Positions 1 through 42,453 of a DNA stretch of 42,453 nucleotides are shown here, piece after piece. The position numbers were made by a program, and so were the translations under genes. This DNA comes from Candidatus Altarchaeum sp. CG2_30_32_3053 (GTDB lineage Archaea; Altiarchaeota; Altiarchaeia; Altiarchaeales; Altiarchaeaceae). Every line of letters starts with the position of its first letter. Position 1 is the first letter of the stretch. The notes under the pieces are model-generated. The model made no database searches and was not told the DNA's origin. It saw nothing but the letters and a program-made list of their open reading frames with translations. The stretch covers positions 1 through 42,453 of the forward strand of contig MNZY01000237.1 in the NCBI GenBank assembly GCA_001873845.1. The letters are read 5' to 3'.

Positions 1-20
1 ACAGGATCGAAAAATTTATT

Positions 21-44
21 TACTAAAAAAATATTTTTTTAGTA
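21..44. other. 24-nt perfect palindrome tactaaaaaaat/atttttttagta; possible bidirectional terminator or binding site at the window edge
   Basis: Read directly: positions 21-32 are the reverse complement of 33-44. The stem is all A/T apart from one C:G pair, so it is weak as an RNA hairpin. Confidence 0.3.
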
Positions 45-166
45 GATTTTTAAAAAATATCTCACAAATTAATTATCCCAATTTAAAGGGATTATCAAAC
101 AAAATTGATAACAAGAACTATAAATTGAAATGGTAAACTTTTGCAATAATACTTTTTTATAATAAA

Positions 167-946
167 ATGGAAGGAAATGAAAGGATTGGACAAAATATTA
201 CAATAAGAAATTCAACGAGTTTAGTATTATCTTTGATTTTTTTGTTTTTCTTAATTGTGTTGGTTGGTTATGTTGGAGTGTCTAAAACCAAGGATGCAAA
301 TATAATATTTTCACTTTTATTTTTATGTGCTGTAATTTTCATAATGGTTTTAGAATTTAGTTTGTTTAGAGATAGAAAGAAATTTGAAAGTTTAGAAGAA
401 GATGTTGAAATTTGCAATAAATATATTCTTTCAAACGATAAAAAAGATATTTGTATTCTTAGTGGTGAAGCTTATTCTGGATTTTATGAAGAAATGAAGG
501 AGAACATAGAAAATATCATAGAAAATAATGGGAAAATTAGATTTTTATGCGGTCCAGAATTTGACATTAATTCCATTACTTTATTGGAATTGGCAAAAGA
601 GAAAAAGATAGAAATTAGGTTGTTAAAGAAGAGAGAAGAACGCCATTTTAAGGTTGCAGATGATAAATATTTTTGTATAAGTGATCCACATGGGTCCGGA
701 AGTGATAAAAGAAGTGGATGGATAGAGCATTCTCCTTTCAGAGCAATAAAATACAAAACAAAATTTGAAAATTTATGGAAAAAAGCAAACGTTTTTGATG
801 TTGAAAATGTCTTAAAAGACGAAAAATCTTTTCAAAAAGAATCATTAGGAAAGTTCGTAAAGTTTGAGAAAGGCGAAAAAAAGTATGCAAATGAAGAAGA
901 TATAAAAAATTTAAAAATTAAATTGAGCATTAAAAATGGTAATTGA
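167..946 (+). CDS. Membrane protein with two N-terminal TM helices and a soluble domain carrying a degenerate PLD-like (H-x-K) motif
   Basis: 259-aa ORF. Hydrophobic segments are STSLVLSLIFLFFLIVLVGYVGV and IIFSLLFLCAVIFIMVLEFSLF. The C-terminal domain has ERHFKVADDKYFCISDPHGSGSD followed by KFENLWKKA, which resembles the HKD core and the terminal F..lW of PLD/Nuc-like folds. The spacing is not canonical. Confidence 0.6.
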   Translation: MEGNERIGQNITIRNSTSLVLSLIFLFFLIVLVGYVGVSKTKDANIIFSLLFLCAVIFIMVLEFSLFRDRKKFESLEEDVEICNKYILSNDKKDICILSGEAYSGFYEEMKENIENIIENNGKIRFLCGPEFDINSITLLELAKEKKIEIRLLKKREERHFKVADDKYFCISDPHGSGSDKRSGWIEHSPFRAIKYKTKFENLWKKANVFDVENVLKDEKSFQKESLGKFVKFEKGEKKYANEEDIKNLKIKLSIKNGN

Positions 947-1346
947 AGGTGGCACATCAAATTTAATAAATCCATCAAATTTAGTGATATTTGGCGGGGT
1001 CGCGGCAACAATATTAATTAGCTTTGGCAAAGGAATGAATGAACTTTTAGAGATAACACTTAAAAAAGAAATTCATGATAAGTCCAAGTCATATGTTGTG
1101 GGAACATTTATAAGTTTTCTTTATTTGGCGGGTGTCACTTTTTTATTATCCTCTATTGTCATTAACAATAACAGTTTTACATTTATTGGGTGGAATGTTG
1201 ATGTTATATGGGTTGGTTCAATTTTAATCTTTTTATCTACTCTCTTACTTGCATTCTTAGTTCTATTGCCTCTATTATATTTCTTACTTCCATTATTTCA
1301 CACTTTGATGACAAAATTATGGACAAAGTATTGGGAAAATTTTTGA
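936..1346 (+). CDS. Small multi-pass membrane protein of unknown function, overlapping the upstream gene
   Basis: 136-aa ORF with about three hydrophobic helices. Its ATG lies inside ATGGTAATTGA, which also holds the upstream stop: an 11-nt overlap typical of operonic coupling. Confidence 0.5.
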   Translation: MVIEGGTSNLINPSNLVIFGGVAATILISFGKGMNELLEITLKKEIHDKSKSYVVGTFISFLYLAGVTFLLSSIVINNNSFTFIGWNVDVIWVGSILIFLSTLLLAFLVLLPLLYFLLPLFHTLMTKLWTKYWENF

Positions 1347-1589
1347 ATTTTACTTTTTCTCTTATTCACATTACTCTAAAATCAGCAACATTTTCTATTA
1401 AACAAATTATGTGAAAGATTTAAAAAATCAAAAATGTCTATTTTAAATAATTCCCATCTTTCAAAGTTATTGAAAAAAGAGTATTGCCGACTCTGTTTTT
1501 TCTTGCCACCAACATTAATTAATTAACACAAAAGTTTCCCATTTTAATTTACTCCATTAACAAATCACCTCGCTGTTGTTCGGAGATGG

Positions 1590-1628
1590 ACAAAATGTTC
1601 AGAACATTTTGTAAGATTGAAAATCTTA
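1590..1628 (+). other. Two abutting perfect hairpins in a 670-nt non-coding gap
   Basis: acaaaatgtt-cag-aacattttgt (1590-1612; 10-bp stem, 3-nt loop) is followed directly by taagatt-gaa-aatctta (1612-1628; 7-bp stem). Read directly. Confidence 0.35.
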
Positions 1629-2016
1629 TGGATTTTCACTATTTAAAGTTGATTTAAAAATTGTGAAAATATTTCCTAAAACCAGGATTTAAATCTTTTG
1701 TATAAATTCTTGAGATTATTTGTAAGTATTAAATTTAATAATTTAATGAGTTGGAAACTTTTGTATATAATATAATCTTTTAAATCTAATTTATATATTT
1801 ATTTTAAATTTATGTAATAGTTTTACAAATATTTAGGCAGATATATCGGAAAATTTGCATTTCCGAATATCCTCTTATGCCGTTCACAGATATAAAAATT
1901 TGATAACAATCAACATAGGTAGTCGGATTTCGTCTGACTGAATGAAACCACTACTTTTATTTAGATTTATCTTAAATTATTTTAAATTTTAATTTTCAAA
2001 TTATTTATAAAGTAAT

Positions 2017-2922
2017 ATGCGAAATAAAATTTTGTATATTTTGGAATTTTTGATTTGTTTTATGATTTTGGTTAATATCACAAGTGCAGAACAATGCAGA
2101 GATGTTACATATATTAAGGGAACAGTATATGTAGGTGAAAGTCCATTAAATAACGGAGTAATAGTTGCAAAGTGTGAGGGATACAACGATTCACAAGAGA
2201 ATATAAAAGATGGAATATATATGATAGTACCTTTTGTAAATGCAAATGGCTCTTCAAATGTTGCACTGGAAATTTATGTTAATAGTGCACTCGTAAAAAC
2301 AGTGTATGTTAAAATTAACAACTGTGGAGAAAAAAAAGAAGGTTTTAATATAAATATAGATTCTGCCTCATTGCAAAACAATCAGACCAACAATGTAAAC
2401 CAGTCCAGCACATCACAAGACAGCCAAAGCAGCACAAACCAATCTGCCTCATCACAAAATCAGCAAAACAATCAGACCAATAATGTAAACCAGTCCAACA
2501 CATCACAAGACAGCCAAAGCAGCACAAACCAATTTACCTCATCACAAAATCAGCAAAACAACCAAACTAATGTATCAAACCAATCTGCCTCATCACAAAA
2601 TCAGCAAAACAACCAAACTAATGTATCAAACCAATCTGTCTCATCACAAAATCAGCAAACCAATCAGACCGATGTATCAAAAATTAATATATCATATCAA
2701 CCTGGCACATCTTCAACAAATCAAACCAATGCTGCAAATGCGAATCAACCTGACACAGCACAAATCAACCAGACCGATGTACCAAATATAAACCAAGAAA
2801 ACCTCTCAAATCAATCTACTCTGTCACAAAGTACAGATCAATTTATAACTTATGGTTTGTACTTGATAATTATTATTTTATTAATAATTTTATTTATATT
2901 TTTAATCAGGCACAAGAAATAA
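2017..2922 (+). CDS. Secreted protein: small beta-rich N-domain, Q/N/S/T tandem-repeat stalk, C-terminal TM anchor
   Basis: 301-aa ORF. Signal-like N-terminus is ILYILEFLICFMILVNITSA|EQC. The low-complexity repeats are NNQTNNVNQSSTSQDSQSSTNQSASSQNQQ x2 then NNQTNVSNQSASSQNQQ x2-3. The C-terminus is YGLYLIIIILLIILFIFLIRHKK (TM plus basic tail). Confidence 0.8.
   Translation: MRNKILYILEFLICFMILVNITSAEQCRDVTYIKGTVYVGESPLNNGVIVAKCEGYNDSQENIKDGIYMIVPFVNANGSSNVALEIYVNSALVKTVYVKINNCGEKKEGFNINIDSASLQNNQTNNVNQSSTSQDSQSSTNQSASSQNQQNNQTNNVNQSNTSQDSQSSTNQFTSSQNQQNNQTNVSNQSASSQNQQNNQTNVSNQSVSSQNQQTNQTDVSKINISYQPGTSSTNQTNAANANQPDTAQINQTDVPNINQENLSNQSTLSQSTDQFITYGLYLIIIILLIILFIFLIRHKK
2374..2655 (+). repeat. 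In-frame coding tandem repeats: 2 x 90 nt then 2 x 51 nt
   Basis: Copies at 2374-2463 and 2464-2553 (period 90) and at 2554-2604 and 2605-2655 (period 51) are near-identical at nucleotide level. A degenerate continuation follows. Confidence 0.9.
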
Positions 2923-2930
2923 TTTATAAT

Positions 2931-3038
2931 TTAATTTATAATATTATTTAATTTATAAATGAGTATTACTAATTTATTCAATTTAATTTATAATATTATT
3001 TAATTTATAAATACTAATTTATTCAATTTAATTTATAA
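2931..3038. repeat. AT-only direct repeats in the intergenic region upstream of the 5585-aa gene
   Basis: ttaatttataatattatttaatttataaat occurs at 2931-2960 and 2983-3012. actaatttattcaatttaatttataa occurs at 2968-2993 and 3013-3038. Confidence 0.7.
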
Positions 3039-3157
3039 ATAATTTTAATTTAATTTATATATTTTAATTTAAAATTTATATATACTTTAATATAAATATA
3101 TTTTACTTTAATATAAGTTTTTAAATTTTATTCATCCGAAAATTTATCATTTAAAAA

Positions 3158-6100
3158 ATGTCAAAGACAAAATATATAAAGCAACGGAAAATTGTATATA
3201 TTATTATTTTTAGTATTATCCTGCTTTTTGGAGGTAATGATGTTTTTGCAGTTGACTACCCTAATGATGCACAATTATATCTAACAAATCAAACAAGTGT
3301 AAGTGCCATTTCTTCTTCATTTAAGGAGAACTTGAATAGGGTGTATGATCAATATCATGAATATGCCGATAAATTTTCTGCAGTAGATTTTACAAAGAAT
3401 GGTCAAAGTTACAGCAACGGAACTTTTATTAGCAATATTACTGTGCCTTTAAATATGGCAAACAATTTTTCTGTTGACCAAGCTTATGCGCCTCAAAAGC
3501 GAAATGTTTGTATATTCATGAGCAATGTGAAGGACGATTCACCTCAACACAATGAAGTTACCTATGGGCGGCTTCCTTTACAGGGCTTTGTTTCAAATTT
3601 TTTGGGTTTGGATTATACTTTGGTTACAGAAACAGATATTGCTAATGGAAATTTGAACAATTGTGATATGTTTTTAATTCCCGCAATTCAGCATGGTCCT
3701 TCTGATAATGTAACACAATGGATGGATCAAATTAAGGAAAACTTTACATCAACAGGATTAAACAATCTGAAAAATTTCGTTTTGAATGGCGGGTCAATAT
3801 TTGCTGAGAGTGATGGGATGTACATTTTGCAGATGGCAAATATTACAGCAAATAACACCATAAATTTGACTGATGATAACAGGTTATATGGATCCAGCAA
3901 TAAGGGATATATTCAATTTCAAAATTTTACAAATCCTGCTTCTTTTGGCTATAATGCTTCAAATGTTTCTTCTTATACAATTGGAGACCCACTAATAAAT
4001 TTGTCTGTTCCGGGTTCAAATTTAACTTCTATCGCAAATTTTTCCGGAAATCTGATGTATCCAAATGGAAGCGTAAATAGTTATGCAGGAACAGCAATGG
4101 CTTATAAGGATTATGGTAATGGAAGGGTTTATTTATCTGTTCCTCATTTAGCTTCTAATTATGAAACACAAAGAGCGTTGGCTTTTATTATCACGTATGG
4201 AATTTCTGAGAGAATGGAATTTGAAAGAAGCATAGAATTAACTGATCTGCCAAATTATTATGATGCAAATAATGTGCTAGTTATTCCTGCTTTGGAAGAA
4301 AACATAAATTTGACAGTAAGCGCATTGTTCGGAAATACATGGAATAAAACCTTAAATAATGTGCGCATGAGAATTAATATAAATCAAGAATTTCAATTAG
4401 ATCCAAATACAGATTTTTGTACTCAATTAAATTCATCAATATATCCAAATCCAACTTGTGCTGTTGTTGCACCATTATCCGGAACAAATTACATTGAGGT
4501 AAATTTTTCAACCTTGAATCCAGGATTGTTCAACGCCACATACAAAATTTCAACAAGAACGGGCAGTACTGGATTGACAAATATCGGAAATGTGACGATA
4601 AATTTTACGGATGTAAATGGACAAAACAGAGAGGTTTTTCAAGACAGAACTTATGTTAACGCGATGACAAGAGCAGATTTAAGGGTTGATAAAGATAGCG
4701 GTCTTCCAACCCCACTTGCCGCAGGTTCTAATTATAGTGCTTATATTGACATCGCGATTCAAAACAAAGGAGAAACACCTGCAATAAATGCAATAATTTC
4801 AGATATAATTCCAAATCAGATAAATGTAACTGTTAGAGATGAACAAGGAAATTGGAAGAATGTAACTGTAAATATAAGTGTTACTTGTCCTTCCGGATGG
4901 ACATCAACAAATGTTATGGTTTATAATTATAGCAATACACGCACAGGAGAAATTTATCCTGTAATTAACGCAACCAATTGTTCAACAATTATGAATGTTT
5001 CTCCTCATGATAATATTGACCCTATCGGAAGGGTAGATATTGTAGTTCATACGCCGCCAAGATGGTGGAGTGAAACATCTGACTGTACAAATAATCCTCC
5101 ATGTAATGATAATAATTGCACCTGGGTGAATATGAGTAATGTTACTGCTGGGGATTTTTTTCCGTTTAATTTGGGTGGAGAATTACACAACGATGCCACC
5201 GTCGGGCCATCAAACACTTCCAAGGTTGATTATAAAGATGTATGGGACAGGAATTACACATCTCCTTTGAGAGAATTGGTAGATAGACTATCAGTACATG
5301 GTCTGCCGAAAATTGGAAATAATATGACTGTAACAAAAAGTATATATATGATTCTACAAAATGGAAACGTGAGTGATGTTATGCCTGCGAACGGTACAGC
5401 AAATGTTACTATAGAAATAGCAATATATCCCAATAATTGTGTGCGTTATGATTACACAAATAGAAGTTGCAATTGCAGTGACGCAGGAAACAAAACAGCT
5501 TATTGTTATTCTGAGAGCAGTTTTGAAAATGCTACTTTAATATATTTGGAAGATACTATTCCAAAAGGAGTAAGTTATAGATTAAACATTACGGGAGTAA
5601 GTTTGTCACCACACCAAACACAAAATACACCTTTTTACACAATATACTCCTGGCAAAATTTAAGTGTCCCGTGTGGAAATGTTACAAAAATTTATATAAA
5701 CGCAACTTTAGAACCATTAGGGACTGACGGAGAACTTACAGTAAATAAAGGAGGTAGTTATATGTATTATGATGTAATGTTAGAAAGGGAGGTAGTTAAA
5801 TTACTTCCAATTGATTCAGTTGCTTCTGAAATTTCACAATTTTCAATTACAAAAGGAACGCATCCAAGTTTACTACCGCCCGGGGGACAGGGAAAACATG
5901 TTTATCATTCATTAGAAATTTATGATTCTCCCGAGATGCATCAATTTCCAGACCCTTATTATCATTCTTATGGATTTAGAAATGGAACTGTAAGAACATA
6001 CACAGGTGGAACATTACCTTATTCAACAACTACTTATCATTCCATAGTAAATGCTACAAATAATTTTACAATAATTCATCTGACATTTTCAAATACAGGA

Positions 6101-9100
6101 AATGAAACATGGAATATTTCTTCTTTGAACATTTCAAACATAACGATGAGGCATTTTCTTAATTCTCCGGATTTTTCATCAAATTTTAACATAACTCCAA
6201 ATTTTGATTTACCAATTATCATTGGACCGGGAAAAAATATAATGATTTATTTTAATGTTACTTATAATGGTTCTGTTCCGGCACAACAGATTTATGAGGT
6301 AAATTTTAATTTCAGCGCTTTGAATGTTCCGGAAAATTTTTCAATATCTCCTGCAAAAATTGGAGTTGGAAATTCTACAATTTATGATTATTATGATTAT
6401 GGAAGAAACATTATAATTAGCGATAAATTAAGGAGCGGGGTGGAATACGCATCTACAAAATACATTTACGGAGCGTGCCCGGCTGCTGTTAATGAGACAA
6501 ATTATAATAGCGCGCGTAATTTTAATTATTCTGAAAAAACCGGAAATGCACATGCAGGAACAAATATTACATGGAATCTTTCTGCTTTAGAACCATCATA
6601 TAACAATTCAGTAACACTGCCTTATGTTGTTAATGATTCCGGAACATTCATCACTCAGCCAAGGTTCTGCATTTTAATAGATTCTTTATGGCTTGGAGGC
6701 ACCACGGGAACATATCCTATAAATTTGGGTGCAAATGTAACTTATACTGATGATACATGGAATGAGGAAAAAAATGCTTCATCTAATGTCCCACACACAG
6801 ATCTTCATGGTCCTTTAATTAATGTCACAAAAAGAATAACTGATATTTATGTATTTATCCCTCCAGACAATTATTGCCAGTATATCTATCCTTATGATCC
6901 AAACAGACCAAATTTTACTGAACCGCACCCGAGAATTTCGTATAATATGACTTCTATGGTGTGTATGATGATTCATGTGAGAAATGACGGGGATGCAGTT
7001 GCATCAAATGTAACAATTACAGATGTTTTGCCGCCAAATTCCACTTACATTTACAATTCATTAAATTATCAAGGATGCACTCTTCCCTCGCCAAGGGATT
7101 CTTTTAGAATAGCGCCAAGTAGTATTAATAATGACACACCAAGTGAAAATTATACCGCCTTGAATTATTCCATTTCTGACATTGCTCCTGGTGGAACTGC
7201 CAAAATTTTGGTGTGCGTAAATGTAACTCCAAATGAGACAAATGGAATTGCTCCTGGTGATAATATAACTATTAATGAGCCGGTAAACGCTTCATTTATG
7301 TCGGATTTGTTTCCGGGTGATAAATTTAACACTTCAAATTATGAACAATTAAACGCGAGTTCAAATGAGACAATATTATCAATAAATAAAACAGCTTCTC
7401 ATAGCAGTATAAATGCTACAATTCCAACATTAATAAATTTAACCATAAATGTTACAAATATTGGATATGTGATGGCAGAGCATGTTTATATCATAGACGA
7501 TATTCCTTTATATAACAGCACTTATCAATATAGTGCTACTATAAATTGTGTTAAAGTTTATCTGCAAAATTCTTCTGGAATATATGAATCAAACAATACT
7601 TGTGATGATTATGGAGCAGGAGTAAGTGGAATTCGTGGACACATTCCTCATACAGGAAATATTGATGTGAACTACACATATTATGGAAGCTATACTACGG
7701 GAAATCAAGGACAGGATGGATACAAATATACTTTAAAATATGGGGTGTTGTCTAATCTGAGTGTTGGAGCTTCTTTTATTATTAATGTAACTTTAAATGT
7801 AACTATTAATCTTTCTGCGGAGAATTTTCAATTAAATTACAATCCGTTAACACGGGCAGATAATGCCACATTGAAAGAAGGCCCTACGGTTAGCGTTAAT
7901 GTTACTGTTTGGGGTCCAAGATTGAATATAAGTAAGGAAGTGAAGAAAATTTGTCCTCCTCCAATAGACAACACATGCGTTGCTGCTTGCAGTGACAGTG
8001 GCAGTGGCGATGGAACTTCATGGGAAAATGCAAAATGTTTGATTACAAATGATAATACAACAGAAAATAACATATCTGAAACCTCGAATACAAGCGACCA
8101 ATATTATAAATATGTTTTAGATGGTTGGAGTTATGTAAATATTACTTATGCTACAACCGCATTAACAGGCACACTTAATTTATATACTGATTGGAATGGA
8201 ACATACCCAAATTCAACTAATTTTGATTGCCACAAACAAATAGCATCAGGAGTACTTACATCTGTAAGTTGCATTTCTACAAGACCTTTGCCACCCGGAA
8301 CATATTATGTTCTAAGAAATCTTACTCCTAATGCCTCTGGGGTCAAGACGGTAACTGGAACAATATCCTTCAAAGCAACCTGTTATTCAGATCAATGCTG
8401 GAATAAAGGTTACATGATAGCAGACCAAGCAAATCCAAACAATACTATTGATTTACAATTTAATGTTTCAAACAATCTTCCCTGGCAAGAAGCAACTTTA
8501 ACTGCTTATAATGTGACAATTTATGATGAACTGCAAAATTTTGTTAAGGTATGGGATTTCAACAGATGGAATAATACTCCAAATAATACAAATATTCAGT
8601 ATATATGCACGAATGGAACAAATGGAACTTTAAACATAATTGAAAATAATAACAATTTGGATGAAGGAATCTTAAATTTTACTGTTGACAGTCAGGGATT
8701 AATGGAAAATTGTTCTCTGTTGTTTAATGTTTCTGTAACTTATGCTCCTCCGTGCGCTTCAAATGCGAGTCCGAATTATTCTGGACAAAATTACAGCAAT
8801 CCTTACTGGAATAATGCTTCAATTTATGATCAAACAAACCATAATTATATTTTAAATTTAAATCCACGGGTTAAAGCGCATTTTTTCGACTGGACCGAAG
8901 GAAATAATTTAACAGAAGAAGTTAGATGGAAAAAACCGTACTTTAATGTAACAAAAACAGCAAATACGAGTCAAGCAGAACCAGGGGATTATGTAAATTT
9001 TACAATTAACATTACAAATACAGGAAATTCAACTATTTATGAATTAACAGTTGATGATACTCTTCCAACAGGATTTGAATACATCAGCTATTCGACAATA

Positions 9101-12100
9101 TCTAATACTTCAAGAGATATTTCAAATATCGTAACTTTAAATTCAACTTCCCCAAAAATTATATGGAAGATATGGAATTTAAGTGTAAATGAAAGGATAA
9201 CAATAAATTTAACGGTATATGTTAGATCAGGCGCTGGAAGTGCAACGGGAGAGGTAAATACAAATAGAGTAAATGTCAGCAACAGAAATGAAAGTTATGA
9301 GGACAACATTTATGTTCAGAAAAATGCAACGACTGATGTAATAACAGTATTTACGCCAAACATAAAGGTTTCAAAGGTTTCTGATGGACCTACAGAACCA
9401 GGTGATTATGTTACCTTTAAAATTACAACAAATAATTTAAACCTTACAACAGATCATGCAACCTTATATAACATTTCAATTAAAGATGTTTTGCCACAAT
9501 GCTTTGATTATAATAATACAATAAATATTACTTATTACAGAAAAAAAGAAGGAACAACCTGCACTTATAAAAGATTACCAGGACCACCTGGTGGAGAGGC
9601 AAAAGCTTTAAATATTGTAAGCAATACAACATCAGGAAATTATATGAATGTTACATGGAATTTGACAAATATATCAAATTTAAGTCAATGTGATACAACA
9701 CAATTTAATGATTCACAATTACATCCAAACGAAACAATAGAAATTTATTTCAATGTTTATGTTAAAACATGTTCTAATAAATCGCCTACAGGAACAAATG
9801 TAACAAATGTTGCAATCCTACAAGGTTATGATGGAAATAATGTTAATTATGCTTATAATGGTTCTGCAAACATAACAGTTTATGAGCCAAATTTAGTTTT
9901 AACAAAAACGACAAATGCAACAAAAGCAGAGCCAGATGAAACCGTAAGATTTTGCCTAAATATCTCAAATCCTTCTCAGGCAAACGCATTAAATTTAGTA
10001 ATTCAGGATTCTTTGCCAAAGTATTGGAATTACAATGATACTACAACAATATATTATTATAGGGGAGAAAGTACAATTTTGGGCATTTCACTCGGGCCTG
10101 CAAATTATTCACATACATGGAATGAATTAAATACAACAATTACAGGAAATGCTGGAAACGGGCAAAACATAACATGGAATTTGTCTTTATATACAGATCA
10201 AACCACAACAGCGTGCTATTTAAATACAAGTGGAATTTATCAGGGCACATCTTCAGATGGAGATTGTAATAGTGTTGATTCATGTAATAGTAGTTCATGC
10301 ACCCCCCGTGTTTTCAATGACACTCAACTCGCTCCAAATGAATCTTTAATTTTATGCTTTAATGCGCGTGTTGAAACGCACGAAAACAAAACACAGATTG
10401 TAAATAATATTGGAAGGACAAATTATACTGATGGGGACAACGGACAATATGACGGGCAAGGCAACAGATATATGGCAATAGGAAACAAATCATTGGTTGT
10501 TAATCAGCCATATTTAGTTTTATATAAACTTGCAAATCAAAGTATTACAGAACCAGGAGGAAATAATTCCAATGCAACCTTATTTACATTAAATGTTACA
10601 AATCCTTCAAACGCAACTGCATATAACATTTCTGTAACTGATTTAATGCCTGTCGGATGGAACTATAATAACACAGTAAATATAACTTACAGGAGAAATA
10701 TTACAGTTTGCACCATTTCTGATGGTGTTGAAGTTGCATGTAATAGCTCAGAAGTTATTTATAATAGAACTTGGAACGAAACCGATATAAACATATCGCA
10801 AAGAACAGACAATGGTTATAATGTTACCTGGAATTTGAGCAAGTTGGGAACATCAGATCACCACGGTGTAAATGTAGGCATGATTCCTGTAAATGTAACT
10901 TGTAATGATGCCAATACAGGTCCAAATTCCTGCAATTGCTCTTTTCTTAATTTATCAGGAAATCAACGATGCAGGTCAGGAACAGGAGAATATTTGGAAA
11001 TCAGAGTTATAGCAACAACATGGGCAGATGCTGATGGAGGAATTAACGGCACCGGAGCAGAAAACCAGAACAATGTTACCGCACAAGGTCAGGATGGAAA
11101 CGGAACTCCGATAAACGCAAACTGGATTTTGAATGAAAGTGTTAATGTGACAAATGTTGAACCGTATCTAATTTTAAGCAAATCAGCAAATACAAGCATT
11201 GTGGGAATAGGAGAATATATTGAATTTTATTTGAATACAACGAACATAGGAAACGGAACTGCTATAAAGGTTAATGTGAGCGATGTTCTTCCTTATGGGT
11301 TTATTTATAATGACACAGATTACATAAGAATTGGAAATAGTGAATTAGATGTTTCGTTATTTGAGAAATGCAAATCAATAACATTTTGTCATAATGTAAT
11401 TAACCCGGAAAATTATCCAGGATGTTACTTAAATTGCTGTAATGAATCTTATAATCCAAACAAAGAAAATACATATTATTACAACAATTCCTGCAATATT
11501 ACAATTCAAACAACTTCAAATAAACAAAATGTTACATGGTATCTGAATGCAACTTTGTATCCAAAAGAAAGTATATTGATAAATTTCAGCGCTTATGTCA
11601 CTTCAAATGCGAGCACAGGAACAAACACAAACTTTGCTTATGCAAACGGAACATTTTTGAGCGGTGAACCCCTACCGGAAGCAGAAAATAAGGCAAATAT
11701 TACTTTAAACATTACTGTATGTAAGCCAAATTTAATCATAAATAAACAAATTTCAGATGTTGATTCTAAAACAAAAAAGATTAATATTACTGTTAAAAAT
11801 ATCGGCTGTGGAGATGCTTATGCTGTTGAAATTTCTGATGAATTGCCAATTGGATGGATATATTATTATACTTTAAGGGTTATAAAAGAAAATGCCACTG
11901 GCTCAAAATACGACATTCCGTATTCAATAATTCTCGGAAATCCCGTAATATGGAAGCCGTATGATTCAATAGACCCTTTAAATTTAAATCCGGATTTATA
12001 CGCAAACGAATCCATAAGCGTCATATTCTATGTGAAAATAACAGAAGATGCACGAGAAGGTAACAATACTGATTTTGCAAATGTTTCTTATAAAGATGCA

Positions 12101-15100
12101 GATGGAGGAGGGTATTCTACAAACACATCAAATAGATCCGATGTTAAAACGCCGATGGAAATTTCAAAAACAGCAAATGTCAGCACGGTTAAGAACGGGG
12201 ACTATGTTAACTTTTTGATACATGTTAAAAATCCGATTCAACGATATGATCCTTATACAGGACAGGAAATCAACTTTCCAGAAGGATGTATTTATAATTT
12301 AACAATTACTGATAAATTACCAGAAACATGGACATTTAATAATACTGAAATTATTAACGCAACATTAACCTATCCAGTCAACACAACATTAACCTTTAAT
12401 CCCATTACCCATCCTGATTATACAGAATCTTATACTCCAACAACAAACGAAATTCAATGGATATTGCACAAAAACCATACAAATTCAATTTACAACAATT
12501 CATTCTGTCCGGGTTCTGAATTATGGATAAATTTTACAGTTAAGGTTGGCGATAATGTTCCTGTTAATAGAATAGCGACAAATTATGTGAATATTACAGG
12601 AACAGATACCCATGGAAATTCGTGGACGCCTGCTAAAAATTCAACACAATTAAATGTTGTGGAAAATGCATTTTTAAATATAACAAAAGAAATTATTGAT
12701 AAAAGCCAAAGCTATAATATTGGAGAAATAATCAAATTTAAGATAAATGTTTCAAATCCAATGGCAAATGTACAGTACAATGTTACCGTAACTGATTATC
12801 TGCCCTGCGGTTTAAATATAACAAATGATTCTTATAAAGTTGAGCATAATACCTCTCAATACAATTGCAGTATATCAGGAGATGCCTGCGGAAATAATTG
12901 CGGAATGAAACTTACATGCAAATTTGATAATATTTCTCCTTATAACTACACTTTGATTTATGTAAATACAACTATTCTTACTTGCACGACCCAGGGACAA
13001 CACGACAATTATGTTAAGGCAGATGGCTTTAGGCCAGGCGAGATTTTTGAAAATCAGATTTTTGAAAAGCATGACCAAGTACAATTTACAATTAATCCAT
13101 TACAAGGAAGCATAAAATTGGACGCCCAGAAGAGCATAGGCAACTATATTTCCGGAGCGTTTGAACCAGGAGACAGAATAATTTTTGTCTTAAAGGCGTC
13201 AAATTTTGGTGATTCAGCAATTTCTAATGTGACTTTTACTGACGAATTACCAATTGGATTGATTTACGACCATTATGCTTCAAATCCTTTAAACATCGTT
13301 GAAAATGTAACTTTAACTAACAATGCAGAAGGCGGACAAATAGTTACATTTGAACTAAATAAAACACTTGGAAGCGGTGAGTCCTTAATTGTCTATATGT
13401 ATACAAATGTCACATCAAATATGAGCAAGGGGACAAATGTGAACAAACTGATCGTTGAAGGAAAACAGCCGAACGGAATGCCAATAAGAGATGAGGATAA
13501 TAAAGCATTTACAGTTGGAAAGCCAAAGCTGAGTATGATTAAAAAGGCATTAAACAAAACTGTAAAACCTGGAGAAGAAGTAACCTACACCGTACAAATA
13601 AAGAATATTGGCACCGGAACAGCATATAATTTAAATATAAGCGATATTTTTCCGCCAAACTGGAACAAAACAAAGGAAGAAATTAACATTACTCCAGAGC
13701 CAAAATCAAAAATTTTGTATTTTGACTTTGATACAGGAAATAGTCCTTTCTTTGGAAATAGCAATTCTCCAACAGCACCAGGTTATATTTCCATAACAAA
13801 AGAAACGCTATTGTATAATATTGAAACAGGATACGGATGGCTTACAAACCATACCTATCCTGAAGATAATTATAGTTCTTCTTTTAATTACAGCAAAATA
13901 ATGGATACTGGAGGGGATTTAAATCCTGATAGAGATAGAGACTATCATCATCAGGATATAAACAACACATTCATTATAGATCTTCCAACAAAAATAAATA
14001 CATTTACAGTTAGAACAGTATTCTGTAATCCTAATTCTTCTTATCAACATATTGATGTTAATATAACAACAAATTGTGGAAATTATTCTGTTTTGAGCGA
14101 TAAAAATGTAACTCCTGGTGAGTGTTTTATGAACACGACAGAAGTTAACGCAAGCGGACAATTGAATGTTACTCTCTTTTCAGATGCCAGCAACTGGATG
14201 ATTAATGCAATAATGGTTGATTCCGGAAAATTAATCGGATTTTTTCCAGGACAGACAGCCAATATTACCTATACATTAAAGGTTCCTGAAAACGAATCCT
14301 GCGGGCATTTATTTGCAAATGACATTAAAGTTAATTTTGACGACGGTATGGGATTCAATCAATATTTGGAAGCAACAGATGATGTTTTAACTGTTTGCGA
14401 TGTAAATTTAAATGTAAATAAGTTTATAAATACATTTGCAACAACATTTGCTCCCGGGGATACAATTCCTTTTGTAATAAATGTTTCAAATGATGGATTT
14501 AATAACTTATATAATGTAACTATTAATGATGATATTCCTACTGGAACAGAGATTAAAAACATTACTTATTACAACGGAACTAACTGGATATCAACAACAA
14601 CATTCCCTATTATTATTCCAGAACTTACAGGCAATAATTTTACCTTGATTTCGCTTTATTTAAATGTTACAAATACATCGTATGGAGAAAAGAAAAATCA
14701 TGTTTATGTAAGGGCTCAAAAAGCAGGAGGAGAATATGTCTGGGCAGAAGATGATGCCTTTTTTGTCATAGGAAAGCCAGAAGTAACGATTGAAAAGGAA
14801 AATTTAGTTCCTTATGCGCATCCAGGAGAAACTATTAAATATCAGGTAAAAGTTAAAAATAAAGGCAATACTTTAGCAAGAGATGTTATTTTTTTGGATT
14901 TCCTTCCGGATGATTTTGAAGTTGTAAATTTAACCTCAGATTGTATTGAAATAATGAAATTTGATTTTGGGCCAGAAAATCAGAAGGTCAAGGACGGATG
15001 GAAAAATGTAACGCCTTCAATGGTATATACAGCGGCAAGGGGTTATGGATTTGAAGCTGGAGATGCGCAAAAAGGACGTAATACAAGTCCATCAATAGAT

Positions 15101-18100
15101 GATGAAATGATGAATGATTCTGTGCATAGATACGGCGGCGGAACCATGTATTTTTTTGTAGATGTTCAAAACGGATTGTATAATGTGACATTTTATTATG
15201 ATAATAGTACATACGATGGATCATCTTTGTGGGACACACGCCTAAACGATGTGCTTATGGCAGGTCATGGTAGTAGCACAAACTGGACTTATGAAAATTT
15301 AAAGGTTACAAACAGCAGGATAAATTTTACAACCGATGGAAATAGTGGTGTAAGAATCCGCGGTCTTGAAATTAAACTGCTTTTCACTCCCACAAAAAAT
15401 TTGAATTATTCTCTTGGAAATATGGAGCCTGGAAAAGAATGTACTTTTGTATATGATGTTACGATTCCTGAGGGAACAAAGGATGGGGTTTATTATAACA
15501 ATGCATCAGCATCATGGAGAGACGGATTGAACAATTCATTTAAGGTTTATGCAAAGGACGATGTTGATGTTCATAACCTGGCAAATTTGGATATAAGTAA
15601 AACCATCGTTAATGTTGACCATAAATTTGAAACCAGAGATGTGATAATATTTAAAATAGAAGTTAGAAATACAGGAATTAACACGATTCACAATTTAACA
15701 TTTGAGGACAGGTTGCCGCTTGGAGTTGAATTTTTACATTTGTCTCCTGCATATAATACAAATGTCACAGTTATTGATGGAGGCGTAAGGGGACAAACAC
15801 TGGTTTTTAATCTACACAATGCAACAAATGAAAATAATAATATTTCGGGAAATTCTACACGAACATTTTATATGTATGCCATGGTTCATTCAAACGCTTC
15901 CGGCGGCAAAAATTTCAATTATATAAAAGTTAAAGGTTATGATATTAACGGAAAAGAGGAAAAGGACAGTGATTTGGTTGAATTTGACATAGGCAAGTCG
16001 CATGTGAGAATAAGCAAAAAGGCCTTAAATAAAACAGCAAAGCCAGGGGATATTATTGAATACGAAATTGAACTGGAAAATATAGGTGATGTGATTGCTT
16101 ACAGCTCAAAAATTTACAATATAACATTAGAAGAAGAACTTCCAGAAAACTGGACGATAGTAAATGCAACTTTAAAATACATTCCTACCCTTGCAACCCT
16201 TGCGTGTTATGATTTTTCAGCAAACGAGTCTGAAATTACAGGCAAATCGTGGAGCCCAATAGAACCCGGATGTTATCCTGTTTATAGAGAATGGTATAAT
16301 GAATCAAGGGGTTATGGATATTATTGGGCAGATGGTTATACTAGCATAGCTGAAAAGGATTATAATTACGAAGATGATTCTTTAAGGGATTATCATTACA
16401 GCTCAAGTGATGCAACCTTGAAATTTGACCTGCCTATTTTCTTGAACGAAACGATTAATGTTACTTTATATTTTTATTCTGTAGGTACAAACTATACTTT
16501 TAATGGCGTAAATGCAAGCGAAGATAATATAACATGGAAAAATGTTGTTGGAAGTACAACAGTTAATGCAGGAAATTTGCACACGGAAACATTTGAATTT
16601 AATACCTCAACAAAACAACTTTATCTGAAATTTATGAGAAGTGGTATTGGTGTAAATGATTGGTTTATAAACAAAATTGTTATTCAATATATCGGATTTG
16701 CAAATGCTTCTACCAATAAAACAATAACGATTCCTGTGCTTGTTCCAAAACAAAAGTCAATTTTTAACATGAGCGTTAAAGTTCCAGAATATGAATGTGA
16801 TGGAAGCTTTCCGAATTATGCTAAAATGAGTTATATGGATAAAGAAAAAACATTGGGAGAAGATTATGCAAAAGACGATGTTTTAATCCAATCACAGGCA
16901 TTTTTAAATGTAAGCAAAGAAATTTTGAATAAAAAGCAAGATTATTCAATTGGAGATGTAATTCAGTTTAAAATTAATGTTTCAAATCCGTACAGCAATT
17001 ACATTTACAATGTTTCGCTCATTGATGATTTAGCTTGTGGATTAAACATTACAGATGAGTCCTTCAATGTGAGTGGAAATACAACACCTTACACTTGCAG
17101 TGTACAGGGTAATGTTTGCGGAAACGGCTGCGGAATGAGTTTTACTTGTGCTCTTGGAACTTTAAAAGGAGAAAACAACATAATTGTTTATTTAAACGCA
17201 ACAGTCAAAGAATGCATGATTCCAGGACAGCATGATAATTATGTCAAAGTTGAGGGAAGAAGATGTAATATGACTTATGAAAAACACGACCACATTGAAT
17301 TTTCTATTGCCAATTACGGCGATTTGAATGTTATTAAGGAAAATAACGCATCTGGGGTATTACAGCCCGGAGAAAATGTTACCTATACAGTAAAACTTGG
17401 AAATTCAGGTGGAAGAAATTTAACTGTAAATATTACAGATAATGCACCTTTTGGATTTGTTTGTAATGCAACACAATACATAAATGTAATTATTCCTGCA
17501 AATTCTGAAATAGAGGTTAAATTTAACTGTCATGTAACATCAAATGCAAGTGAAGGCGCAAATGTGAATGAGGTTTATGTAAATGCAACCTCTGCTGACG
17601 GAAAGACATTTAAAGGACAGGCAACATCAACAGTAACACTAGGTAAGCCAAAAATAAGGATAATAAAGGAATCAATTTTAGATAAAGTTGTTCCAGGTAG
17701 TAATATAACTTACAGGATTACAATCACCAATGAAGGAAGGGCAAACGCTGCAAATATAACCATTACAGACATTCTTCCAGATGGATGGAGCTTTAAGGAC
17801 ATTACAACAAATGGATGTAATGTTGCTAATGAATCGCAAAATGGAAATATTATAAAATTTGTAAATGGAAGCATCAATGCGGCATCAGATAATTATCAGG
17901 TTGCTACCTGCTATTTTGAATTTAATGTCTCTGTTCCGGAAAATGAAACAAACGGAATTCATTATAATAAATTTAATGCTTCCTATAAAGATGGGGCAAA
18001 TACAACCTATAACATTTCAACACAGAAGGACAATGGAATAAATGTTCAAAATTTAATGCTTTATACTGAAAAGTTTGTTAATGTGAGTAATGCACAGCCC

Positions 18101-19915
18101 GGAGACGTTGTTAAATTTATAATTAAGGTTAAAAATATAGGTAATGAAGAAGTTAATGTAACATTATATGATACCTTACCTGTAGGATTTTCTTATGTAA
18201 ATAACACTGTGAAATATGTTGATGGAGCAAGCATTGCAAATGATAATATAAATTTTTCAGATAATTTAATAAACATTTCCCTTGGAAACATAGTGCAAGG
18301 AGAAGAAAAGTTCATTGAGTTTAATGCTTTAATTAATGATTCTGCTGTTGAAGGAGCAAATAAAAACAAAATTCTTGCAATAGCAAAATCAGAAAATAAA
18401 GAAATTAATTCTACATCTTATACATATTTAACAATCTACAAGCCAGAAATAGCAGTAATTAAATCAGCATCAAAATATTTTGTTGGTATGGGTGATGAAG
18501 TTGAATTTACCGTAAATATTTTAAATCCGAGTTATGCAAATTTGTACAACCTAATAATTAATGACACACTTCCAATGGGGTTCAATTATATAAATGGTTC
18601 ATCAAAATTAAATGGAATAAATATTTCAGACCCATCAAAAACCCATGAGTTTGCAAACGAACTGCAAAGACAAAATTTGGTCTGGAATGGTTCTGCTTTT
18701 GAGGTATTGCCCTCAAAGACAATAAAAATTTTAACTTACAGGGCAAGTGTTGTACATTGTAATATAAGTAGTGAAATGTATAACGAAGTGAATGTTTCAG
18801 GAACATACAGGGATGGAGAGCAGAATACTACAAAAACAGCAAATACAAAAACAAAAATAGTCGGATTATTGGCAGATGCAACACTCGTGAAATATTCTGA
18901 TAAAGATATTGCATCGTGGTTTGATATAATTACTTATACAATTGTTATAAAGACAAATGTAACAGGAGGCAGCAATGTACTTCCCTTAAATTTAACAGAC
19001 GCCCTTCCTCCATATTTAAAATACATTAATAATTCAGCAACAGTTGATGGAGAAAATATGAATCCAACAGTAACCGGAAACATAACACACGGGCAAAATT
19101 TAACATGGTACTTAAATGACACATTATTATCACCAGGAGCAAAAATGATTGTAACATACAGAGTTATGACATATCCCGGTGTGAATAGAACATTCAGCAA
19201 CAGGGCCACATTAAACTATGCGGACCCAAGCAGTGGATATAGTTTAACATTTACAGATAATTCAGAATTGGGAACAATGCCAAAACTACCTAATACTAAT
19301 GAAATTTATAATAAAACATTAGAACCATACACAAAAAACAACAATGTTTATGGGGTGAATAAAGGAATAGCAACATCTGATGAATGTATAAACGCAAATG
19401 TCATTCATTTAAAACAGGGATGGAATCTGATTTCATTGCCAACACAGCCAATAAACAATTCTCTTGATTATGTATTAATGCCAATAAACGGTAAATATAC
19501 AGATGTTTTTACATACAAAGATAGATGGGTTTACAAGAGCAGTTATATGAATAAATGGTTTGGCGATTTAAGTACAATGGATGTGGGAACAGGATACTGG
19601 ATTAAAGTTGAAGAAGATTGTGATTTGCCAATTATAGGATATTACATTGATGATTGGAATATCAAATTAAGCAAGGGATGGAATTTAATAGGACATATAG
19701 GGTGTGGAAATGCAAATATAAATAATTTGTCATTTACAGATGCAAATAACAATAATTACACAAATGCTTATACAGATATATTCACTTATGAAGATAAGTG
19801 GATATATAAGAGCGAATATATGAACAAATGGTTTGGCGACTTAAATTCATTAGTTCCAGGAAAGGGATATTGGATAAAAGTTGAAAATGATTATAATATA
19901 AGCATCACCAAATAA
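3158..19915 (+). CDS. Giant (5585 aa) secreted surface protein: signal peptide, non-repeat head, PPC-like domain, long DUF11-type repeat array with inserted beta-sandwich modules, C-terminal twin GWNL/GKGYW module
   Basis: A 16.8-kb uninterrupted ORF in stop-rich AT-rich DNA. The signal peptide is KIVYIIIFSIILLFGGNDVFA|VD. Many units resemble AEPGDYVNFTINITNTGNSTIYELTVDDTLPTGFEYISYS and VKPGEEVTYTVQIKNIGTGTAYNLNISDIFPPNW. N-x-S/T sequons occur throughout. Confidence 0.95.
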   Translation: MSKTKYIKQRKIVYIIIFSIILLFGGNDVFAVDYPNDAQLYLTNQTSVSAISSSFKENLNRVYDQYHEYADKFSAVDFTKNGQSYSNGTFISNITVPLNMANNFSVDQAYAPQKRNVCIFMSNVKDDSPQHNEVTYGRLPLQGFVSNFLGLDYTLVTETDIANGNLNNCDMFLIPAIQHGPSDNVTQWMDQIKENFTSTGLNNLKNFVLNGGSIFAESDGMYILQMANITANNTINLTDDNRLYGSSNKGYIQFQNFTNPASFGYNASNVSSYTIGDPLINLSVPGSNLTSIANFSGNLMYPNGSVNSYAGTAMAYKDYGNGRVYLSVPHLASNYETQRALAFIITYGISERMEFERSIELTDLPNYYDANNVLVIPALEENINLTVSALFGNTWNKTLNNVRMRININQEFQLDPNTDFCTQLNSSIYPNPTCAVVAPLSGTNYIEVNFSTLNPGLFNATYKISTRTGSTGLTNIGNVTINFTDVNGQNREVFQDRTYVNAMTRADLRVDKDSGLPTPLAAGSNYSAYIDIAIQNKGETPAINAIISDIIPNQINVTVRDEQGNWKNVTVNISVTCPSGWTSTNVMVYNYSNTRTGEIYPVINATNCSTIMNVSPHDNIDPIGRVDIVVHTPPRWWSETSDCTNNPPCNDNNCTWVNMSNVTAGDFFPFNLGGELHNDATVGPSNTSKVDYKDVWDRNYTSPLRELVDRLSVHGLPKIGNNMTVTKSIYMILQNGNVSDVMPANGTANVTIEIAIYPNNCVRYDYTNRSCNCSDAGNKTAYCYSESSFENATLIYLEDTIPKGVSYRLNITGVSLSPHQTQNTPFYTIYSWQNLSVPCGNVTKIYINATLEPLGTDGELTVNKGGSYMYYDVMLEREVVKLLPIDSVASEISQFSITKGTHPSLLPPGGQGKHVYHSLEIYDSPEMHQFPDPYYHSYGFRNGTVRTYTGGTLPYSTTTYHSIVNATNNFTIIHLTFSNTGNETWNISSLNISNITMRHFLNSPDFSSNFNITPNFDLPIIIGPGKNIMIYFNVTYNGSVPAQQIYEVNFNFSALNVPENFSISPAKIGVGNSTIYDYYDYGRNIIISDKLRSGVEYASTKYIYGACPAAVNETNYNSARNFNYSEKTGNAHAGTNITWNLSALEPSYNNSVTLPYVVNDSGTFITQPRFCILIDSLWLGGTTGTYPINLGANVTYTDDTWNEEKNASSNVPHTDLHGPLINVTKRITDIYVFIPPDNYCQYIYPYDPNRPNFTEPHPRISYNMTSMVCMMIHVRNDGDAVASNVTITDVLPPNSTYIYNSLNYQGCTLPSPRDSFRIAPSSINNDTPSENYTALNYSISDIAPGGTAKILVCVNVTPNETNGIAPGDNITINEPVNASFMSDLFPGDKFNTSNYEQLNASSNETILSINKTASHSSINATIPTLINLTINVTNIGYVMAEHVYIIDDIPLYNSTYQYSATINCVKVYLQNSSGIYESNNTCDDYGAGVSGIRGHIPHTGNIDVNYTYYGSYTTGNQGQDGYKYTLKYGVLSNLSVGASFIINVTLNVTINLSAENFQLNYNPLTRADNATLKEGPTVSVNVTVWGPRLNISKEVKKICPPPIDNTCVAACSDSGSGDGTSWENAKCLITNDNTTENNISETSNTSDQYYKYVLDGWSYVNITYATTALTGTLNLYTDWNGTYPNSTNFDCHKQIASGVLTSVSCISTRPLPPGTYYVLRNLTPNASGVKTVTGTISFKATCYSDQCWNKGYMIADQANPNNTIDLQFNVSNNLPWQEATLTAYNVTIYDELQNFVKVWDFNRWNNTPNNTNIQYICTNGTNGTLNIIENNNNLDEGILNFTVDSQGLMENCSLLFNVSVTYAPPCASNASPNYSGQNYSNPYWNNASIYDQTNHNYILNLNPRVKAHFFDWTEGNNLTEEVRWKKPYFNVTKTANTSQAEPGDYVNFTINITNTGNSTIYELTVDDTLPTGFEYISYSTISNTSRDISNIVTLNSTSPKIIWKIWNLSVNERITINLTVYVRSGAGSATGEVNTNRVNVSNRNESYEDNIYVQKNATTDVITVFTPNIKVSKVSDGPTEPGDYVTFKITTNNLNLTTDHATLYNISIKDVLPQCFDYNNTINITYYRKKEGTTCTYKRLPGPPGGEAKALNIVSNTTSGNYMNVTWNLTNISNLSQCDTTQFNDSQLHPNETIEIYFNVYVKTCSNKSPTGTNVTNVAILQGYDGNNVNYAYNGSANITVYEPNLVLTKTTNATKAEPDETVRFCLNISNPSQANALNLVIQDSLPKYWNYNDTTTIYYYRGESTILGISLGPANYSHTWNELNTTITGNAGNGQNITWNLSLYTDQTTTACYLNTSGIYQGTSSDGDCNSVDSCNSSSCTPRVFNDTQLAPNESLILCFNARVETHENKTQIVNNIGRTNYTDGDNGQYDGQGNRYMAIGNKSLVVNQPYLVLYKLANQSITEPGGNNSNATLFTLNVTNPSNATAYNISVTDLMPVGWNYNNTVNITYRRNITVCTISDGVEVACNSSEVIYNRTWNETDINISQRTDNGYNVTWNLSKLGTSDHHGVNVGMIPVNVTCNDANTGPNSCNCSFLNLSGNQRCRSGTGEYLEIRVIATTWADADGGINGTGAENQNNVTAQGQDGNGTPINANWILNESVNVTNVEPYLILSKSANTSIVGIGEYIEFYLNTTNIGNGTAIKVNVSDVLPYGFIYNDTDYIRIGNSELDVSLFEKCKSITFCHNVINPENYPGCYLNCCNESYNPNKENTYYYNNSCNITIQTTSNKQNVTWYLNATLYPKESILINFSAYVTSNASTGTNTNFAYANGTFLSGEPLPEAENKANITLNITVCKPNLIINKQISDVDSKTKKINITVKNIGCGDAYAVEISDELPIGWIYYYTLRVIKENATGSKYDIPYSIILGNPVIWKPYDSIDPLNLNPDLYANESISVIFYVKITEDAREGNNTDFANVSYKDADGGGYSTNTSNRSDVKTPMEISKTANVSTVKNGDYVNFLIHVKNPIQRYDPYTGQEINFPEGCIYNLTITDKLPETWTFNNTEIINATLTYPVNTTLTFNPITHPDYTESYTPTTNEIQWILHKNHTNSIYNNSFCPGSELWINFTVKVGDNVPVNRIATNYVNITGTDTHGNSWTPAKNSTQLNVVENAFLNITKEIIDKSQSYNIGEIIKFKINVSNPMANVQYNVTVTDYLPCGLNITNDSYKVEHNTSQYNCSISGDACGNNCGMKLTCKFDNISPYNYTLIYVNTTILTCTTQGQHDNYVKADGFRPGEIFENQIFEKHDQVQFTINPLQGSIKLDAQKSIGNYISGAFEPGDRIIFVLKASNFGDSAISNVTFTDELPIGLIYDHYASNPLNIVENVTLTNNAEGGQIVTFELNKTLGSGESLIVYMYTNVTSNMSKGTNVNKLIVEGKQPNGMPIRDEDNKAFTVGKPKLSMIKKALNKTVKPGEEVTYTVQIKNIGTGTAYNLNISDIFPPNWNKTKEEINITPEPKSKILYFDFDTGNSPFFGNSNSPTAPGYISITKETLLYNIETGYGWLTNHTYPEDNYSSSFNYSKIMDTGGDLNPDRDRDYHHQDINNTFIIDLPTKINTFTVRTVFCNPNSSYQHIDVNITTNCGNYSVLSDKNVTPGECFMNTTEVNASGQLNVTLFSDASNWMINAIMVDSGKLIGFFPGQTANITYTLKVPENESCGHLFANDIKVNFDDGMGFNQYLEATDDVLTVCDVNLNVNKFINTFATTFAPGDTIPFVINVSNDGFNNLYNVTINDDIPTGTEIKNITYYNGTNWISTTTFPIIIPELTGNNFTLISLYLNVTNTSYGEKKNHVYVRAQKAGGEYVWAEDDAFFVIGKPEVTIEKENLVPYAHPGETIKYQVKVKNKGNTLARDVIFLDFLPDDFEVVNLTSDCIEIMKFDFGPENQKVKDGWKNVTPSMVYTAARGYGFEAGDAQKGRNTSPSIDDEMMNDSVHRYGGGTMYFFVDVQNGLYNVTFYYDNSTYDGSSLWDTRLNDVLMAGHGSSTNWTYENLKVTNSRINFTTDGNSGVRIRGLEIKLLFTPTKNLNYSLGNMEPGKECTFVYDVTIPEGTKDGVYYNNASASWRDGLNNSFKVYAKDDVDVHNLANLDISKTIVNVDHKFETRDVIIFKIEVRNTGINTIHNLTFEDRLPLGVEFLHLSPAYNTNVTVIDGGVRGQTLVFNLHNATNENNNISGNSTRTFYMYAMVHSNASGGKNFNYIKVKGYDINGKEEKDSDLVEFDIGKSHVRISKKALNKTAKPGDIIEYEIELENIGDVIAYSSKIYNITLEEELPENWTIVNATLKYIPTLATLACYDFSANESEITGKSWSPIEPGCYPVYREWYNESRGYGYYWADGYTSIAEKDYNYEDDSLRDYHYSSSDATLKFDLPIFLNETINVTLYFYSVGTNYTFNGVNASEDNITWKNVVGSTTVNAGNLHTETFEFNTSTKQLYLKFMRSGIGVNDWFINKIVIQYIGFANASTNKTITIPVLVPKQKSIFNMSVKVPEYECDGSFPNYAKMSYMDKEKTLGEDYAKDDVLIQSQAFLNVSKEILNKKQDYSIGDVIQFKINVSNPYSNYIYNVSLIDDLACGLNITDESFNVSGNTTPYTCSVQGNVCGNGCGMSFTCALGTLKGENNIIVYLNATVKECMIPGQHDNYVKVEGRRCNMTYEKHDHIEFSIANYGDLNVIKENNASGVLQPGENVTYTVKLGNSGGRNLTVNITDNAPFGFVCNATQYINVIIPANSEIEVKFNCHVTSNASEGANVNEVYVNATSADGKTFKGQATSTVTLGKPKIRIIKESILDKVVPGSNITYRITITNEGRANAANITITDILPDGWSFKDITTNGCNVANESQNGNIIKFVNGSINAASDNYQVATCYFEFNVSVPENETNGIHYNKFNASYKDGANTTYNISTQKDNGINVQNLMLYTEKFVNVSNAQPGDVVKFIIKVKNIGNEEVNVTLYDTLPVGFSYVNNTVKYVDGASIANDNINFSDNLINISLGNIVQGEEKFIEFNALINDSAVEGANKNKILAIAKSENKEINSTSYTYLTIYKPEIAVIKSASKYFVGMGDEVEFTVNILNPSYANLYNLIINDTLPMGFNYINGSSKLNGINISDPSKTHEFANELQRQNLVWNGSAFEVLPSKTIKILTYRASVVHCNISSEMYNEVNVSGTYRDGEQNTTKTANTKTKIVGLLADATLVKYSDKDIASWFDIITYTIVIKTNVTGGSNVLPLNLTDALPPYLKYINNSATVDGENMNPTVTGNITHGQNLTWYLNDTLLSPGAKMIVTYRVMTYPGVNRTFSNRATLNYADPSSGYSLTFTDNSELGTMPKLPNTNEIYNKTLEPYTKNNNVYGVNKGIATSDECINANVIHLKQGWNLISLPTQPINNSLDYVLMPINGKYTDVFTYKDRWVYKSSYMNKWFGDLSTMDVGTGYWIKVEEDCDLPIIGYYIDDWNIKLSKGWNLIGHIGCGNANINNLSFTDANNNNYTNAYTDIFTYEDKWIYKSEYMNKWFGDLNSLVPGKGYWIKVENDYNISITK
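3503..4200 (+). other. Non-repeat head domain, possibly a class-I glutamine-amidotransferase-like / GldG-like fold
   Basis: The pattern VCIFMSN...LDYTLVTETDI...CDMFLIPAIQHG...LKNFVLNGGSIFAESDG recalls the 'D.l.i...l..fv..GG.l' layout of non-catalytic GATase1-like domains. This is a motif-level impression only. Confidence 0.25.
8093..8385 (+). other. Pre-peptidase C-terminal (PPC)-like beta-sandwich inside the giant protein
   Basis: SDQYYKYVLDGWSYVNITYATTALTGTLNLYTDWNGTYPNSTNFDC...PLPPGTYYVLRN matches the D.yY.f.l..g..v.i.l......l.ly ... GtYyv.v signature. Confidence 0.4.
13712..14225 (+). other. Inserted FDF...GYGW beta-sandwich (carbohydrate-binding-module-like) domain, copy 1, splitting a DUF11 unit
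   Basis: ILYFDFDTGNS...PGYISITKETLLYNIETGYGWL...DRDYHHQD..TFIIDLP...NWMINAIMV. It is flanked by a DUF11 N-half (KPGEEVTYTVQIKNIGTGTAYNLNISDIFPPNW) and C-half (GQTANITYTLKVPENESCGHLFAND). Confidence 0.5.
14945..15385 (+). other. Inserted FDFG...GYGF beta-sandwich domain, copy 2
   Basis: IEIMKFDFGPENQKVKDGWKNVTPSMVYTAARGYGFEAGDAQKGRN...MYFFVDVQNGLYNVTFYYD...VRIRGLEIK. It is again nested between DUF11 halves. Confidence 0.5.
16198..16700 (+). other. Inserted YDF...GYGYYW beta-sandwich domain, copy 3
   Basis: LACYDFSANESEITGKSWSPIEPGCYPVYREWYNESRGYGYYWADG...LRDYHYSS..TLKFDLP...INVTLYFY...DWFINKIVI. Confidence 0.5.
19403..19912 (+). other. C-terminal twin module (2 x ~80 aa) shared by all three giant proteins
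   Basis: IHLKQGWNLISLP...GKYTDVFTYKDRWVYKSSYMNKWFGDLSTMDVGTGYWIKVEEDC... then KLSKGWNLIGH...YTDIFTYEDKWIYKSEYMNKWFGDLNSLVPGKGYWIKVEND. The second copy starts near 19661. Confidence 0.85.
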
Positions 19916-19945
19916 ATTTTTATTAAATTTTTATTAAATTTTTTA
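19916..19945 (+). terminator. Oligo-T terminator region after the 5585-aa gene
   Basis: Three T5-T6 runs (19917-19921, 19928-19932, 19939-19944) lie in the direct repeat aaatttttatt / aaatttttatt / aaatttttt, right after the stop. Archaeal RNAP terminates at oligo-T. Confidence 0.4.
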
Positions 19946-19947
19946 AA

Positions 19948-19966
19948 TTTATATATATTTATAAAA
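19948..19966 (+). promoter_or_regulatory. TATA-like element upstream of the 2118-aa gene
   Basis: tttatatatatttataaaa ends about 36 nt before the ATG at 20002. No Shine-Dalgarno-like purine tract is present before the start. The background is so AT-rich that specificity is low. Confidence 0.25.
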
Positions 19967-20001
19967 TAATATAAAACAAATATAATATAATACAAAGTAA
20001 A

Positions 20002-23000
20002 ATGAATCCCAAAGTCAACATAAGGAATGTAGCATTCACATTTATATTTATTTCATCATTAGCTTTAGTTTTATTTGTTTTGAATGCTGATGCAGAATGT
20101 GCCTCGCCGGCATGTTGTGGTGTGTGTGAAAATTATATAAATGATAGTGCAAACATCAGCGTAAACTTTCCCGTATTGATTGTTAATAAAAGCGTAAATC
20201 CGGCAACATTTGAGCAGGGAGAGTTGGTAGAATTTAAGATTGAGGTTCTAAATATAGGAAATGTTTCTGCTTATGAGCTAAGTATGAAAGATATTTTAAA
20301 TGAAGATTTGGACTATGTTCAAAGCAAATATGATAATTCAAGCTCAAATTATCTGATATACAAGTTTGTATTTAATGTTACTGGAAATGGTGAATATTCA
20401 TGTCAAAAATCAGATGGGGGGTGGTTCTCCGATAGTTCACAATGTGTTCCAAAGGAGAATATTGACTTTCATTATTTATCTGATACTAATGAATTGACTT
20501 GGGGAAAATATGGAAGCTCAGGGGGAAAGGAATTACCTCCAAAGGTTGCTTATGTTATTAAATTTTATGCACGTGCAAAGGAAAATGCAAGTGCTGGAAA
20601 TTTAACAAATAATGTAACTATAAAAGCAAACTATGATCAACATCAATATGTGTGTACGGCACCGGCTTCGTGTCAAGGTGGTTCGTGCAAAGGTGCAGAT
20701 GGAGGAAGTTGCCCAAACAATGGTCTTTGTTACTGCGATAACTGTGTTTCTCAACCTTCCGGAGATTGCAGCGATACATCTATAAAATTGAGCGATCATT
20801 CTGATATTAATTTGCCGCCGAGCATAACTCCAAATTTAAATTCTTCGGCAAATTTTACAATCCTTCCGAAAAGCGAAATTTATATAACAAAGGGAATCAA
20901 TTCAACCGCAAATAAATTTACAGTCGGGGAAATCATCCCTTTTGTTTTAAATATAAATTCAAATTTAAATGAAACAAACGCTACATTGACAGATGTAAAA
21001 GTTACAGACAATTTGCCTTATGGAATTGAATTTTTAAATGCAACATTATGCAACGAAACAAATAATGCATTAAACTCAACTACACAACCACAATTAAATC
21101 AAAACAGCAGCGACGATCCGCAGGCAAGCACAATTCTTACATTCAATATTGGAAATTTAACAAAAGATGTATCAAATATTAAAATATGTATATATACAAA
21201 GGTTGCAAGCGATGCCTCAAACGCTTATGGTGCCCTGAAAAATGATGCCCGGGTTTATGCGAGCAATAATCAGACTTATGAAACAAAAAATCTGTCTGAT
21301 GCAGCAGAAAAATATTTTTACATACTAAAACCAGCGAGTTTGAAAATTTCAAAGAAAACACTAACAACAAATGTTGTTCCTAACTCAATAGCAACTTATG
21401 AAATAACTGTGTGGAATGAAGGCGACTCAGAAGCAGTAAATATAACGATTTTCGATCCTCTGCCATGTAATTTTACTTACATTAACAATTCGTGCAATGT
21501 TACTGAAAATAACACAGATACAAATTTAACATGTCCTGATGAAAACACAACAGAACCATCATTTAACATTTCAAAAATAGAAGGACATTCAAGGATCGTT
21601 TTTACATTTAATGTCTCTGTCCCTAATAATGTCAGCGGAATGTGTGGGAATACAATAGTTGCAGAGGCAAAAGATACATCTGGAAATAATCTTACTGTTA
21701 ATTATATTTCGCAGACATCTTATATTTATACAGAGCATGGCTTTGGCTATTTACAGGTCAATAAGGAAGTAATAAATAACAAACTGTTTGCGGTTGGAGA
21801 AATAGTACAATATAAAATCAAAGTAAGGAATTCTGGAAGTGTGCAATCAGTAAATAATGTTCAGTTAAAGGACTTTTTGCCAATGGGGATGAAATTTGCC
21901 AATATAAGCATTCAAAATTGCAATGTATCAAATATTACAGGAAATTATTCAACGAATGGAGAAATTTTAATATGTAATATAGGTAGTGTTGTTCCAAATG
22001 AAACAAAAATTTATTATCTGAACGCAACGGTAATGGATTATAAACCAGTAATGGTTAATAAGGTTGAGGTTAATGGAAGTACATCAAATGGAGAACAGTG
22101 GTTTAAAGATAATATTGCTGTGTATGTTGGGAAAGCAAAGTTAAAAATAGAAAAGAAAGCAAATAAGAATAATGTAAAGCCAGGTGAGAGTATATTTTAT
22201 ACTCTGAACATTTCAAATGAGGGTGATGCTCCAGCATATAATATTTCAATTAAAGATGTGCTGCCAAAAGGATGGAAGCCAACGGAGGGGGGGGAATGGT
22301 TATCTTACACATGCGAATTGACTTATACTTCTTCCCGTACAAGCTTTTCACAGACAACACTTTATTTTACTGGAAATGAATTGGCTCCGGGAGCAAGCTG
22401 TGAGATTAAGTATAGAGTCCAAGCTCCTTCCAATGCCTCGGGAGGGCTTTATCAAAATGACGCAGAAGTTAGTGGAAATGACTCTTTTGGGAATAAACTT
22501 GATGGCGATAAAACATATAAAAATGTATTTGTATACGAATTTAGAGATATGCGTTTAATAAAAGTTGCAGATAAAACAAACATCCGGGTAGGAGAAGATG
22601 TATTTTTTACAATTATTGTTACAAATACCGGAAATGTTCCATATAGCGTTTCTTTAACAGACGAACTTCCTTATGGATTTGAAAATAATACACCTATAAG
22701 TTATGATTTTGCTTTGGATAGGGGAGCATCAAAAACAATACATGTTGGTGCAACAGTCACGAACAATGCAATTCCGGGATTAAACGCAAATTGTGTAAAG
22801 GCAAGTGCTTATATGGGTAACAAACTGGTTTTAGAAAGAAAGGATTGTGCATTTGTTTATGTTTCCTCTCCATCAATTGATATTGAAAAGTGGACGATAA
22901 CTCCGACATTAAATCCCGGGGAAAATGCAACTTTCTTTGTGAGGGTGAAAAATAAAGGAACTGAGAATATAAGCAACCTAAATTTAACTGACAGCATTCC

Positions 23001-26000
23001 GGGAATTGGTATGAATAATGCAGATGTTTCTATTTCAAAGGTTAGCTGTTCAGCGAACATAACAACAGGAAATTATCCGAACATAGCTGGTGGAAGGTTA
23101 AACCGGGGAGAAGAGTGCGTAATCAGATATACTTTTAAATTGCCGGATAATGCATCGGGTCTGTATCAAAATATTGTATATGCAACAGCATCCACGGGAA
23201 CCGGAACAATAAATGAATCGGACAAAGCATATATCAATGTCCTGTATAATCCAAAATACGAGGTATGGAAGATCGCAGATGTCAGCAAAGTAGATATTGG
23301 TGAAAGTGTAAATTTCACAATTTTTGTCAGCAACGAAGGAAATGTACCTTTAAATTTAAGTATTTCAGATGTTCTTCCAAATAATTTCATTAACTTAACA
23401 TCATTAACTTTCATATATACCCTAAATCCCGGGAAAGATAAGAATTACACCGTTATCGCGAAACCAAATTCAGGCGCAGTTGATTCTGAAAACTGTGTGG
23501 TTGTAAACGCAACAGCCCCAAAAAATGAGGTCTTACATAAAACAGCTTGCACGGGAATTCACATCAAAAAGCCATTACTCATTATTCAAAAATGGACAAC
23601 AACCCCGTCAAGATTGCCAAACGAAAAAGCAGAATTTTATGTTATGATAAAAAACGACGGCGAGGGAATTGCAAAGAATGTAAAAGTTACAGATGAATCA
23701 GACATGACAAATTCAAGTGCTGTCATTTCTTATGAAGGAGATTGTGATTCTTTAACTATTGGCACATATCCAAGTTTAATTTCAAATGGAACTTTACATT
23801 CAAACCAATATTGCATCATTCATTATAATATGACGGTTCCAAATGTTGATGGATATACAAATATTGCAACTTTAAATGCAACCGATGCCGGGAATAAACA
23901 ATTGAATATACAAAAATCAGAAGCTTATGTTTTGGCATCCGGAATTACTCCTTCATTTTCTGTTGAGAAGTTCGTTTCCGATGGAAATCCTTTTGCAGAG
24001 AGGGGAACTTATAAGAATTTCACAGTTAAAGTGAAGAATCTTGGAAATGTTTATATAAATATTACAGATATTGATGAAACACCCCCTTATGGATTTAATT
24101 GCGCGGCTGGAAATATTGCCGGAACAACATTACAGCCGGGAGAAACAACAACAACAAATATTACCTGTTTTGTTAATAAGTCCGCTTTGGTAGGAGTTAA
24201 TGTTAATGAAGTCAGAGTATGGGCAATTGGAAATGGAGGAGTGAACATTTCCCAGAGTGATAACGAGTTTGTTATTGTTCAGGAGCCAAAATTAAAGATA
24301 GAAAAGAAAACAAATAAGAAAAATGCAAAGCCAGGAGATCCCATAACTTATACTCTGAACATTTCAAATGTGGGTGATGCTCCTGCATATAATATTTCAA
24401 TTAAAGATGTGCTGCCAAAAGGATGGAAGCCAACGGGGGGGGAATGGTTATCTTACACATGCGAATTGACTTATACTTCTTCCCGTACAAGCTTTTCACA
24501 GACAACACTTTATTTTACTGGAAATGAATTGGCTCCGGGAGCAAGTTGTAAGATTGTATATAGAATTCCGGTTCCCCCCACTACATCTACAGGAATTTAT
24601 ACAAATTACGCCACTGTTAGTGGTGCAGATAAATCAACAAAAATATTTGGATATAACGATGAAATTACAGCTTATATTAAGGGCTCACCTGTTCTTTATG
24701 TTTCTATGAGCGCGAATGCAACGTATGTAAAAAAAGGAGACACAGTTAAATTTACAACGAGAATTGAAAATTTAGGAGATGTTCAAATGAAAGATATTGT
24801 GGTAGAAATAATTCTCCCGCCGGGTTTTGAAAATTTAACCCAGACAAAAATTTCAGGATTATCATTAGATGCTGGAGCATCAACAGAAGTAAATGTAATA
24901 GCAAAGGTATTGAATGATACAAACGCGACGATCGGAGGAGCTCATGTGGCAAGGGTTTATGTAAATGCAACATCTTTTGGCGGAACAAAACTAAAAGCAG
25001 AAAGTTATGCAACTGTTTACATAACTTCAACACCACTTTCGCTGATTGGAGATATTGATGAAAAAACATTGTTTATGGGAAGTCATTTAAAAAACAGATT
25101 TATTGTTGTTAATCCTTCTATGTTTGATACGCGGGATATAAATTTAACAGTTAAATTGCCAAAGGGTTTAAAATACGATGTAAATTCAACGATGTTTAAC
25201 GGGGTTCCGTTATCGGATGATGAGAGTAATGGAATAGTTACTGAAGAAGACGGAAAACAAACCATTGAATGGAAAAATTTAAGCATGTATTCAAAGTCAG
25301 TTGGAATATTGTCATTTTCTGCTCTTGTTGAAGACGATGTTTCAGGAAAGGTTATTAATGCGTCAATAATTTACAATCAGCATGGAGAAATAAGTATAGT
25401 AGATACAAGCATAACAATAAATCAGGAATTTGTATCAAAGCCATTCTTTTATGTATTTCAAGACAAAGAAAAGGTAAATGTCAATGAGATAATTAAATAT
25501 ACAGTAATCGTTAATGATGAATTTGGCAGGTTAAATGATCCCTTTTTAAAATTAACAGCAAACGGTTTGAAAATTTTGGATGTGGAATTAAAAAACAATG
25601 AAGAAAATAGAACTTATAATGCTGTAATTAATGGAAAAATAATAAATTTAACAAATTTAACACATTCAATAGAAATAGATATCCATAGTTTACCTTTCCC
25701 AACGACAAGTCCAAAATTAAATTTAGATGCAGTTTTAACATACAACGACGGAAGTAAAATAATAAACTTACAGATAAATAAAATTACTGATCTATTAATT
25801 CCTCCGGAGGGAATAATAACAAATGTTGAATCGCAAAATTTAAATCTGTCAATAAATTTAAAGGATGTAAATTTAAATTATACTCTGCACCTAAAAAACG
25901 GGTGGAATTTAATTGGAATTCCGATAATGCCTGAGAAAACAAATTTAGAAGAAATATTGAAGCCAATTGAAGGGAAATATACAGATGTATTTACCTATAA

Positions 26001-26358
26001 CGACAGGTGGAATTACAAAAGCCAGTATATGAATAAGTGGTTTGGCGATTTAAGTGAAATTTTGCCTGGAAAGGGATACTGGATAAAGGTAGATGAAGAT
26101 TGTAATCTGACTATAACAGGAAGCGAAATAGAAAATTTTTCCTTAACTCTTAACAACGGATGGAATTTGATATCATTGCCATCTCTTGACGAAATTAATC
26201 TTGATGATATGGACGGATATACGGATGTTTTCACTTATGATGACAGATGGATTTACAAGAGCAGTTATATGAACAAATGGTTTGGCAACTTAAACACATT
26301 AAATTCAGGAAAGGGATACTGGGTAAAAGTAGAGGAACATAAAATATTTAGTAAATAA
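20002..26358 (+). CDS. Giant (2118 aa) secreted DUF11-repeat surface protein with N-terminal Cys motif and C-terminal twin GWNL/GKGYW module
   Basis: 6.4-kb ORF. The signal-like N-terminus is VAFTFIFISSLALVLFVLNADA|EC. It is followed by CASPACCGVCENYINDSANIS and repeated units such as VKPGESIFYTLNISNEGDAPAYNISIKDVLPKGW. Confidence 0.95.
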   Translation: MNPKVNIRNVAFTFIFISSLALVLFVLNADAECASPACCGVCENYINDSANISVNFPVLIVNKSVNPATFEQGELVEFKIEVLNIGNVSAYELSMKDILNEDLDYVQSKYDNSSSNYLIYKFVFNVTGNGEYSCQKSDGGWFSDSSQCVPKENIDFHYLSDTNELTWGKYGSSGGKELPPKVAYVIKFYARAKENASAGNLTNNVTIKANYDQHQYVCTAPASCQGGSCKGADGGSCPNNGLCYCDNCVSQPSGDCSDTSIKLSDHSDINLPPSITPNLNSSANFTILPKSEIYITKGINSTANKFTVGEIIPFVLNINSNLNETNATLTDVKVTDNLPYGIEFLNATLCNETNNALNSTTQPQLNQNSSDDPQASTILTFNIGNLTKDVSNIKICIYTKVASDASNAYGALKNDARVYASNNQTYETKNLSDAAEKYFYILKPASLKISKKTLTTNVVPNSIATYEITVWNEGDSEAVNITIFDPLPCNFTYINNSCNVTENNTDTNLTCPDENTTEPSFNISKIEGHSRIVFTFNVSVPNNVSGMCGNTIVAEAKDTSGNNLTVNYISQTSYIYTEHGFGYLQVNKEVINNKLFAVGEIVQYKIKVRNSGSVQSVNNVQLKDFLPMGMKFANISIQNCNVSNITGNYSTNGEILICNIGSVVPNETKIYYLNATVMDYKPVMVNKVEVNGSTSNGEQWFKDNIAVYVGKAKLKIEKKANKNNVKPGESIFYTLNISNEGDAPAYNISIKDVLPKGWKPTEGGEWLSYTCELTYTSSRTSFSQTTLYFTGNELAPGASCEIKYRVQAPSNASGGLYQNDAEVSGNDSFGNKLDGDKTYKNVFVYEFRDMRLIKVADKTNIRVGEDVFFTIIVTNTGNVPYSVSLTDELPYGFENNTPISYDFALDRGASKTIHVGATVTNNAIPGLNANCVKASAYMGNKLVLERKDCAFVYVSSPSIDIEKWTITPTLNPGENATFFVRVKNKGTENISNLNLTDSIPGIGMNNADVSISKVSCSANITTGNYPNIAGGRLNRGEECVIRYTFKLPDNASGLYQNIVYATASTGTGTINESDKAYINVLYNPKYEVWKIADVSKVDIGESVNFTIFVSNEGNVPLNLSISDVLPNNFINLTSLTFIYTLNPGKDKNYTVIAKPNSGAVDSENCVVVNATAPKNEVLHKTACTGIHIKKPLLIIQKWTTTPSRLPNEKAEFYVMIKNDGEGIAKNVKVTDESDMTNSSAVISYEGDCDSLTIGTYPSLISNGTLHSNQYCIIHYNMTVPNVDGYTNIATLNATDAGNKQLNIQKSEAYVLASGITPSFSVEKFVSDGNPFAERGTYKNFTVKVKNLGNVYINITDIDETPPYGFNCAAGNIAGTTLQPGETTTTNITCFVNKSALVGVNVNEVRVWAIGNGGVNISQSDNEFVIVQEPKLKIEKKTNKKNAKPGDPITYTLNISNVGDAPAYNISIKDVLPKGWKPTGGEWLSYTCELTYTSSRTSFSQTTLYFTGNELAPGASCKIVYRIPVPPTTSTGIYTNYATVSGADKSTKIFGYNDEITAYIKGSPVLYVSMSANATYVKKGDTVKFTTRIENLGDVQMKDIVVEIILPPGFENLTQTKISGLSLDAGASTEVNVIAKVLNDTNATIGGAHVARVYVNATSFGGTKLKAESYATVYITSTPLSLIGDIDEKTLFMGSHLKNRFIVVNPSMFDTRDINLTVKLPKGLKYDVNSTMFNGVPLSDDESNGIVTEEDGKQTIEWKNLSMYSKSVGILSFSALVEDDVSGKVINASIIYNQHGEISIVDTSITINQEFVSKPFFYVFQDKEKVNVNEIIKYTVIVNDEFGRLNDPFLKLTANGLKILDVELKNNEENRTYNAVINGKIINLTNLTHSIEIDIHSLPFPTTSPKLNLDAVLTYNDGSKIINLQINKITDLLIPPEGIITNVESQNLNLSINLKDVNLNYTLHLKNGWNLIGIPIMPEKTNLEEILKPIEGKYTDVFTYNDRWNYKSQYMNKWFGDLSEILPGKGYWIKVDEDCNLTITGSEIENFSLTLNNGWNLISLPSLDEINLDDMDGYTDVFTYDDRWIYKSSYMNKWFGNLNTLNSGKGYWVKVEEHKIFSK
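22197..22397 (+). repeat. Near-identical ~200-nt intragenic repeat, copy 1 (contains a G8 tract at 22287-22294)
   Basis: Hand alignment to 24348-24545 shows 2 substitutions and one 3-nt indel, while the flanks diverge quickly. Confidence 0.9.
24348..24545 (+). repeat. Near-identical ~200-nt intragenic repeat, copy 2 (contains a G8 tract at 24435-24442)
   Basis: Same as above. The offset between copies is 2151 nt before the indel and 2148 nt after it, both multiples of 3. Confidence 0.9.
25885..26355 (+). other. C-terminal twin module of the 2118-aa protein
   Basis: LHLKNGWNLIGIP...GKYTDVFTYNDRWNYKSQYMNKWFGDLSEILPGKGYWIKVDEDC... then LTLNNGWNLISLP...YTDVFTYDDRWIYKSSYMNKWFGNLNTLNSGKGYWVKVEE. 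The second copy starts at 26143. Confidence 0.85.
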
Positions 26359-26367
26359 AAATAAAAA

Positions 26368-26432
26368 TAGTTTAATTTATTAATTCAATAATATATAAAT
26401 TTAATTAGTTTAATTTATTAATTCAATAATAT
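26368..26432. repeat. Direct repeat (2 x 27 nt, period 38) in the intergenic region upstream of the 3852-aa gene
   Basis: tagtttaatttattaattcaataatat occurs at 26368-26394 and 26406-26432. Confidence 0.7.
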
Positions 26433-26609
26433 CAAAATTTAATTAGTAATTGGTTGATTGTAATACAAAAAAATAAATAACTATTCAAAAAGTGCTAAAC
26501 GTATCAATGAAAATTTCAAAAAAATACATGAACGAAAAGGGTGTAAGAATCAAAAATTTAAAAATTCATTATAAAATAAATTTAACAAAAAAATTTAAAA
26601 ATTTTTAAA

Positions 26610-29600
26610 ATGGATAGAAAAAATTTGTTAAAGGGCAATGACTTTTTTGGAAATTTAAAAAATTCAGGTATTTTAGCTTTGGTTGTAATTGGAGTTGTTT
26701 TGATGTTTTTGATGTCTTCTCTGATGTTTTTGGCATCAGGACTGAACAGAATTTTGAATTTTAATAAAAATAATATTAATCTTTTAAAAAATTTTAAAAT
26801 ATATAAAATGATTGGATATAGGACTAGCTTAAAGCTAGGAGGTATTTTTGCATTAATCGTGGGTTTAATTTTTATTTTTAGTGCGGTTAATGTATCTGCT
26901 GGTGGCTGTTGCTGCTATGCAGGTAGTTGTTTGAATGAAATAAATGATACAGCAAATGTTTCTGCAGCGAATGCGTATTTAAAGGTTGATAAATTTGTAG
27001 ATAAAGACATAGTGCAGGTTGGAGATACAGTTGGTTATACTATAATAGTGAGAAATTTGGGAAATACCACCGCTTATGATGTTACGGTGAATGATACTTT
27101 GCCAATTGATATTTCTAGTGTAACTTTGGGAGATATAAATTATATATATAACATTAATGGAAACGGAGAAATACCAACATGTCAGTTTTTGTCGACAACA
27201 AATAATGAGTCAGGCAAGGTATTGTACTGTAAAATCAATAAGATACCAAAAAAAGATGAAACAGGAGCAAATGTGACAATTTTCTTCGGGGCAAAAGTTA
27301 CTCAACATACGAATGCTCCGATAAATCATACAAATAATGTCAGTGTAAATGGTTTTTATACACCATGTTCGGATACTAATGGCAATATACTTAAAGAAGA
27401 CGGAACCTGCCCGTGTACGAATCTTACTAATTGTAATCAGGTATATGGAGTATCAGATATTGCGACAGTTCAAACAGACCAAGATGGTAGTAATGGATAT
27501 AATGGTTTAAGAGATAATGCAACAGTTTGGATTGTAGGAATAGATGTGACCAAATATGCCACTACCAATTCTACACTTCAGGCAGGTGATGAAGTTGTGT
27601 TCCACATTACTATAACAAATACAGGCGATTTACAGGTTTGCAACATTACAGTTCACGACAGATTGCCTTCGGCACTTGAATTTGTAGATTCTTCCCCGGA
27701 AAATTCATCGCCAGTTACAGGAAGGGATGTTTATTTCAATTTAGGATGTTTGAATGGAAGTTTATCAACAACAATAAATATTACGACAAAGGTTAGCACA
27801 GCTGCAACAACATTATCATCGCTGAGTAATTTTGTTGAAGTTAATGGAACTGTTTATAATGCCAGTGGAAATGCAACAGATATAAATGTTACAGATGATT
27901 ATACTACTCCTCCGCAATATTTTGACAACGAAACAGGAACAAATCAAACCCCGCAGATAGGAAAGGCAACACTTTCTTTAAATAAAATCGCTATGGATCC
28001 GTGGACAAGGCCAAATAGAGAAATTAAGTATCGGGTTGAAGTAGATACAGGCGGTGCAATGGTTTATGGCGCGCAAATAACAGATCATTTACCAGGCGCA
28101 TTTCAATATATGAACAATATTATTCAATTGAATGACGGGGAGTGTACTCCAAACTCTACAACTTCATCTAATTCTACAGGAGAAGTAATATTTAATCTCG
28201 GCAATTTCACAGGGAAATGTATATTTGAATATACAGTTTATGTTCCATGGAATACAAAGGATGGATATTACAGAAATAATCAAACTTTAACTGCGAATGA
28301 TAAAAATAATCAAACATTGGCAAATGTGACTGATAATGCTCCTGTAATTGTTGATGGCAATACAAGATTAACAGTTAATAAAGATGTCGTAAATCCAAGA
28401 ATATTCCAGCCAAACGATATAATTGAATATACTTTAACTGTAAGTAATGAGGGAGATAATGAAATTCACGATGTTAATGTAACTGATTTAATTCCTTATG
28501 GAATGAATTACAGCAGTTCCTGGCTGGAAGGTGGCAATGTTTATATTCCAGGATATGATGAAGCGGCAATCGGTTCTCCAGCATGCCAGATTACATCTCA
28601 GACATGTAATACAACTCATTGTAATGTAACTGTTGGCTGTTGTAATAATGAAATTTATACTTATAATGATATTCCAAATGGAACTTCACAAACAGGAAGT
28701 GCTTCTTGCACCAATTATAATGTATCCTGCAACAACAGTAATCCACCTTCATGTACTATTTCTAATAGCAGTACTTCAACAGTTCAGATTATAGGTGACT
28801 TGAAATATACTGATCCAAGCAAAGGTTATAAAGCAATATGGCACTTTGACATTATTGGTGCCAAGACAACAAAGGTAATACATTTAAATTTAACGATTAC
28901 ATCTGATTCTGTTGGCGGGAGCAGTATGAATAAAGTTGAAGTAACAGGAATTACTCCAAACGGGGATGTTTTGTTATGGAAAGATATCGCTTCCAGTGCG
29001 AGAATAGGAAAGGCAAATTTACTGATAGAGAAATCTTCAGATACTGCAACGATAGCCGCTGGCGAGGAAGTTACTTATACTATTCGTGTTAAAAATATAG
29101 GGGAGGGTTATGCTCAAAACATAACAATTAAAGATGAGCCCGGTTCACAGATGCAATTGGGTGCGATAAGTATGGCATCATGTAATGGTGGTTCATTGTT
29201 ATCAGAGAAATATGAAGGAGGTCCGGCAACTAACTACGGTGACTCTGTAACATATATTCTGAAAAATGTGAGTTTAGCTCCAGGGAAAGAATGTGTAATT
29301 AATTATAAAGCATACACTGCCTCAACATCTCAGGAGGGATTGTATGTAAATAAAGCAACACTTAATTGGAGAGATATGTTTGGAACAGAACAGATGGCTC
29401 TAAGTACAACTGCGGCTGTTATGATATTGCCACCGGATGCTTTGATGAGTATTAGAAAACAAAGTAATGCAACCCGCGCTCAACCCGGAGAGAAGCTTAA
29501 TTACACAATAACTATTGAAAATAAAGGTAATGAAACATTAAGAGATGTTATAATAAACGATACATTGCCAGATGGATTTAAAAATTTGAGTCAAGCGTAC

Positions 29601-32600
29601 TGGGGAAATTTTAACTGTTCTAATATGCCAAACGGAACATGCGTTCGAGACATAAATAGTGATAAAAGTAATTATACTGGTGAAGGTATAGGTGGATTTA
29701 CAACAGTGACTTTATCTATAGAAGCAATAGTAACATCAAATACAACAGAAGGTTTAAATACAAACAAAGTTACAATCACGGCAAAACGACCTTCAGGAAC
29801 ACCTGTTAAAGGAAGTTCTTCACATATTTTACAGGTAAATAAGCCACATATTTCAATAACCAAATGGGCATCAACGACGATGAGAGAACCAGGACAAAAT
29901 GTTACATTTTATATTGAGGTTAAAAATACAGGTGCAGGAGATGCTAAAAATATAACTATTACAGATGATGCAACGCCTTTTGAGCATATTGGTAATGTAA
30001 GTGTTGTTTCCGGAGATTGTACTGTAAATAAGAGTGGAGACGGCAATATAACAACATTTTGGATAAACGATAATGGAACATTTAATGCATATAAAACATG
30101 CATCTTTAAATATTTGATGAAAGTTCCTGCAAATACTCCTGATGGTACATATACAAATAATGCATCACTTTCTTATCAGGATCTTAACAACACAGAATTT
30201 AGTAAATCTGCTGGAACAGATGTTTTGGTAACTATAAATTTATTCCCTGATGTTGAAAAGATAGCAAATGATACATCTTTACAACCCGGAGACAGAGTAA
30301 ATTTCACGATAAATGTTAGAAATTACGGAAGTGCAACAATGACAAATGGAACAGTTACAGATACTTTGCCCCCAGGATTTAGATGTCTAAATGCTAGCGG
30401 AATAACTAATGGAATAAATTGTTCGTGCGTTAATGATACAACAGCAATTTGTAATTTGACAGATTTAGTTGGAAATACTATAAGTAATCCTTTAAGCATG
30501 TGGGTTGAAGCAAAAGTTAATGGAAGTGCAACAGAAGGATCAAATGAAAATAATGTTTCGTTGAATGGAACAAGACCCGATGGTCTTCCAATTAACAGAA
30601 CCACAGAAGCAAAGGTGTTTGTAAATGAACCAAAGCCACAACTTGAAATTTACAAATGGACAGACACTATAAAAGCAACACCAAATTCAACAGTAATTTA
30701 TTACATTTTGGTTAAGAATACAGGGGACGGAGATGTTTATAATTTAACAATTAACGATACTATGGATTTTGGAAGCATCACAAATTATTCAACAATTCCA
30801 AATGGATCTGCAGATTGTAATACATCAACAAAATCGTGTAATATCTCACACTTATCTTCTGCAGGACAATGCCAAATTAAATTAATTGCCCTTATAAATG
30901 AAAACGCTACCGATGGAACTCATAATAACACAGTCAATGTTTCTGGATTTATGAAAGGTGGAACTGAAATAAATAAAACAAAATTGAATGACACAGAAAG
31001 TATAAATGTTGAAGCAGATGTTAAGTTAACAGTCACAAAAAAAGCAAACACAACAGAAGTAAATGCTGGAGACAATGTTACCTATACAGTTATTGTCAGA
31101 AATGACGGAGTAAATAGAGTTATGGTTAATGTTACTGATAATGCTCCTTTAGGTTTTACTTGTGTAAATAAGACCCCTAATGAAAGCGTATGGATAAATG
31201 GAAATTCGCTTGAAACTTTTACATTTGAATGTAATGTAAATTCATCAGCAACACAAGGAAATAATACTGTTGTTGTTAATGGAGTTGCAGAAAACAATCA
31301 AACATTTGATGCTAATGGAACAACAACTATTGTGTTGAATACTCCTAAATTAGAAATTATTAAAGAAGCAGTAACAGGAACTGTTGAGCAAAATGGAATT
31401 GCGACTTATAAGATTATTGTTAGAAATACAGGAACTGCGCCAGTTAAAAATATAAGTATTACGGATAGGGGTGATGGTGGTGGAGGCACATTTACTACTG
31501 CGTTAGGAGGGCCTTCCTTAGACACAGCTGCAAGCACAGGTTGTACAGGCGTTAATTCAGGTGGATTGTATCTTAGTAATAGTTCTCCTCATTATCACGA
31601 AGTGAACTTTACCACGAATGGAACCATGAATCCAGGACAACAATGCGTTTTCACTTATACTTTGACTGTGAACAGTACCGCACAGATTGGAAATTACACA
31701 AACAACGCAACGATAACAGGAGCATATCATCCCGTAGATAATTCGTCATATACTCCAACACCAGAGCCAAAAGATAATGCAACAATAAGGGTCATTCCGC
31801 AAATGAATGTTTCATTTACAAAAACTGGAAATGCAACAGCAGAACCAGGACAAAGTGTAACATTTACAATAAATATAACAAATAATAATGCCGGGGCAAA
31901 TATGACTGATGTTGTGTTTAATGATACATTGCCTGATGGATTTAATTGCACAAGCAATTCTACACAAAGAATACCAGCAAATACAGGACCAAATATTAAC
32001 TGCAGTTGTGATGGAAGACAAATAAATTGTAACATTGAAACAATAGAAAATAGCAGTACAGTAATTATAAACATCACTGCTGATGTCAATTCTTCTGCTG
32101 AATTATCTAGCACAAATCGCGCAAATGTTACATATAATGTTACAAATACAACATTAATAACATCAGAAGCATCACACACAGTCACAATATTAAAGCCACA
32201 ACTATCTGTCTTAAAAGAAAACAATGCAACAGGTGTTATTAGACCTGGACAAGATGTAAATTATACAATTACTGTTAAAAATACAGGTGGAGGAACAGCA
32301 TACAATATAAGTATAAGGGATGTTTTGGATGATGGATTAACTCATACAAGTGTCTCTAATATAAGTTGTAATGGTTTAACTAATTCTTCAACAGGAACAA
32401 ATGCAATTGATTTCAACATATCTTCTTTGGCAAATAACAGCAACTGTAAATTTAATATCACTGTTCATGTTCCAGAGCAAGTAAATAATTCAGTTTTTGG
32501 AAATACAATTAACATAACTGATGCACAATTTGGTGATGGCACACATTTAAATTCAACCTATGGAATTGGAGAAAATGCAACAAGCGATATAACAGTTCAG

Positions 32601-35600
32601 GCATTTACAAATGTTTCAGTTGTTAAATCAGCAAATCCAACATCTGCACAGCCAGGAGATTCAATTAACTTTACTATAAATGTAACAAACAATGGCGGAA
32701 ATACTGTTTACAATATTAAAGTTGATGATATATTACCTTATGGATTTAATCCTAATTGCACGACTCTATCACCACATAATTATTGTAATTGTAATGAATC
32801 AACAAGAAAAATAAACTGTACATTTCCAAATTCAACAGTATTAAGTGTTATTTCTGCAAATGTAACAGTTAATTCAAGTGCGAACCCATTAAGCACAAAT
32901 ACAGCAAATGTTTCTTATGACTTGCCAAATGGAACAACCCAACAAACAGATAATCCTGGACAGACAACAGTAACAGTAAATAAGCCAAATTTAACTATAC
33001 AAAAAACACCAAACAATCCAAAAGCATCAAGAGACCAAAACATAAGTTTTGAAATAAGAATTAAAAATATTGGTACTGGAACCGCACATAATATATTAAT
33101 ACAGGATGTACTTCCTTCTGCGAATATGCGGCATATAAGCAATGGAACTAATGTTAGTGGATGCTCGCAATCAATAATTATAGCAAATCCGCTCAATACA
33201 AACACAACAACATTTACTCTTGATAATTTAACAGCAGGACAGGAATGTATATTTAATTATACTGTTTATATAGATGAAAATATTAGTGATGGTAATTATA
33301 CAAACATTGCAACTATTACAGGGGGTAAATTTGGAGATGATTCATATATGGACTCAAGTTATGGAAACAACAGTAACAGCAATGCGACAGTAGAAGTAAC
33401 GACAACAATAATTCCATCCATAGAAAAGATTCCATATAATGATAAAATGCAGCCAGGAGATACGATAAACTTTACAATAATTATAAAGAACAACGGGAAT
33501 AATGACTGGAAAAATGTTGCAGTTAAAGATGTATTGCCAGCAGGATTTATTTATAACAATACAATTAATGTTACACCATCAACAGGAGGTTATACAAATA
33601 TAACATACAATAGTACAACAAGGGAATTGAATTATACTGGTGTAACTGTTCCTAAATTTGGAAACTGGACAGTAATTGTTGTTGCAAATGTTACTTCAGG
33701 TGCATCATCCCCAAGCACAAACAGAGTTAATGCTTCCTCTCCAGATAATAGATCTGTTGCAACAGTAGCAACAGTCGTAGTTGACAAGCCAGCACTAATT
33801 GTATCTAAGGAGCCATTACTTTTAACATATCTTCCGGGAGATAATGCAACATATAGGATAAAAATAACAAATACAGGAACAGGAGATGCGTTTAATGTAA
33901 CTATGGAAGATGCTTTTGCAGATTTGAAATTTTATCATAATGGAAATGAGAGTATAAGTATTGCTCACTGTGGAACTAACAATAATACGAATGTTTCAAT
34001 AACAAGTGGAAATGGAACAAACAGTGCAATTTTTGCATTAAATGATACGCTTGCAGGACAGGAAAATTGTGAATTTACCTACACAGTTCGAGTGGACGAG
34101 CGTCACGAAGATGGTTTATACGCAAATAATGCAAAAGTAAATTCAACTATGGGTGATGGGACAAAACTTCCTGTTGCAGAAGATAGCGCGCAAGTACTGA
34201 TTAAAGCAGATGTTTCAATGAGAGTTACGAAAACATCAAATGCAACAGATCAAAAAGTAAATGCAGGTGATTATATTAACTTTACAATTACAGTATATGA
34301 GAATGGAAATAGTCCAATCTATGATGTAAATGTTTCGGATACTGTGCCTTATGGATGTGTTGTAACAAATGTCACAAATAATTCAAATGTTAATGGTTCA
34401 TGGGACGGAAGAAATGTGAATTTCATAATTGGAAAGATTAATAACAGGAGCCATGTTGATTTAAATATAACCTGTTATATAAATCATTCAATGACTAAGG
34501 GATGGAATACAAATAGTGTGAGGGTAGTAGCCAAAAAGCCAAACGGAGATGAAATTTATGGAAGTGCTTCAACACAAATCAGAATGTTATTGCCTGATAT
34601 TTCCTGGACAAAAGAATCATTAAACAAAACTATCCTTGCGGGACAAAAGGTAACATATAAAATAAAAGTGACAAATAAAGGTGATGGAACAGCACATAAT
34701 TTAACAATTGTGGATTATTTGCCCAAAGGTGATGAAGGAAACTGGACTTATGCAAGTGGAACAAACATAAATGATTCCTGTGGTTATAACTGGAATGCGA
34801 CAAATGTAAGCAATGATGGAAATATAGTAAAATTCTTCCTTGACAAGATGAACGGTTCTGAAAATCCGGCAGGAACAGAATGCGCATTTACCTTTGAAGT
34901 TCAGATTCCACATGGAACGACATCTGTAATGTACGCAAATACAATAGGTGGAAACTGGAGTTATGGAGATATTAACAACAATACACCAAAAGCAACAAAC
35001 TACATTTCAAACCAGACGCCAGGAGAAAGTAATGTCTATGTATATGCTGGAGGAGGAATAATCATACAAAAGGAAAGCGATAAAGAAGTTTACCAATATG
35101 GTGATATAATAAATTACACAATCACAGTTTATAGCAACGGAATTCCAACGACAAATTTAACAGTTACGGATGTAATTCCAAAAGGATTAAGGCTTACAGA
35201 ATGTCCGGGAAGTGCTAAAACAGAACCATCTGCGAGCTCACCTACAACACCGTTTATAGATTTTGCAAATAATAGTTTTAATTATTCAATTACAAATACA
35301 TTGATTGCAAAACTTTCAGCTGTAAACAATAATACAAATATTCAGGAAAATGATACTGTATTGTGGACTGCAAATATAACAAATGATGCAGTTTCAAATG
35401 CGACGATGACAAATGTTACGCTTGTTTACAGTTTTGGAAATGATTTGAATGTTACTATGAATACTACTAGTCAGGGAACATGTACAAGAAATAATGATAC
35501 ACAAGTTACATGTAATATTGGAGATATTGCACTAGGAAATACCGTACAGGTAAATATAACAACAAATGCCACCAACAACACTTCAGTAAATGGAACGCCA

Positions 35601-38168
35601 ACAGTAACCTACAATGCCACTGCAGCAGGTAAAACAAATACGAGTTGTCCATCAATGATCGGAAATGGCAATGTAAGCACTTGTTCAATAACATCTACCG
35701 GGACAGTAATACTTACAAAAACAGCAAATGTGTCTTATGTTCAACCAGGTGAAAGTATAAATTACACTATAACCATCAATAATACAAATGCTGATGTAAA
35801 TATGACAAATATTGTTATTGAAGACATACTGCCACCAGGATTTACTTGTAATAATGTTACAGGATATAGTGGATGTGATTGTGATAATATAACAAATTCA
35901 AATTGTAATCTTGGAAATGGAAATAAGACAATCAACATAATTGCGACTGTTAACAGCAGTGCAAATAACAACACAGCATACAACAATGCAACAATTACCT
36001 ACAATATTACAAGTTTGCCAACAACACAAGAAGGTCAACCTATTACAGTTAGCCAGCACACAACAGTATTCAAACCAGATCTTGGGGTATGGAAAAATAA
36101 CAACATGACGAATATAACGGGAAACAATGTTGCAAATGATGATATGAATGTAACCTATACAATAGTTGTTGTAAATAACGGAGGGGGCGATGCAAAAAAT
36201 GTAACTGTTGAGGATGTGTTACAATCTCCACTTTATCATATAACCGGAGTGGAGAGTGTGGAATGTACAGGCAATACCACATCAGTTACAGTAACTAACA
36301 CATCAGTTGGAACCAATGAAATGAACTTCACATTTAATAGCATAGAAAACGGAACAAAATGTAAGATAACATATAAAGTAAATGTGCCAAGATTTACTAA
36401 TACCTTAACATACACTAATAATGTTACGATAGTGAATGGAACATTTGCAAACGACGAACCTTTGACGGCTGATGAAGGCATAAATAAGACGGACACTTCT
36501 AACTTAATAGTAGCGGGCAAATATGTACATATCTGTCAATTTACCTATTCACAAGGTCCAAATAGTCAAAGTGTTTTTCATATCAAGGCAAAAGTGACAG
36601 AAGACATCTCGGATCAACAAATAACAAATACAGTAAGAGTTAACGGAACCCTAAACAAAGGAACATCTGGGGAAATACCATTATATGCTGAATCCACAAA
36701 GTCGGTCAATTTGGAAAATCCAAATGTAAGCATAGTTAAATGGGCAGATACAGCTGATATAGAGCCGGGACAGGAAGTAACATTCTATGTGCAAATACAG
36801 AATCCATCTGAGACAAATCTGATAAATTTGAGTATTAAAGATATATTGCCAAAGGGTTTTGAATATGTGCATAATAGCAGCAAATTAGAGGGGCAACTGT
36901 TTAATGAATCAAACAGTGCGATATTCAATGTTACTCCAGAAATTTATAATGAATCAAATAACAATACACAGCAAAATATAACCTGGAATGTTAGTAATTT
37001 ATTGCCAAAGACAATTAAACTATTGACTTTCAAAGCAAAGGTAAAATGTAATATTACAGAAGGAGAAAAGAATACAAACAACGTTTGTATTAATGGAACA
37101 ACACACGATGATGAAAGAGTTGGAGCATGCACGAACTACACGATGACAGGACACCTTGCACACCTAACAATAAACAAATATGCTGACAAGGATAAAGTGA
37201 AATGGTTTGATGTTGTTGAATATACTATAGCAATTAAAAATCCAGCGCTTGGTTCCGCTCATTCCATATTGAAAGAAATAAATGATACAATGGCAAAGAA
37301 TTTGAAGTATATCAATAATTCTGCAACAATCAATGGAGAGGTAATTGAACCACAAATTATTGGAAACTACACCGATGGAACAACATTGATATGGAACGGT
37401 TCAAAGATAAATGATACAGCTGTCTGGGTTGGAACAAAGGTTGTTTTGAAATACAGGGTTTTGATAATGCCAGGCTTAAACGGAATCCTTGACAATAATG
37501 TATCATTGGAATACTATGACCCCTTGCCGGGGCACTTTGATCCAGAAGCAGTGTTTAAGGCATCATTTAGAAGTGCCATAGTAAGAGACGGATATGCGCC
37601 AAAACAAAATATTGTTTCAAGCGGAAATGTGAATCTGTTCCTCGGAGATGAGATAAATACACCTGTGACAACTACTACTACAATACACCTGAAACAGGGA
37701 TGGAATTTGATTTCATTACCAATTCAACCGGAGGATACAAATATAGATATGGTTTTGAATAGCATAAAAGGCAAATATACGGATGTGTTCGCTTATGAAG
37801 ACAGATGGGTTTACAAGAGCGAATATATGAATAAGTGGTTTGGCGATTTGAGTAAATTAGAGGCTGGAAAAGGATACTGGATTAAGGTCAACGAAGATTG
37901 CAGTTTAACAATTAACGGAATTATAGCCAAGAGTGCGAATATATCTTTGAAGCAAGGATGGAATTTGGTTGGACCATTGGCAACAACAGGAAAAAGTATT
38001 TCATTGGACAACCTCAATGTGCAATATACAGATATATTCACTTATGAAGACAAATGGGTTTACAAGAGCGAATATATGAACAAGTGGTTTGGCGATTTGA
38101 ATAAATTAGAGGCCGGAAAAGGATACTGGATTAAAGTTGAGAACAATGAGGAGCAGCTTGTTATGTGA
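26610..38168 (+). CDS. Giant (3852 aa) secreted DUF11-repeat surface protein with ~265-aa two-domain super-repeat and C-terminal twin module; alternative start at 26808
   Basis: 11.6-kb ORF. Met67 (ATG 26808) begins a classic signal peptide, MIGYRTSLKLGGIFALIVGLIFIFSAVNVSA|GG. The next segment, CCCYAGSCLNEINDTANVS, aligns with the start of the mature 2118-aa protein. Many units resemble IRPGQDVNYTITVKNTGGGTAYNISIRD and AQPGDSINFTINVTNNGGNTVYNIKVDDILPYGF. Confidence 0.95.
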   Translation: MDRKNLLKGNDFFGNLKNSGILALVVIGVVLMFLMSSLMFLASGLNRILNFNKNNINLLKNFKIYKMIGYRTSLKLGGIFALIVGLIFIFSAVNVSAGGCCCYAGSCLNEINDTANVSAANAYLKVDKFVDKDIVQVGDTVGYTIIVRNLGNTTAYDVTVNDTLPIDISSVTLGDINYIYNINGNGEIPTCQFLSTTNNESGKVLYCKINKIPKKDETGANVTIFFGAKVTQHTNAPINHTNNVSVNGFYTPCSDTNGNILKEDGTCPCTNLTNCNQVYGVSDIATVQTDQDGSNGYNGLRDNATVWIVGIDVTKYATTNSTLQAGDEVVFHITITNTGDLQVCNITVHDRLPSALEFVDSSPENSSPVTGRDVYFNLGCLNGSLSTTINITTKVSTAATTLSSLSNFVEVNGTVYNASGNATDINVTDDYTTPPQYFDNETGTNQTPQIGKATLSLNKIAMDPWTRPNREIKYRVEVDTGGAMVYGAQITDHLPGAFQYMNNIIQLNDGECTPNSTTSSNSTGEVIFNLGNFTGKCIFEYTVYVPWNTKDGYYRNNQTLTANDKNNQTLANVTDNAPVIVDGNTRLTVNKDVVNPRIFQPNDIIEYTLTVSNEGDNEIHDVNVTDLIPYGMNYSSSWLEGGNVYIPGYDEAAIGSPACQITSQTCNTTHCNVTVGCCNNEIYTYNDIPNGTSQTGSASCTNYNVSCNNSNPPSCTISNSSTSTVQIIGDLKYTDPSKGYKAIWHFDIIGAKTTKVIHLNLTITSDSVGGSSMNKVEVTGITPNGDVLLWKDIASSARIGKANLLIEKSSDTATIAAGEEVTYTIRVKNIGEGYAQNITIKDEPGSQMQLGAISMASCNGGSLLSEKYEGGPATNYGDSVTYILKNVSLAPGKECVINYKAYTASTSQEGLYVNKATLNWRDMFGTEQMALSTTAAVMILPPDALMSIRKQSNATRAQPGEKLNYTITIENKGNETLRDVIINDTLPDGFKNLSQAYWGNFNCSNMPNGTCVRDINSDKSNYTGEGIGGFTTVTLSIEAIVTSNTTEGLNTNKVTITAKRPSGTPVKGSSSHILQVNKPHISITKWASTTMREPGQNVTFYIEVKNTGAGDAKNITITDDATPFEHIGNVSVVSGDCTVNKSGDGNITTFWINDNGTFNAYKTCIFKYLMKVPANTPDGTYTNNASLSYQDLNNTEFSKSAGTDVLVTINLFPDVEKIANDTSLQPGDRVNFTINVRNYGSATMTNGTVTDTLPPGFRCLNASGITNGINCSCVNDTTAICNLTDLVGNTISNPLSMWVEAKVNGSATEGSNENNVSLNGTRPDGLPINRTTEAKVFVNEPKPQLEIYKWTDTIKATPNSTVIYYILVKNTGDGDVYNLTINDTMDFGSITNYSTIPNGSADCNTSTKSCNISHLSSAGQCQIKLIALINENATDGTHNNTVNVSGFMKGGTEINKTKLNDTESINVEADVKLTVTKKANTTEVNAGDNVTYTVIVRNDGVNRVMVNVTDNAPLGFTCVNKTPNESVWINGNSLETFTFECNVNSSATQGNNTVVVNGVAENNQTFDANGTTTIVLNTPKLEIIKEAVTGTVEQNGIATYKIIVRNTGTAPVKNISITDRGDGGGGTFTTALGGPSLDTAASTGCTGVNSGGLYLSNSSPHYHEVNFTTNGTMNPGQQCVFTYTLTVNSTAQIGNYTNNATITGAYHPVDNSSYTPTPEPKDNATIRVIPQMNVSFTKTGNATAEPGQSVTFTINITNNNAGANMTDVVFNDTLPDGFNCTSNSTQRIPANTGPNINCSCDGRQINCNIETIENSSTVIINITADVNSSAELSSTNRANVTYNVTNTTLITSEASHTVTILKPQLSVLKENNATGVIRPGQDVNYTITVKNTGGGTAYNISIRDVLDDGLTHTSVSNISCNGLTNSSTGTNAIDFNISSLANNSNCKFNITVHVPEQVNNSVFGNTINITDAQFGDGTHLNSTYGIGENATSDITVQAFTNVSVVKSANPTSAQPGDSINFTINVTNNGGNTVYNIKVDDILPYGFNPNCTTLSPHNYCNCNESTRKINCTFPNSTVLSVISANVTVNSSANPLSTNTANVSYDLPNGTTQQTDNPGQTTVTVNKPNLTIQKTPNNPKASRDQNISFEIRIKNIGTGTAHNILIQDVLPSANMRHISNGTNVSGCSQSIIIANPLNTNTTTFTLDNLTAGQECIFNYTVYIDENISDGNYTNIATITGGKFGDDSYMDSSYGNNSNSNATVEVTTTIIPSIEKIPYNDKMQPGDTINFTIIIKNNGNNDWKNVAVKDVLPAGFIYNNTINVTPSTGGYTNITYNSTTRELNYTGVTVPKFGNWTVIVVANVTSGASSPSTNRVNASSPDNRSVATVATVVVDKPALIVSKEPLLLTYLPGDNATYRIKITNTGTGDAFNVTMEDAFADLKFYHNGNESISIAHCGTNNNTNVSITSGNGTNSAIFALNDTLAGQENCEFTYTVRVDERHEDGLYANNAKVNSTMGDGTKLPVAEDSAQVLIKADVSMRVTKTSNATDQKVNAGDYINFTITVYENGNSPIYDVNVSDTVPYGCVVTNVTNNSNVNGSWDGRNVNFIIGKINNRSHVDLNITCYINHSMTKGWNTNSVRVVAKKPNGDEIYGSASTQIRMLLPDISWTKESLNKTILAGQKVTYKIKVTNKGDGTAHNLTIVDYLPKGDEGNWTYASGTNINDSCGYNWNATNVSNDGNIVKFFLDKMNGSENPAGTECAFTFEVQIPHGTTSVMYANTIGGNWSYGDINNNTPKATNYISNQTPGESNVYVYAGGGIIIQKESDKEVYQYGDIINYTITVYSNGIPTTNLTVTDVIPKGLRLTECPGSAKTEPSASSPTTPFIDFANNSFNYSITNTLIAKLSAVNNNTNIQENDTVLWTANITNDAVSNATMTNVTLVYSFGNDLNVTMNTTSQGTCTRNNDTQVTCNIGDIALGNTVQVNITTNATNNTSVNGTPTVTYNATAAGKTNTSCPSMIGNGNVSTCSITSTGTVILTKTANVSYVQPGESINYTITINNTNADVNMTNIVIEDILPPGFTCNNVTGYSGCDCDNITNSNCNLGNGNKTINIIATVNSSANNNTAYNNATITYNITSLPTTQEGQPITVSQHTTVFKPDLGVWKNNNMTNITGNNVANDDMNVTYTIVVVNNGGGDAKNVTVEDVLQSPLYHITGVESVECTGNTTSVTVTNTSVGTNEMNFTFNSIENGTKCKITYKVNVPRFTNTLTYTNNVTIVNGTFANDEPLTADEGINKTDTSNLIVAGKYVHICQFTYSQGPNSQSVFHIKAKVTEDISDQQITNTVRVNGTLNKGTSGEIPLYAESTKSVNLENPNVSIVKWADTADIEPGQEVTFYVQIQNPSETNLINLSIKDILPKGFEYVHNSSKLEGQLFNESNSAIFNVTPEIYNESNNNTQQNITWNVSNLLPKTIKLLTFKAKVKCNITEGEKNTNNVCINGTTHDDERVGACTNYTMTGHLAHLTINKYADKDKVKWFDVVEYTIAIKNPALGSAHSILKEINDTMAKNLKYINNSATINGEVIEPQIIGNYTDGTTLIWNGSKINDTAVWVGTKVVLKYRVLIMPGLNGILDNNVSLEYYDPLPGHFDPEAVFKASFRSAIVRDGYAPKQNIVSSGNVNLFLGDEINTPVTTTTTIHLKQGWNLISLPIQPEDTNIDMVLNSIKGKYTDVFAYEDRWVYKSEYMNKWFGDLSKLEAGKGYWIKVNEDCSLTINGIIAKSANISLKQGWNLVGPLATTGKSISLDNLNVQYTDIFTYEDKWVYKSEYMNKWFGDLNKLEAGKGYWIKVENNEEQLVM
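37683..38165 (+). other. C-terminal twin module of the 3852-aa protein
   Basis: IHLKQGWNLISLP...GKYTDVFAYEDRWVYKSEYMNKWFGDLSKLEAGKGYWIKVNEDC... then ISLKQGWNLVGP...YTDIFTYEDKWVYKSEYMNKWFGDLNKLEAGKGYWIKVENN. The second copy starts at 37941. Confidence 0.85.
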
Positions 38169-38201
38169 TCCATAACAAGTTTTTTATTTTTTTATTTTTT
38201 T
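38155..38201 (+). terminator. Hairpin plus long T-tracts; intrinsic-terminator-like element enclosing the stop codon
   Basis: cttgttatg (38157-38165) pairs perfectly with cataacaag (38171-38179). The loop is tgatc and contains the TGA stop. Runs of T6, T7 and T7 follow (38180-38201). Confidence 0.6.
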
Positions 38202-38273
38202 AAATTTTTTCTTTTTCTGTTTCTTTTTATTCTGTAGAAATTTTAATAAATTTTTAAAATAGGATTTTATGAA

Positions 38274-39557
38274 ATGAATAAATTTTTTTTATTGGGAGTT
38301 TTAATAGTTTTATCTTTGCTTATGCAAGAGATATCAGCAGAATGTAATGCAACAGTTTGGGGAAAAATTGGCTTTTCTGGATGTAATAACAGTGCGGCAA
38401 TAAATGCAACAATCCAAATAATGAGCGGATTCAAACTATTAAATTCCACACAAACAGACGAAAATGGAATTTATAACACAAGTATTTCTTTTAACGGCAC
38501 ATCAAAAAACATAAGTATAAGAATGATGAAAAAGAACGAAATAAAAACATATTATGACCTCACAATTAATTGTGAGGATAATATTTCTAAAAATCACTCT
38601 ATTATTAAAGAACCAATACAATATTTTAGCGGGAATATTAAAATGATTGACAACGGTGATTTTAAAGATATTAATGAAACAGACAAAGTAGAAGTAGAAG
38701 TACATTTAAAACTTATTTTAGAGGATAGTAAAAATGTTAATGCGTCAGAAAGTATAAATTCTACCATAACAAGCAAGGGCAGTTATACTTATCGACTATC
38801 CCCAAATAGTTTTTATTGTTCTTGGCCAACAAAATTATATTTATGGGCAGAGCCAACAGAAAATTATTATTATAGAATATTTGATTATGAATATTTTGTT
38901 GCTATCAATTCTTCAAATTATACATCATTAGCAATTTGCAGCTATGATCATAATCCAATAACAAAAGATTTTATCAGATTTCCGCGAAAAAGTGTCAATG
39001 ATAACTGCAGTTACATTGATGAATGCAAAAGCAATATTTGTAATCAAATTTCTCACACATGCCAATGTACGAGCAATTCAGATTGTGCAGATAGTCAGAT
39101 TTGCAATGCAACAAAACAATGTCAAAATTTAATTTGTTCACCACCAAATGGAAGTGTTTATAATCATACCTGTGTGAATTGCACAGATAATGCAACTTGT
39201 GGAGAGCAATTTTGTAATTTAACTGTACATGCTTGTCAACCAATATATTGCACAGGAGATGATTTATGTCGCAGTAATCAAATTTGTTGTAATACAACAA
39301 TGATACATCATCAATGCAAAAATTTGCATTGCTTTGACAATCAGAGGGCATTTAATCATACATGTGTTAATTGCAGTTCATTTGATTTTGATAATAATAA
39401 CATAACAGATATTTTTGATGCTGTTTATCTTTTAGAATATATTAGTGGCGAAAAAAAAGACATTTCACCAGACATTTCACCAGGATGCGCAGATGTCGAC
39501 AATAATGGAATCGTTGATTTATTTGATGCAGCATATATTTTATATTATTTATTATAG
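38274..39557 (+). CDS. Secreted modular protein: CarboxypepD_reg-like N-domain, Cys-rich knot repeats, C-terminal dockerin
   Basis: 427-aa ORF. The signal peptide is FFLLGVLIVLSLLMQEISA|EC. TQTDENGIYNTSISF is typical of carboxypeptidase-regulatory-like beta-sandwiches. The Cys-rich repeats include DECKSNICNQISHTCQC, SDCADSQICNATKQCQNLIC and others. The dockerin at the C-terminus is listed separately. Confidence 0.85.
   Translation: MNKFFLLGVLIVLSLLMQEISAECNATVWGKIGFSGCNNSAAINATIQIMSGFKLLNSTQTDENGIYNTSISFNGTSKNISIRMMKKNEIKTYYDLTINCEDNISKNHSIIKEPIQYFSGNIKMIDNGDFKDINETDKVEVEVHLKLILEDSKNVNASESINSTITSKGSYTYRLSPNSFYCSWPTKLYLWAEPTENYYYRIFDYEYFVAINSSNYTSLAICSYDHNPITKDFIRFPRKSVNDNCSYIDECKSNICNQISHTCQCTSNSDCADSQICNATKQCQNLICSPPNGSVYNHTCVNCTDNATCGEQFCNLTVHACQPIYCTGDDLCRSNQICCNTTMIHHQCKNLHCFDNQRAFNHTCVNCSSFDFDNNNITDIFDAVYLLEYISGEKKDISPDISPGCADVDNNGIVDLFDAAYILYYLL
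39381..39554 (+). other. Dockerin-type module (two EF-hand-like Ca-binding loops, each followed by a helix)
   Basis: DFDNNNITDIFDAVYLLEYI and DVDNNGIVDLFDAAYILYYL both place D/D/N/D/D at loop positions 1, 3, 5, 9 and 12, as in the type I dockerin consensus D.N.DG.V...D...L. The two loops are separated by a 17-residue linker at the extreme C-terminus. Confidence 0.75.
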
Positions 39558-39564
39558 TTTTTTT
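39558..39564 (+). terminator. T7 run immediately after the stop codon
   Basis: tag is followed by ttttttt. Oligo-T termination is plausible, but the context is AT-rich. Confidence 0.3.
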
Positions 39565-39636
39565 AATTTTATAAAATATAAATTTAGTAATAATTTTTAA
39601 AATTATTTGTTGTATATTTTAATTAATTATATTAAG

Positions 39637-42453
39637 ATGGATAAAAAAATTTTATTTATAGGTTTAGTAATAATTATTGTGGCACACATATACTCAGTAT
39701 CGGCCGACAATTGTTCTGCGACAGTATCCGGAAATGTAAATTTTTATGGACAAAATAACAGTGTGGCAATAAATGCAACGATACAAATAATTAGCGGATT
39801 CAACATATTAAATTCCACACAAACAGACGAAAATGGATTTTATAACACAAGTATTTCTTTTAGTGGCACATCAAAAAACATAGCCATAAAAATGATAAAA
39901 GAAGGAGCTTATAGTTCAGAGGGAAAAAATTATACTTGGATCATTGATATGAATAATATGGCTTCAATTAATTGCAGTGATAATATTTCTAGAAATTATT
40001 CTATTGAAAAGTGTTTATCAGCAATTCCTTATAAAGGATCTATCAAATACGAAAACTTTGATAATATTTATGAAAAAGATGATGGAGATGAAGTAAAAAT
40101 ACATTTAGCAGCGATTCCAAGAGACAGTGGAGGAATATATATAGAAGATACAAATTTTACAAAGACGGATGAAAATGGTTCTGCTTATGTTCTATCCACA
40201 GATACATACACTTTTTGGCCAATGAATTTATATCTATGGGCAGAGCCAACAAAAAATTATTATTATAGGATATTTGATGAGGATAATTTTGTTGCCATCA
40301 GCTCTCCAAATTATACATCTTTAGCGAGTTGTAGTTCGTCTACTACAGATATAACAAAGAATTTTATAAGATTTTCAAGAAAAAATACAAGCGATAACTG
40401 CAATTATGATGATGAATGCAAAAGTAATATATGTTATAATGGAAATTGTGCATCATCAAAGAAAAATATTAATGAAACATGCGCATCAAATGATGAATGT
40501 TCAAGCAACAATTGCAACAATTACAGCCACAGATGTCTTCCAAATATAACAAATTTCTGCTACAGTGATAATGATTGCTGCAATTCATCTTCATTTAATG
40601 ATGGCTTATGTAATTTAATTCAGTTCTGTAACAGCACAAATTTCTGTCAAAACGCCATGTCAAATTCAAATGTTTCAAATTCAAATATAACTGATGGAGC
40701 AATTGTAAGTAATTCAACAATAAACAAGTCAAATGTTAATAATTCCATAGTAAATCATTCTACATTGATATACTCAATGATAAAGAACTCAACAGTAAAC
40801 AATTCAAGCTTATACGCATCAGTTGTATTAATAAGCAGCATTACAAACAATTCAGCATTATATAACTCCACAGCAAACAATTCAATAATAAGTAACTCAA
40901 CAGTACAAAATTCAAACATAGCTAATTCGTCTGCATTAAATAGCACCATTACAAACAATTCAGCATTTTATAATTCAACAGCAAACAATTCAATAATAAG
41001 TAACTCAACAATTGCTAATGCAACAATAACACATTCTCAACTTACAAATTCAGCATCAGTCAATTCATTAATTAACAATTCCTTTACTAATAATTCAATA
41101 GTAAATAATTCAATAGTAAATAATTCAATAGTAAATAATTCAACAATAACCGAACAATCAGTCCTTTACAATTCAACCATCAACACTTCAAACCTTACTG
41201 ATTCAAATGTTTCAAATTCAAATATAACCGAAAATTCAACACTTTACAATTCAACAATCATAAATTCAAATTTGATTGATAGTAATGCATCAAATTTAAC
41301 TGCAAGCAATTCGCATATGACAAATTCAACAATCGTCAATGCAACAATATTAAATTCTCAACTTACATATTCAACATCAGTCAATTCATCAATTAATAAT
41401 TCCTTTATTAATAATTCAGCAGTAAATAATTCATCAGTAAATAATTCAACAATAACCGAACAATCAATCCTTTACAATTCAACCATCAACACTTCAAACC
41501 TTACTGATTCAAATGTTTCAAATTCAAATATAACAAACGAAGCAAGTGTAAGTAACTCAACAATAAATAATTCAGAATTATATAACTCCACAATAGGAAA
41601 TTCAATAATAAACAACTCAACCGCGTCTGTTTCAAATGTTTCAAATTCAACTATAACCGAAAATTCAACCTTTTACAATTCAACAATTGCTAATTCAGAA
41701 ATATTAAATTCTCAACTTACAAATTCAACATCAGTCAATTCATCAATTAACAATTCCTTTACTAATAATTCAATAGTAAATAATTCATCAATTATTAGTT
41801 CAGAAATATCAAATTCATCACTTCCATCCGGATTAAACATTACCCACGCAATAATAAATAACAACATTATAACAAGCGGAAATGTAATAACCGCCGATGG
41901 AACAAATGTAACAGTAAATGTAAAAACATCTGGAACTTACATAAACGGAACATTTTACAATAATACTTATGCTATAATTTATCAAAATGGTACAGTTGCT
42001 ACTGTTGCGCCGTTGCAAGGAAACAACATAACCGGCTCAACTATTGATAACATTTCAAGCATTGGCAATTCAAATGTTACCTATTCAAATGTGACAAATT
42101 CAACTATAAGCAATTCAAACTTAGATAACTCAACGGTAAATAATTCAATTGTAACAAACGGTTTAGAAGTAAGTAATTCAACTATAAGTGATTCAAATGT
42201 AAACAATTCAACTGTAACCGATTCAAATATTTCAAATTCAAATATTACAGATTCTACATTAGATAATTCAACTACAGGCAATTCAACAATTGCTAATTCA
42301 GAAATATTAAATTCTCAACTTGCAAATTCAGCATTAGTCAATTCATCAATTAACTATTCCTCTATTAATAATTCAATAGTAAATAATTCATCAGTAAATA
42401 ATTCAGCAATAACAGAACAATCAATTCTTTACAATTCAACCATCAGCACTTCA
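39637..42453 (+). CDS. Partial (>=939 aa, 3' end outside the window) secreted paralog of the 38274 gene, with a long N-S-x-[ILV] pentapeptide-like solenoid in place of the dockerin
   Basis: It is not in the ORF track because no stop is reached. I translated it codon by codon from ATG 39637 to 42453 (2817 nt, 939 codons) and found no in-frame stop. The N-terminus MDKKILFIGLVIIIVAHIYSVSA|DNCSATVSGNVNFYGQNNSVAINATIQIISGFNILNSTQTDENGFYNTSISFSGTSKNI aligns closely with the 38274 product. Confidence 0.85.
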   Translation, partial: MDKKILFIGLVIIIVAHIYSVSADNCSATVSGNVNFYGQNNSVAINATIQIISGFNILNSTQTDENGFYNTSISFSGTSKNIAIKMIKEGAYSSEGKNYTWIIDMNNMASINCSDNISRNYSIEKCLSAIPYKGSIKYENFDNIYEKDDGDEVKIHLAAIPRDSGGIYIEDTNFTKTDENGSAYVLSTDTYTFWPMNLYLWAEPTKNYYYRIFDEDNFVAISSPNYTSLASCSSSTTDITKNFIRFSRKNTSDNCNYDDECKSNICYNGNCASSKKNINETCASNDECSSNNCNNYSHRCLPNITNFCYSDNDCCNSSSFNDGLCNLIQFCNSTNFCQNAMSNSNVSNSNITDGAIVSNSTINKSNVNNSIVNHSTLIYSMIKNSTVNNSSLYASVVLISSITNNSALYNSTANNSIISNSTVQNSNIANSSALNSTITNNSAFYNSTANNSIISNSTIANATITHSQLTNSASVNSLINNSFTNNSIVNNSIVNNSIVNNSTITEQSVLYNSTINTSNLTDSNVSNSNITENSTLYNSTIINSNLIDSNASNLTASNSHMTNSTIVNATILNSQLTYSTSVNSSINNSFINNSAVNNSSVNNSTITEQSILYNSTINTSNLTDSNVSNSNITNEASVSNSTINNSELYNSTIGNSIINNSTASVSNVSNSTITENSTFYNSTIANSEILNSQLTNSTSVNSSINNSFTNNSIVNNSSIISSEISNSSLPSGLNITHAIINNNIITSGNVITADGTNVTVNVKTSGTYINGTFYNNTYAIIYQNGTVATVAPLQGNNITGSTIDNISSIGNSNVTYSNVTNSTISNSNLDNSTVNNSIVTNGLEVSNSTISDSNVNNSTVTDSNISNSNITDSTLDNSTTGNSTIANSEILNSQLANSALVNSSINYSSINNSIVNNSSVNNSAITEQSILYNSTISTS
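40660..42453 (+). repeat. Coding 15-nt (pentapeptide) periodic repeat array with ~100-nt higher-order repeats, interrupted at ~41815-42040
   Basis: The AATTCA (Asn-Ser) hexamer recurs about every 15 nt. gtaaataattcaata appears twice in exact tandem from 41101, and a third copy matches in its first 12 nt. Long near-identical blocks lie at 41134-41229 and 41440-41535 (period 306), with a partial copy at 42397-42453. A second block family starts near 41009, 41327, 41686 and 42286. Confidence 0.9.

What the first reader, a model, noticed from the sequence alone, without database searches (positions are those of the whole stretch)
2017..42453. 40-kb co-oriented array of giant secreted repeat proteins and small modular partners: candidate undescribed cell-surface or attachment apparatus
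From 2017 to the window end every gene is on the + strand and every product starts with a signal-peptide-like segment. Three ORFs of 5585, 2118 and 3852 aa take up about 82% of the window. They share DUF11-type repeat chemistry and an identical-architecture C-terminal twin module. Downstream lie two small paralogs whose C-termini are a dockerin and a glycan-sequon solenoid, and upstream lies a membrane-anchored Q/N/S/T stalk protein. No enzyme, transporter, regulator or housekeeping gene interrupts the array. Fibre-like giants with a common terminal module and a dockerin-bearing accessory together suggest an assembled extracellular structure (adhesive fibre, host-attachment organelle or scaffold) rather than independent adhesins. 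I know of no described system with this composition, but I cannot search.
Basis: partly seen in the sequence, partly recalled or inferred. Interest (0 to 1): 0.85.

Follow-up and report, generated by a model that had tools for sequence, protein, structure and literature searches.

The report
Giant archaeal surface-fibre gene cluster
This stretch of the subsurface archaeon Candidatus Altiarchaeum encodes three giant, sugar-coated, internally cross-linked fibre proteins and three smaller surface partners; most parts are known adhesin building blocks, but the shared end-piece belongs to a very large domain family that has no name yet.

Summary
From 2017 to the window end there are six co-oriented genes for exported proteins, and three giants (5585, 2118, 3852 aa) fill 82% of the window.

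**Source:** Candidatus Altiarchaeum, Crystal Geyser lineage.

**The giants:** they are fibrillar-adhesin-type proteins. Each has a signal peptide and then 13 to about 26 CLIPPER/DUF11 Ig-like domains. In 42 of the 43 fully aligned domains the Lys-Asp-Asn isopeptide triad of PDB 9IFR is intact. N-glycosylation sequons are 2-3 times enriched.

**The shared C-terminal twin module:**
- It is real and folds confidently (pLDDT 93.8).
- It has no Pfam, NCBIfam or PDB counterpart.
- It belongs to a family of about 39,000 clusters in anaerobic bacteria and archaea, nearly always at a protein terminus.
- It is more conserved than the stalks.

**The smaller proteins:** S1 (dockerin, borderline score) and S2 share a head that resembles CnaB-type adhesin domains. 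S2 is really 1930 aa, with a pentapeptide solenoid and a C-terminal membrane anchor.

**Conservation:** the order giant, then S1, then S2 is kept in three other Altiarchaeum assemblies. Tandem CLIPPER giants ending in the twin module also occur in distant Altiarchaeales.

**What is missing:** no cohesin, no hamus-type S_layer_N domain and no known anchor signal was found.

**Verdict:** a new variant of a known kind, namely an adhesin cluster. An assembled apparatus is possible but not shown.

The parts
2017..2922 (+). p301: signal peptide, about 90-aa beta-rich head, Q/N/S/T tandem-repeat stalk (21 N-X-S/T sequons), C-terminal transmembrane helix and RHKK tail; a type-I membrane surface protein
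   Evidence: Sequence; sequon counts. Tandem repeats of 51 and 90 nt lie at 2373-2681. Alleles of 284 and 301 aa occur in different samples. The head is homologous to a 312-aa protein with the same architecture that lies next to the S2-like gene in GCA_017973835.1 (pairwise E = 8e-12).
3158..19915 (+). G1, 5585 aa: signal peptide, about 755-aa orphan head, about 26 CLIPPER/DUF11 domains with inserted modules, C-terminal twin module
   Evidence: Pfam results; repeat map. The head has a single homolog in 5.8 billion proteins (P0142, MSI Altiarchaeum, 80% identity) and no Pfam or PDB hit.
13883..16855 (+). Region of G1 with three modules nested inside CLIPPER domains (aa 3576-3749, 3934-4064, about 4392-4566); candidate carbohydrate-binding modules
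   Evidence: The middle module hits Pfam PF21254, a beta-agarase/YXIM galactose-binding-like domain (30.7 bits against a cut-off of 27). The outer two are homologous to each other (27% identity, E = 5e-9) but have no Pfam hit.
19397..19912 (+). Twin C-terminal module of G1
20002..26358 (+). G2, 2118 aa: signal peptide, Cys-rich N-terminal peptide (ECASPACCGVC), 13 CLIPPER domains, about 160 aa unassigned, twin module (25876-26355)
   Evidence: An internal duplication is 93% identical at the DNA level (22136-22407 against 24287-24555).
26610..38168 (+). G3, 3852 aa as an ORF (probable start at nt 26808): signal peptide, GGCCCY motif, about 25 CLIPPER/CLIPPER_2 domains, twin module (37677-38165)
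   Evidence: Orthologs lie directly upstream of S1-like genes in L092, L093 and L095 (stalk 54-76% identical, twin module 80-87% identical).
38274..39557 (+). S1, 427 aa: signal peptide, about 235-aa two-lobed beta-sandwich head, Cys-rich knots, C-terminal dockerin-like domain (39381-39554)
   Evidence: Dockerin evidence: Pfam Dockerin_1 at 20.4 bits, below the cut-off of 22.9; PDB dockerins 8x39 and 4uyq at E = 3e-4 to 2e-3. AF2 model of the head has pLDDT about 76-92. Foldseek matches it to CnaB-type adhesin and pilin domains (SdrD, streptococcal pilins, TIE protein) with probability about 1.0 but TM-scores of only about 0.2. The family has only 9 clusters.
39637..42453 (+). S2, cut by the window end (1930 aa in full): signal peptide, head paralogous to that of S1 (51% identity), Cys knots, about 1000-aa N-X-S/T pentapeptide-type solenoid. 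Beyond the window: Ig-like domains, CGDGICD repeats, transmembrane helix and a Lys/Glu-rich tail
1347..2016 (.). 670-nt non-coding gap upstream of the cluster, holding a perfect palindrome at 1590-1612; a possible regulatory region, function untested

Best explanation
The region is a cell-surface gene island specific to Candidatus Altiarchaeum (Crystal Geyser lineage, called A. crystalense in recent papers). It encodes long adhesive fibres and their likely surface partners.

**Shown**
- G1, G2 and G3 have Sec-type signal peptides.
- Each has a stalk of 13 to about 26 CLIPPER/DUF11 Ig-like domains.
- The Lys, Asp and Asn that form the intramolecular isopeptide bond in the solved CLIPPER domain are conserved in nearly every complete copy.
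- N-glycosylation sequons are 2-3 times more frequent than the amino-acid composition predicts.
- G1 additionally carries an orphan 755-aa head and three nested modules, one of them galactose-binding-like.
- All three giants end in the same compact two-lobed beta module.
- S1, S2 and p301 carry small beta-sandwich heads. S1 and S2 share one head type (CnaB/transthyretin-like by Foldseek); the p301 head shows no detectable similarity to it. S2 and p301 sit on long glycosylated spacers ending in a C-terminal membrane helix. S1 ends in a dockerin-like Ca-binding domain.

**Inferred**
- After export and glycosylation the stalk domains lock themselves with isopeptide bonds. This would give protease- and force-resistant fibres of roughly 50 to over 100 nm.
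- These fibres would mediate attachment to surfaces, matrix glycans or other cells.
- The twin module would be the conserved binding or retention end. It would hold the fibres to a common partner: an envelope or matrix component, each other, or one of the co-encoded small proteins.
- S2 and p301 would be membrane-tethered, and S1 would dock non-covalently.

Whether the six proteins form one structure or act side by side is not decided by the data.
For: **Source organism.** The upstream PmbA and DedA genes on the same contig are identical to NCBI proteins of Candidatus Altiarchaeum hamiconexum MAGs. Contigs come from JGI 3300025875 and 3300025035 and from many ENA assemblies.

**CLIPPER stalks.**
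- Pfam E-values run from 1e-35 to 1e-200.
- 68 repeat hits were mapped.
- In an alignment of 28 copies, K8 and D43 are invariant and N104 is at least 90% conserved.
- The profile aligns to 9IFR (E = 6e-10). K, D and N fall on the 9IFR residues that I map to K715, D748 and N806 from the construct numbering.
- 42 of the 43 fully aligned copies keep the triad.

**Glycosylation.** Sequons occur at 3.9-11.6 per 100 aa, against 1.7-5.8 expected from composition.

**Twin module.**
- AF2 gives pLDDT 93.8 and pTM 0.89.
- The family has 39,451 representative clusters.
- Most of the 102 ORFs carrying it in 80 loci end within 10 aa of the module.
- Elsewhere it is attached to subtilases, PKD/TIG, CARDB and S-layer_C proteins, and it lies upstream of T9SS sorting domains.
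- It is more conserved than the stalks: 58-64% against 25-40% between paralogs, and 80-87% against 54-76% between orthologs.

**Smaller proteins.** The S1 head gives Foldseek matches to adhesin and pilin domains. S2 has a membrane anchor.

**Synteny.**
Against: - No experimental or expression data were found for these genes.
- No known anchoring signal is present on the giants: no PGF-CTERM, LPXTG, T9SS domain or transmembrane helix. How they stay on the cell is therefore inferred, not shown.
- The ligand and function of the twin module are unknown. It has no structural neighbour in the PDB (best E = 0.05, TM about 0.2). Its occurrence on enzymes, as a stand-alone protein and at N-termini fits a generic binding module as well as an anchor.
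- G2 and G3 have no recognised adhesive domain.
- The G1 head is an orphan of unknown fold.
- Altiarchaeum has two membranes (PMC4460559). How giants of 230-600 kDa would cross the outer one is not explained.
Confidence: 0.6

Rival explanations
1. One assembled apparatus. The giants would be held on the cell by the co-encoded small proteins. S2 and p301 would be membrane-anchored bases, S1 an adaptor docking through its dockerin, and the shared twin module the common plug that fits all three giants onto the same socket.
For: - The order giant, then S1, then S2 is conserved in three further Altiarchaeum assemblies, and a p301-like gene is linked in one.
- The twin modules are much more conserved than the stalks, as expected for a shared interface.
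- S1 and S2 share a head but differ in their mode of attachment.
- There is precedent: the grappling hook GhpA of Aureispira is a giant Ig-repeat protein whose anchoring proteins are encoded next to it.
- In Desulfobacteraceae, small twin-module proteins lie next to large PKD-repeat proteins.
Against: - No cohesin or other recognised receptor domain occurs in any cluster protein.
- S1 and S2 are confined to one genus (9 clusters), whereas CLIPPER giants with twin modules occur in distant Altiarchaeales. The short flanks available there show no S1 or S2.
- The twin module occurs on thousands of proteins in organisms that lack S1, S2 and p301.
- No interaction was tested.
Confidence: 0.25
2. Independent paralogous adhesins. 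The giants would arise by tandem duplication and act separately. S1, S2 and p301 would be unrelated surface proteins that happen to sit in the same variable 'surface island'.
For: - G1 and G3 stalks are 40% identical and their twin modules are 75% identical at the DNA level, which indicates duplication.
- The island continues with another secreted protein, one with a vWA domain, beyond the window.
- The intergenic regions are very AT-rich (3-13% G+C), with T-runs and TATA-like sequence, so each gene may have its own promoter.
- Repeat copy number varies among samples.
Against: Gene order is conserved across species-level divergence, and the shared terminal module is under extra constraint.
Confidence: 0.3
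3. Hook or hamus-type appendage. The giants would multimerise through their twin modules into multi-stranded fibres. These would be, or would contribute to, the hook-like appendages of the Crystal Geyser lineage, for which no S_layer_N hamus homolog was found.
For: - Bird et al. 2016 report no S_Layer_N hamus homolog in the Crystal Geyser genome CG_SM1, although hook-like appendages were seen (personal communication cited in PMC4975002).
- The best PDB match of the stalk-repeat profile is GhpA, the 5898-aa grappling-hook protein that forms a glycosylated heptameric Ig-repeat stem (E = 2.7e-10).
- Three giants share one terminal module.
Against: - Purified hami consist of one major protein of about 120 kDa, with an S_layer_N domain, encoded elsewhere.
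- None of the window proteins has S_layer_N, NosD or FKBP_C.
- The match to GhpA is generic CLIPPER-domain homology.
- The same cluster also exists in the MSI population, which has the classical hamus gene.
- I estimate the fibres at 50-150 nm, far shorter than hami.
Confidence: 0.07
4. Interaction or shield layer. A dense, variable glycoprotein coat would mediate contact with the episymbiont Candidatus Huberiarchaeum, or mask virus receptors.
For: - The Crystal Geyser Altiarchaeum carries an episymbiont, and both populations are under virus pressure.
- Sequon density is extreme.
- Length polymorphism in the repeat regions occurs among samples.
Against: The cluster is also present in the MSI population, for which the transcriptome paper names no episymbiont. 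There is no direct evidence of either role.
Confidence: 0.1

Closest known systems
CLIPPER/DUF11 fibrillar adhesins (Pfam PF01345; solved domain PDB 9IFR from Acinetobacter silvestris B9T28_05395; bioRxiv 10.1101/2025.04.25.650565 = PMC12617251)
   Same: - A signal peptide followed by long tandem arrays of the same Ig-like domain.
- The Lys-Asp-Asn isopeptide triad is conserved.
- The survey notes that such arrays occur in archaea, usually without recognisable neighbouring domains. That is the situation here.
   Different: - The characterised example ends in an OmpA-like anchor and has a CshA-type adhesive head.
- Here the terminus is an unannotated twin module and the G1 head is an orphan.
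- Here three such genes are in tandem with conserved small partners, and the proteins are densely N-glycosylation-sequon-rich.
GhpA grappling hook of Aureispira (PDB 9flp; bioRxiv 10.1101/2024.01.29.577165)
   Same: - A giant secreted protein (5898 aa) with an N-terminal functional module and a long glycosylated Ig-repeat stem that includes CLIPPER-type domains.
- Its anchoring partners are encoded next to it.
- It is the best PDB sequence match of the repeat profile.
   Different: - GhpA is a bacterial T9SS substrate with a Por_Secre_tail sorting domain and PorP/PorE-like anchors, and it forms a heptamer.
- None of these features is present or testable here.
- The homology is limited to a few Ig-like domains.
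Giant1-5 cluster of Apilactobacillus kunkeei (PMC12863079)
   Same: Consecutive co-oriented genes for extracellular proteins of 3000-8000 aa that take up a large share of a small genome. The proteins have elongated repeat structures, and the genes show recombination and length variation.
   Different: That cluster is bacterial and has N-terminal beta-solenoid binding domains and different repeats. It has no CLIPPER stalks, no twin module and no dockerin partner.
Cohesin-dockerin assemblies (cellulosome type)
   Same: S1 ends in a duplicated Ca-binding loop-helix segment that matches type I dockerins.
   Different: No cohesin was found in the cluster, there are no glycoside hydrolases, and the dockerin score is below Pfam's cut-off.
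Hami of Candidatus Altiarchaeum hamiconexum (PMC4460559, PMC4975002)
   Same: The same genus; a surface structure made of beta-rich, glycosylated, Sec-exported protein.
   Different: The hamus subunit has an S_layer_N domain (plus NosD and FKBP_C) and is encoded on another contig. None of these domains occurs in the window.
Terminal surface-retention or binding modules such as SLH domains and CBMs
   Same: The twin module behaves like these. It is a compact module found at the N- or C-terminus of very diverse exported enzymes and structural proteins, and sometimes stands alone.
   Different: There is no sequence or fold similarity to any of them, its ligand is unknown, and it spans both archaea and diderm bacteria.

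Membership tests
CLIPPER / DUF11 domain (PF01345) | Pfam score above the gathering cut-off (24.6 bits) | tested here: met
   G1 scores 120.9 and 237.7 bits (two halves), G2 265 bits and G3 653.5 bits.
CLIPPER / DUF11 domain (PF01345) | Lys-Asp-Asn triad at the positions that form the isopeptide bond in 9IFR | tested here: met
   K8 and D43 are invariant and N104 is at least 90% conserved in 28 copies. These residues align to the 9IFR triad. 42 of the 43 fully aligned copies keep the triad. Bond formation itself was not tested.
Fibrillar adhesin (stalk, adhesive domain and anchor, as in Monzon et al., PMC9210967) | Signal peptide and tandem stalk repeats | tested here: met
Fibrillar adhesin (stalk, adhesive domain and anchor, as in Monzon et al., PMC9210967) | A recognised adhesive domain | tested here: inconclusive
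   G1 has one galactose-binding-like module (PF21254, 30.7 bits against 27) and an orphan head. G2 and G3 have none.
Fibrillar adhesin (stalk, adhesive domain and anchor, as in Monzon et al., PMC9210967) | A known cell-surface anchor (LPXTG, OmpA-like, T9SS domain, PGF-CTERM or a transmembrane helix) | tested here: not met
   No such Pfam or NCBIfam hit, and no C-terminal hydrophobic segment, in G1-G3. The terminus is the unannotated twin module.
Cohesin-dockerin system | A dockerin domain | tested here: inconclusive
   Pfam Dockerin_1 scores 18-20.4 bits, below the cut-off of 22.9. Solved dockerins match at E = 3e-4 to 2e-3, with both Ca-loop repeats aligned. The AF2 model of this region has pLDDT below 50.
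Cohesin-dockerin system | A cohesin partner | tested here: not met
   No cohesin hit in any window protein or in full-length S2. The rest of the genome was not searched.
Hamus subunit of Altiarchaeum | S_layer_N N-terminal domain (with NosD and FKBP_C in the 1808-aa form) | tested here: not met
   None of these Pfam families was hit in the window.
Pentapeptide-repeat proteins | Pfam Pentapeptide score above the cut-off, with five-residue periodicity | tested here: met
   Pentapeptide_3 scores 29.7 and 31.6 bits against a cut-off of 27. Tandem DNA periods of 15 and 30 nt are present.
GhpA-type grappling hook | T9SS C-terminal sorting domain and PorP/PorE-like anchors | tested here: not met
   No Por_Secre_tail in the window proteins. 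The same tool does detect that model in bacterial twin-module proteins.
GhpA-type grappling hook | Multimerisation of parallel Ig-repeat strands | not testable with these tools
   No multimer prediction or imaging was available.

The most novel reading that the evidence does not exclude
The twin module would be an oligomerisation and docking plug. Through it the three giants, alone or as a G1/G2/G3 hetero-assembly, would join into multi-stranded, glycosylated, isopeptide-locked fibres. These fibres would be mounted on the membrane-anchored S2 and p301 proteins, with S1 as a dockerin adaptor.

That would be an archaeal counterpart of bacterial grappling hooks. It might also be the genetic basis of the hook-like appendages of the Crystal Geyser Altiarchaeum, which lacks a classical hamus gene. 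As a by-product, the twin module would define a new, very widespread assembly domain shared by archaea and bacteria.
Probability: 0.1. Interest if true: 0.85.

Novelty: new variant of a known kind. Interest (0 to 1): 0.5.

Why it matters
- **The organism.** Altiarchaeum is a dominant carbon-fixing archaeon of the terrestrial subsurface. It is known for its unusual surface (double membrane, hami), yet only the hamus subunit has been tied to a gene. This cluster gives concrete, conserved candidates for further surface structures. It predicts isopeptide-stabilised, N-glycosylated fibres in an archaeon.
- **The twin module.** The work also exposes a confidently folding terminal module with about 39,000 sequence clusters and no entry in Pfam, NCBIfam or the PDB. 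Finding its ligand would annotate a very large number of secreted proteins in anaerobic bacteria and archaea.
- **If the proteins do assemble.** That would be a second, independent route to a grappling-hook-like organelle.

Tried and rejected
- **Hamus identity: rejected.** The hamus subunit is an S_layer_N protein on another contig, and no such domain is in the window.
- **Cohesin partner: not found**.
- **Twin module as a known domain: no.** There are no Pfam or NCBIfam hits beyond weak partial ones: Agglutinin PF07468 at 18-25 bits over about 40 of 154 positions, seen only in the Altiarchaeum copies, and DUF4811. There was no PDB sequence hit at E up to 1 and no Foldseek PDB neighbour. One BFVD hit to a marine phage 'putative hemin binding protein' (TMq 0.62) is probably just another family member.
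- **Twin module as a sorting signal: unlikely.** It also occurs directly after signal peptides at N-termini, as a stand-alone protein, and upstream of genuine T9SS sorting domains.
- **G1 head:** one homolog only and no Pfam or PDB hit. It was not modelled because no useful alignment exists.
- **Structural check of the S1 dockerin: failed** (pLDDT 31-40).
- **p301 head against the S1/S2 head:** no detectable similarity beyond the signal peptide.
- **Conserved neighbour of twin-module genes across 80 loci:** only generic T9SS-tail and PKD-repeat proteins recur.
- **RNA genes:** no tRNA and no Rfam family in the window.
- **Motif search in papers:** nothing found for GWNLIS, GYWIK and related strings.
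- **Genome scan:** it did not return the source species itself. Its best hits were at 40-41% identity, so synteny in close relatives had to be obtained through S1 homologs.
- **Downstream extension:** only about 1 kb was gained.

Full report
**Observation.** The window is AT-rich (26-35% G+C). From 2017 onward it carries six co-oriented ORFs:
- p301 at 2017-2922;
- G1 at 3158-19915 (5585 aa);
- G2 at 20002-26358 (2118 aa);
- G3 at 26610-38168 (3852 aa);
- S1 at 38274-39557 (427 aa);
- S2 from 39637, running off the end.

The giants fill 81.7% of the window. Every product starts with a basic and hydrophobic segment that ends in an Ala-X-Ala-like site. There are no tRNA genes and no Rfam families. 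The same genes occur with nearly the same lengths in many independent assemblies from ENA and JGI, so they are not assembly artefacts.

**Source.** On longer contigs the cluster is preceded by DedA and PmbA/TldD genes. Their products are identical to NCBI proteins of Candidatus Altiarchaeum hamiconexum MAGs. The JGI samples and the literature point to the Crystal Geyser lineage, now called A. crystalense.

**The giants.**
- Pfam finds DUF11, renamed CLIPPER, far above threshold in all three, together with the related CLIPPER_2/DUF7507.
- A repeat HMM built from the window maps about 26 (G1), 13 (G2) and 25 (G3) copies laid end to end.
- A 2025 survey solved a CLIPPER domain (PDB 9IFR). It showed an intramolecular Lys715-Asn806 isopeptide bond, catalysed by Asp748, that gives heat and protease resistance.
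- In 28 aligned window copies the corresponding Lys and Asp are invariant and the Asn is at least 90% conserved.
- The repeat profile aligns to 9IFR with these residues in register.
- 42 of the 43 fully aligned copies keep the triad.
- N-X-S/T sequons are 2-3 times more frequent than composition predicts, as expected for N-glycosylated archaeal surface proteins.

G1 has extra features:
- an N-terminal head of about 755 aa with no Pfam or PDB match and a single homolog, from the German MSI Altiarchaeum;
- an unassigned 354-aa insert;
- three modules nested in CLIPPER domains. One passes the Pfam model for a galactose-binding-like domain, and two are homologous to each other.

G2 and G3 begin, after the signal peptide, with a short Cys-rich peptide. 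The G3 ortholog starts at the second hydrophobic segment, so the real G3 start is probably Met67.

**The twin module.**
- All three giants end in a unit of about 165 aa made of two similar halves, with the motifs GWNLIS.P and G.GYWIK.
- With a 57-sequence alignment AlphaFold2 gives pLDDT 93.8 and pTM 0.89, so the two halves form one compact unit.
- Foldseek finds nothing similar in the PDB (best E = 0.05, TM about 0.2).
- Sequence profiles find nothing in the PDB, Pfam or NCBIfam beyond weak partial hits.
- The family is nevertheless very large: 39,451 representative clusters at E up to 1e-3, and 19,693 at E up to 1e-10.
- In species-representative genomes it occurs in Desulfobacterota, Ignavibacteria/Bacteroidota, Omnitrophota, Cloacimonadota, CPR bacteria, ANME-1, Methanosarcinales, Methanoperedens, DPANN archaea and Altiarchaeales.
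- In most of the 102 ORFs that carry it, it lies within 10 residues of the stop codon.
- It also occurs directly after the signal peptide, as a stand-alone secreted protein, and upstream of a Por_Secre_tail sorting domain in T9SS phyla.
- Its passengers include subtilases, PKD/TIG, CARDB and S-layer_C/propeller proteins.
- It therefore behaves as a promiscuous terminal binding or retention module, not as a sorting signal.
- Within Altiarchaeum it is clearly more conserved than the stalks: 58-64% against 25-40% between paralogs, and 80-87% against 54-76% between orthologs.

**The smaller proteins.**
- S1 and S2 share a head of about 235 aa (51% identity). It models with moderate to high confidence. 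Foldseek matches it to CnaB/transthyretin-type domains of Gram-positive adhesins and pilins, although TM-scores are only about 0.2.
- S1 continues with Cys-rich knots and a C-terminal segment that has two Ca-loop/helix repeats. Pfam Dockerin_1 is just under threshold (20.4 bits against 22.9). Solved dockerins match at E = 3e-4 to 2e-3. The model of this part is unreliable.
- S2 is 1930 aa in full. It has the head, Cys knots, about 1000 aa of sequon-rich pentapeptide-type repeats (Pfam above threshold; 15- and 30-nt DNA periodicity), Ig-like domains, CGDGICD repeats, a transmembrane helix and a Lys/Glu-rich tail.
- p301 is a small type-I membrane protein with a beta-rich head on a Q/N/S/T repeat stalk. 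The stalk varies by one 17-aa unit between samples.

**Conservation.**
- S1 has only nine relatives, all apparently from Altiarchaeum.
- In assemblies GCA_017973955.1 and GCA_000821205.1 (the MSI genome; two contigs that are near-identical strain variants), the S1-like gene is flanked upstream by a CLIPPER giant ending in a twin module, orthologous to G3, and downstream by an S2-like gene. In GCA_017973835.1 the contig begins at the S1-like gene, so only the downstream S2-like neighbour is seen.
- In GCA_017973835.1 the S2-like gene is followed by a 312-aa protein with the p301 architecture and a homologous head.
- In the distant Altiarchaeales WOR_SM1_SCG and A3, tandem CLIPPER genes are found. 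In WOR_SM1_SCG both giants end in twin modules; in A3 one does, and the next gene is cut by the contig end. The short flanks show no S1 or S2.
- Downstream of S2 in the source organism the next gene again encodes a secreted protein, one with a vWA-type MIDAS motif.
- So the window shows part of a larger surface-protein island whose borders are not established.

**Interpretation.** The best-supported reading is a cluster of giant fibrillar-adhesin-type proteins with conserved small surface partners. The stalk chemistry and its likely consequence (covalently locked, protease- and force-resistant fibres, glycan-coated, roughly 50 to over 100 nm by my estimate) rest on homology to a solved and biophysically tested domain. 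The role of the twin module as the common binding or retention end is inferred from its position, its promiscuity and its extra conservation.

It gains support from synteny and from the precedent of GhpA. GhpA is the best PDB match of the stalk profile. It is a 5898-aa Ig-repeat protein that heptamerises into a glycosylated grappling hook, with its anchor genes adjacent. But no receptor for the dockerin or the twin module was identified, and no interaction could be tested.

Identity with the hami is rejected for the classical hamus subunit, which is an S_layer_N protein encoded elsewhere. A role in the hook-like appendages reported for the Crystal Geyser lineage, which lacks that gene, remains a low-probability possibility.

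**Novelty and score.** CLIPPER fibrillar adhesins, including archaeal ones, and tandem giant surface-protein genes are already described. This is therefore not categorically new. Four things are new:
- the combination found in this well-known but genetically opaque archaeon;
- the conserved giant/S1/S2 unit;
- the unannotated but very widespread twin module;
- the orphan G1 head.

I rate it a new variant of a known kind, with interest 0.5.

Noticed in passing
window 2373-2681: Tandem repeats of 51 and 90 nt encode the Q/N/S/T stalk of p301. Alleles of 284 and 301 aa (one 17-aa unit) occur in different samples. S2 (1883 or 1930 aa), G3 (3849-3855 aa) and G1 (5585 or 5587 aa) also vary in length between assemblies.
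   Followed up: partly
window 26610-26810: The first 66 codons of the G3 ORF are probably not translated. The MSI ortholog starts at the second hydrophobic segment, which gives a normal signal peptide and a mature N-terminus of GGCCCY. G2 has a comparable Cys-rich N-terminal peptide (ECASPACCGVC).
   Followed up: partly
window 1347-2016: A 670-nt non-coding gap lies upstream of the cluster. Its G+C content (23%) is higher than that of the other intergenic regions (3-13%). It holds a perfect palindrome, ACAAAATGTTC-A-GAACATTTTGT, at 1590-1612. No Rfam match.
   Followed up: partly
window 2923-3157 and 26355-26447: These intergenic regions are extremely AT-rich (6-13% G+C) and contain direct repeats of 38-45 nt. 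They may be promoter or terminator elements of the archaeal type, which the consensus scanner does not cover.
   Followed up: no
L097 12926-13963 (downstream of S2 in the source organism): The next co-oriented gene encodes a signal peptide, an Ig-like region and the start of a vWA domain (MIDAS-like DLSNSM). The secreted-protein island therefore extends beyond the window.
   Followed up: partly
L034 9581-14406 (Desulfonema magnum), also L030 and L038: In Desulfobacteraceae a protein of about 300 aa, made of a signal peptide plus a twin module, lies immediately upstream of large surface proteins. These are PKD/Big_9-repeat proteins in L034 and L030, and a TSP3-repeat protein in L038. This hints that twin-module proteins partner with fibrous proteins elsewhere too.
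   Followed up: partly
window 167-1346: Two small membrane-protein genes (259 and 136 aa) overlap by 11 nt. They have no family assignment in Pfam or NCBIfam and are conserved upstream of the cluster in all contigs of this population.
   Followed up: no
window 19397-19912, 25876-26355, 37677-38165: Only the Altiarchaeum twin modules give weak, partial Pfam hits to the amaranthin-type Agglutinin domain (18-25 bits, about 40 of 154 profile positions). Other family members do not. This is a faint lead to a lectin function and is probably a motif coincidence.
   Followed up: partly
window 22136-22407 and 24287-24555: A recent internal duplication in G2 (93% identical at the DNA level) yields two nearly identical CLIPPER domains.
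   Followed up: no

Follow-up and report, generated by a model that had tools for sequence, protein, structure and literature searches.

A paired C-terminal module of three giant secreted proteins in Candidatus Altarchaeum and its family of extracellular relatives in bacteria and archaea

Three giant proteins ending in a common module

The analyzed 42,453-nt stretch of Candidatus Altarchaeum DNA (hereafter, the window) encodes three giant secreted glycoproteins in adjacent ORFs on the forward strand. O1 (3158–19915, 5585 aa) contains DUF11/CLIPPER arrays and a galactose-binding-like domain, O2 (20002–26358, 2118 aa) a signal peptide, a Cys cluster and 10 DUF11/CLIPPER stretches, and O3 (26610–38168, 3852 aa) hydrophobic N-terminal segments, a Cys cluster and 24 DUF11/CLIPPER stretches. 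Their lengths span 2.6-fold and their N-terminal regions differ from one another. The signal peptides of the giants appear cleavable, followed directly in O2 and O3 by the Cys cluster, and these giants have no other anchor; a neighboring protein, B, carries a conventional C-terminal transmembrane (TM) anchor. The only non-stalk element common to O1–O3 is a C-terminal module of two ~80-aa units, here termed the pair.

In O1, the pair spans 19400–19912, with unit 1 at 19400–19645 (aa 5415–5496) and unit 2 at 19658–19912 (aa 5501–5585), the latter running up to the stop codon. The corresponding boundaries are 25882–26355 in O2 (unit 1, 25882–26127, aa 1961–2042; unit 2, 26140–26355, aa 2047–2118) and 37680–38165 in O3 (unit 1, 37680–37925, aa 3691–3772; unit 2, 37938–38165, aa 3777–3852), all on the forward strand. 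These coordinates agree within 3 nt with a previous sequence-only reading, which had described each giant as ending in tandem units with GWNL and GYW motifs. A six-frame profile scan of the window recovered exactly three copies of the pair and no match elsewhere in O1–O3, in line with a discrete conserved domain separate from the repeat stalk. As also noted in that reading, the three protein ends (...ENDYNISITK, ...EEHKIFSK and ...ENNEEQLVM) carry neither a hydrophobic helix nor a sorting motif.

Conservation and composition of the tails

Among the six units of O1–O3, 29 alignment columns are invariant. First units share 63–70% identity with one another, while identity between unit 1 and unit 2 is 49–59%; because the first units resemble each other more than they resemble the second units, the duplication is older than the three genes. 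Separate consensus sequences for unit 1 and unit 2 hold across the whole family described below, and the two halves represent an ancient, differentiated internal duplication.

The tails of O1–O3 are 57–62% identical at the amino acid level versus 24–44% for the preceding 800 aa, which bears out the earlier impression that they are far better conserved than the upstream repeats. Near-identical nucleotide stretches in O1 and O3 had likewise been pointed out. The quoted 35-nt string does occur three times with at most one mismatch (19805, 37812 and 38061; 0 expected by chance), but such similarity is local, with whole-tail nucleotide identities among O1–O3 of only 65–66%. Tail dN values are 0.32–0.36 and dS values 1.3–2.1, giving a dN/dS ratio of ~0.15–0.27 with dS saturated. 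Given the saturated dS, the low dN and the overall nucleotide identity, we attribute tail conservation to purifying selection rather than recent gene conversion.

Trp accounts for ~5% of the tails versus ~1% of the bodies, in agreement with their proposed aromatic richness. The suggested scarcity of sequons holds relative to the body rate (8 observed versus 28.7 expected, p = 5.5e-6), but composition alone already predicts a similar number (6.4); sequons are enriched ~3-fold in the bodies, and the tails lack such enrichment.

An unnamed family of paired extracellular modules

An exhaustive profile search, as proposed in the sequence-only reading, yielded 6,116 family clusters at 50% identity with E ≤ 0.001, and 997 with E ≤ 1e-10. 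The family is represented in about 20 lineages of bacteria and archaea, including Desulfobacterota, Bacteroidota, Nitrospirota, Acidobacteriota, Chloroflexota and Patescibacteria among bacteria and Methanosarcinales, Altiarchaeota, Woesearchaeota and Nanoarchaeota among archaea, and thereby diderm, monoderm, CPR, DPANN and double-membrane archaeal envelopes. The closest relatives of the O1–O3 pairs belong to Ca. Altiarchaeum. Searches of Pfam, including its PPC model, NCBIfam and PDB sequences returned no match above threshold, consistent with the previous failure to assign a named family. The pair represents a large, undescribed family of extracellular accessory modules common to bacteria and archaea.

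Complete proteins contain 2, 4 or 10 units, that is, one to a maximum of five pairs, with a linker of ~6 aa. Pairing holds in all but one of them (P0064, with three units) and in 97 ORFs from 79 genome loci; a few contig-end fragments contain a single unit. The two ~80-aa units are not independent repeats but one obligate pair (pseudo-dimer) forming an autonomous domain of ~165 residues. Its placement at the extreme C-terminus is usual (128/154 family proteins and 73/90 genome ORFs, ~80%) but not constant: among the 154 proteins, 15 have N-terminal and 11 internal pairs, some pairs directly follow a signal peptide, some are N-terminal fusions to enzymes, and stand-alone secreted proteins (P0103, P0105 and P0032) consist of a signal peptide and a pair. 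The postulated link to secreted proteins was upheld, with all carriers being secreted.

Fusion partners include stalk-type domains (DUF11, PKD, fn3 and TSP3), subtilase and the peptidases C1, C10, C25 and S41; others are amidase, alginate lyase, alpha/beta-hydrolase, BNR and RHS toxins. Most carriers are non-enzymes, and DUF11 was detected in only 7 of 30 family members. In five proteins (P0052, P0135, L071, L073 and L076), a genuine T9SS CTD comes after the pair. Two to three adjacent pair-bearing genes occur at ~18 of the 79 genome loci, as in the window itself, while no conserved partner or machinery gene was found in the gene neighborhoods of pair carriers.

For the structure, likewise suggested earlier as a check, the O3 pair (37668–38165, 166 aa) was modeled with AlphaFold from a 123-sequence alignment. 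The model is a compact all-beta body with a pLDDT of 93.6 and a pTM of 0.88, values that, extending over all 166 aa, indicate one rigid body. Foldseek comparison to the PDB identified no neighbor (best E value 0.019, TM score at most 0.25) and no match to a known carbohydrate-binding or lectin fold; weak matches include the tandem collagen-binding (PPC-type) domains of ColG, which are not significant (E = 0.088, TM 0.17). Family-wide, 29 positions reach at least 80% conservation, and 22 of these are located within strands. The beta4–beta5 hairpin, which reads VYKSEYMNKWFGD in this lineage, varies between family members and is invariant only within this subfamily.

Possible roles of the pair

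We tentatively favor, at a little below even chances, a role of the pair as a non-catalytic binder or tether that keeps its carrier on an extracellular target. It would hold the secreted protein onto a target outside the cell, most likely a surface rich in glycans, for example the cell envelope or biofilm matrix, with the conserved GWNL, W and GYW residues building the beta framework and the beta4–beta5 hairpin as the candidate specificity surface. In O1–O3, the pair, as the sole non-stalk part that all three share, may be what tethers each of them, at the C-terminal side of a CLIPPER stalk, either as a cell-proximal anchor or as a distal binding tip, and the differing N-terminal regions would carry the individual functions. 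This role is consistent with an autonomous paired domain accepting varied fusion partners and positions, with the size and range of the family, with purifying selection on the tails of O1–O3 and with a tail spared the sequon enrichment of the body. It is weakened by the missing resemblance to carbohydrate-binding or lectin folds and by a taxonomic range covering every kind of envelope, which makes one common envelope ligand unlikely. Moreover, a stand-alone pair lacks any cargo that it could hold, and a pure anchor would be redundant where T9SS CTDs already attach or release cargo.

The adjacency of pair-bearing genes fits equally well a model in which several secreted proteins are linked into one fiber bundle or matrix through homotypic or heterotypic binding between their pairs. 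Such co-assembly would be independent of envelope type, could use stand-alone pairs as adaptors and the subfamily-specific hairpin as a matching interface; we nevertheless consider it unlikely, since local duplication also creates gene adjacency, the length spread of O1–O3 is awkward for a regular bundle and neighborhoods lack a conserved partner gene. Somewhat less doubtful, yet still improbable, is a dedicated SLH-like anchor that binds non-covalently to the producer's own envelope and forms the cell-proximal foot of O1–O3. The predominance of C-terminal pairs points this way, as does the combination of a constant tail with variable N-terminal regions, an anchor-and-head layout usual in fibrillar adhesins (PMC12617251). 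With cleavable-looking signal peptides and no other anchor, the giants would also need something other than the TM helix with which protein B is equipped. However, carriers have no envelope polymer in common, coexistence with T9SS CTDs, N-terminal enzyme fusions and stand-alone secreted pairs argue against a dedicated anchor, and the Cys cluster of O2 and O3 could provide the proximal attachment instead.

If the pair were a propeptide or folding helper at the C-terminus that is cleaved off once the protein is exported, as with the PPC pre-peptidase C-terminal domain, this would suit its frequent C-terminal location in secreted proteases (S8, C1, C10 and S41) and the faint similarity to ColG. 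With that match insignificant, PPC absent from the Pfam results, most carriers non-enzymes and some pairs stand-alone, N-terminal or internal, we regard this as very improbable. The suggested secretion or sorting signal for an export or attachment machine, comparable to T9SS CTD, PGF-CTERM or PEP-CTERM, agrees with the secretion of all carriers and their mostly C-terminal pairs but is close to refuted: pairs can be N-terminal or internal and number up to five per protein, true T9SS CTDs follow the pair in five proteins, no machinery gene is conserved nearby, and the pair is a folded domain of 165 aa that has neither a TM helix nor a motif tail. We therefore do not regard it as a tag for secretion or sorting. 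To our knowledge, archaea and monoderm bacteria, in which the pair is also present, lack a T9SS. Finally, all-beta ~80-aa units adjoining a beta-sandwich array might be its last two diverged Ig-like repeats, but this explanation is refuted by DUF11 and related models missing the tail, the pair profile missing the stalk and the scarcity of DUF11 in the family; the much better conservation of the tail also speaks against it.

The binding or tethering role that we prefer recalls SLH triplets and carbohydrate-binding modules. The analogy to SLH and cell-wall-binding repeats drawn in the sequence-only reading is apt as a description of behavior: the pair is likewise a position-tolerant accessory binding module.

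Paired units at the ends of three giant glycoproteins

Three neighboring ORFs on the same (+) strand of the window encode the giant secreted glycoproteins O1 (3158-19915, 5585 aa), O2 (20002-26358, 2118 aa) and O3 (26610-38168, 3852 aa), each with a signal-type hydrophobic segment at its N-terminus. Their bodies contain tandem arrays of DUF11 (PF01345) above the gathering score, with 265 bits over 10 stretches in O2, 653 bits over 24 stretches in O3 and 101 and 230 bits for the two halves of O1; O2 and O3 additionally match related Ig-like models. DUF11, lately renamed CLIPPER, builds the stalks of fibrillar adhesins; the domain is CnaA-like, and an isopeptide bond is often present in it (PMC12617251). 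The O1 stalk also includes a galactose-binding-like domain (AGA-YXIM_GBD, E = 3.8e-7; ~14957-15349, aa ~3934-4064), and its N-terminal ~1900 residues (3158-~8900), which gave no Pfam match, may represent a separate, undescribed head region.

The last ~165 aa of each giant form a pair of tandem ~80-aa units, located at aa 5415-5496 and 5501-5585 in O1 (nt 19400-19912, +), aa 1961-2042 and 2047-2118 in O2 (nt 25882-26355, +) and aa 3691-3772 and 3777-3852 in O3 (nt 37680-38165, +). These boundaries agree to within 3 nt with those of the sequence-only reading, and the translated ends bear out its duplicated motifs, L.L..GWNLI[SG], YTD[VI]F.Y.D[RK]W.YKS.YMNKWFG[DN]L and GKGYW[IV]KV, which occur twice per giant. 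Each protein stops a few residues past the second copy. A profile of the pair matched once per giant, at the end, and nowhere else in the window, while a Pfam scan with DUF11 models gave no match to the tails. We, therefore, rejected the idea that the tail is a diverged stalk repeat.

Across the six units, 29 alignment columns are invariant. First units are mutually 63-70% identical and share 49-59% identity with second units, indicating that the internal duplication predates the three genes. As had been proposed, the tails are better conserved (57-62% identity) than upstream regions (24-44% in three windows spanning 800 aa). The near identity claimed at the nucleotide level holds locally, for a 35-nt string found three times with at most one mismatch (chance expectation, none), but does not extend to the whole tail, where nucleotide identity is 65-66% and third-position identity ~0.51. 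Because dS is saturated (1.3-2.1; dN 0.32-0.36), recent gene conversion was rejected as the cause of this conservation; the tails are old paralogs under purifying selection. Their richness in aromatic residues was evident (Trp ~5% versus ~1% in the bodies), as was the lack of a C-terminal transmembrane (TM) helix or sorting motif, the ends being hydrophilic. The reported scarcity of sequons needs a different reading: eight were present where the rate of the bodies would give 28.7 (P = 5.5e-6), but composition alone predicts 6.4, and the unusual part is the bodies, where sequons are ~3-fold enriched.

Further features of the locus concern the other ends of the giants and their neighbors. A similar Cys cluster directly follows the signal peptide in O2 (~20090-20160, aa ~30-55), O3 (~26890-26960, aa ~95-118) and the Altiarchaeum homolog P0260 (ECASPACCGVCENYINDSANISV, AGGCCCYAGSCLNEINDTANVSA and AGCCCYADSCLNLIDGSVNVSA, respectively). 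It could act as an N-terminal cross-link or attachment site and bears on which fiber end is cell-proximal. An antisense ORF inside O3 (31727-32224, -, 165 aa) most likely arose by chance within the AT-rich repeats. Upstream of O1, a 301-aa secreted protein (2017-2922, +) with long Q/N/S/T-rich tandem repeats (NQTNNVNQS.TSQDSQSSTNQ...) ends in a conventional TM helix and basic tail; the organism, thus, places C-terminal membrane anchors on some surface proteins but not on the giants. Downstream of O3 lies a Cys-rich and sequon-rich protein, here called protein C (38274-39557, +), with a weakly dockerin-like C-terminus (PF00404, E = 0.0033, under the cutoff). It is followed by a secreted ORF of at least 940 aa (39637-42453, +) that continues beyond the right end of the window and combines an N-terminus similar to that of protein C with N/S-rich repeats. 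Taken together, the genes of the window make it an island encoding surface glycoproteins.

A large family in bacteria and archaea

Searching with a profile hidden Markov model of the six copies, as the sequence-only reading had suggested, uncovered a large family outside the window in both bacteria and archaea. In an exhaustive HMMER search of 1.84 billion representative proteins, this six-unit profile matched 6,116 proteins at E ≤ 0.001, 997 at E ≤ 1e-10 and 22 at E ≤ 1e-30. The closest relatives came from the MSIBF groundwater biofilm metagenome, the dataset of Ca. Altiarchaeum hamiconexum. The family protein CEG13686.1 (P0007, UniRef A0A098EDU7) is 79% identical to the O3 tail; its UniRef label, 'FHA domain-containing protein', looks like an automatic misannotation because Pfam detects only DUF11-type domains. 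Another close relative comes from a Ca. Altarchaeaceae metagenome-assembled genome (MAG), in which a tail fragment precedes a further DUF11 giant, and a contig of JGI metagenome 3300025035 overlaps the window. A connection to the published hamus subunit was considered and rejected, as that protein differs in its S_layer_N-type N-terminus and locus tags and no link was found. Named members of the wider family belong to Desulfonema limicola (dnl_22140), Desulfobacterales, Methanosarcinales, a Bacteroidetes MAG and Ca. Cloacimonadota.

Scanning species-representative genomes with just two peptide patterns yielded 161 confirmed stretches; narrow Altiarchaeal motifs (YMNKWFG) recovered no relative in the genome scan. 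Bacterial carriers comprised Desulfobacterota (including Desulfonema magnum and one Desulfatiglandales genome with five loci), Bacteroidota, Nitrospirota (Ca. Magnetobacterium), Nitrospinae, WOR-3, Patescibacteria, Acidobacteriota, Chloroflexota, Ignavibacteria, Zixibacteria, Krumholzibacteriia, Victivallaceae and Clostridia. Archaeal carriers were Methanosarcinales, Altiarchaeota (five MAGs), Woesearchaeota, Nanohalarchaeota and Nanoarchaeota. In one locus, on a TARA marine scaffold (L003), an in-frame TAG at 4974-4976 interrupts unit 1 and the domain resumes in the same frame, which could reflect a pseudogene, an assembly error or stop-codon recoding.

Pairing is nearly strict. Two units are present in 146 of 154 family proteins, four in three and ten in one; only a single three-unit protein and three contig-end fragments, each with one unit, depart from this pattern. 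The linker between paired units measures ~6 aa, and the unit 1 consensus is distinct from that of unit 2 family-wide. Position is less constrained than a module always sitting at the extreme C-terminus would be: most pairs are C-terminal (128 of 154, gap 0-11 aa), but 15 are N-terminal, directly following the signal peptide, and 11 are internal. In an independent set of 97 ORFs from 79 genome loci, 73 were C-terminal, four N-terminal, 13 internal and seven undetermined. Three proteins (P0103, P0105 and P0032) are genuine stand-alone forms consisting of a signal peptide and the pair.

Partner domains are diverse. C-terminal pairs follow DUF11, PKD, fn3 and TSP3 stalks as well as subtilase, peptidase C10 and S41, amidase, NosD/beta-helix and other domains; an N-terminal pair can be followed by alginate lyase, subtilase, alpha/beta-hydrolase, transglutaminase-like, BNR or papain domains. 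Pairs at internal positions were seen in RHS-repeat proteins, a C25 peptidase, an S41/PDZ protease and an Altiarchaeales protein of 2384 aa that also has C39-like, DUF11, DUF2341, MAM and subtilase domains. In the RHS-repeat proteins (~1950 aa; Acidobacteriota loci L052, L053, L055, L065 and L066 and protein P0095), the pair is near the N-terminus (aa ~200-520) and precedes the RHS shell, the usual location of targeting or trafficking domains in polymorphic toxins. Across the 79 loci there was no universal neighbor gene; other PKD-type surface proteins recurred within Desulfobacterota only, and ~18 loci contained two or three adjacent pair-bearing genes, as in the window.

Predicted structure and comparison with named families

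The sequence-only reading could not place the module in a named family, and neither could we: Pfam and NCBIfam returned nothing above threshold for the three tails or 50 diverse members. Sub-threshold matches to DUF4811, Agglutinin, DUF1737 and choice_anch_R did not recur and were dismissed as noise. A profile search of all PDB sequences produced no match at E ≤ 10, and a full-text literature search for the tail motifs found no paper. The tails and 50 diverse pairs showed no match to the T9SS Por_Secre_tail models (PF18962 and TIGR04183, E ≤ 1-10), to CW_binding_1, LysM or GW modules (E ≤ 10 for tails, E ≤ 1 for the 50 pairs) or to cohesin and dockerin in Pfam, and no cohesin was present among the Foldseek PDB matches. 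Pfam likewise detected no SLH (PF00395), the tail model being all-beta with two ~80-aa units, and no PPC domain (PF04151), for which the ColG tandem collagen-binding domain appeared as a non-significant Foldseek match only. Archaeosortase/PGF-CTERM signals comprise a short C-terminal motif, a TM helix and a basic tail; the C-termini here are hydrophilic, and no NCBIfam sorting model matched. What the three tails do possess are two consecutive GWNL...W...GYW units with a ~6-aa linker in a secreted protein, and they score 173-194 bits against a 50-sequence family profile.

AlphaFold modeling of the tail from a single sequence was poor (pLDDT 47); with a 123-sequence alignment, the O3 tail reached pLDDT 93.6 and pTM 0.88. 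Each unit of this all-beta model contains ~7-8 strands, and there is a single short helix. The high full-length pTM and the strict pairing both indicate that the two units make up one rigid, pseudo-dimeric body. Of the 29 positions shared by at least 80% of family members, 22 fall in strands (GWNL, W, GYW) and so form the framework. The beta4-beta5 hairpin (VYKSEYMNKWFGD) is variable across the family but identical in all six units of the window, which makes it a candidate for the surface that confers specificity.

A Foldseek comparison with the PDB, also proposed by the earlier reading, gave no match at E ≤ 0.001 (best query-normalized TM 0.25), and the tail model attained neither that E value nor a TM of 0.5 or more with any solved fold. 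The viral model library BFVD contained one real match (E = 4.8e-5, TMq 0.63), to a 587-aa protein of an uncultured marine phage annotated as 'putative hemin binding protein'; no member of the family turned up when phage records were searched by tblastn. On the basis of PDB and viral models as the structures compared, the pair may adopt a new fold, which we treat as a lead and not a result.

Possible roles and likeness to known systems

The pair is an autonomous, obligately paired beta domain, and its family is large, unnamed, extracellular and under purifying selection. Among the roles suggested from the sequence, recognition for secretion or sorting is excluded: true sorting domains co-occur with the pair, any position is tolerated, stand-alone forms exist and carriers include organisms with unrelated export systems. 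A T9SS sorting domain is always the last element of its protein and confined to organisms with T9SS, whereas the pair is also present in archaea, Chloroflexota and Patescibacteria. The co-occurrence is direct in five proteins that have the pair and, as their final element behind it, a genuine T9SS C-terminal sorting domain (P0052, P0135, L071 from Ignavibacteria, L073 from Zixibacteria and L076 from Krumholzibacteriia). By analogy, the pair could instead be a general binding or tether module that would fix its carrier to an extracellular target, non-catalytically and akin to SLH triplets or carbohydrate-binding modules (CBMs). We give this reading a little under an even chance and rank it above the three more specific or alternative ones. 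For the giants, a common tail with differing N-terminal regions would fit the anchor-and-head layout of fibrillar adhesins.

The evidence is compatible with three options, an anchor to the cell's own surface, a distal binder of glycan or matrix and co-assembly through pair-pair contacts; a lineage-specific envelope ligand is disfavored by the very wide range of envelope types and by the stand-alone forms. A bolder and rather unlikely proposal is that the pair is a new fold serving as a portable adhesion or tether module, horizontally exchanged among bacteria and archaea of anoxic sediment and groundwater and recognizing a shared community ligand, for which a matrix glycan, a mineral-associated polymer and another pair are examples. 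If true, it would hold biofilms (that of Altiarchaeum included) and syntrophic consortia together through cell-cell or cell-matrix contacts. 

Thousands of secreted proteins from little-studied anaerobes (including Desulfobacterota, Altiarchaeota, DPANN, CPR, Acidobacteriota and Chloroflexota) end in a domain named by no database; giant adhesins, proteases, lyases and RHS toxins are among them. A definition of the family would improve carrier annotation and fill the partner-domain gap of archaeal CLIPPER adhesins, and it offers a compact, confidently modeled and apparently new beta fold. The identity of the ligand would reveal how these organisms attach enzymes and fibers to surface or matrix, and experiments are feasible because cultivated Desulfonema species carry the pair.

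An accessory binding module of secreted proteins is a familiar kind of element; the family, and possibly the fold, is undescribed. SLH triplets, which fix their cargo to the cell surface, are likewise non-catalytic, obligate multirepeat units that fold into one pseudo-symmetric body and occur N- or C-terminally on varied secreted enzymes, S-layer proteins and adhesins. However, they are helical, have three repeats of ~55 aa, bind pyruvylated secondary cell-wall polymer and are limited to a restricted set of bacteria, whereas the pair has two ~80-aa all-beta repeats, is present in both domains of life and shows no sequence or fold match. CBMs and lectin-like domains (for example, CBM32 and BACON) resemble the pair as position-tolerant, aromatic-rich beta modules on secreted hydrolases and adhesins, sometimes repeated in one protein and sometimes stand-alone, but no model or structure matched (CBM32 Foldseek E = 0.5-0.8, TM ~0.2; Agglutinin under the Pfam cutoff), and strict unit pairing is unusual among CBMs. 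The T9SS C-terminal domain (Por_Secre_tail/FlgD_ig) shares with a single unit its ~80 aa, ~7 strands, mostly C-terminal location on secreted proteins and a G-x-Y-type motif near the end; the pair differs in lacking an HMM match, in its presence in archaea and monoderms, in its N-terminal and internal placements and in that a T9SS domain can come after it. The PPC/tandem collagen-binding domains of ColG (PDB 5IKU), a substrate tether, likewise pair two small beta domains in tandem, with pseudo-two-fold symmetry, C-terminally on secreted proteases, but they are linked to the pair solely by a Foldseek match that is not significant (E = 0.088, TM 0.17), and Pfam found no PPC. The CLIPPER/DUF11 fibrillar adhesins share with O1-O3 the CLIPPER arrays, long secreted stalks and a distinct terminal module, although in the published cases the terminus is an OmpA-like, LPXTG or archaeosortase signal (PMC12617251). 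Archaeal DUF11 proteins are reported to have a recognizable partner domain only rarely (PMC12617251), and the pair is one such previously unrecognized partner.

Follow-up and report, generated by a model that had tools for sequence, protein, structure and literature searches.

The window, by which we mean the whole 42,453-nucleotide stretch of Candidatus Altarchaeum sp. CG2_30_32_3053 that was analysed, carries on one strand three giant genes, a much smaller gene and a long paralogue of the latter (Table 1). The small gene, referred to here as DOC, had been singled out from the letters of the DNA as encoding a small, secreted, Cys-rich protein next to the giants, and as ending in a twin EF-hand dockerin at its extreme C-terminus. 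That description holds in each of its parts: the protein is short, has a signal peptide with an invariant SAEC site and 28 cysteines in total, lies downstream of the three same-strand giants, and its dockerin-type tail (F370 to L427) runs directly into the TAG stop codon at 39555-39557.

TABLE 1 Coordinates of the genes, domains and sequence motifs described in the text.
Feature	Position	Strand	Basis or content
Giant 1, 5585 aa	3158..19915	+	Unassigned head aa 1-1045, 29 DUF11/CLIPPER-type repeats, C-terminal tandem module 19400-19912
Giant 2, 2118 aa	20002..26358	+	13 DUF11/CLIPPER-type repeats, C-terminal tandem module 25879-26355
Giant 3, 3852 aa, directly upstream of DOC	26610..38168	+	27 DUF11/CLIPPER-type repeats, C-terminal tandem module 37677-38165
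DOC gene, 427 aa, stop included	38274..39557	+	ORF list; 9 homologues; family alignment
DOC signal peptide, aa 1-22, MNKFFLLGVLIVLSLLMQEISA	38274..38339	+	Sole hydrophobic segment; cleavage site predicted
Two N-terminal beta-sandwich domains, ~aa 23-237	38340..38984	+	AF2, Foldseek; also in downstream paralogue
Cys-rich region, aa 245-367, 22 of 28 Cys	39006..39374	+	Cys positions, homologue indel, AF2
Dockerin-type module, aa 370-427, C-terminal end	39381..39554	+	PF00404, PDB, family tails
Putative Ca-binding loop 1, DFDNNNITDIFD, aa 371-382	39384..39419	+	Sequence and regular expression
12-bp tandem duplication, GACATTTCACCA twice, inter-loop linker	39459..39482	+	Sequence; encodes DISP-DISP
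Putative Ca-binding loop 2, DVDNNGIVDLFD, aa 407-418	39492..39527	+	Sequence and regular expression; Cys405 just before
Downstream paralogue, at least 939 aa, runs past window end	39637..42453	+	DOC-like N-terminal domains, then N/S-rich pentapeptide-like repeats

DOC has no TM-like segment besides its signal peptide, which is probably cleaved before E23-C24, within the S21-A22-E23-C24 site that is invariant across the family alignment. The two domains that follow are predicted by AF2 to be all-beta, mostly at a pLDDT of 70-95 that falls to 48 at aa 161-170, and Foldseek matched them to pilin, adhesin and SlaB-type sandwiches with E-values down to 1.6e-6. The Cys-rich region is modelled less confidently (pLDDT ~50-80); its repeat unit ends in NHTC(V/I)NC, and one unit (~aa 286-350) is missing from three homologues (P0004, P0007 and P0008). 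N-X-S/T sequons number 25, against 7.9 ± 2.4 in shuffled sequences, in a set of window proteins that are themselves N-rich (11-20% Asn in those examined). Taken together, DOC is probably a Sec-secreted, heavily N-glycosylated and disulfide-rich protein. A C-terminal sorting signal of the PGF-CTERM/archaeosortase type was ruled out, the C-terminus having no hydrophobic 19-residue window and DOC having no NCBIfam match.

Nine homologues of DOC, 47-99% identical, come from groundwater and other metagenomes; one of them, P0008, is located on CCXY01000058 in the Ca. Altiarchaeum hamiconexum MAG, CCXY01 being the Ca. Altiarchaeum MSI_2012 assembly (PMC8324899), which places the window in Altiarchaeales. 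Alignment of the whole protein against the GTDB species genomes returned no relative, so the DOC family is absent from the species representatives and only the tail family is present there.

The tail is built around two 12-residue loops, from D371 to D382 and from D407 to D418, and in both of them, as the original prediction had it, positions 1, 3, 5, 9 and 12 are acidic or amide residues (D/N). Position 6 of loop 1 is N instead of G. Each loop runs on into a hydrophobic/aromatic stretch, AVYLLEYI after DFDNNNITDIFD and AAYILYYL after DVDNNGIVDLFD. Conserved cysteines lie ahead of each loop, C364/C367 ahead of the first and C405 ahead of the second, with Cys405 invariant in the broader Altiarchaeal tail alignment as well; this placement suggests a disulfide clasp, for which a C367-C405 bond is predicted. 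The tail is also the best-conserved part of the DOC family, with an identity of 76-95% compared with 62-73% over the whole protein in alignments of the same homologues, and the loops themselves are invariant or nearly so.

Against Pfam Dockerin_1 (PF00404, gathering cut-off 22.9 bits), the isolated tail scores 24.4 bits (E 3.5e-5) and covers profile positions 2-57 of 57, while full-length DOC scores 18.0 bits (E 0.0033) and stays under the cut-off. All seven family tails match PF00404 at E<=1, the window's own tail being the top one. When a profile of the tail was searched against PDB sequences, all top matches were dockerins: 8x39/8x3a (E 0.001), the ScaH dockerin 8ajy and the ScaB dockerin 4uyq/4uyp; the single DOC sequence matched 4uyq_B over residues 371-427 (E 0.03). 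In the AF2 model, made from a 10-sequence alignment, the tail is of low confidence (pLDDT 30-38); residues 377-390 and 419-426 are helical in it, at the places expected for a dockerin. Neither generic EF-hand nor FG-GAP or thrombospondin-type repeats describe the tail better, as they match at E 0.3 or worse, whereas Dockerin_1 spans it entirely. At the level of sequence, the tail is thus supported as a genuine dockerin-type module, of a kind to which "type I" cannot be assigned from the residues.

The 57-aa tail profile found nothing in a word-indexed homologue search; an exhaustive search of representatives gave 64 remote matches at E<=1e-3 among 1.84 billion representatives. Apart from the family member P0002, a Pfam scan found Dockerin_1 on 35 of these (35/63). 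Across 185,579 species genomes, the tail profile picked out 15 loci, all within three Altiarchaeal MAGs (8, 3 and 4 loci). The carriers are diverse, comprising NosD/beta-helix proteins, papain-type peptidases (Peptidase_C1+DUF333), gingipain-type peptidases (Peptidase_C25), a transglutaminase-like protein, a CARDB protein and Cys-rich proteins, and the tail is invariably C-terminal in them; over 20 related proteins of Altiarchaeales combine, like DOC, a signal peptide with a C-terminal tail and have no further TM-like segment. Beyond the DOC family, the nearest tails belong to proteins named Altiarchaeales or Altarchaeaceae at NCBI, one of which is annotated as "dockerin type I domain-containing protein". 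Taken in isolation, the related Altiarchaeal tails mostly reach 0-19 bits against PF00404, and loop 2 often lacks one residue in them. Since most copies lie under the Pfam cut-off, standard annotation largely misses them.

The original prediction went on to propose a cellulosome-style plug-in architecture with no visible glycoside hydrolases. In the Pfam scans, neither the window nor the tail-bearing proteins examined showed any glycoside hydrolase family, the sole carbohydrate-related match being a weak AGA-YXIM_GBD galactose-binding-like one in giant 1 (30.5 bits, cut-off 27). Because one tail is shared by 15 Altiarchaeal loci with varied cargo, a dockerin-tagged secreted set free of glycoside hydrolases appears, from the architectures compared, to be real at the level of the lineage. 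That half of the proposal gains support, with many unrelated secreted proteins tagged; the scaffold half is not supported, no cohesin having been found in the sequence examined. Nothing relevant on Altiarchaeal dockerins or cohesins came up in the literature searched.

The giants are of quite another type. PDB sequence searches with them retrieved the CLIPPER structure 9ifr only, and they resemble the CLIPPER (DUF11) fibrillar adhesins (bioRxiv 10.1101/2025.04.25.650565; 9ifr) in being long DUF11/CLIPPER-type arrays, in the non-repeat N-terminal head of giant 1 and in having a distinct C-terminal module. This likeness is a feature of the giants, as DOC has no DUF11 repeat. Judged by these repeats, the giants are CLIPPER-type fibrillar proteins, and taking them for scaffoldins has no support. 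At their C-termini they differ from the CLIPPER adhesins: in place of an OmpA-like or sortase anchor stands an undescribed beta domain in tandem. This tandem "GWNL...GYW" module ends all three giants as well as the gene upstream of DOC at three related loci (L001, L002 and L005). Its model is a compact beta domain of high confidence (pLDDT 92.4), for which Foldseek retrieved nothing of like fold from the PDB (E 0.13 at best, TM<0.25) and listed no cohesin; it has no NCBIfam match, and for its GWNLIS motif there was nothing relevant in the literature searched. With 292 matches, many of them short bacterial and archaeal proteins, it is an undescribed and widespread domain, whose novelty may exceed that of the tail.

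The gene order of giant DUF11 protein, DOC and paralogue is kept at four of four loci (the window, L001, L002 and L005), and the N-terminal domain of DOC also opens the next gene in the window, in L001 and in L002. The paralogue has no dockerin in the part inside the window, and its full-length homologue in L001 (1606 aa) has a C-terminus without one. Giant 3 is followed by a terminator-like hairpin and an oligo-T run, the DNA ahead of the DOC start is A/T-rich, and seven T residues in a row (T7) lie 3' of the DOC stop; these signals suggest that DOC is its own transcription unit, which makes the adjacency weaker evidence for a functional link to the giants. A sigma-70 promoter scan was set aside as uninformative for an archaeon.

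A dockerin had been taken to imply a cohesin-like receptor, with the beta-sandwich segments of the giants as the obvious candidates. The implication is too strong: according to Peer et al. [quoted passage not shown] The candidates fared no better. In Pfam searches, Cohesin (PF00963) matched no window protein at E<=0.1 and none of the isolated, unassigned pieces of the giants at E<=10, and the PDB sequence searches with the three giants gave no cohesin chain. A phmmer --max search of the window with a genuine cohesin, that of the metagenomic protein P0183, found nothing. Precomputed Pfam annotations of the neighbour genes at six related places contained no cohesin, nor did 34 secreted proteins from ~250 kb of Altiarchaeal loci at E<2.6e-4 (Pfam). 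These searches turned up no recognisable cohesin anywhere in the window. In P0183 itself, a signal peptide and a cohesin (40.7 bits) are followed by a tandem C-terminal module of the giants' type. In this it is like the anchoring scaffoldins, which combine a cohesin with an SLH-type anchor, and the tandem module can therefore carry a cohesin in the way that SLH domains do. Unlike with the anchoring scaffoldins, the Altiarchaeal sequence examined held no cohesin-bearing protein, P0183 coming from outside the window.

Compared with the cellulosomal dockerins (PF00404; ScaB in 4uyp/4uyq, ScaH in 8ajy), the DOC tail is alike in its ~58 residues at the C-terminus of a secreted protein, its two 12-residue EF-hand-like loops, its helix-forming segments and its two-fold symmetry, two 20-residue tail segments being identical at 12/20 positions (counted by eye). 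It is unlike them in the conserved Cys before each loop, in the hydrophobic loop positions 10-11 (I-F and L-F), in a score barely above threshold and in its archaeal host, and no glycoside hydrolase, CBM, scaffoldin or cohesin was found in the window. Another parallel is provided by the non-cellulosomal dockerin/cohesin proteins of Archaeoglobus fulgidus and ANME-1/-2, for which PMC9012536 cites Bayer (1999), Haimovitz (2008) and Peer (2009). For archaea, binding between dockerin and cohesin partners has been demonstrated, and in ANME many proteins without a cellulolytic role bear a dockerin (PMC9012536); multi-cohesin scaffoldins were, by the account of Peer et al. (2009) given there, absent from the archaea surveyed by then. 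Like these dockerins, the Altiarchaeal tails sit on secreted proteins unrelated to cellulose, in several architectures per genome, and the role is presumed to be surface assembly (PMC9012536). They differ in cargo, which in Altiarchaeales is NosD/beta-helix proteins, papain- and gingipain-type peptidases and Cys-rich adaptors, as against ABC substrate-binding proteins in ANME and A. fulgidus, and in being mostly too divergent for the Pfam cut-off. Recognisable cohesins are also a difference: ANME and A. fulgidus have them, with up to five (<=5) in ANME proteins, and the Altiarchaeal sequence examined yielded none. Non-cellulosomal archaeal dockerins are thus already known, and the Altiarchaeal tail is another of that kind.

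We consider it reasonably probable that the tail is a dockerin-type attachment tag, which would dock DOC and the other tagged proteins on a common surface receptor. Outside the cell, the tail would fold upon Ca2+ binding, its two EF-hand-like loops each leading into a helix, and the folded tail would then act as a non-covalent attachment tag for one cell-surface receptor common to all tagged proteins; the part of DOC put on display would be its two beta-sandwich domains and its Cys-rich region. Since DOC lies in a conserved same-strand cluster with the giants and the long paralogue, it is probably an accessory of the giant DUF11/CLIPPER surface-fibre system.

Several other readings have to be weighed against this one. 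The N-rich proteome and HMM scores near threshold might suggest that a low-complexity stretch rich in Asp/Asn mimics EF-hand loops by chance, but we regard this as extremely improbable: a regular expression for the twin loops found a single match among window proteins totalling 13,617 aa and a single one in their six-frame counterpart, the translated window, where 0.003 matches are expected per shuffled set, the PF00404 profile is matched over its full length, the loops barely vary across the DOC family and the remote matches are mostly dockerins. A genuine module might still have no protein partner, being instead a Ca-binding cap, a stabiliser, a vestigial dockerin or a binder of a glycan or lipid component of the envelope. 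The absence of cohesins from all sequence examined would fit such a role, as would the second loop that is degenerate in many Altiarchaeal tails and, in Peer et al. (2009) as relayed by PMC9012536, the unclear role of cohesins and dockerins in many non-cellulolytic organisms. We nevertheless find it rather unlikely, since conservation is higher in the tail than elsewhere in DOC and the tail always ends otherwise unrelated secreted proteins, as expected for a targeting or attachment tag and not for a stabiliser; the cohesin searches, moreover, covered just a fraction of any genome.

The remaining readings keep the attachment tag and place its receptor in the giants. One would have a cohesin-like beta-sandwich inside them, for instance at the N-terminus of giant 1, so that scaffold and plug-in form a self-contained system; here the kept adjacency and two stretches of giant 1 that match no family (residues 1-1045 and 1581-1747) have to be set against the empty PF00963 and P0183 searches, the restriction of PDB matches to 9ifr, and a tail that is also carried by many proteins whose genes lie far from any giant. 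The original candidate, the first ~1600 aa of giant 1, is mostly DUF11-type repeat past residue 1046, the repeats continuing onward from there, and we judge a cohesin in the giants to be very unlikely. Quite unlikely, too, is a receptor that is not a cohesin at all, namely the "GWNL...GYW" module. The gene upstream of DOC does end in this module in every locus examined, and a confidently predicted compact beta domain with no known structural relative could take such a role; the adjacency is trivial, however, as DOC merely lies downstream of the 3' end of a giant, and the module is widespread on short bacterial and archaeal proteins and was not seen at the other Altiarchaeal loci with tail-tagged genes. 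Its position after a genuine cohesin in P0183 fits a cell-envelope anchor better than a dockerin receptor (cf. the SLH-cohesin anchoring scaffoldins), and the layout of head, CLIPPER stalk and C-terminal anchor likewise favours an anchor (bioRxiv 10.1101/2025.04.25.650565).

Altiarchaeales are abundant, uncultivated carbon fixers of the subsurface, with hami, a double membrane and biofilms, and non-cellulosomal dockerins in general are known but poorly understood. What the tail adds is that secreted Altiarchaeal peptidases, beta-helix proteins and the Cys-rich DOC have one lineage-restricted dockerin-type tail in common, a concrete handle on cell-surface assembly: with one tag, the receptor could be fished biochemically from natural biofilm. 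A bolder reading of the attachment tag, which we offer as a long shot, is a surface complex peculiar to Altiarchaeales, composed of a lineage-specific, Cys-clasped dockerin-like tag and a receptor that is no recognisable cohesin. If this were true, the receptor could be the "GWNL...GYW" domain in which the CLIPPER fibres of the giants end, or else a cryptic fold encoded at another place in the genome, and cysteine peptidases, beta-helix proteins and Cys-rich adaptors would be plugged on giant isopeptide-bonded surface fibres.

Finally, the linker between the two loops varies within the DOC family. The tandem duplication of GACATTTCACCA is found in the window protein and its 99%-identical homologue P0001 only, the DISP motif being single-copy in the other homologues; the loop starts are 36 residues apart in DOC and 31-32 residues apart in the homologues without the duplication.

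The twin-loop tail of DOC, the 427-aa dockerin-bearing protein encoded downstream of three giant ORFs (giants 1–3), is present as originally predicted: the two duplicated, C-terminal segments correspond exactly to residues F370–L427, ending at the stop codon, and open with the 12-residue loops DFDNNNITDIFD and DVDNNGIVDLFD, each with Asp/Asn at positions 1, 3, 5, 9, and 12 and each followed by a hydrophobic/aromatic stretch. Counted by eye, 12 of 20 positions are identical between the segments. A chance resemblance to the dockerin pattern does not explain this, as a regular expression for two loops spaced 20–40 residues finds a single instance among the window proteins (13,617 aa) and a single one in the six-frame translation, against 0.003 matches in shuffles.

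That the tail is a dockerin module is well supported by sequence comparison, although under the strict full-length cut-off the tail is a borderline case and the sequence does not settle “Type I”. In isolation the tail matches the Pfam Dockerin_1 family (PF00404) over the full profile (positions 2–57 of 57; 24.4 bits against a cut-off of 22.9; E 3.5e-5), whereas full-length DOC scores 18.0 bits, under the cut-off. The top PDB matches of the tail profile are dockerins only (8x39/8x3a, E 0.001; the ScaH dockerin 8ajy; the ScaB dockerins 4uyq/4uyp), and the best PDB match of full-length DOC as a single sequence is 4uyq_B, over residues 371–427. Among 5.8 billion clustered proteins DOC has just nine relatives, and UniRef labels two of them “Dockerin domain-containing protein”; all 7 family tails match PF00404, and the tail is near-invariant in homologues, with 76–95% identity versus 62–73% (alignment-based) over the whole protein. 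Exhaustive HMMER searching of 1.84 billion representatives with the tail gave 64 matches at E<=1e-3, and a Pfam scan of 63 of them found Dockerin_1 in 35 and EF-hand families in most others. AF2 modelling of whole DOC from a shallow 10-sequence alignment gave low confidence in the tail (pLDDT 30–38), with helices at 377–390 and 419–426, the places expected for dockerin helices. In the linker joining the two Ca loops, DISP is added by a perfect tandem duplication of 12 bp (GACATTTCACCA x2); the extra copy is common only to the 99%-identical homologue P0001, all others having one.

Features of the window and related Altiarchaeal loci
Feature	Position (nt)	Strand	Description
Cluster-head protein	2017-2922		301 aa
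Giant 1	3158-19915	+	ORF, 5585 aa
Giant 1 non-repeat segment	3158-6292		aa 1-1045, no family match
Giant 1 non-repeat segment	7898-8398		aa 1581-1747, no family match
Tandem module	19400-19912	+	C-terminus of giant 1
Giant 2	20002-26358	+	ORF, 2118 aa
Tandem module	25879-26355	+	C-terminus of giant 2
Giant 3	26610-38168	+	ORF, 3852 aa
Giant 3 start	26610-26920		two hydrophobic segments
Tandem module	37677-38165	+	C-terminus of giant 3
Hairpin and oligo-T tracts	38155-38230		11-pair hairpin
DOC	38274-39557	+	ORF, 427 aa
Cys-rich unit	39129-39323		DOC aa 286-350
Tail	39381-39554		DOC F370-L427
Tandem duplication	39459-39482		12 bp
T7 run	39558-39566		past DOC stop
DOC paralogue	39637-42453	+	ORF, 939 aa present, cut by window end
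Tail-ending secreted proteins (papain-family, gingipain-family, transglutaminase-like)	L017 2364-4661; L018 988-3351; L019 5745-8114; L023 6381-8249		Altiarchaeal MAG loci

Ahead of the tail, residues 1–22 of DOC are a Sec signal peptide, since they form the sole hydrophobic segment and the SAEC site that follows is invariant in the family. Two beta-sandwiches resembling pilin, adhesin, and SlaB-type domains are modelled from residue 23 to about 237 (pLDDT mostly 70–95, dipping to 48 at 161–170), and 22 of the 28 cysteines fall within residues 245–367, arranged in repeated units that end in NHTC(V/I)NC. This Cys-rich region is modular, as the homologues P0004, P0007, and P0008 cleanly lack one unit of about 65 aa; DOC also has one Cys more than P0001 (CC at 338–339). 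The excess of N-X-S/T sequons (25 observed, 7.9 +/- 2.4 expected) fits an N-glycosylated archaeal surface protein. The paralogue that follows shares the N-terminal part of about 240 residues (signal peptide and both beta-sandwiches) and the beginning of the Cys-rich region, then runs on for hundreds of residues as pentapeptide-like repeats rich in N/S, which give weak Pentapeptide_3/4 matches; the 939 aa present contain 109 sequons. The full-length homologue of this paralogue in the related locus L001 (1606 aa) carries MopE-like and Big_13 domains and ends in a Cys-rich stretch, and a dockerin was not found in it.

The tail is not confined to DOC. Its nearest relatives outside the family end other proteins named Altiarchaeales or Altarchaeaceae by NCBI, one of them annotated “dockerin type I domain-containing protein”. 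The consensus is roughly C..C[TS].[FY]DFDNN..[IV]DIFD[AV]V.ALE.LSG....I....C[SA]..NNNGIDL.D.FALI, with a conserved Cys ahead of each loop and a second loop that is often one residue short. Most isolated Altiarchaeal tails score just 0–19 bits against PF00404, so standard annotation misses them. The tail alignment, scanned against one genome for each of 185,579 species, gave 15 confirmed loci, all 15 in three Altiarchaeal MAGs: eight in Ca. Altarchaeum sp. HURL_140, three in GA_1_1, and four in Altiarchaeales archaeon A3. The window itself comes from an Altiarchaeales archaeon: the DOC homologue P0008 lies on CCXY01000058, from the Ca. Altiarchaeum MSI_2012 assembly (PMC8324899), and a close relative of the giant 3 C-terminus is labelled Candidatus Altarchaeaceae archaeon; the GC content of the window is about 0.26–0.35. 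In every case found the tail is the extreme C-terminus, and its carriers are NosD/beta-helix, transglutaminase-like, MopE-like Cys-repeat, and CARDB proteins, together with papain-family (Peptidase_C1 with DUF333 and NosD) and gingipain-family (Peptidase_C25) proteins. The tail-ending secreted peptidases and transglutaminase-like protein suggest a surface-attached set of proteases.

Finding one and the same module at the C-termini of many unrelated secreted proteins is what marks an attachment or targeting tag, and the reading with the best support makes the tail a dockerin-type attachment tag that depends on Ca2+. Such a tag would hold DOC, as a secreted, probably glycosylated, and disulfide-rich protein, on a surface receptor, and similarly tagged peptidases and beta-helix proteins would be held on the same receptor. 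With a Cys conserved ahead of both loops, a disulfide clasp may span the module; if present, it would make this a variant of the known dockerins. A rival reading gives the tail no protein partner at all.

The original prediction placed a cohesin-like receptor in the neighboring giants, for example as a cryptic cohesin within the head of giant 1, and the searches gave this no support. Pfam annotates the giants as arrays of DUF11 (now named CLIPPER) and related families; a local iterative HMM counts 29, 13, and 27 repeats of this isopeptide-bond type in giants 1, 2, and 3, and their sole match among PDB sequences is 9ifr, a CLIPPER crystal structure. Sequons are strongly enriched across the giants (339 in giant 1 versus 117 +/- 10 in shuffles). 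Outside the repeats lie the two segments of giant 1, probably the functional “head” of the fiber, and the last 200–310 residues of each giant. The Pfam Cohesin profile (PF00963) matched no window protein at E<=0.1 and none of the isolated non-repeat pieces at E<=10, and a verified cohesin (P0183, 40.7 bits) found nothing in the window as a query with filters off. Cohesins were also absent from Pfam annotations precomputed for genes near related loci, and a set of 34 secreted proteins drawn from about 250 kb of Altiarchaeal DNA contained none at E<2.6e-4. Of the proposed plug-in architecture carrying no glycoside hydrolases, the shared C-terminal tag is supported and the cohesin in the giants is not. 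As listed, the giant 3 ORF opens with two hydrophobic segments, and its homologue in locus L002 begins near the second (...GIFALISGLVFIFSVVNVSAGGCCCY); translation thus probably begins at an internal Met (MIGYRTSLKLGG...), and giant 3 would then have a standard signal peptide with cleavage after VSA.

All three giants end in a tandem module, two copies of a unit of about 85 aa (GWNLISLP...YTDVFTY.DRW.YKS.YMNKWFGDL...GKGYWIKV) with no match in Pfam, NCBIfam, or PDB sequences. AF2 folds the pair, from a 123-sequence alignment, into one compact all-beta domain (pLDDT 92.4, pTM 0.89) for which Foldseek found no PDB relative (best E 0.13, TM<0.25; cohesin not listed). Its 292 relatives span bacteria and archaea, and in those for which the sequence was read it lies at the C-terminus, behind many different N-terminal domains. 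The module could itself be a non-cohesin receptor for the tail; however, in P0183 it is placed after a genuine cohesin, and CLIPPER fibrillar adhesins have a head-stalk-anchor layout, so a cell-envelope anchor, rather than the dockerin receptor, is the simplest reading. The module appears to be a widespread C-terminal anchor or adaptor that has so far gone undescribed.

Archaeal dockerins and cohesins outside cellulosomes have been on record since A. fulgidus, and ANME archaea have them in abundance (PMC9012536), so the tail is of a known kind. Our literature search found no paper discussing dockerins in Altiarchaeales, and the tail family, restricted to this lineage and for the most part sub-threshold, appears undescribed so far, as does its peptidase/beta-helix cargo. 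The parts worth following are the receptor of the tail and the widespread tandem domain.

The five genes of interest (three giants, DOC, and one further ORF) lie on the same strand, and the order of giant DUF11 protein with tandem-module end, dockerin protein, and long paralogue recurs in L001, L002, and L005, which supports a functional neighborhood. The hairpin and long oligo-T tracts immediately past the giant 3 stop and the T7 run past DOC look like termination signals; with the A/T-rich stretch upstream of the DOC start, they suggest that DOC is its own transcription unit, and the cluster genes may be transcribed separately. At the cluster head, the 301-aa protein combines a signal peptide with a short beta-rich segment that contains Cys and a long low-complexity repeat rich in Q/N/S/T, and at its C-terminus RHKK follows a TM segment; its sole Pfam match, Rifin, looks spurious, and it is likely a membrane-anchored surface protein.

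Follow-up and report, generated by a model that had tools for sequence, protein, structure and literature searches.

A gene starting at position 39,637 of the window, the stretch of 42,453 nucleotides of DNA analysed here, encodes an exported protein of the groundwater archaeon Ca. Altiarchaeum hamiconexum that carries long arrays of a five-residue unit, x-N-S-x-[ILV]. We consider it probable, though by no means assured, that these arrays act as the stalk in a surface glycoprotein of type I and are built as a stiff pentapeptide-type beta-solenoid.

The reading frame covering position 40660 extends without a stop codon from 39601 to the end of the window, and the gene starts with the ATG at 39637 (+). 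From amino acid 342 (nt 40660) onward the protein shows a period of five residues, as the first-pass annotation had proposed: the lag-5 identity is 0.349, as compared to a mean of 0.148 (sd 0.013, maximum 0.187) when the same residues were shuffled 500 times. Parsed by dynamic programming, aa 342-939 yielded 103 five-residue, 12 six-residue and two four-residue units, and thus six-residue units are indeed occasional (12/117). In the full-length arrays, unit position 3 is Ser in 134 of 144 units (93%), position 2 is Asn in 74% and position 5 is Ile, Val or Leu in 81%. The anticipated pattern of a small Ser at i-2 and a hydrophobic residue at i is thereby borne out, and its register matches that of pentapeptide-repeat proteins in the PDB. 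Moreover, the Ser, Asn and I/V/L positions are invariant in homologues with an identity of only 31-52%, whereas the remaining positions vary. No period-5 stretch was found in any other gene of the window. Left-handed hexapeptide helices have a six-residue period with 18 residues per turn; this class (PF00132 and relatives) was rejected on account of a lag-6 identity of 0.111, which lies under the lag-5 shuffle mean, the small share of six-residue units, and LbH matches with E values of at least 0.0025 that remained below the cut-offs.

At the DNA level, Tandem Repeats Finder and a repeat search revealed a 15-nt phasing across the whole array as well as higher-order copies of 78 nt and 306 nt. 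Asn-Ser is encoded by AATTCA in 55 of 73 cases (75%) within the repeat versus 34% in the rest of the window's genes. The strong codon bias pointed out previously is therefore real, although "almost always" was too strong a wording for it. Likewise, TCA accounts for 72% of the Ser codons in the repeat versus 30% elsewhere, which shows recent amplification at the DNA level. The array as it stands is a well-supported annotation and holds no surprise.

The modules encoded in the window are listed in Table 1. By inspection, the signal peptide comprises a basic n-region, a hydrophobic core and a V-S-A cleavage motif. The head domain is 46% identical to that of the neighbouring gene o7 (E 8e-77), has only six homologues among 5.8 billion proteins, and yielded no match to PDB sequences. 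One of the head homologues carries the UniRef name 'Dockerin domain-containing protein'. The Cys-rich modules are kept in the homologues P0001-P0005; AlphaFold yielded no usable model for them (pLDDT about 30). The 76 and 25 units counted in the two arrays agree with the earlier estimate of about 77 units, followed by an insert and further repeats up to the window end. The insert likewise exists, yet it had been described as ~70 aa at ~41815-42040 and proved to be somewhat longer and to lie further downstream (Table 1). It is marked by the motif N-[AV]-x-I-x-N-N-x4-G ... S-G-[TL]-Y-I-N-G-x-[FY]-Y, which recurs after the last array of the full-length protein and in P0001-P0005, and AlphaFold predicts beta-hairpins here at low confidence. 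Caps are typical of natural solenoids, and we interpret this module as capping array 1 at its C-terminal end and joining it to array 2.

Table 1. Features of the array gene and its neighbour (positions in the window)
Feature	Position	Strand	Basis
Gene start and signal peptide MDKKILFIGLVIIIVAHIYSVSA, aa 1-23	39637..39705	+	ORF and translation
N-terminal head domain, aa 24-252; lineage-specific	39706..40392	+	homology to o7
Cys-rich modules, aa 253-341, 14 Cys; between head and array	40393..40659	+	Cys positions
Array 1, 76 units x-N-S-x-[ILV], aa 342-729, eight of them six-residue units	40660..41823	+	period-5 parse
Non-repeat module of 80 aa, aa 730-809	41824..42063	+	lies between arrays 1 and 2
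Array 2, initial 25 units, aa 810-939; truncated at the window end	42064..42453	+	period-5 parse
Paralogue o7: same head and Cys-rich modules, without array, two dockerin-like loops at its end	38274..39557	+	adjoins the gene

The 3' end missing from the window was recovered from other assemblies, in which the whole gene is present (L001:11364-17156) and encodes 1,930 aa. The full-length protein contains 75 + 69 units, about 145, in two arrays with a conserved cap after each, the 69 units of array 2 reaching aa ~1153. Downstream of the arrays follow four Ig/FN3-like domains, Cys-rich repeats and, by inspection, a C-terminal membrane helix. Together with the N-terminal signal peptide, this helix bears out the proposed export of the protein. 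Since o7 has the same head and no array, the array represents an insertion that separates a head module from an anchoring one. The array gene belongs to a cluster of surface-protein genes. Hamus subunits are described as proteins of about 97 kDa, rich in Gly and Thr, with an S_layer_N-like N-terminus (PMC4460559). A hamus subunit or another archaeal S-layer protein was rejected in the present case, given the lack of any S-layer family among the Pfam matches of the protein, its Asn/Ser-rich composition and its length of 1,930 aa.

The same array is present in six other independent assemblies, hence in seven including the window. The window differs from the other six by one 5-aa unit (NNSIV is present three times in the window and twice elsewhere) and two substitutions. 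It is extremely improbable that the array is an assembly artefact, i.e. a mis-joined or collapsed short-read repeat. The window and four of the six other contigs stop inside array 2 (aa 939-982), and as all assemblies are short-read k-mer assemblies, blocks that are nearly identical could have been collapsed to a lower copy number. However, the near-complete agreement of seven independent assemblies, two contigs that read through the whole gene, the downstream 978 aa found at 99% identity in an NCBI genome bin of Ca. Altiarchaeum hamiconexum, and diverged orthologues of identical organisation all speak against this explanation. In these orthologues the flanking domains are kept, while the arrays vary, comprising about 30, 47, 58, 71 and 143 units; block duplications within the array are 88-90% identical. 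The array length thus changes readily, 15-nt units and blocks of roughly 300 nt being gained or lost, and the comparison of assemblies revealed a one-unit indel between populations.

With regard to the fold, Pfam Pentapeptide_3 (PF13576) matched the window protein with 29.7 bits and the full-length protein with 31.6 bits at a cut-off of 27, with no single stretch being significant, and Pentapeptide_4 (PF13599) scored 24.8 bits on the window protein against a cut-off of 38. Both matches fall in array 2 (aa 846-909). PF00805 gave no match on the whole protein, and 100-aa pieces of the array scanned singly all remained under every Pfam cut-off. In the search of PDB sequences with HMMER, all seven matches were to pentapeptide-repeat proteins, the Ser of the array falling on i-2 and its Ile/Val/Leu on i, whereas hhalign against one canonical pentapeptide-repeat protein returned a probability of 2.8%.

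Both AlphaFold models show one 3-residue strand per unit. The first reached a pLDDT of 63-88 over about 350 aa, the second a pLDDT of at least 90, and up to 95, for aa 575-644 (70 residues; pTM 0.61). About half of each model has a pLDDT <50, and the alignments held only six to seven sequences, so that AlphaFold may merely complete a pattern. When the better model was compared with the PDB by Foldseek, ranks 1-26 were all pentapeptide-repeat proteins (probability 1.00, E 5e-8 to 3e-5), at low TM-scores of 0.2-0.38 and an rmsd of 9-11 Å, and neither antifreeze nor hexapeptide helices appeared in the top 50. A search of a viral structure library agrees with this result.

Pentapeptide-repeat proteins are defined by at least eight contiguous 5-residue repeats (PMC8145042), a number that each array exceeds in the window as well as at full length. 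The published consensus places A/C/S/V/T/L/I inward at i-2 and G/D/E/N/R/Q/K in the turn at i+2 (PMC8145042), and 96-99% and 86-92% of the units, respectively, conform to it. The same consensus demands Leu/Phe at i, D/N/S/K/E/I/R at i-1 and S/T/R/E/Q/K/V/D at i+1 (PMC8145042). Here the array departs from it: L/F is found at i in 16-21% of the units (I/L/V/M/F in 81-92%), and the fit amounts to 43-52% at i-1 and 41-64% at i+1.

Taken together, these results support a folded beta-solenoid and not a random low-complexity tract, and evidence of moderate strength marks the pentapeptide-repeat fold as the best-matching known class. The proposed pentapeptide beta-helix thus gains support as a class from the PDB matches and Foldseek, with PF13576 just above its threshold; PF00805 itself gave no match, and the TM-scores do not establish the four-sided geometry. 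In the profile search of the family, pentapeptide-repeat proteins ranked best (E 2e-6), closely followed by the spruce-budworm antifreeze protein CfAFP (1EWW, 1L0S, 1M8N; E 2e-5 to 6e-5), and four units per turn are thus not proven. Another beta-solenoid, chiefly a three-sided one like CfAFP, in which three units (15 residues) complete a turn and whose flat Thr/Asn/Ser face would bind an ordered or crystalline surface such as ice, mineral or polysaccharide, appears unlikely to us. The low TM-scores to pentapeptide structures are consistent with it, as are the mostly Thr/Asn/Ser outward positions, the weak Pfam CfAFP match in seven of eight array pieces (E 0.005 to 1), and the Foldseek result for the first model, which mixes three-sided helices (Ag43, pectate-lyase-like) with pentapeptide matches. 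However, CfAFP and other antifreeze helices are absent from the Foldseek top 50 of both models, the more confident model having pentapeptide-repeat proteins in ranks 1-26, Pfam CfAFP (PF05264) always remained under its cut-off (best 17.2 versus 25.9 bits), and a regular T-x-T ladder is missing, with Thr accounting for ~35% of the residues at position 4. Periodicity at a lag of three units is likewise lacking in the full-length arrays. The absence of any face-specific periodicity at a lag of four units, on the other hand, speaks against the pentapeptide-type solenoid.

About equally unlikely, in our estimate, is the lack of any stable fold, in which case the array would be an extended, mucin-like, densely N-glycosylated linker and its periodicity would stem from 15-nt DNA amplification only. 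Asn, Ser and Thr make up ~49% of the first 939 residues, the part inside the window, and this composition fits such a linker, as do the TCA bias, the large parts of both models with a pLDDT <50 and the density of 15 sequons per 100 aa. Yet I/V/L at each fifth residue and Ser two positions before are kept in the 31-52% identical homologues and in units that have diverged at the DNA level, each array is followed by a conserved cap module, and the Pfam and PDB matches are to solenoid proteins. Disorder, which the first-pass annotation had named as evidence against its proposal, is moreover at odds with one strand per unit and a pLDDT of at least 90 over 70 residues.

The sequons deserve separate consideration. 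A sequon Asn is present in 75% of the units of array 1 and in 68% of those of array 2; most units thus carry a sequon, as noted before, whereas a sequon on "almost every" rung is not what we observed. The 598 aa of repeat region in the window contain 91 sequons, versus 49±5 in composition-preserving shuffles, and the window's other long signal-peptide proteins contain 3.9-7 per 100 aa. Even as compared to shuffles that keep the composition of each repeat position, there are 63 versus 53.3±2.6 in array 1 and 50 versus 39.1±2.7 in array 2. The conserved residues also fit structural roles, Asn in the turn at i+2 and Ser inward at i-2. As Asn at i+2 belongs to the published turn consensus, its conservation alone does not imply glycosylation. 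The hamus protein of the same organism was observed at 120 kDa versus 97 kDa predicted, which the authors attribute to glycosylation (PMC4460559). Judged from the sequence, a subset of the 91 sequons is probably N-glycosylated.

In the stalk that we favour, the x-N-S-x-[ILV] units would form a narrow pentapeptide-type beta-solenoid with a core filled by Ile/Val/Leu (i) and Ser (i-2) and with Asn (i+2) in a tight turn at each corner, while the two variable positions, mostly Thr, Asn or Ser, would coat the outside. The about 76 and 69 units would yield two rods, each closed by the conserved beta-rich cap; on the assumption of four units per coil of 4.8 Å, they would be ~9 nm and ~8 nm long. From the membrane outward, the predicted order would be membrane helix, Cys-rich repeats, four Ig/FN3-like domains, the two rods, the Cys-rich modules, and the head at the tip. 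Such a stalk would serve as a rigid, polar, protease-resistant spacer that keeps the head at a fixed distance from the membrane. The full-length architecture with its membrane anchor and the varying array length among orthologues support this role. In line with it, o7 combines the same head with a dockerin-like tail that replaces stalk and anchor.

The same fold could alternatively act as a self-associating 'Velcro' adhesin like Ag43, AIDA-I and TibA, zipping together the rods of neighbouring cells in a biofilm, a function that we likewise regard as improbable. Ag43 and the glycosylated TibA are among the Foldseek matches, Altiarchaeum inhabits dense biofilms (PMC4460559), and the rod exterior would present uniform ladders of hydrogen-bonding side chains. 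Dense glycosylation would, however, impede contact between rods, the conserved head and the array-less o7 suggest that the binding function sits in the head, and the outer membrane of the organism may enclose the candidate adhesin. Altiarchaeum has two membranes (PMC4460559), and therefore "extracellular" may actually mean periplasmic. With rods of about 17 nm plus the Ig/FN3-like and Cys-rich modules, the ectodomain would measure roughly 35-45 nm, near the ~32 nm measured for the intermembrane space. On this basis one may conceive of a periplasm-spanning strut or ruler that reaches the outer membrane or sets its distance, with rods bearing an unusually regular, dense row of N-glycans; we consider this more elaborate proposal very unlikely. 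If it were true, rod length would follow the geometry of the envelope from lineage to lineage within Altiarchaeota and DPANN, and the glycan row would be one that no solved pentapeptide helix displays.

The proposed stalk offers a concrete structural interpretation of sequences that tend to be written off as low complexity. Such arrays recur in the giant surface proteins of related uncultivated archaea (Altiarchaeota and DPANN), whose cell-surface biology is barely explored. If both fold and glycosylation hold true, the protein would contain the longest natural pentapeptide-type helix known, would represent a prokaryotic equivalent of the glycosylated luminal helix in SV2, and would offer a simple case of a surface stalk with a length tuned by gain and loss of 15-nt units. 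The dockerin-tailed paralogue of the same head in the gene cluster suggests that assembly on the envelope of Altiarchaeum may be modular.

Among the best 150 relatives, large secreted proteins with N/S/T-rich pentapeptide arrays number at least 28, and 18 of 30 N/S/T-rich relatives match Pfam Pentapeptide_4 (PF13599). Five of ten relatives looked up carry organism names, all of them Nanoarchaeota or Woesearchaeota. Moreover, pentapeptide domains that are lumenal or glycosylated have been described, namely those of the thylakoid proteins Rfr32 and At2g44920 and the SV2 luminal domain (PMC8145042). To call a secreted pentapeptide array unusual was thus an overstatement, and the array is most likely a divergent, sequon-rich version of the known pentapeptide-repeat fold. 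With the proteins of this fold (PF00805, PF13599, PF13576; MfpA, QnrB1, AlbG, HetL, Np275/276, Rfr23/32) it shares a small residue at i-2 (here Ser), a hydrophobic one at i, a turn-friendly one at i+2 (here Asn), and a predicted solenoid with one strand per unit. In contrast, its centre is taken by Ile/Val in place of Leu/Phe, i-1 shows no conservation of D/N, some 9% of the units are six residues long, and HMM scores are marginal. It has a beta-rich cap module of its own, and comprises about 145 units in two rods as opposed to roughly 20-40 in characterised members. The latter are mostly cytoplasmic, whereas the array protein is exported and membrane-anchored; as the array is not acidic, it is no DNA mimic, unlike the DNA-mimicking members.

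The luminal domain of SV2A/B/C (PDB 4JRA, 5JLV; PF23894) offers the clearest precedent for a pentapeptide helix that is glycosylated and extracellular in its topology. It is likewise a pentapeptide-type beta-helix on the non-cytoplasmic side of a membrane protein, and its N-glycans matter for binding of botulinum toxin A (PMC8145042). It differs in being eukaryotic, with 4.5-5 coils in a transporter loop and few glycans. An SV2 luminal domain as such was rejected for the array, as LD_SV2 scored at best 13.3 versus 29 bits and the full-length protein lacks a transporter domain.

Similar N/S/T-rich arrays occur in giant secreted proteins from Nanoarchaeota, Woesearchaeota and Altarchaeaceae (e.g. 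P0018, P0019, P0020, P0022, P0031, P0073, P0002). They share the xNSxI / xDSxV units, are densely set with sequons, and come with Cys-rich modules, with a signal peptide or an anchor at the C-terminus, and with similar cap motifs; P0018 is 41% identical over about 470 aa and matches PF13599 with 70.7 bits. In contrast to the array protein, they are joined with PKD, Big, NosD/Beta_helix and LamG modules. They are database sequences, labelled hypothetical or automatically 'YjbI with pentapeptide repeats', and we found no experimental study of them in the literature searched. CfAFP (PF05264) resembles the array in its 5-residue sides and its Thr/Ser-rich outward ladders, but is left-handed, three-sided, braced by disulfides and about 90-120 aa long, with 15 residues per turn and a T-x-T ice face. 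Extracellular period-5/10 fibres with Ile at the centre are also formed by the 'AKIxDAAITN' decapeptide repeats (PF25296 Decapeptide) found among the relatives; these are Ala/Lys/Asp-rich and sequon-poor, lack the N-S core, and appear phage tail-fibre-like by their sequence pattern. The autotransporters AIDA-I, TibA and Ag43, finally, likewise expose a long beta-helical rod at the surface, with many sugars on the repeats in AIDA-I and TibA, but they are bacterial, consist of 19-residue three-sided coils, are O-heptosylated on Ser, and are anchored by an outer-membrane beta-barrel.

The window (42,453 bp, 32% G+C) carries a row of forward-strand genes encoding very large proteins. Among them, o8 starts with an ATG at position 39637, in a frame that passes through position 40660 and is open from 39601, and encodes 939 residues up to the window end. 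As proposed in the first-pass annotation, a repeat with a period of five residues begins at residue 342, corresponding to nucleotide 40660: the identity at a lag of five residues is 0.349, as compared with 0.148 ± 0.013 (maximum 0.187) in shuffles of the same residues. A dynamic-programming parse yielded 103 units of five, 12 of six and 2 of four residues. In the full-length arrays, 93% of the units contain Ser at position 3, 74% Asn at position 2, and 81% Ile, Val or Leu at position 5; a comparable period-5 stretch was found in no other gene of the window. At the DNA level, a 15-nt phasing persists all along the arrays, together with higher-order copies of 78 nt and 306 nt. The notion that Asn-Ser is nearly always encoded by AATTCA holds in a weaker form, as this hexamer is used in 55 of 73 cases in the repeat versus 34% elsewhere, and TCA represents 72% of the Ser codons in the repeat versus 30% elsewhere. 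We read this bias as a trace of recent amplification at the DNA level, and not of codon selection.

Six further contigs (L001 to L006) were recovered by looking up the complete neighbouring protein o7 in public assemblies. Two of them read through o8 and supply its missing 3′-end, revealing proteins of 1,930 aa (L001:11364-17156) and 1,883 aa (L006), respectively, the difference being one 47-aa Cys-rich repeat. As one assembly contains two copies of this repeat (IICGDGICDKNETYINCPQDCKKPLICGDKICEGNETCENCQIDCGKC; aa 1697-1744 of the L001 protein) and another a single copy, the copy number is variable in a second repeat of o8 as well. Among the seven assemblies, the arrays differ by one unit (NNSIV three times in the window and twice elsewhere) and two substitutions; given this near identity, the array is not an assembly artefact, which had been a concern. 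In five of the seven assemblies, namely the window and L002 to L005, the contig ends at aa 939-982 of o8, inside array 2. Since blocks with 88-90% identity are repeated in the arrays, and the final 174 nt of the window belong to one such copy (89% identity), the window end was probably caused by the repeat.

Features of o8, its paralogue o7 and gene o3 (signal peptide, head, Cys-rich modules and C-terminal end of o8 were read from the sequence; unit numbers are short-read contig values, and contigs break within near-identical blocks)
Feature	Window position (nt)	Strand	o8 residues	Description
Signal peptide			1-23	
Head			24-252	lineage-specific N-terminal domain
Cys-rich modules			253-341	
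Array 1	40660-41823	+		76 units; 75-76 units in full-length o8
Non-repeat module between arrays	41824-42063	+		80 residues; interpreted as the cap module of array 1
Array 2	42064 to window end	+	up to about 1153	69 units in full-length o8
Second cap				after array 2; motif common to both caps N-[AV]-x-I-x-N-N ... S-G-[TL]-Y-I-N-G-x-[FY]-Y
Region C-terminal of second cap				in order: four Ig/FN3-like domains, Ser/Gly/Thr linker, CGDGxC-type Cys repeats, small beta domain
C-terminal end				hydrophobic membrane helix, then Lys/Glu-rich tail
Dockerin-like loops of o7	39381-39551			DFDNNNITDIFDAVYLLEYISGEK and DVDNNGIVDLFDAAYILYYLL; C-terminus of o7 (gene 38274-39557)
o3	2017-2922			301 aa; signal peptide, small N-terminal domain, C-terminal membrane helix

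An NCBI protein labelled Candidatus Altiarchaeum hamiconexum (P0004) is 99% identical to the o8 protein over 978 aa. At the 3′-end of o8 (L001:17080-17230; L006:13020-13200) the called ORF terminates with KEEKENNRKRLKKRKKAD and a stop codon, and another frame encodes EQQETIKKAEEGGLIGLSIRKETKEHPKEECLGGLIGLQ, likewise followed by a stop codon, which is the tail of P0004. This tail resembles those of the homologues P0003 and P0005 and comprises a conserved cytoplasmic motif, GGL[IV]GL, in two copies, suggesting that the frame shifts within a run of purines, be it by a polymorphism or an error.

The repeat had been compared to the pentapeptide-repeat family PF00805. This model did not match the o8 protein, and Pentapeptide_4 remained below its cut-off (24.8 bits versus 38), but Pentapeptide_3 scored 29.7 bits with the window protein and 31.6 bits with the full-length protein (cut-off 27). 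When eight pieces of ~100 aa were searched separately, no Pfam match reached the gathering score, and the sub-threshold matches represented a mixture of Pentapeptide_3/4, CfAFP, LbH and LD_SV2. In a PDB sequence search, all seven matches with E < 1 were pentapeptide-repeat proteins, and the HMMER register relative to PDB pentapeptide proteins places the Ser of o8 at i-2 and the Ile/Val/Leu at i, the central residue of the unit. Likewise, among structures, the family profile matched pentapeptide-repeat proteins best (2e-6), but it also matched spruce-budworm antifreeze proteins (2e-5 to 6e-5). Alignment of the family with one canonical pentapeptide protein by hhalign provided no support (2.8% probability), and no face-specific periodicity was found at lags of 3, 4 and 5 units. 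The published consensus is matched by 96-99% of the units at i-2 and 86-92% at i+2, and by 16-21% with respect to Leu/Phe at the centre. The pentapeptide helix comprises four units per coil (PMC8145042). Modulo 4, the unit indices of the eight six-residue units of array 1 (3, 12, 19, 31, 36, 51, 56 and 64) are all either 0 or 3. This spacing agrees weakly with coils of four units that bulge at one corner; as the duplicated blocks render the counts non-independent, it was dropped as fold evidence and left out of the argument.

Of a 650-aa piece, AlphaFold modelled ~350 residues, which alternate between strand and turn with a single strand in each unit (pLDDT 63-88). Because residues 404-650 were without a model and Foldseek retrieved mixed solenoid classes (Ag43, pectate-lyase-like and pentapeptide helices), this model was set aside as arbiter of the fold type. 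A 236-aa piece (aa 575-810) was modelled with pLDDT ≥90 over its first 70 residues and 74-87 over the next 30 (pTM 0.61); beyond residue 100 the confidence falls, and the cap appears as low-confidence hairpins. Foldseek searches with this model returned exclusively pentapeptide-repeat proteins at PDB ranks 1-26, including the designed beta1, QnrB1, AlbG, MfpA, HetL and EfsQnr, with a probability of 1.00, and the viral structure library gave the same picture. The strand per unit and the top 26 matches speak for a beta-helix of the pentapeptide type, but the TM-scores are only 0.2-0.38. Taken together, the array is very probably a beta-solenoid, and the four-sided pentapeptide type is moderately likely; the pentapeptide solenoid is the best available interpretation, albeit not proven.

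A sequon (N-x-S/T) on nearly every rung proved too strong a claim, although 75% of the units in array 1 and 68% in array 2 contain a sequon Asn. Sequons exceed those in shuffles preserving the per-position composition (63 versus 53.3 ± 2.6 in array 1, 50 versus 39.1 ± 2.7 in array 2), an excess whose significance is inflated by the duplicated blocks. Since, in the HMMER register, the conserved Asn occupies i+2, where the published consensus (G/D/E/N/R/Q/K) allows Asn (PMC8145042), the Asn-Ser core can be read as purely structural, with Asn in the turn and, after it, Ser as the small residue that points inward. The sequon Asn residues of array 1 are located at i+2 (31), i+1 (24) and i-1 (10), all of which would lie on the outside of a pentapeptide helix, and N-glycosylation of some array sites is plausible, whereas the proposed regular glycan lattice has the status of a hypothesis. 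The coil rise of a beta-helix is 4.8 Å, a spacing at which oligosaccharides would be possible on a subset of the sites only. The other long signal-peptide-bearing proteins of the window contain 3.9-7 sequons per 100 aa, and o8 as a whole 11.6. Such proteins, o4 to o8 (window 3158-42453), combine a high N-x-S/T density with many Cys residues, which suggests heavy N-glycosylation and disulfide use in the envelope proteins of this organism. The excess apparent mass of its hamus protein was ascribed to glycosylation by the authors of that study (PMC4460559). As the organism is double-membraned, with a periplasm about 32 nm wide (PMC4460559), the o8 ectodomain may be periplasmic, and not outside the cell.

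In o8, the array separates the conserved head from a membrane-proximal part that is likewise conserved. The paralogue o7, whose head is 46% identical (E 8e-77), comprises head and Cys modules directly followed by two dockerin-like loops, without an array. Homologues of the head are scarce and lineage-specific, and one bears the UniRef name 'Dockerin domain-containing protein'. Moreover, orthologue arrays contain about 30, 47, 58, 71 or 143 units, with the flanks kept. These observations are in keeping with a spacer that tolerates changes in length. At four units per 4.8 Å coil, the arrays would form rods about 9 nm and 8 nm long. Pfam Dockerin_1 matched the o7 loops below its cut-off (E 0.0033, 18 bits versus 22.9), no cohesin partner for this tail was detected in o4-o6 by Pfam, and the head and Cys-rich region matched no sequence in the PDB. 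The possibility that o8 is the subunit of the hamus grappling hook was rejected, as the hamus protein of this organism has a mass of 97 kDa, is rich in Gly/Thr and bears an S-layer-like N-terminus (PMC4460559).

The neighbouring genes o4, o5 and o6 encode giant DUF11/CLIPPER-domain proteins of 5,585, 2,118 and 3,852 aa without a C-terminal membrane helix. All three end in a duplicated ~50-aa module (window ~19583-19912, ~26026-26355 and ~37836-38165), GWNL[IV]G...YTD[IV]FTY.D[KR]W[IV]YKS.YMNKWFG[DN]L..L..GKGYW[IV]KV, which might act as their common signal for attachment or sorting. The o3 protein contains long Asn/Gln/Ser-rich repeats of the NQQNNQTNVSNQS type with 21 sequons, and resembles a second type of glyco-stalk in the cluster, probably a disordered one.

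An exhaustive search with the repeat region yielded 348 cluster representatives at E ≤ 1e-3, and four classes are visible among the best 150: at least 28 pentapeptide arrays rich in N/S/T/D, within large proteins that abound in Cys and sequons and in many cases possess signal peptides or C-terminal anchors (class a); Ala/Lys-rich decapeptide proteins, which, by their sequence pattern alone, we judge to be phage-tail-fibre-like (class b); canonical A-N-L-S-G proteins (class c); and eukaryotic low-complexity repeats (class d). The eukaryotic P0021 (NSYIG repeats) and P0029 (LNSDV repeats, an MFS protein) were judged to be chance low-complexity matches. Ten class a proteins were looked up; five carried an organism name, in each case Nanoarchaeota or Woesearchaeota. 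Pentapeptide_4 matched 18 of 30 class a proteins and orthologues, in which PKD, Big, NosD/Beta_helix and LamG modules occur beside it. This distribution indicates that exported arrays of the pentapeptide type, as yet uncharacterised, recur among the surface proteins of Altiarchaeota and DPANN; a literature search on such repeats in surface proteins of archaea, DPANN included, retrieved nothing relevant. Hence, the rarity of a secreted pentapeptide array was overstated, given the class a arrays and the non-cytoplasmic precedents, namely the pentapeptide proteins of the thylakoid lumen and the N-glycosylated luminal helix of SV2 (PMC8145042). The o8 array is probably a divergent, exported and very long version of a repeat fold already known, and belongs to a protein family confined to a poorly known archaeal lineage.
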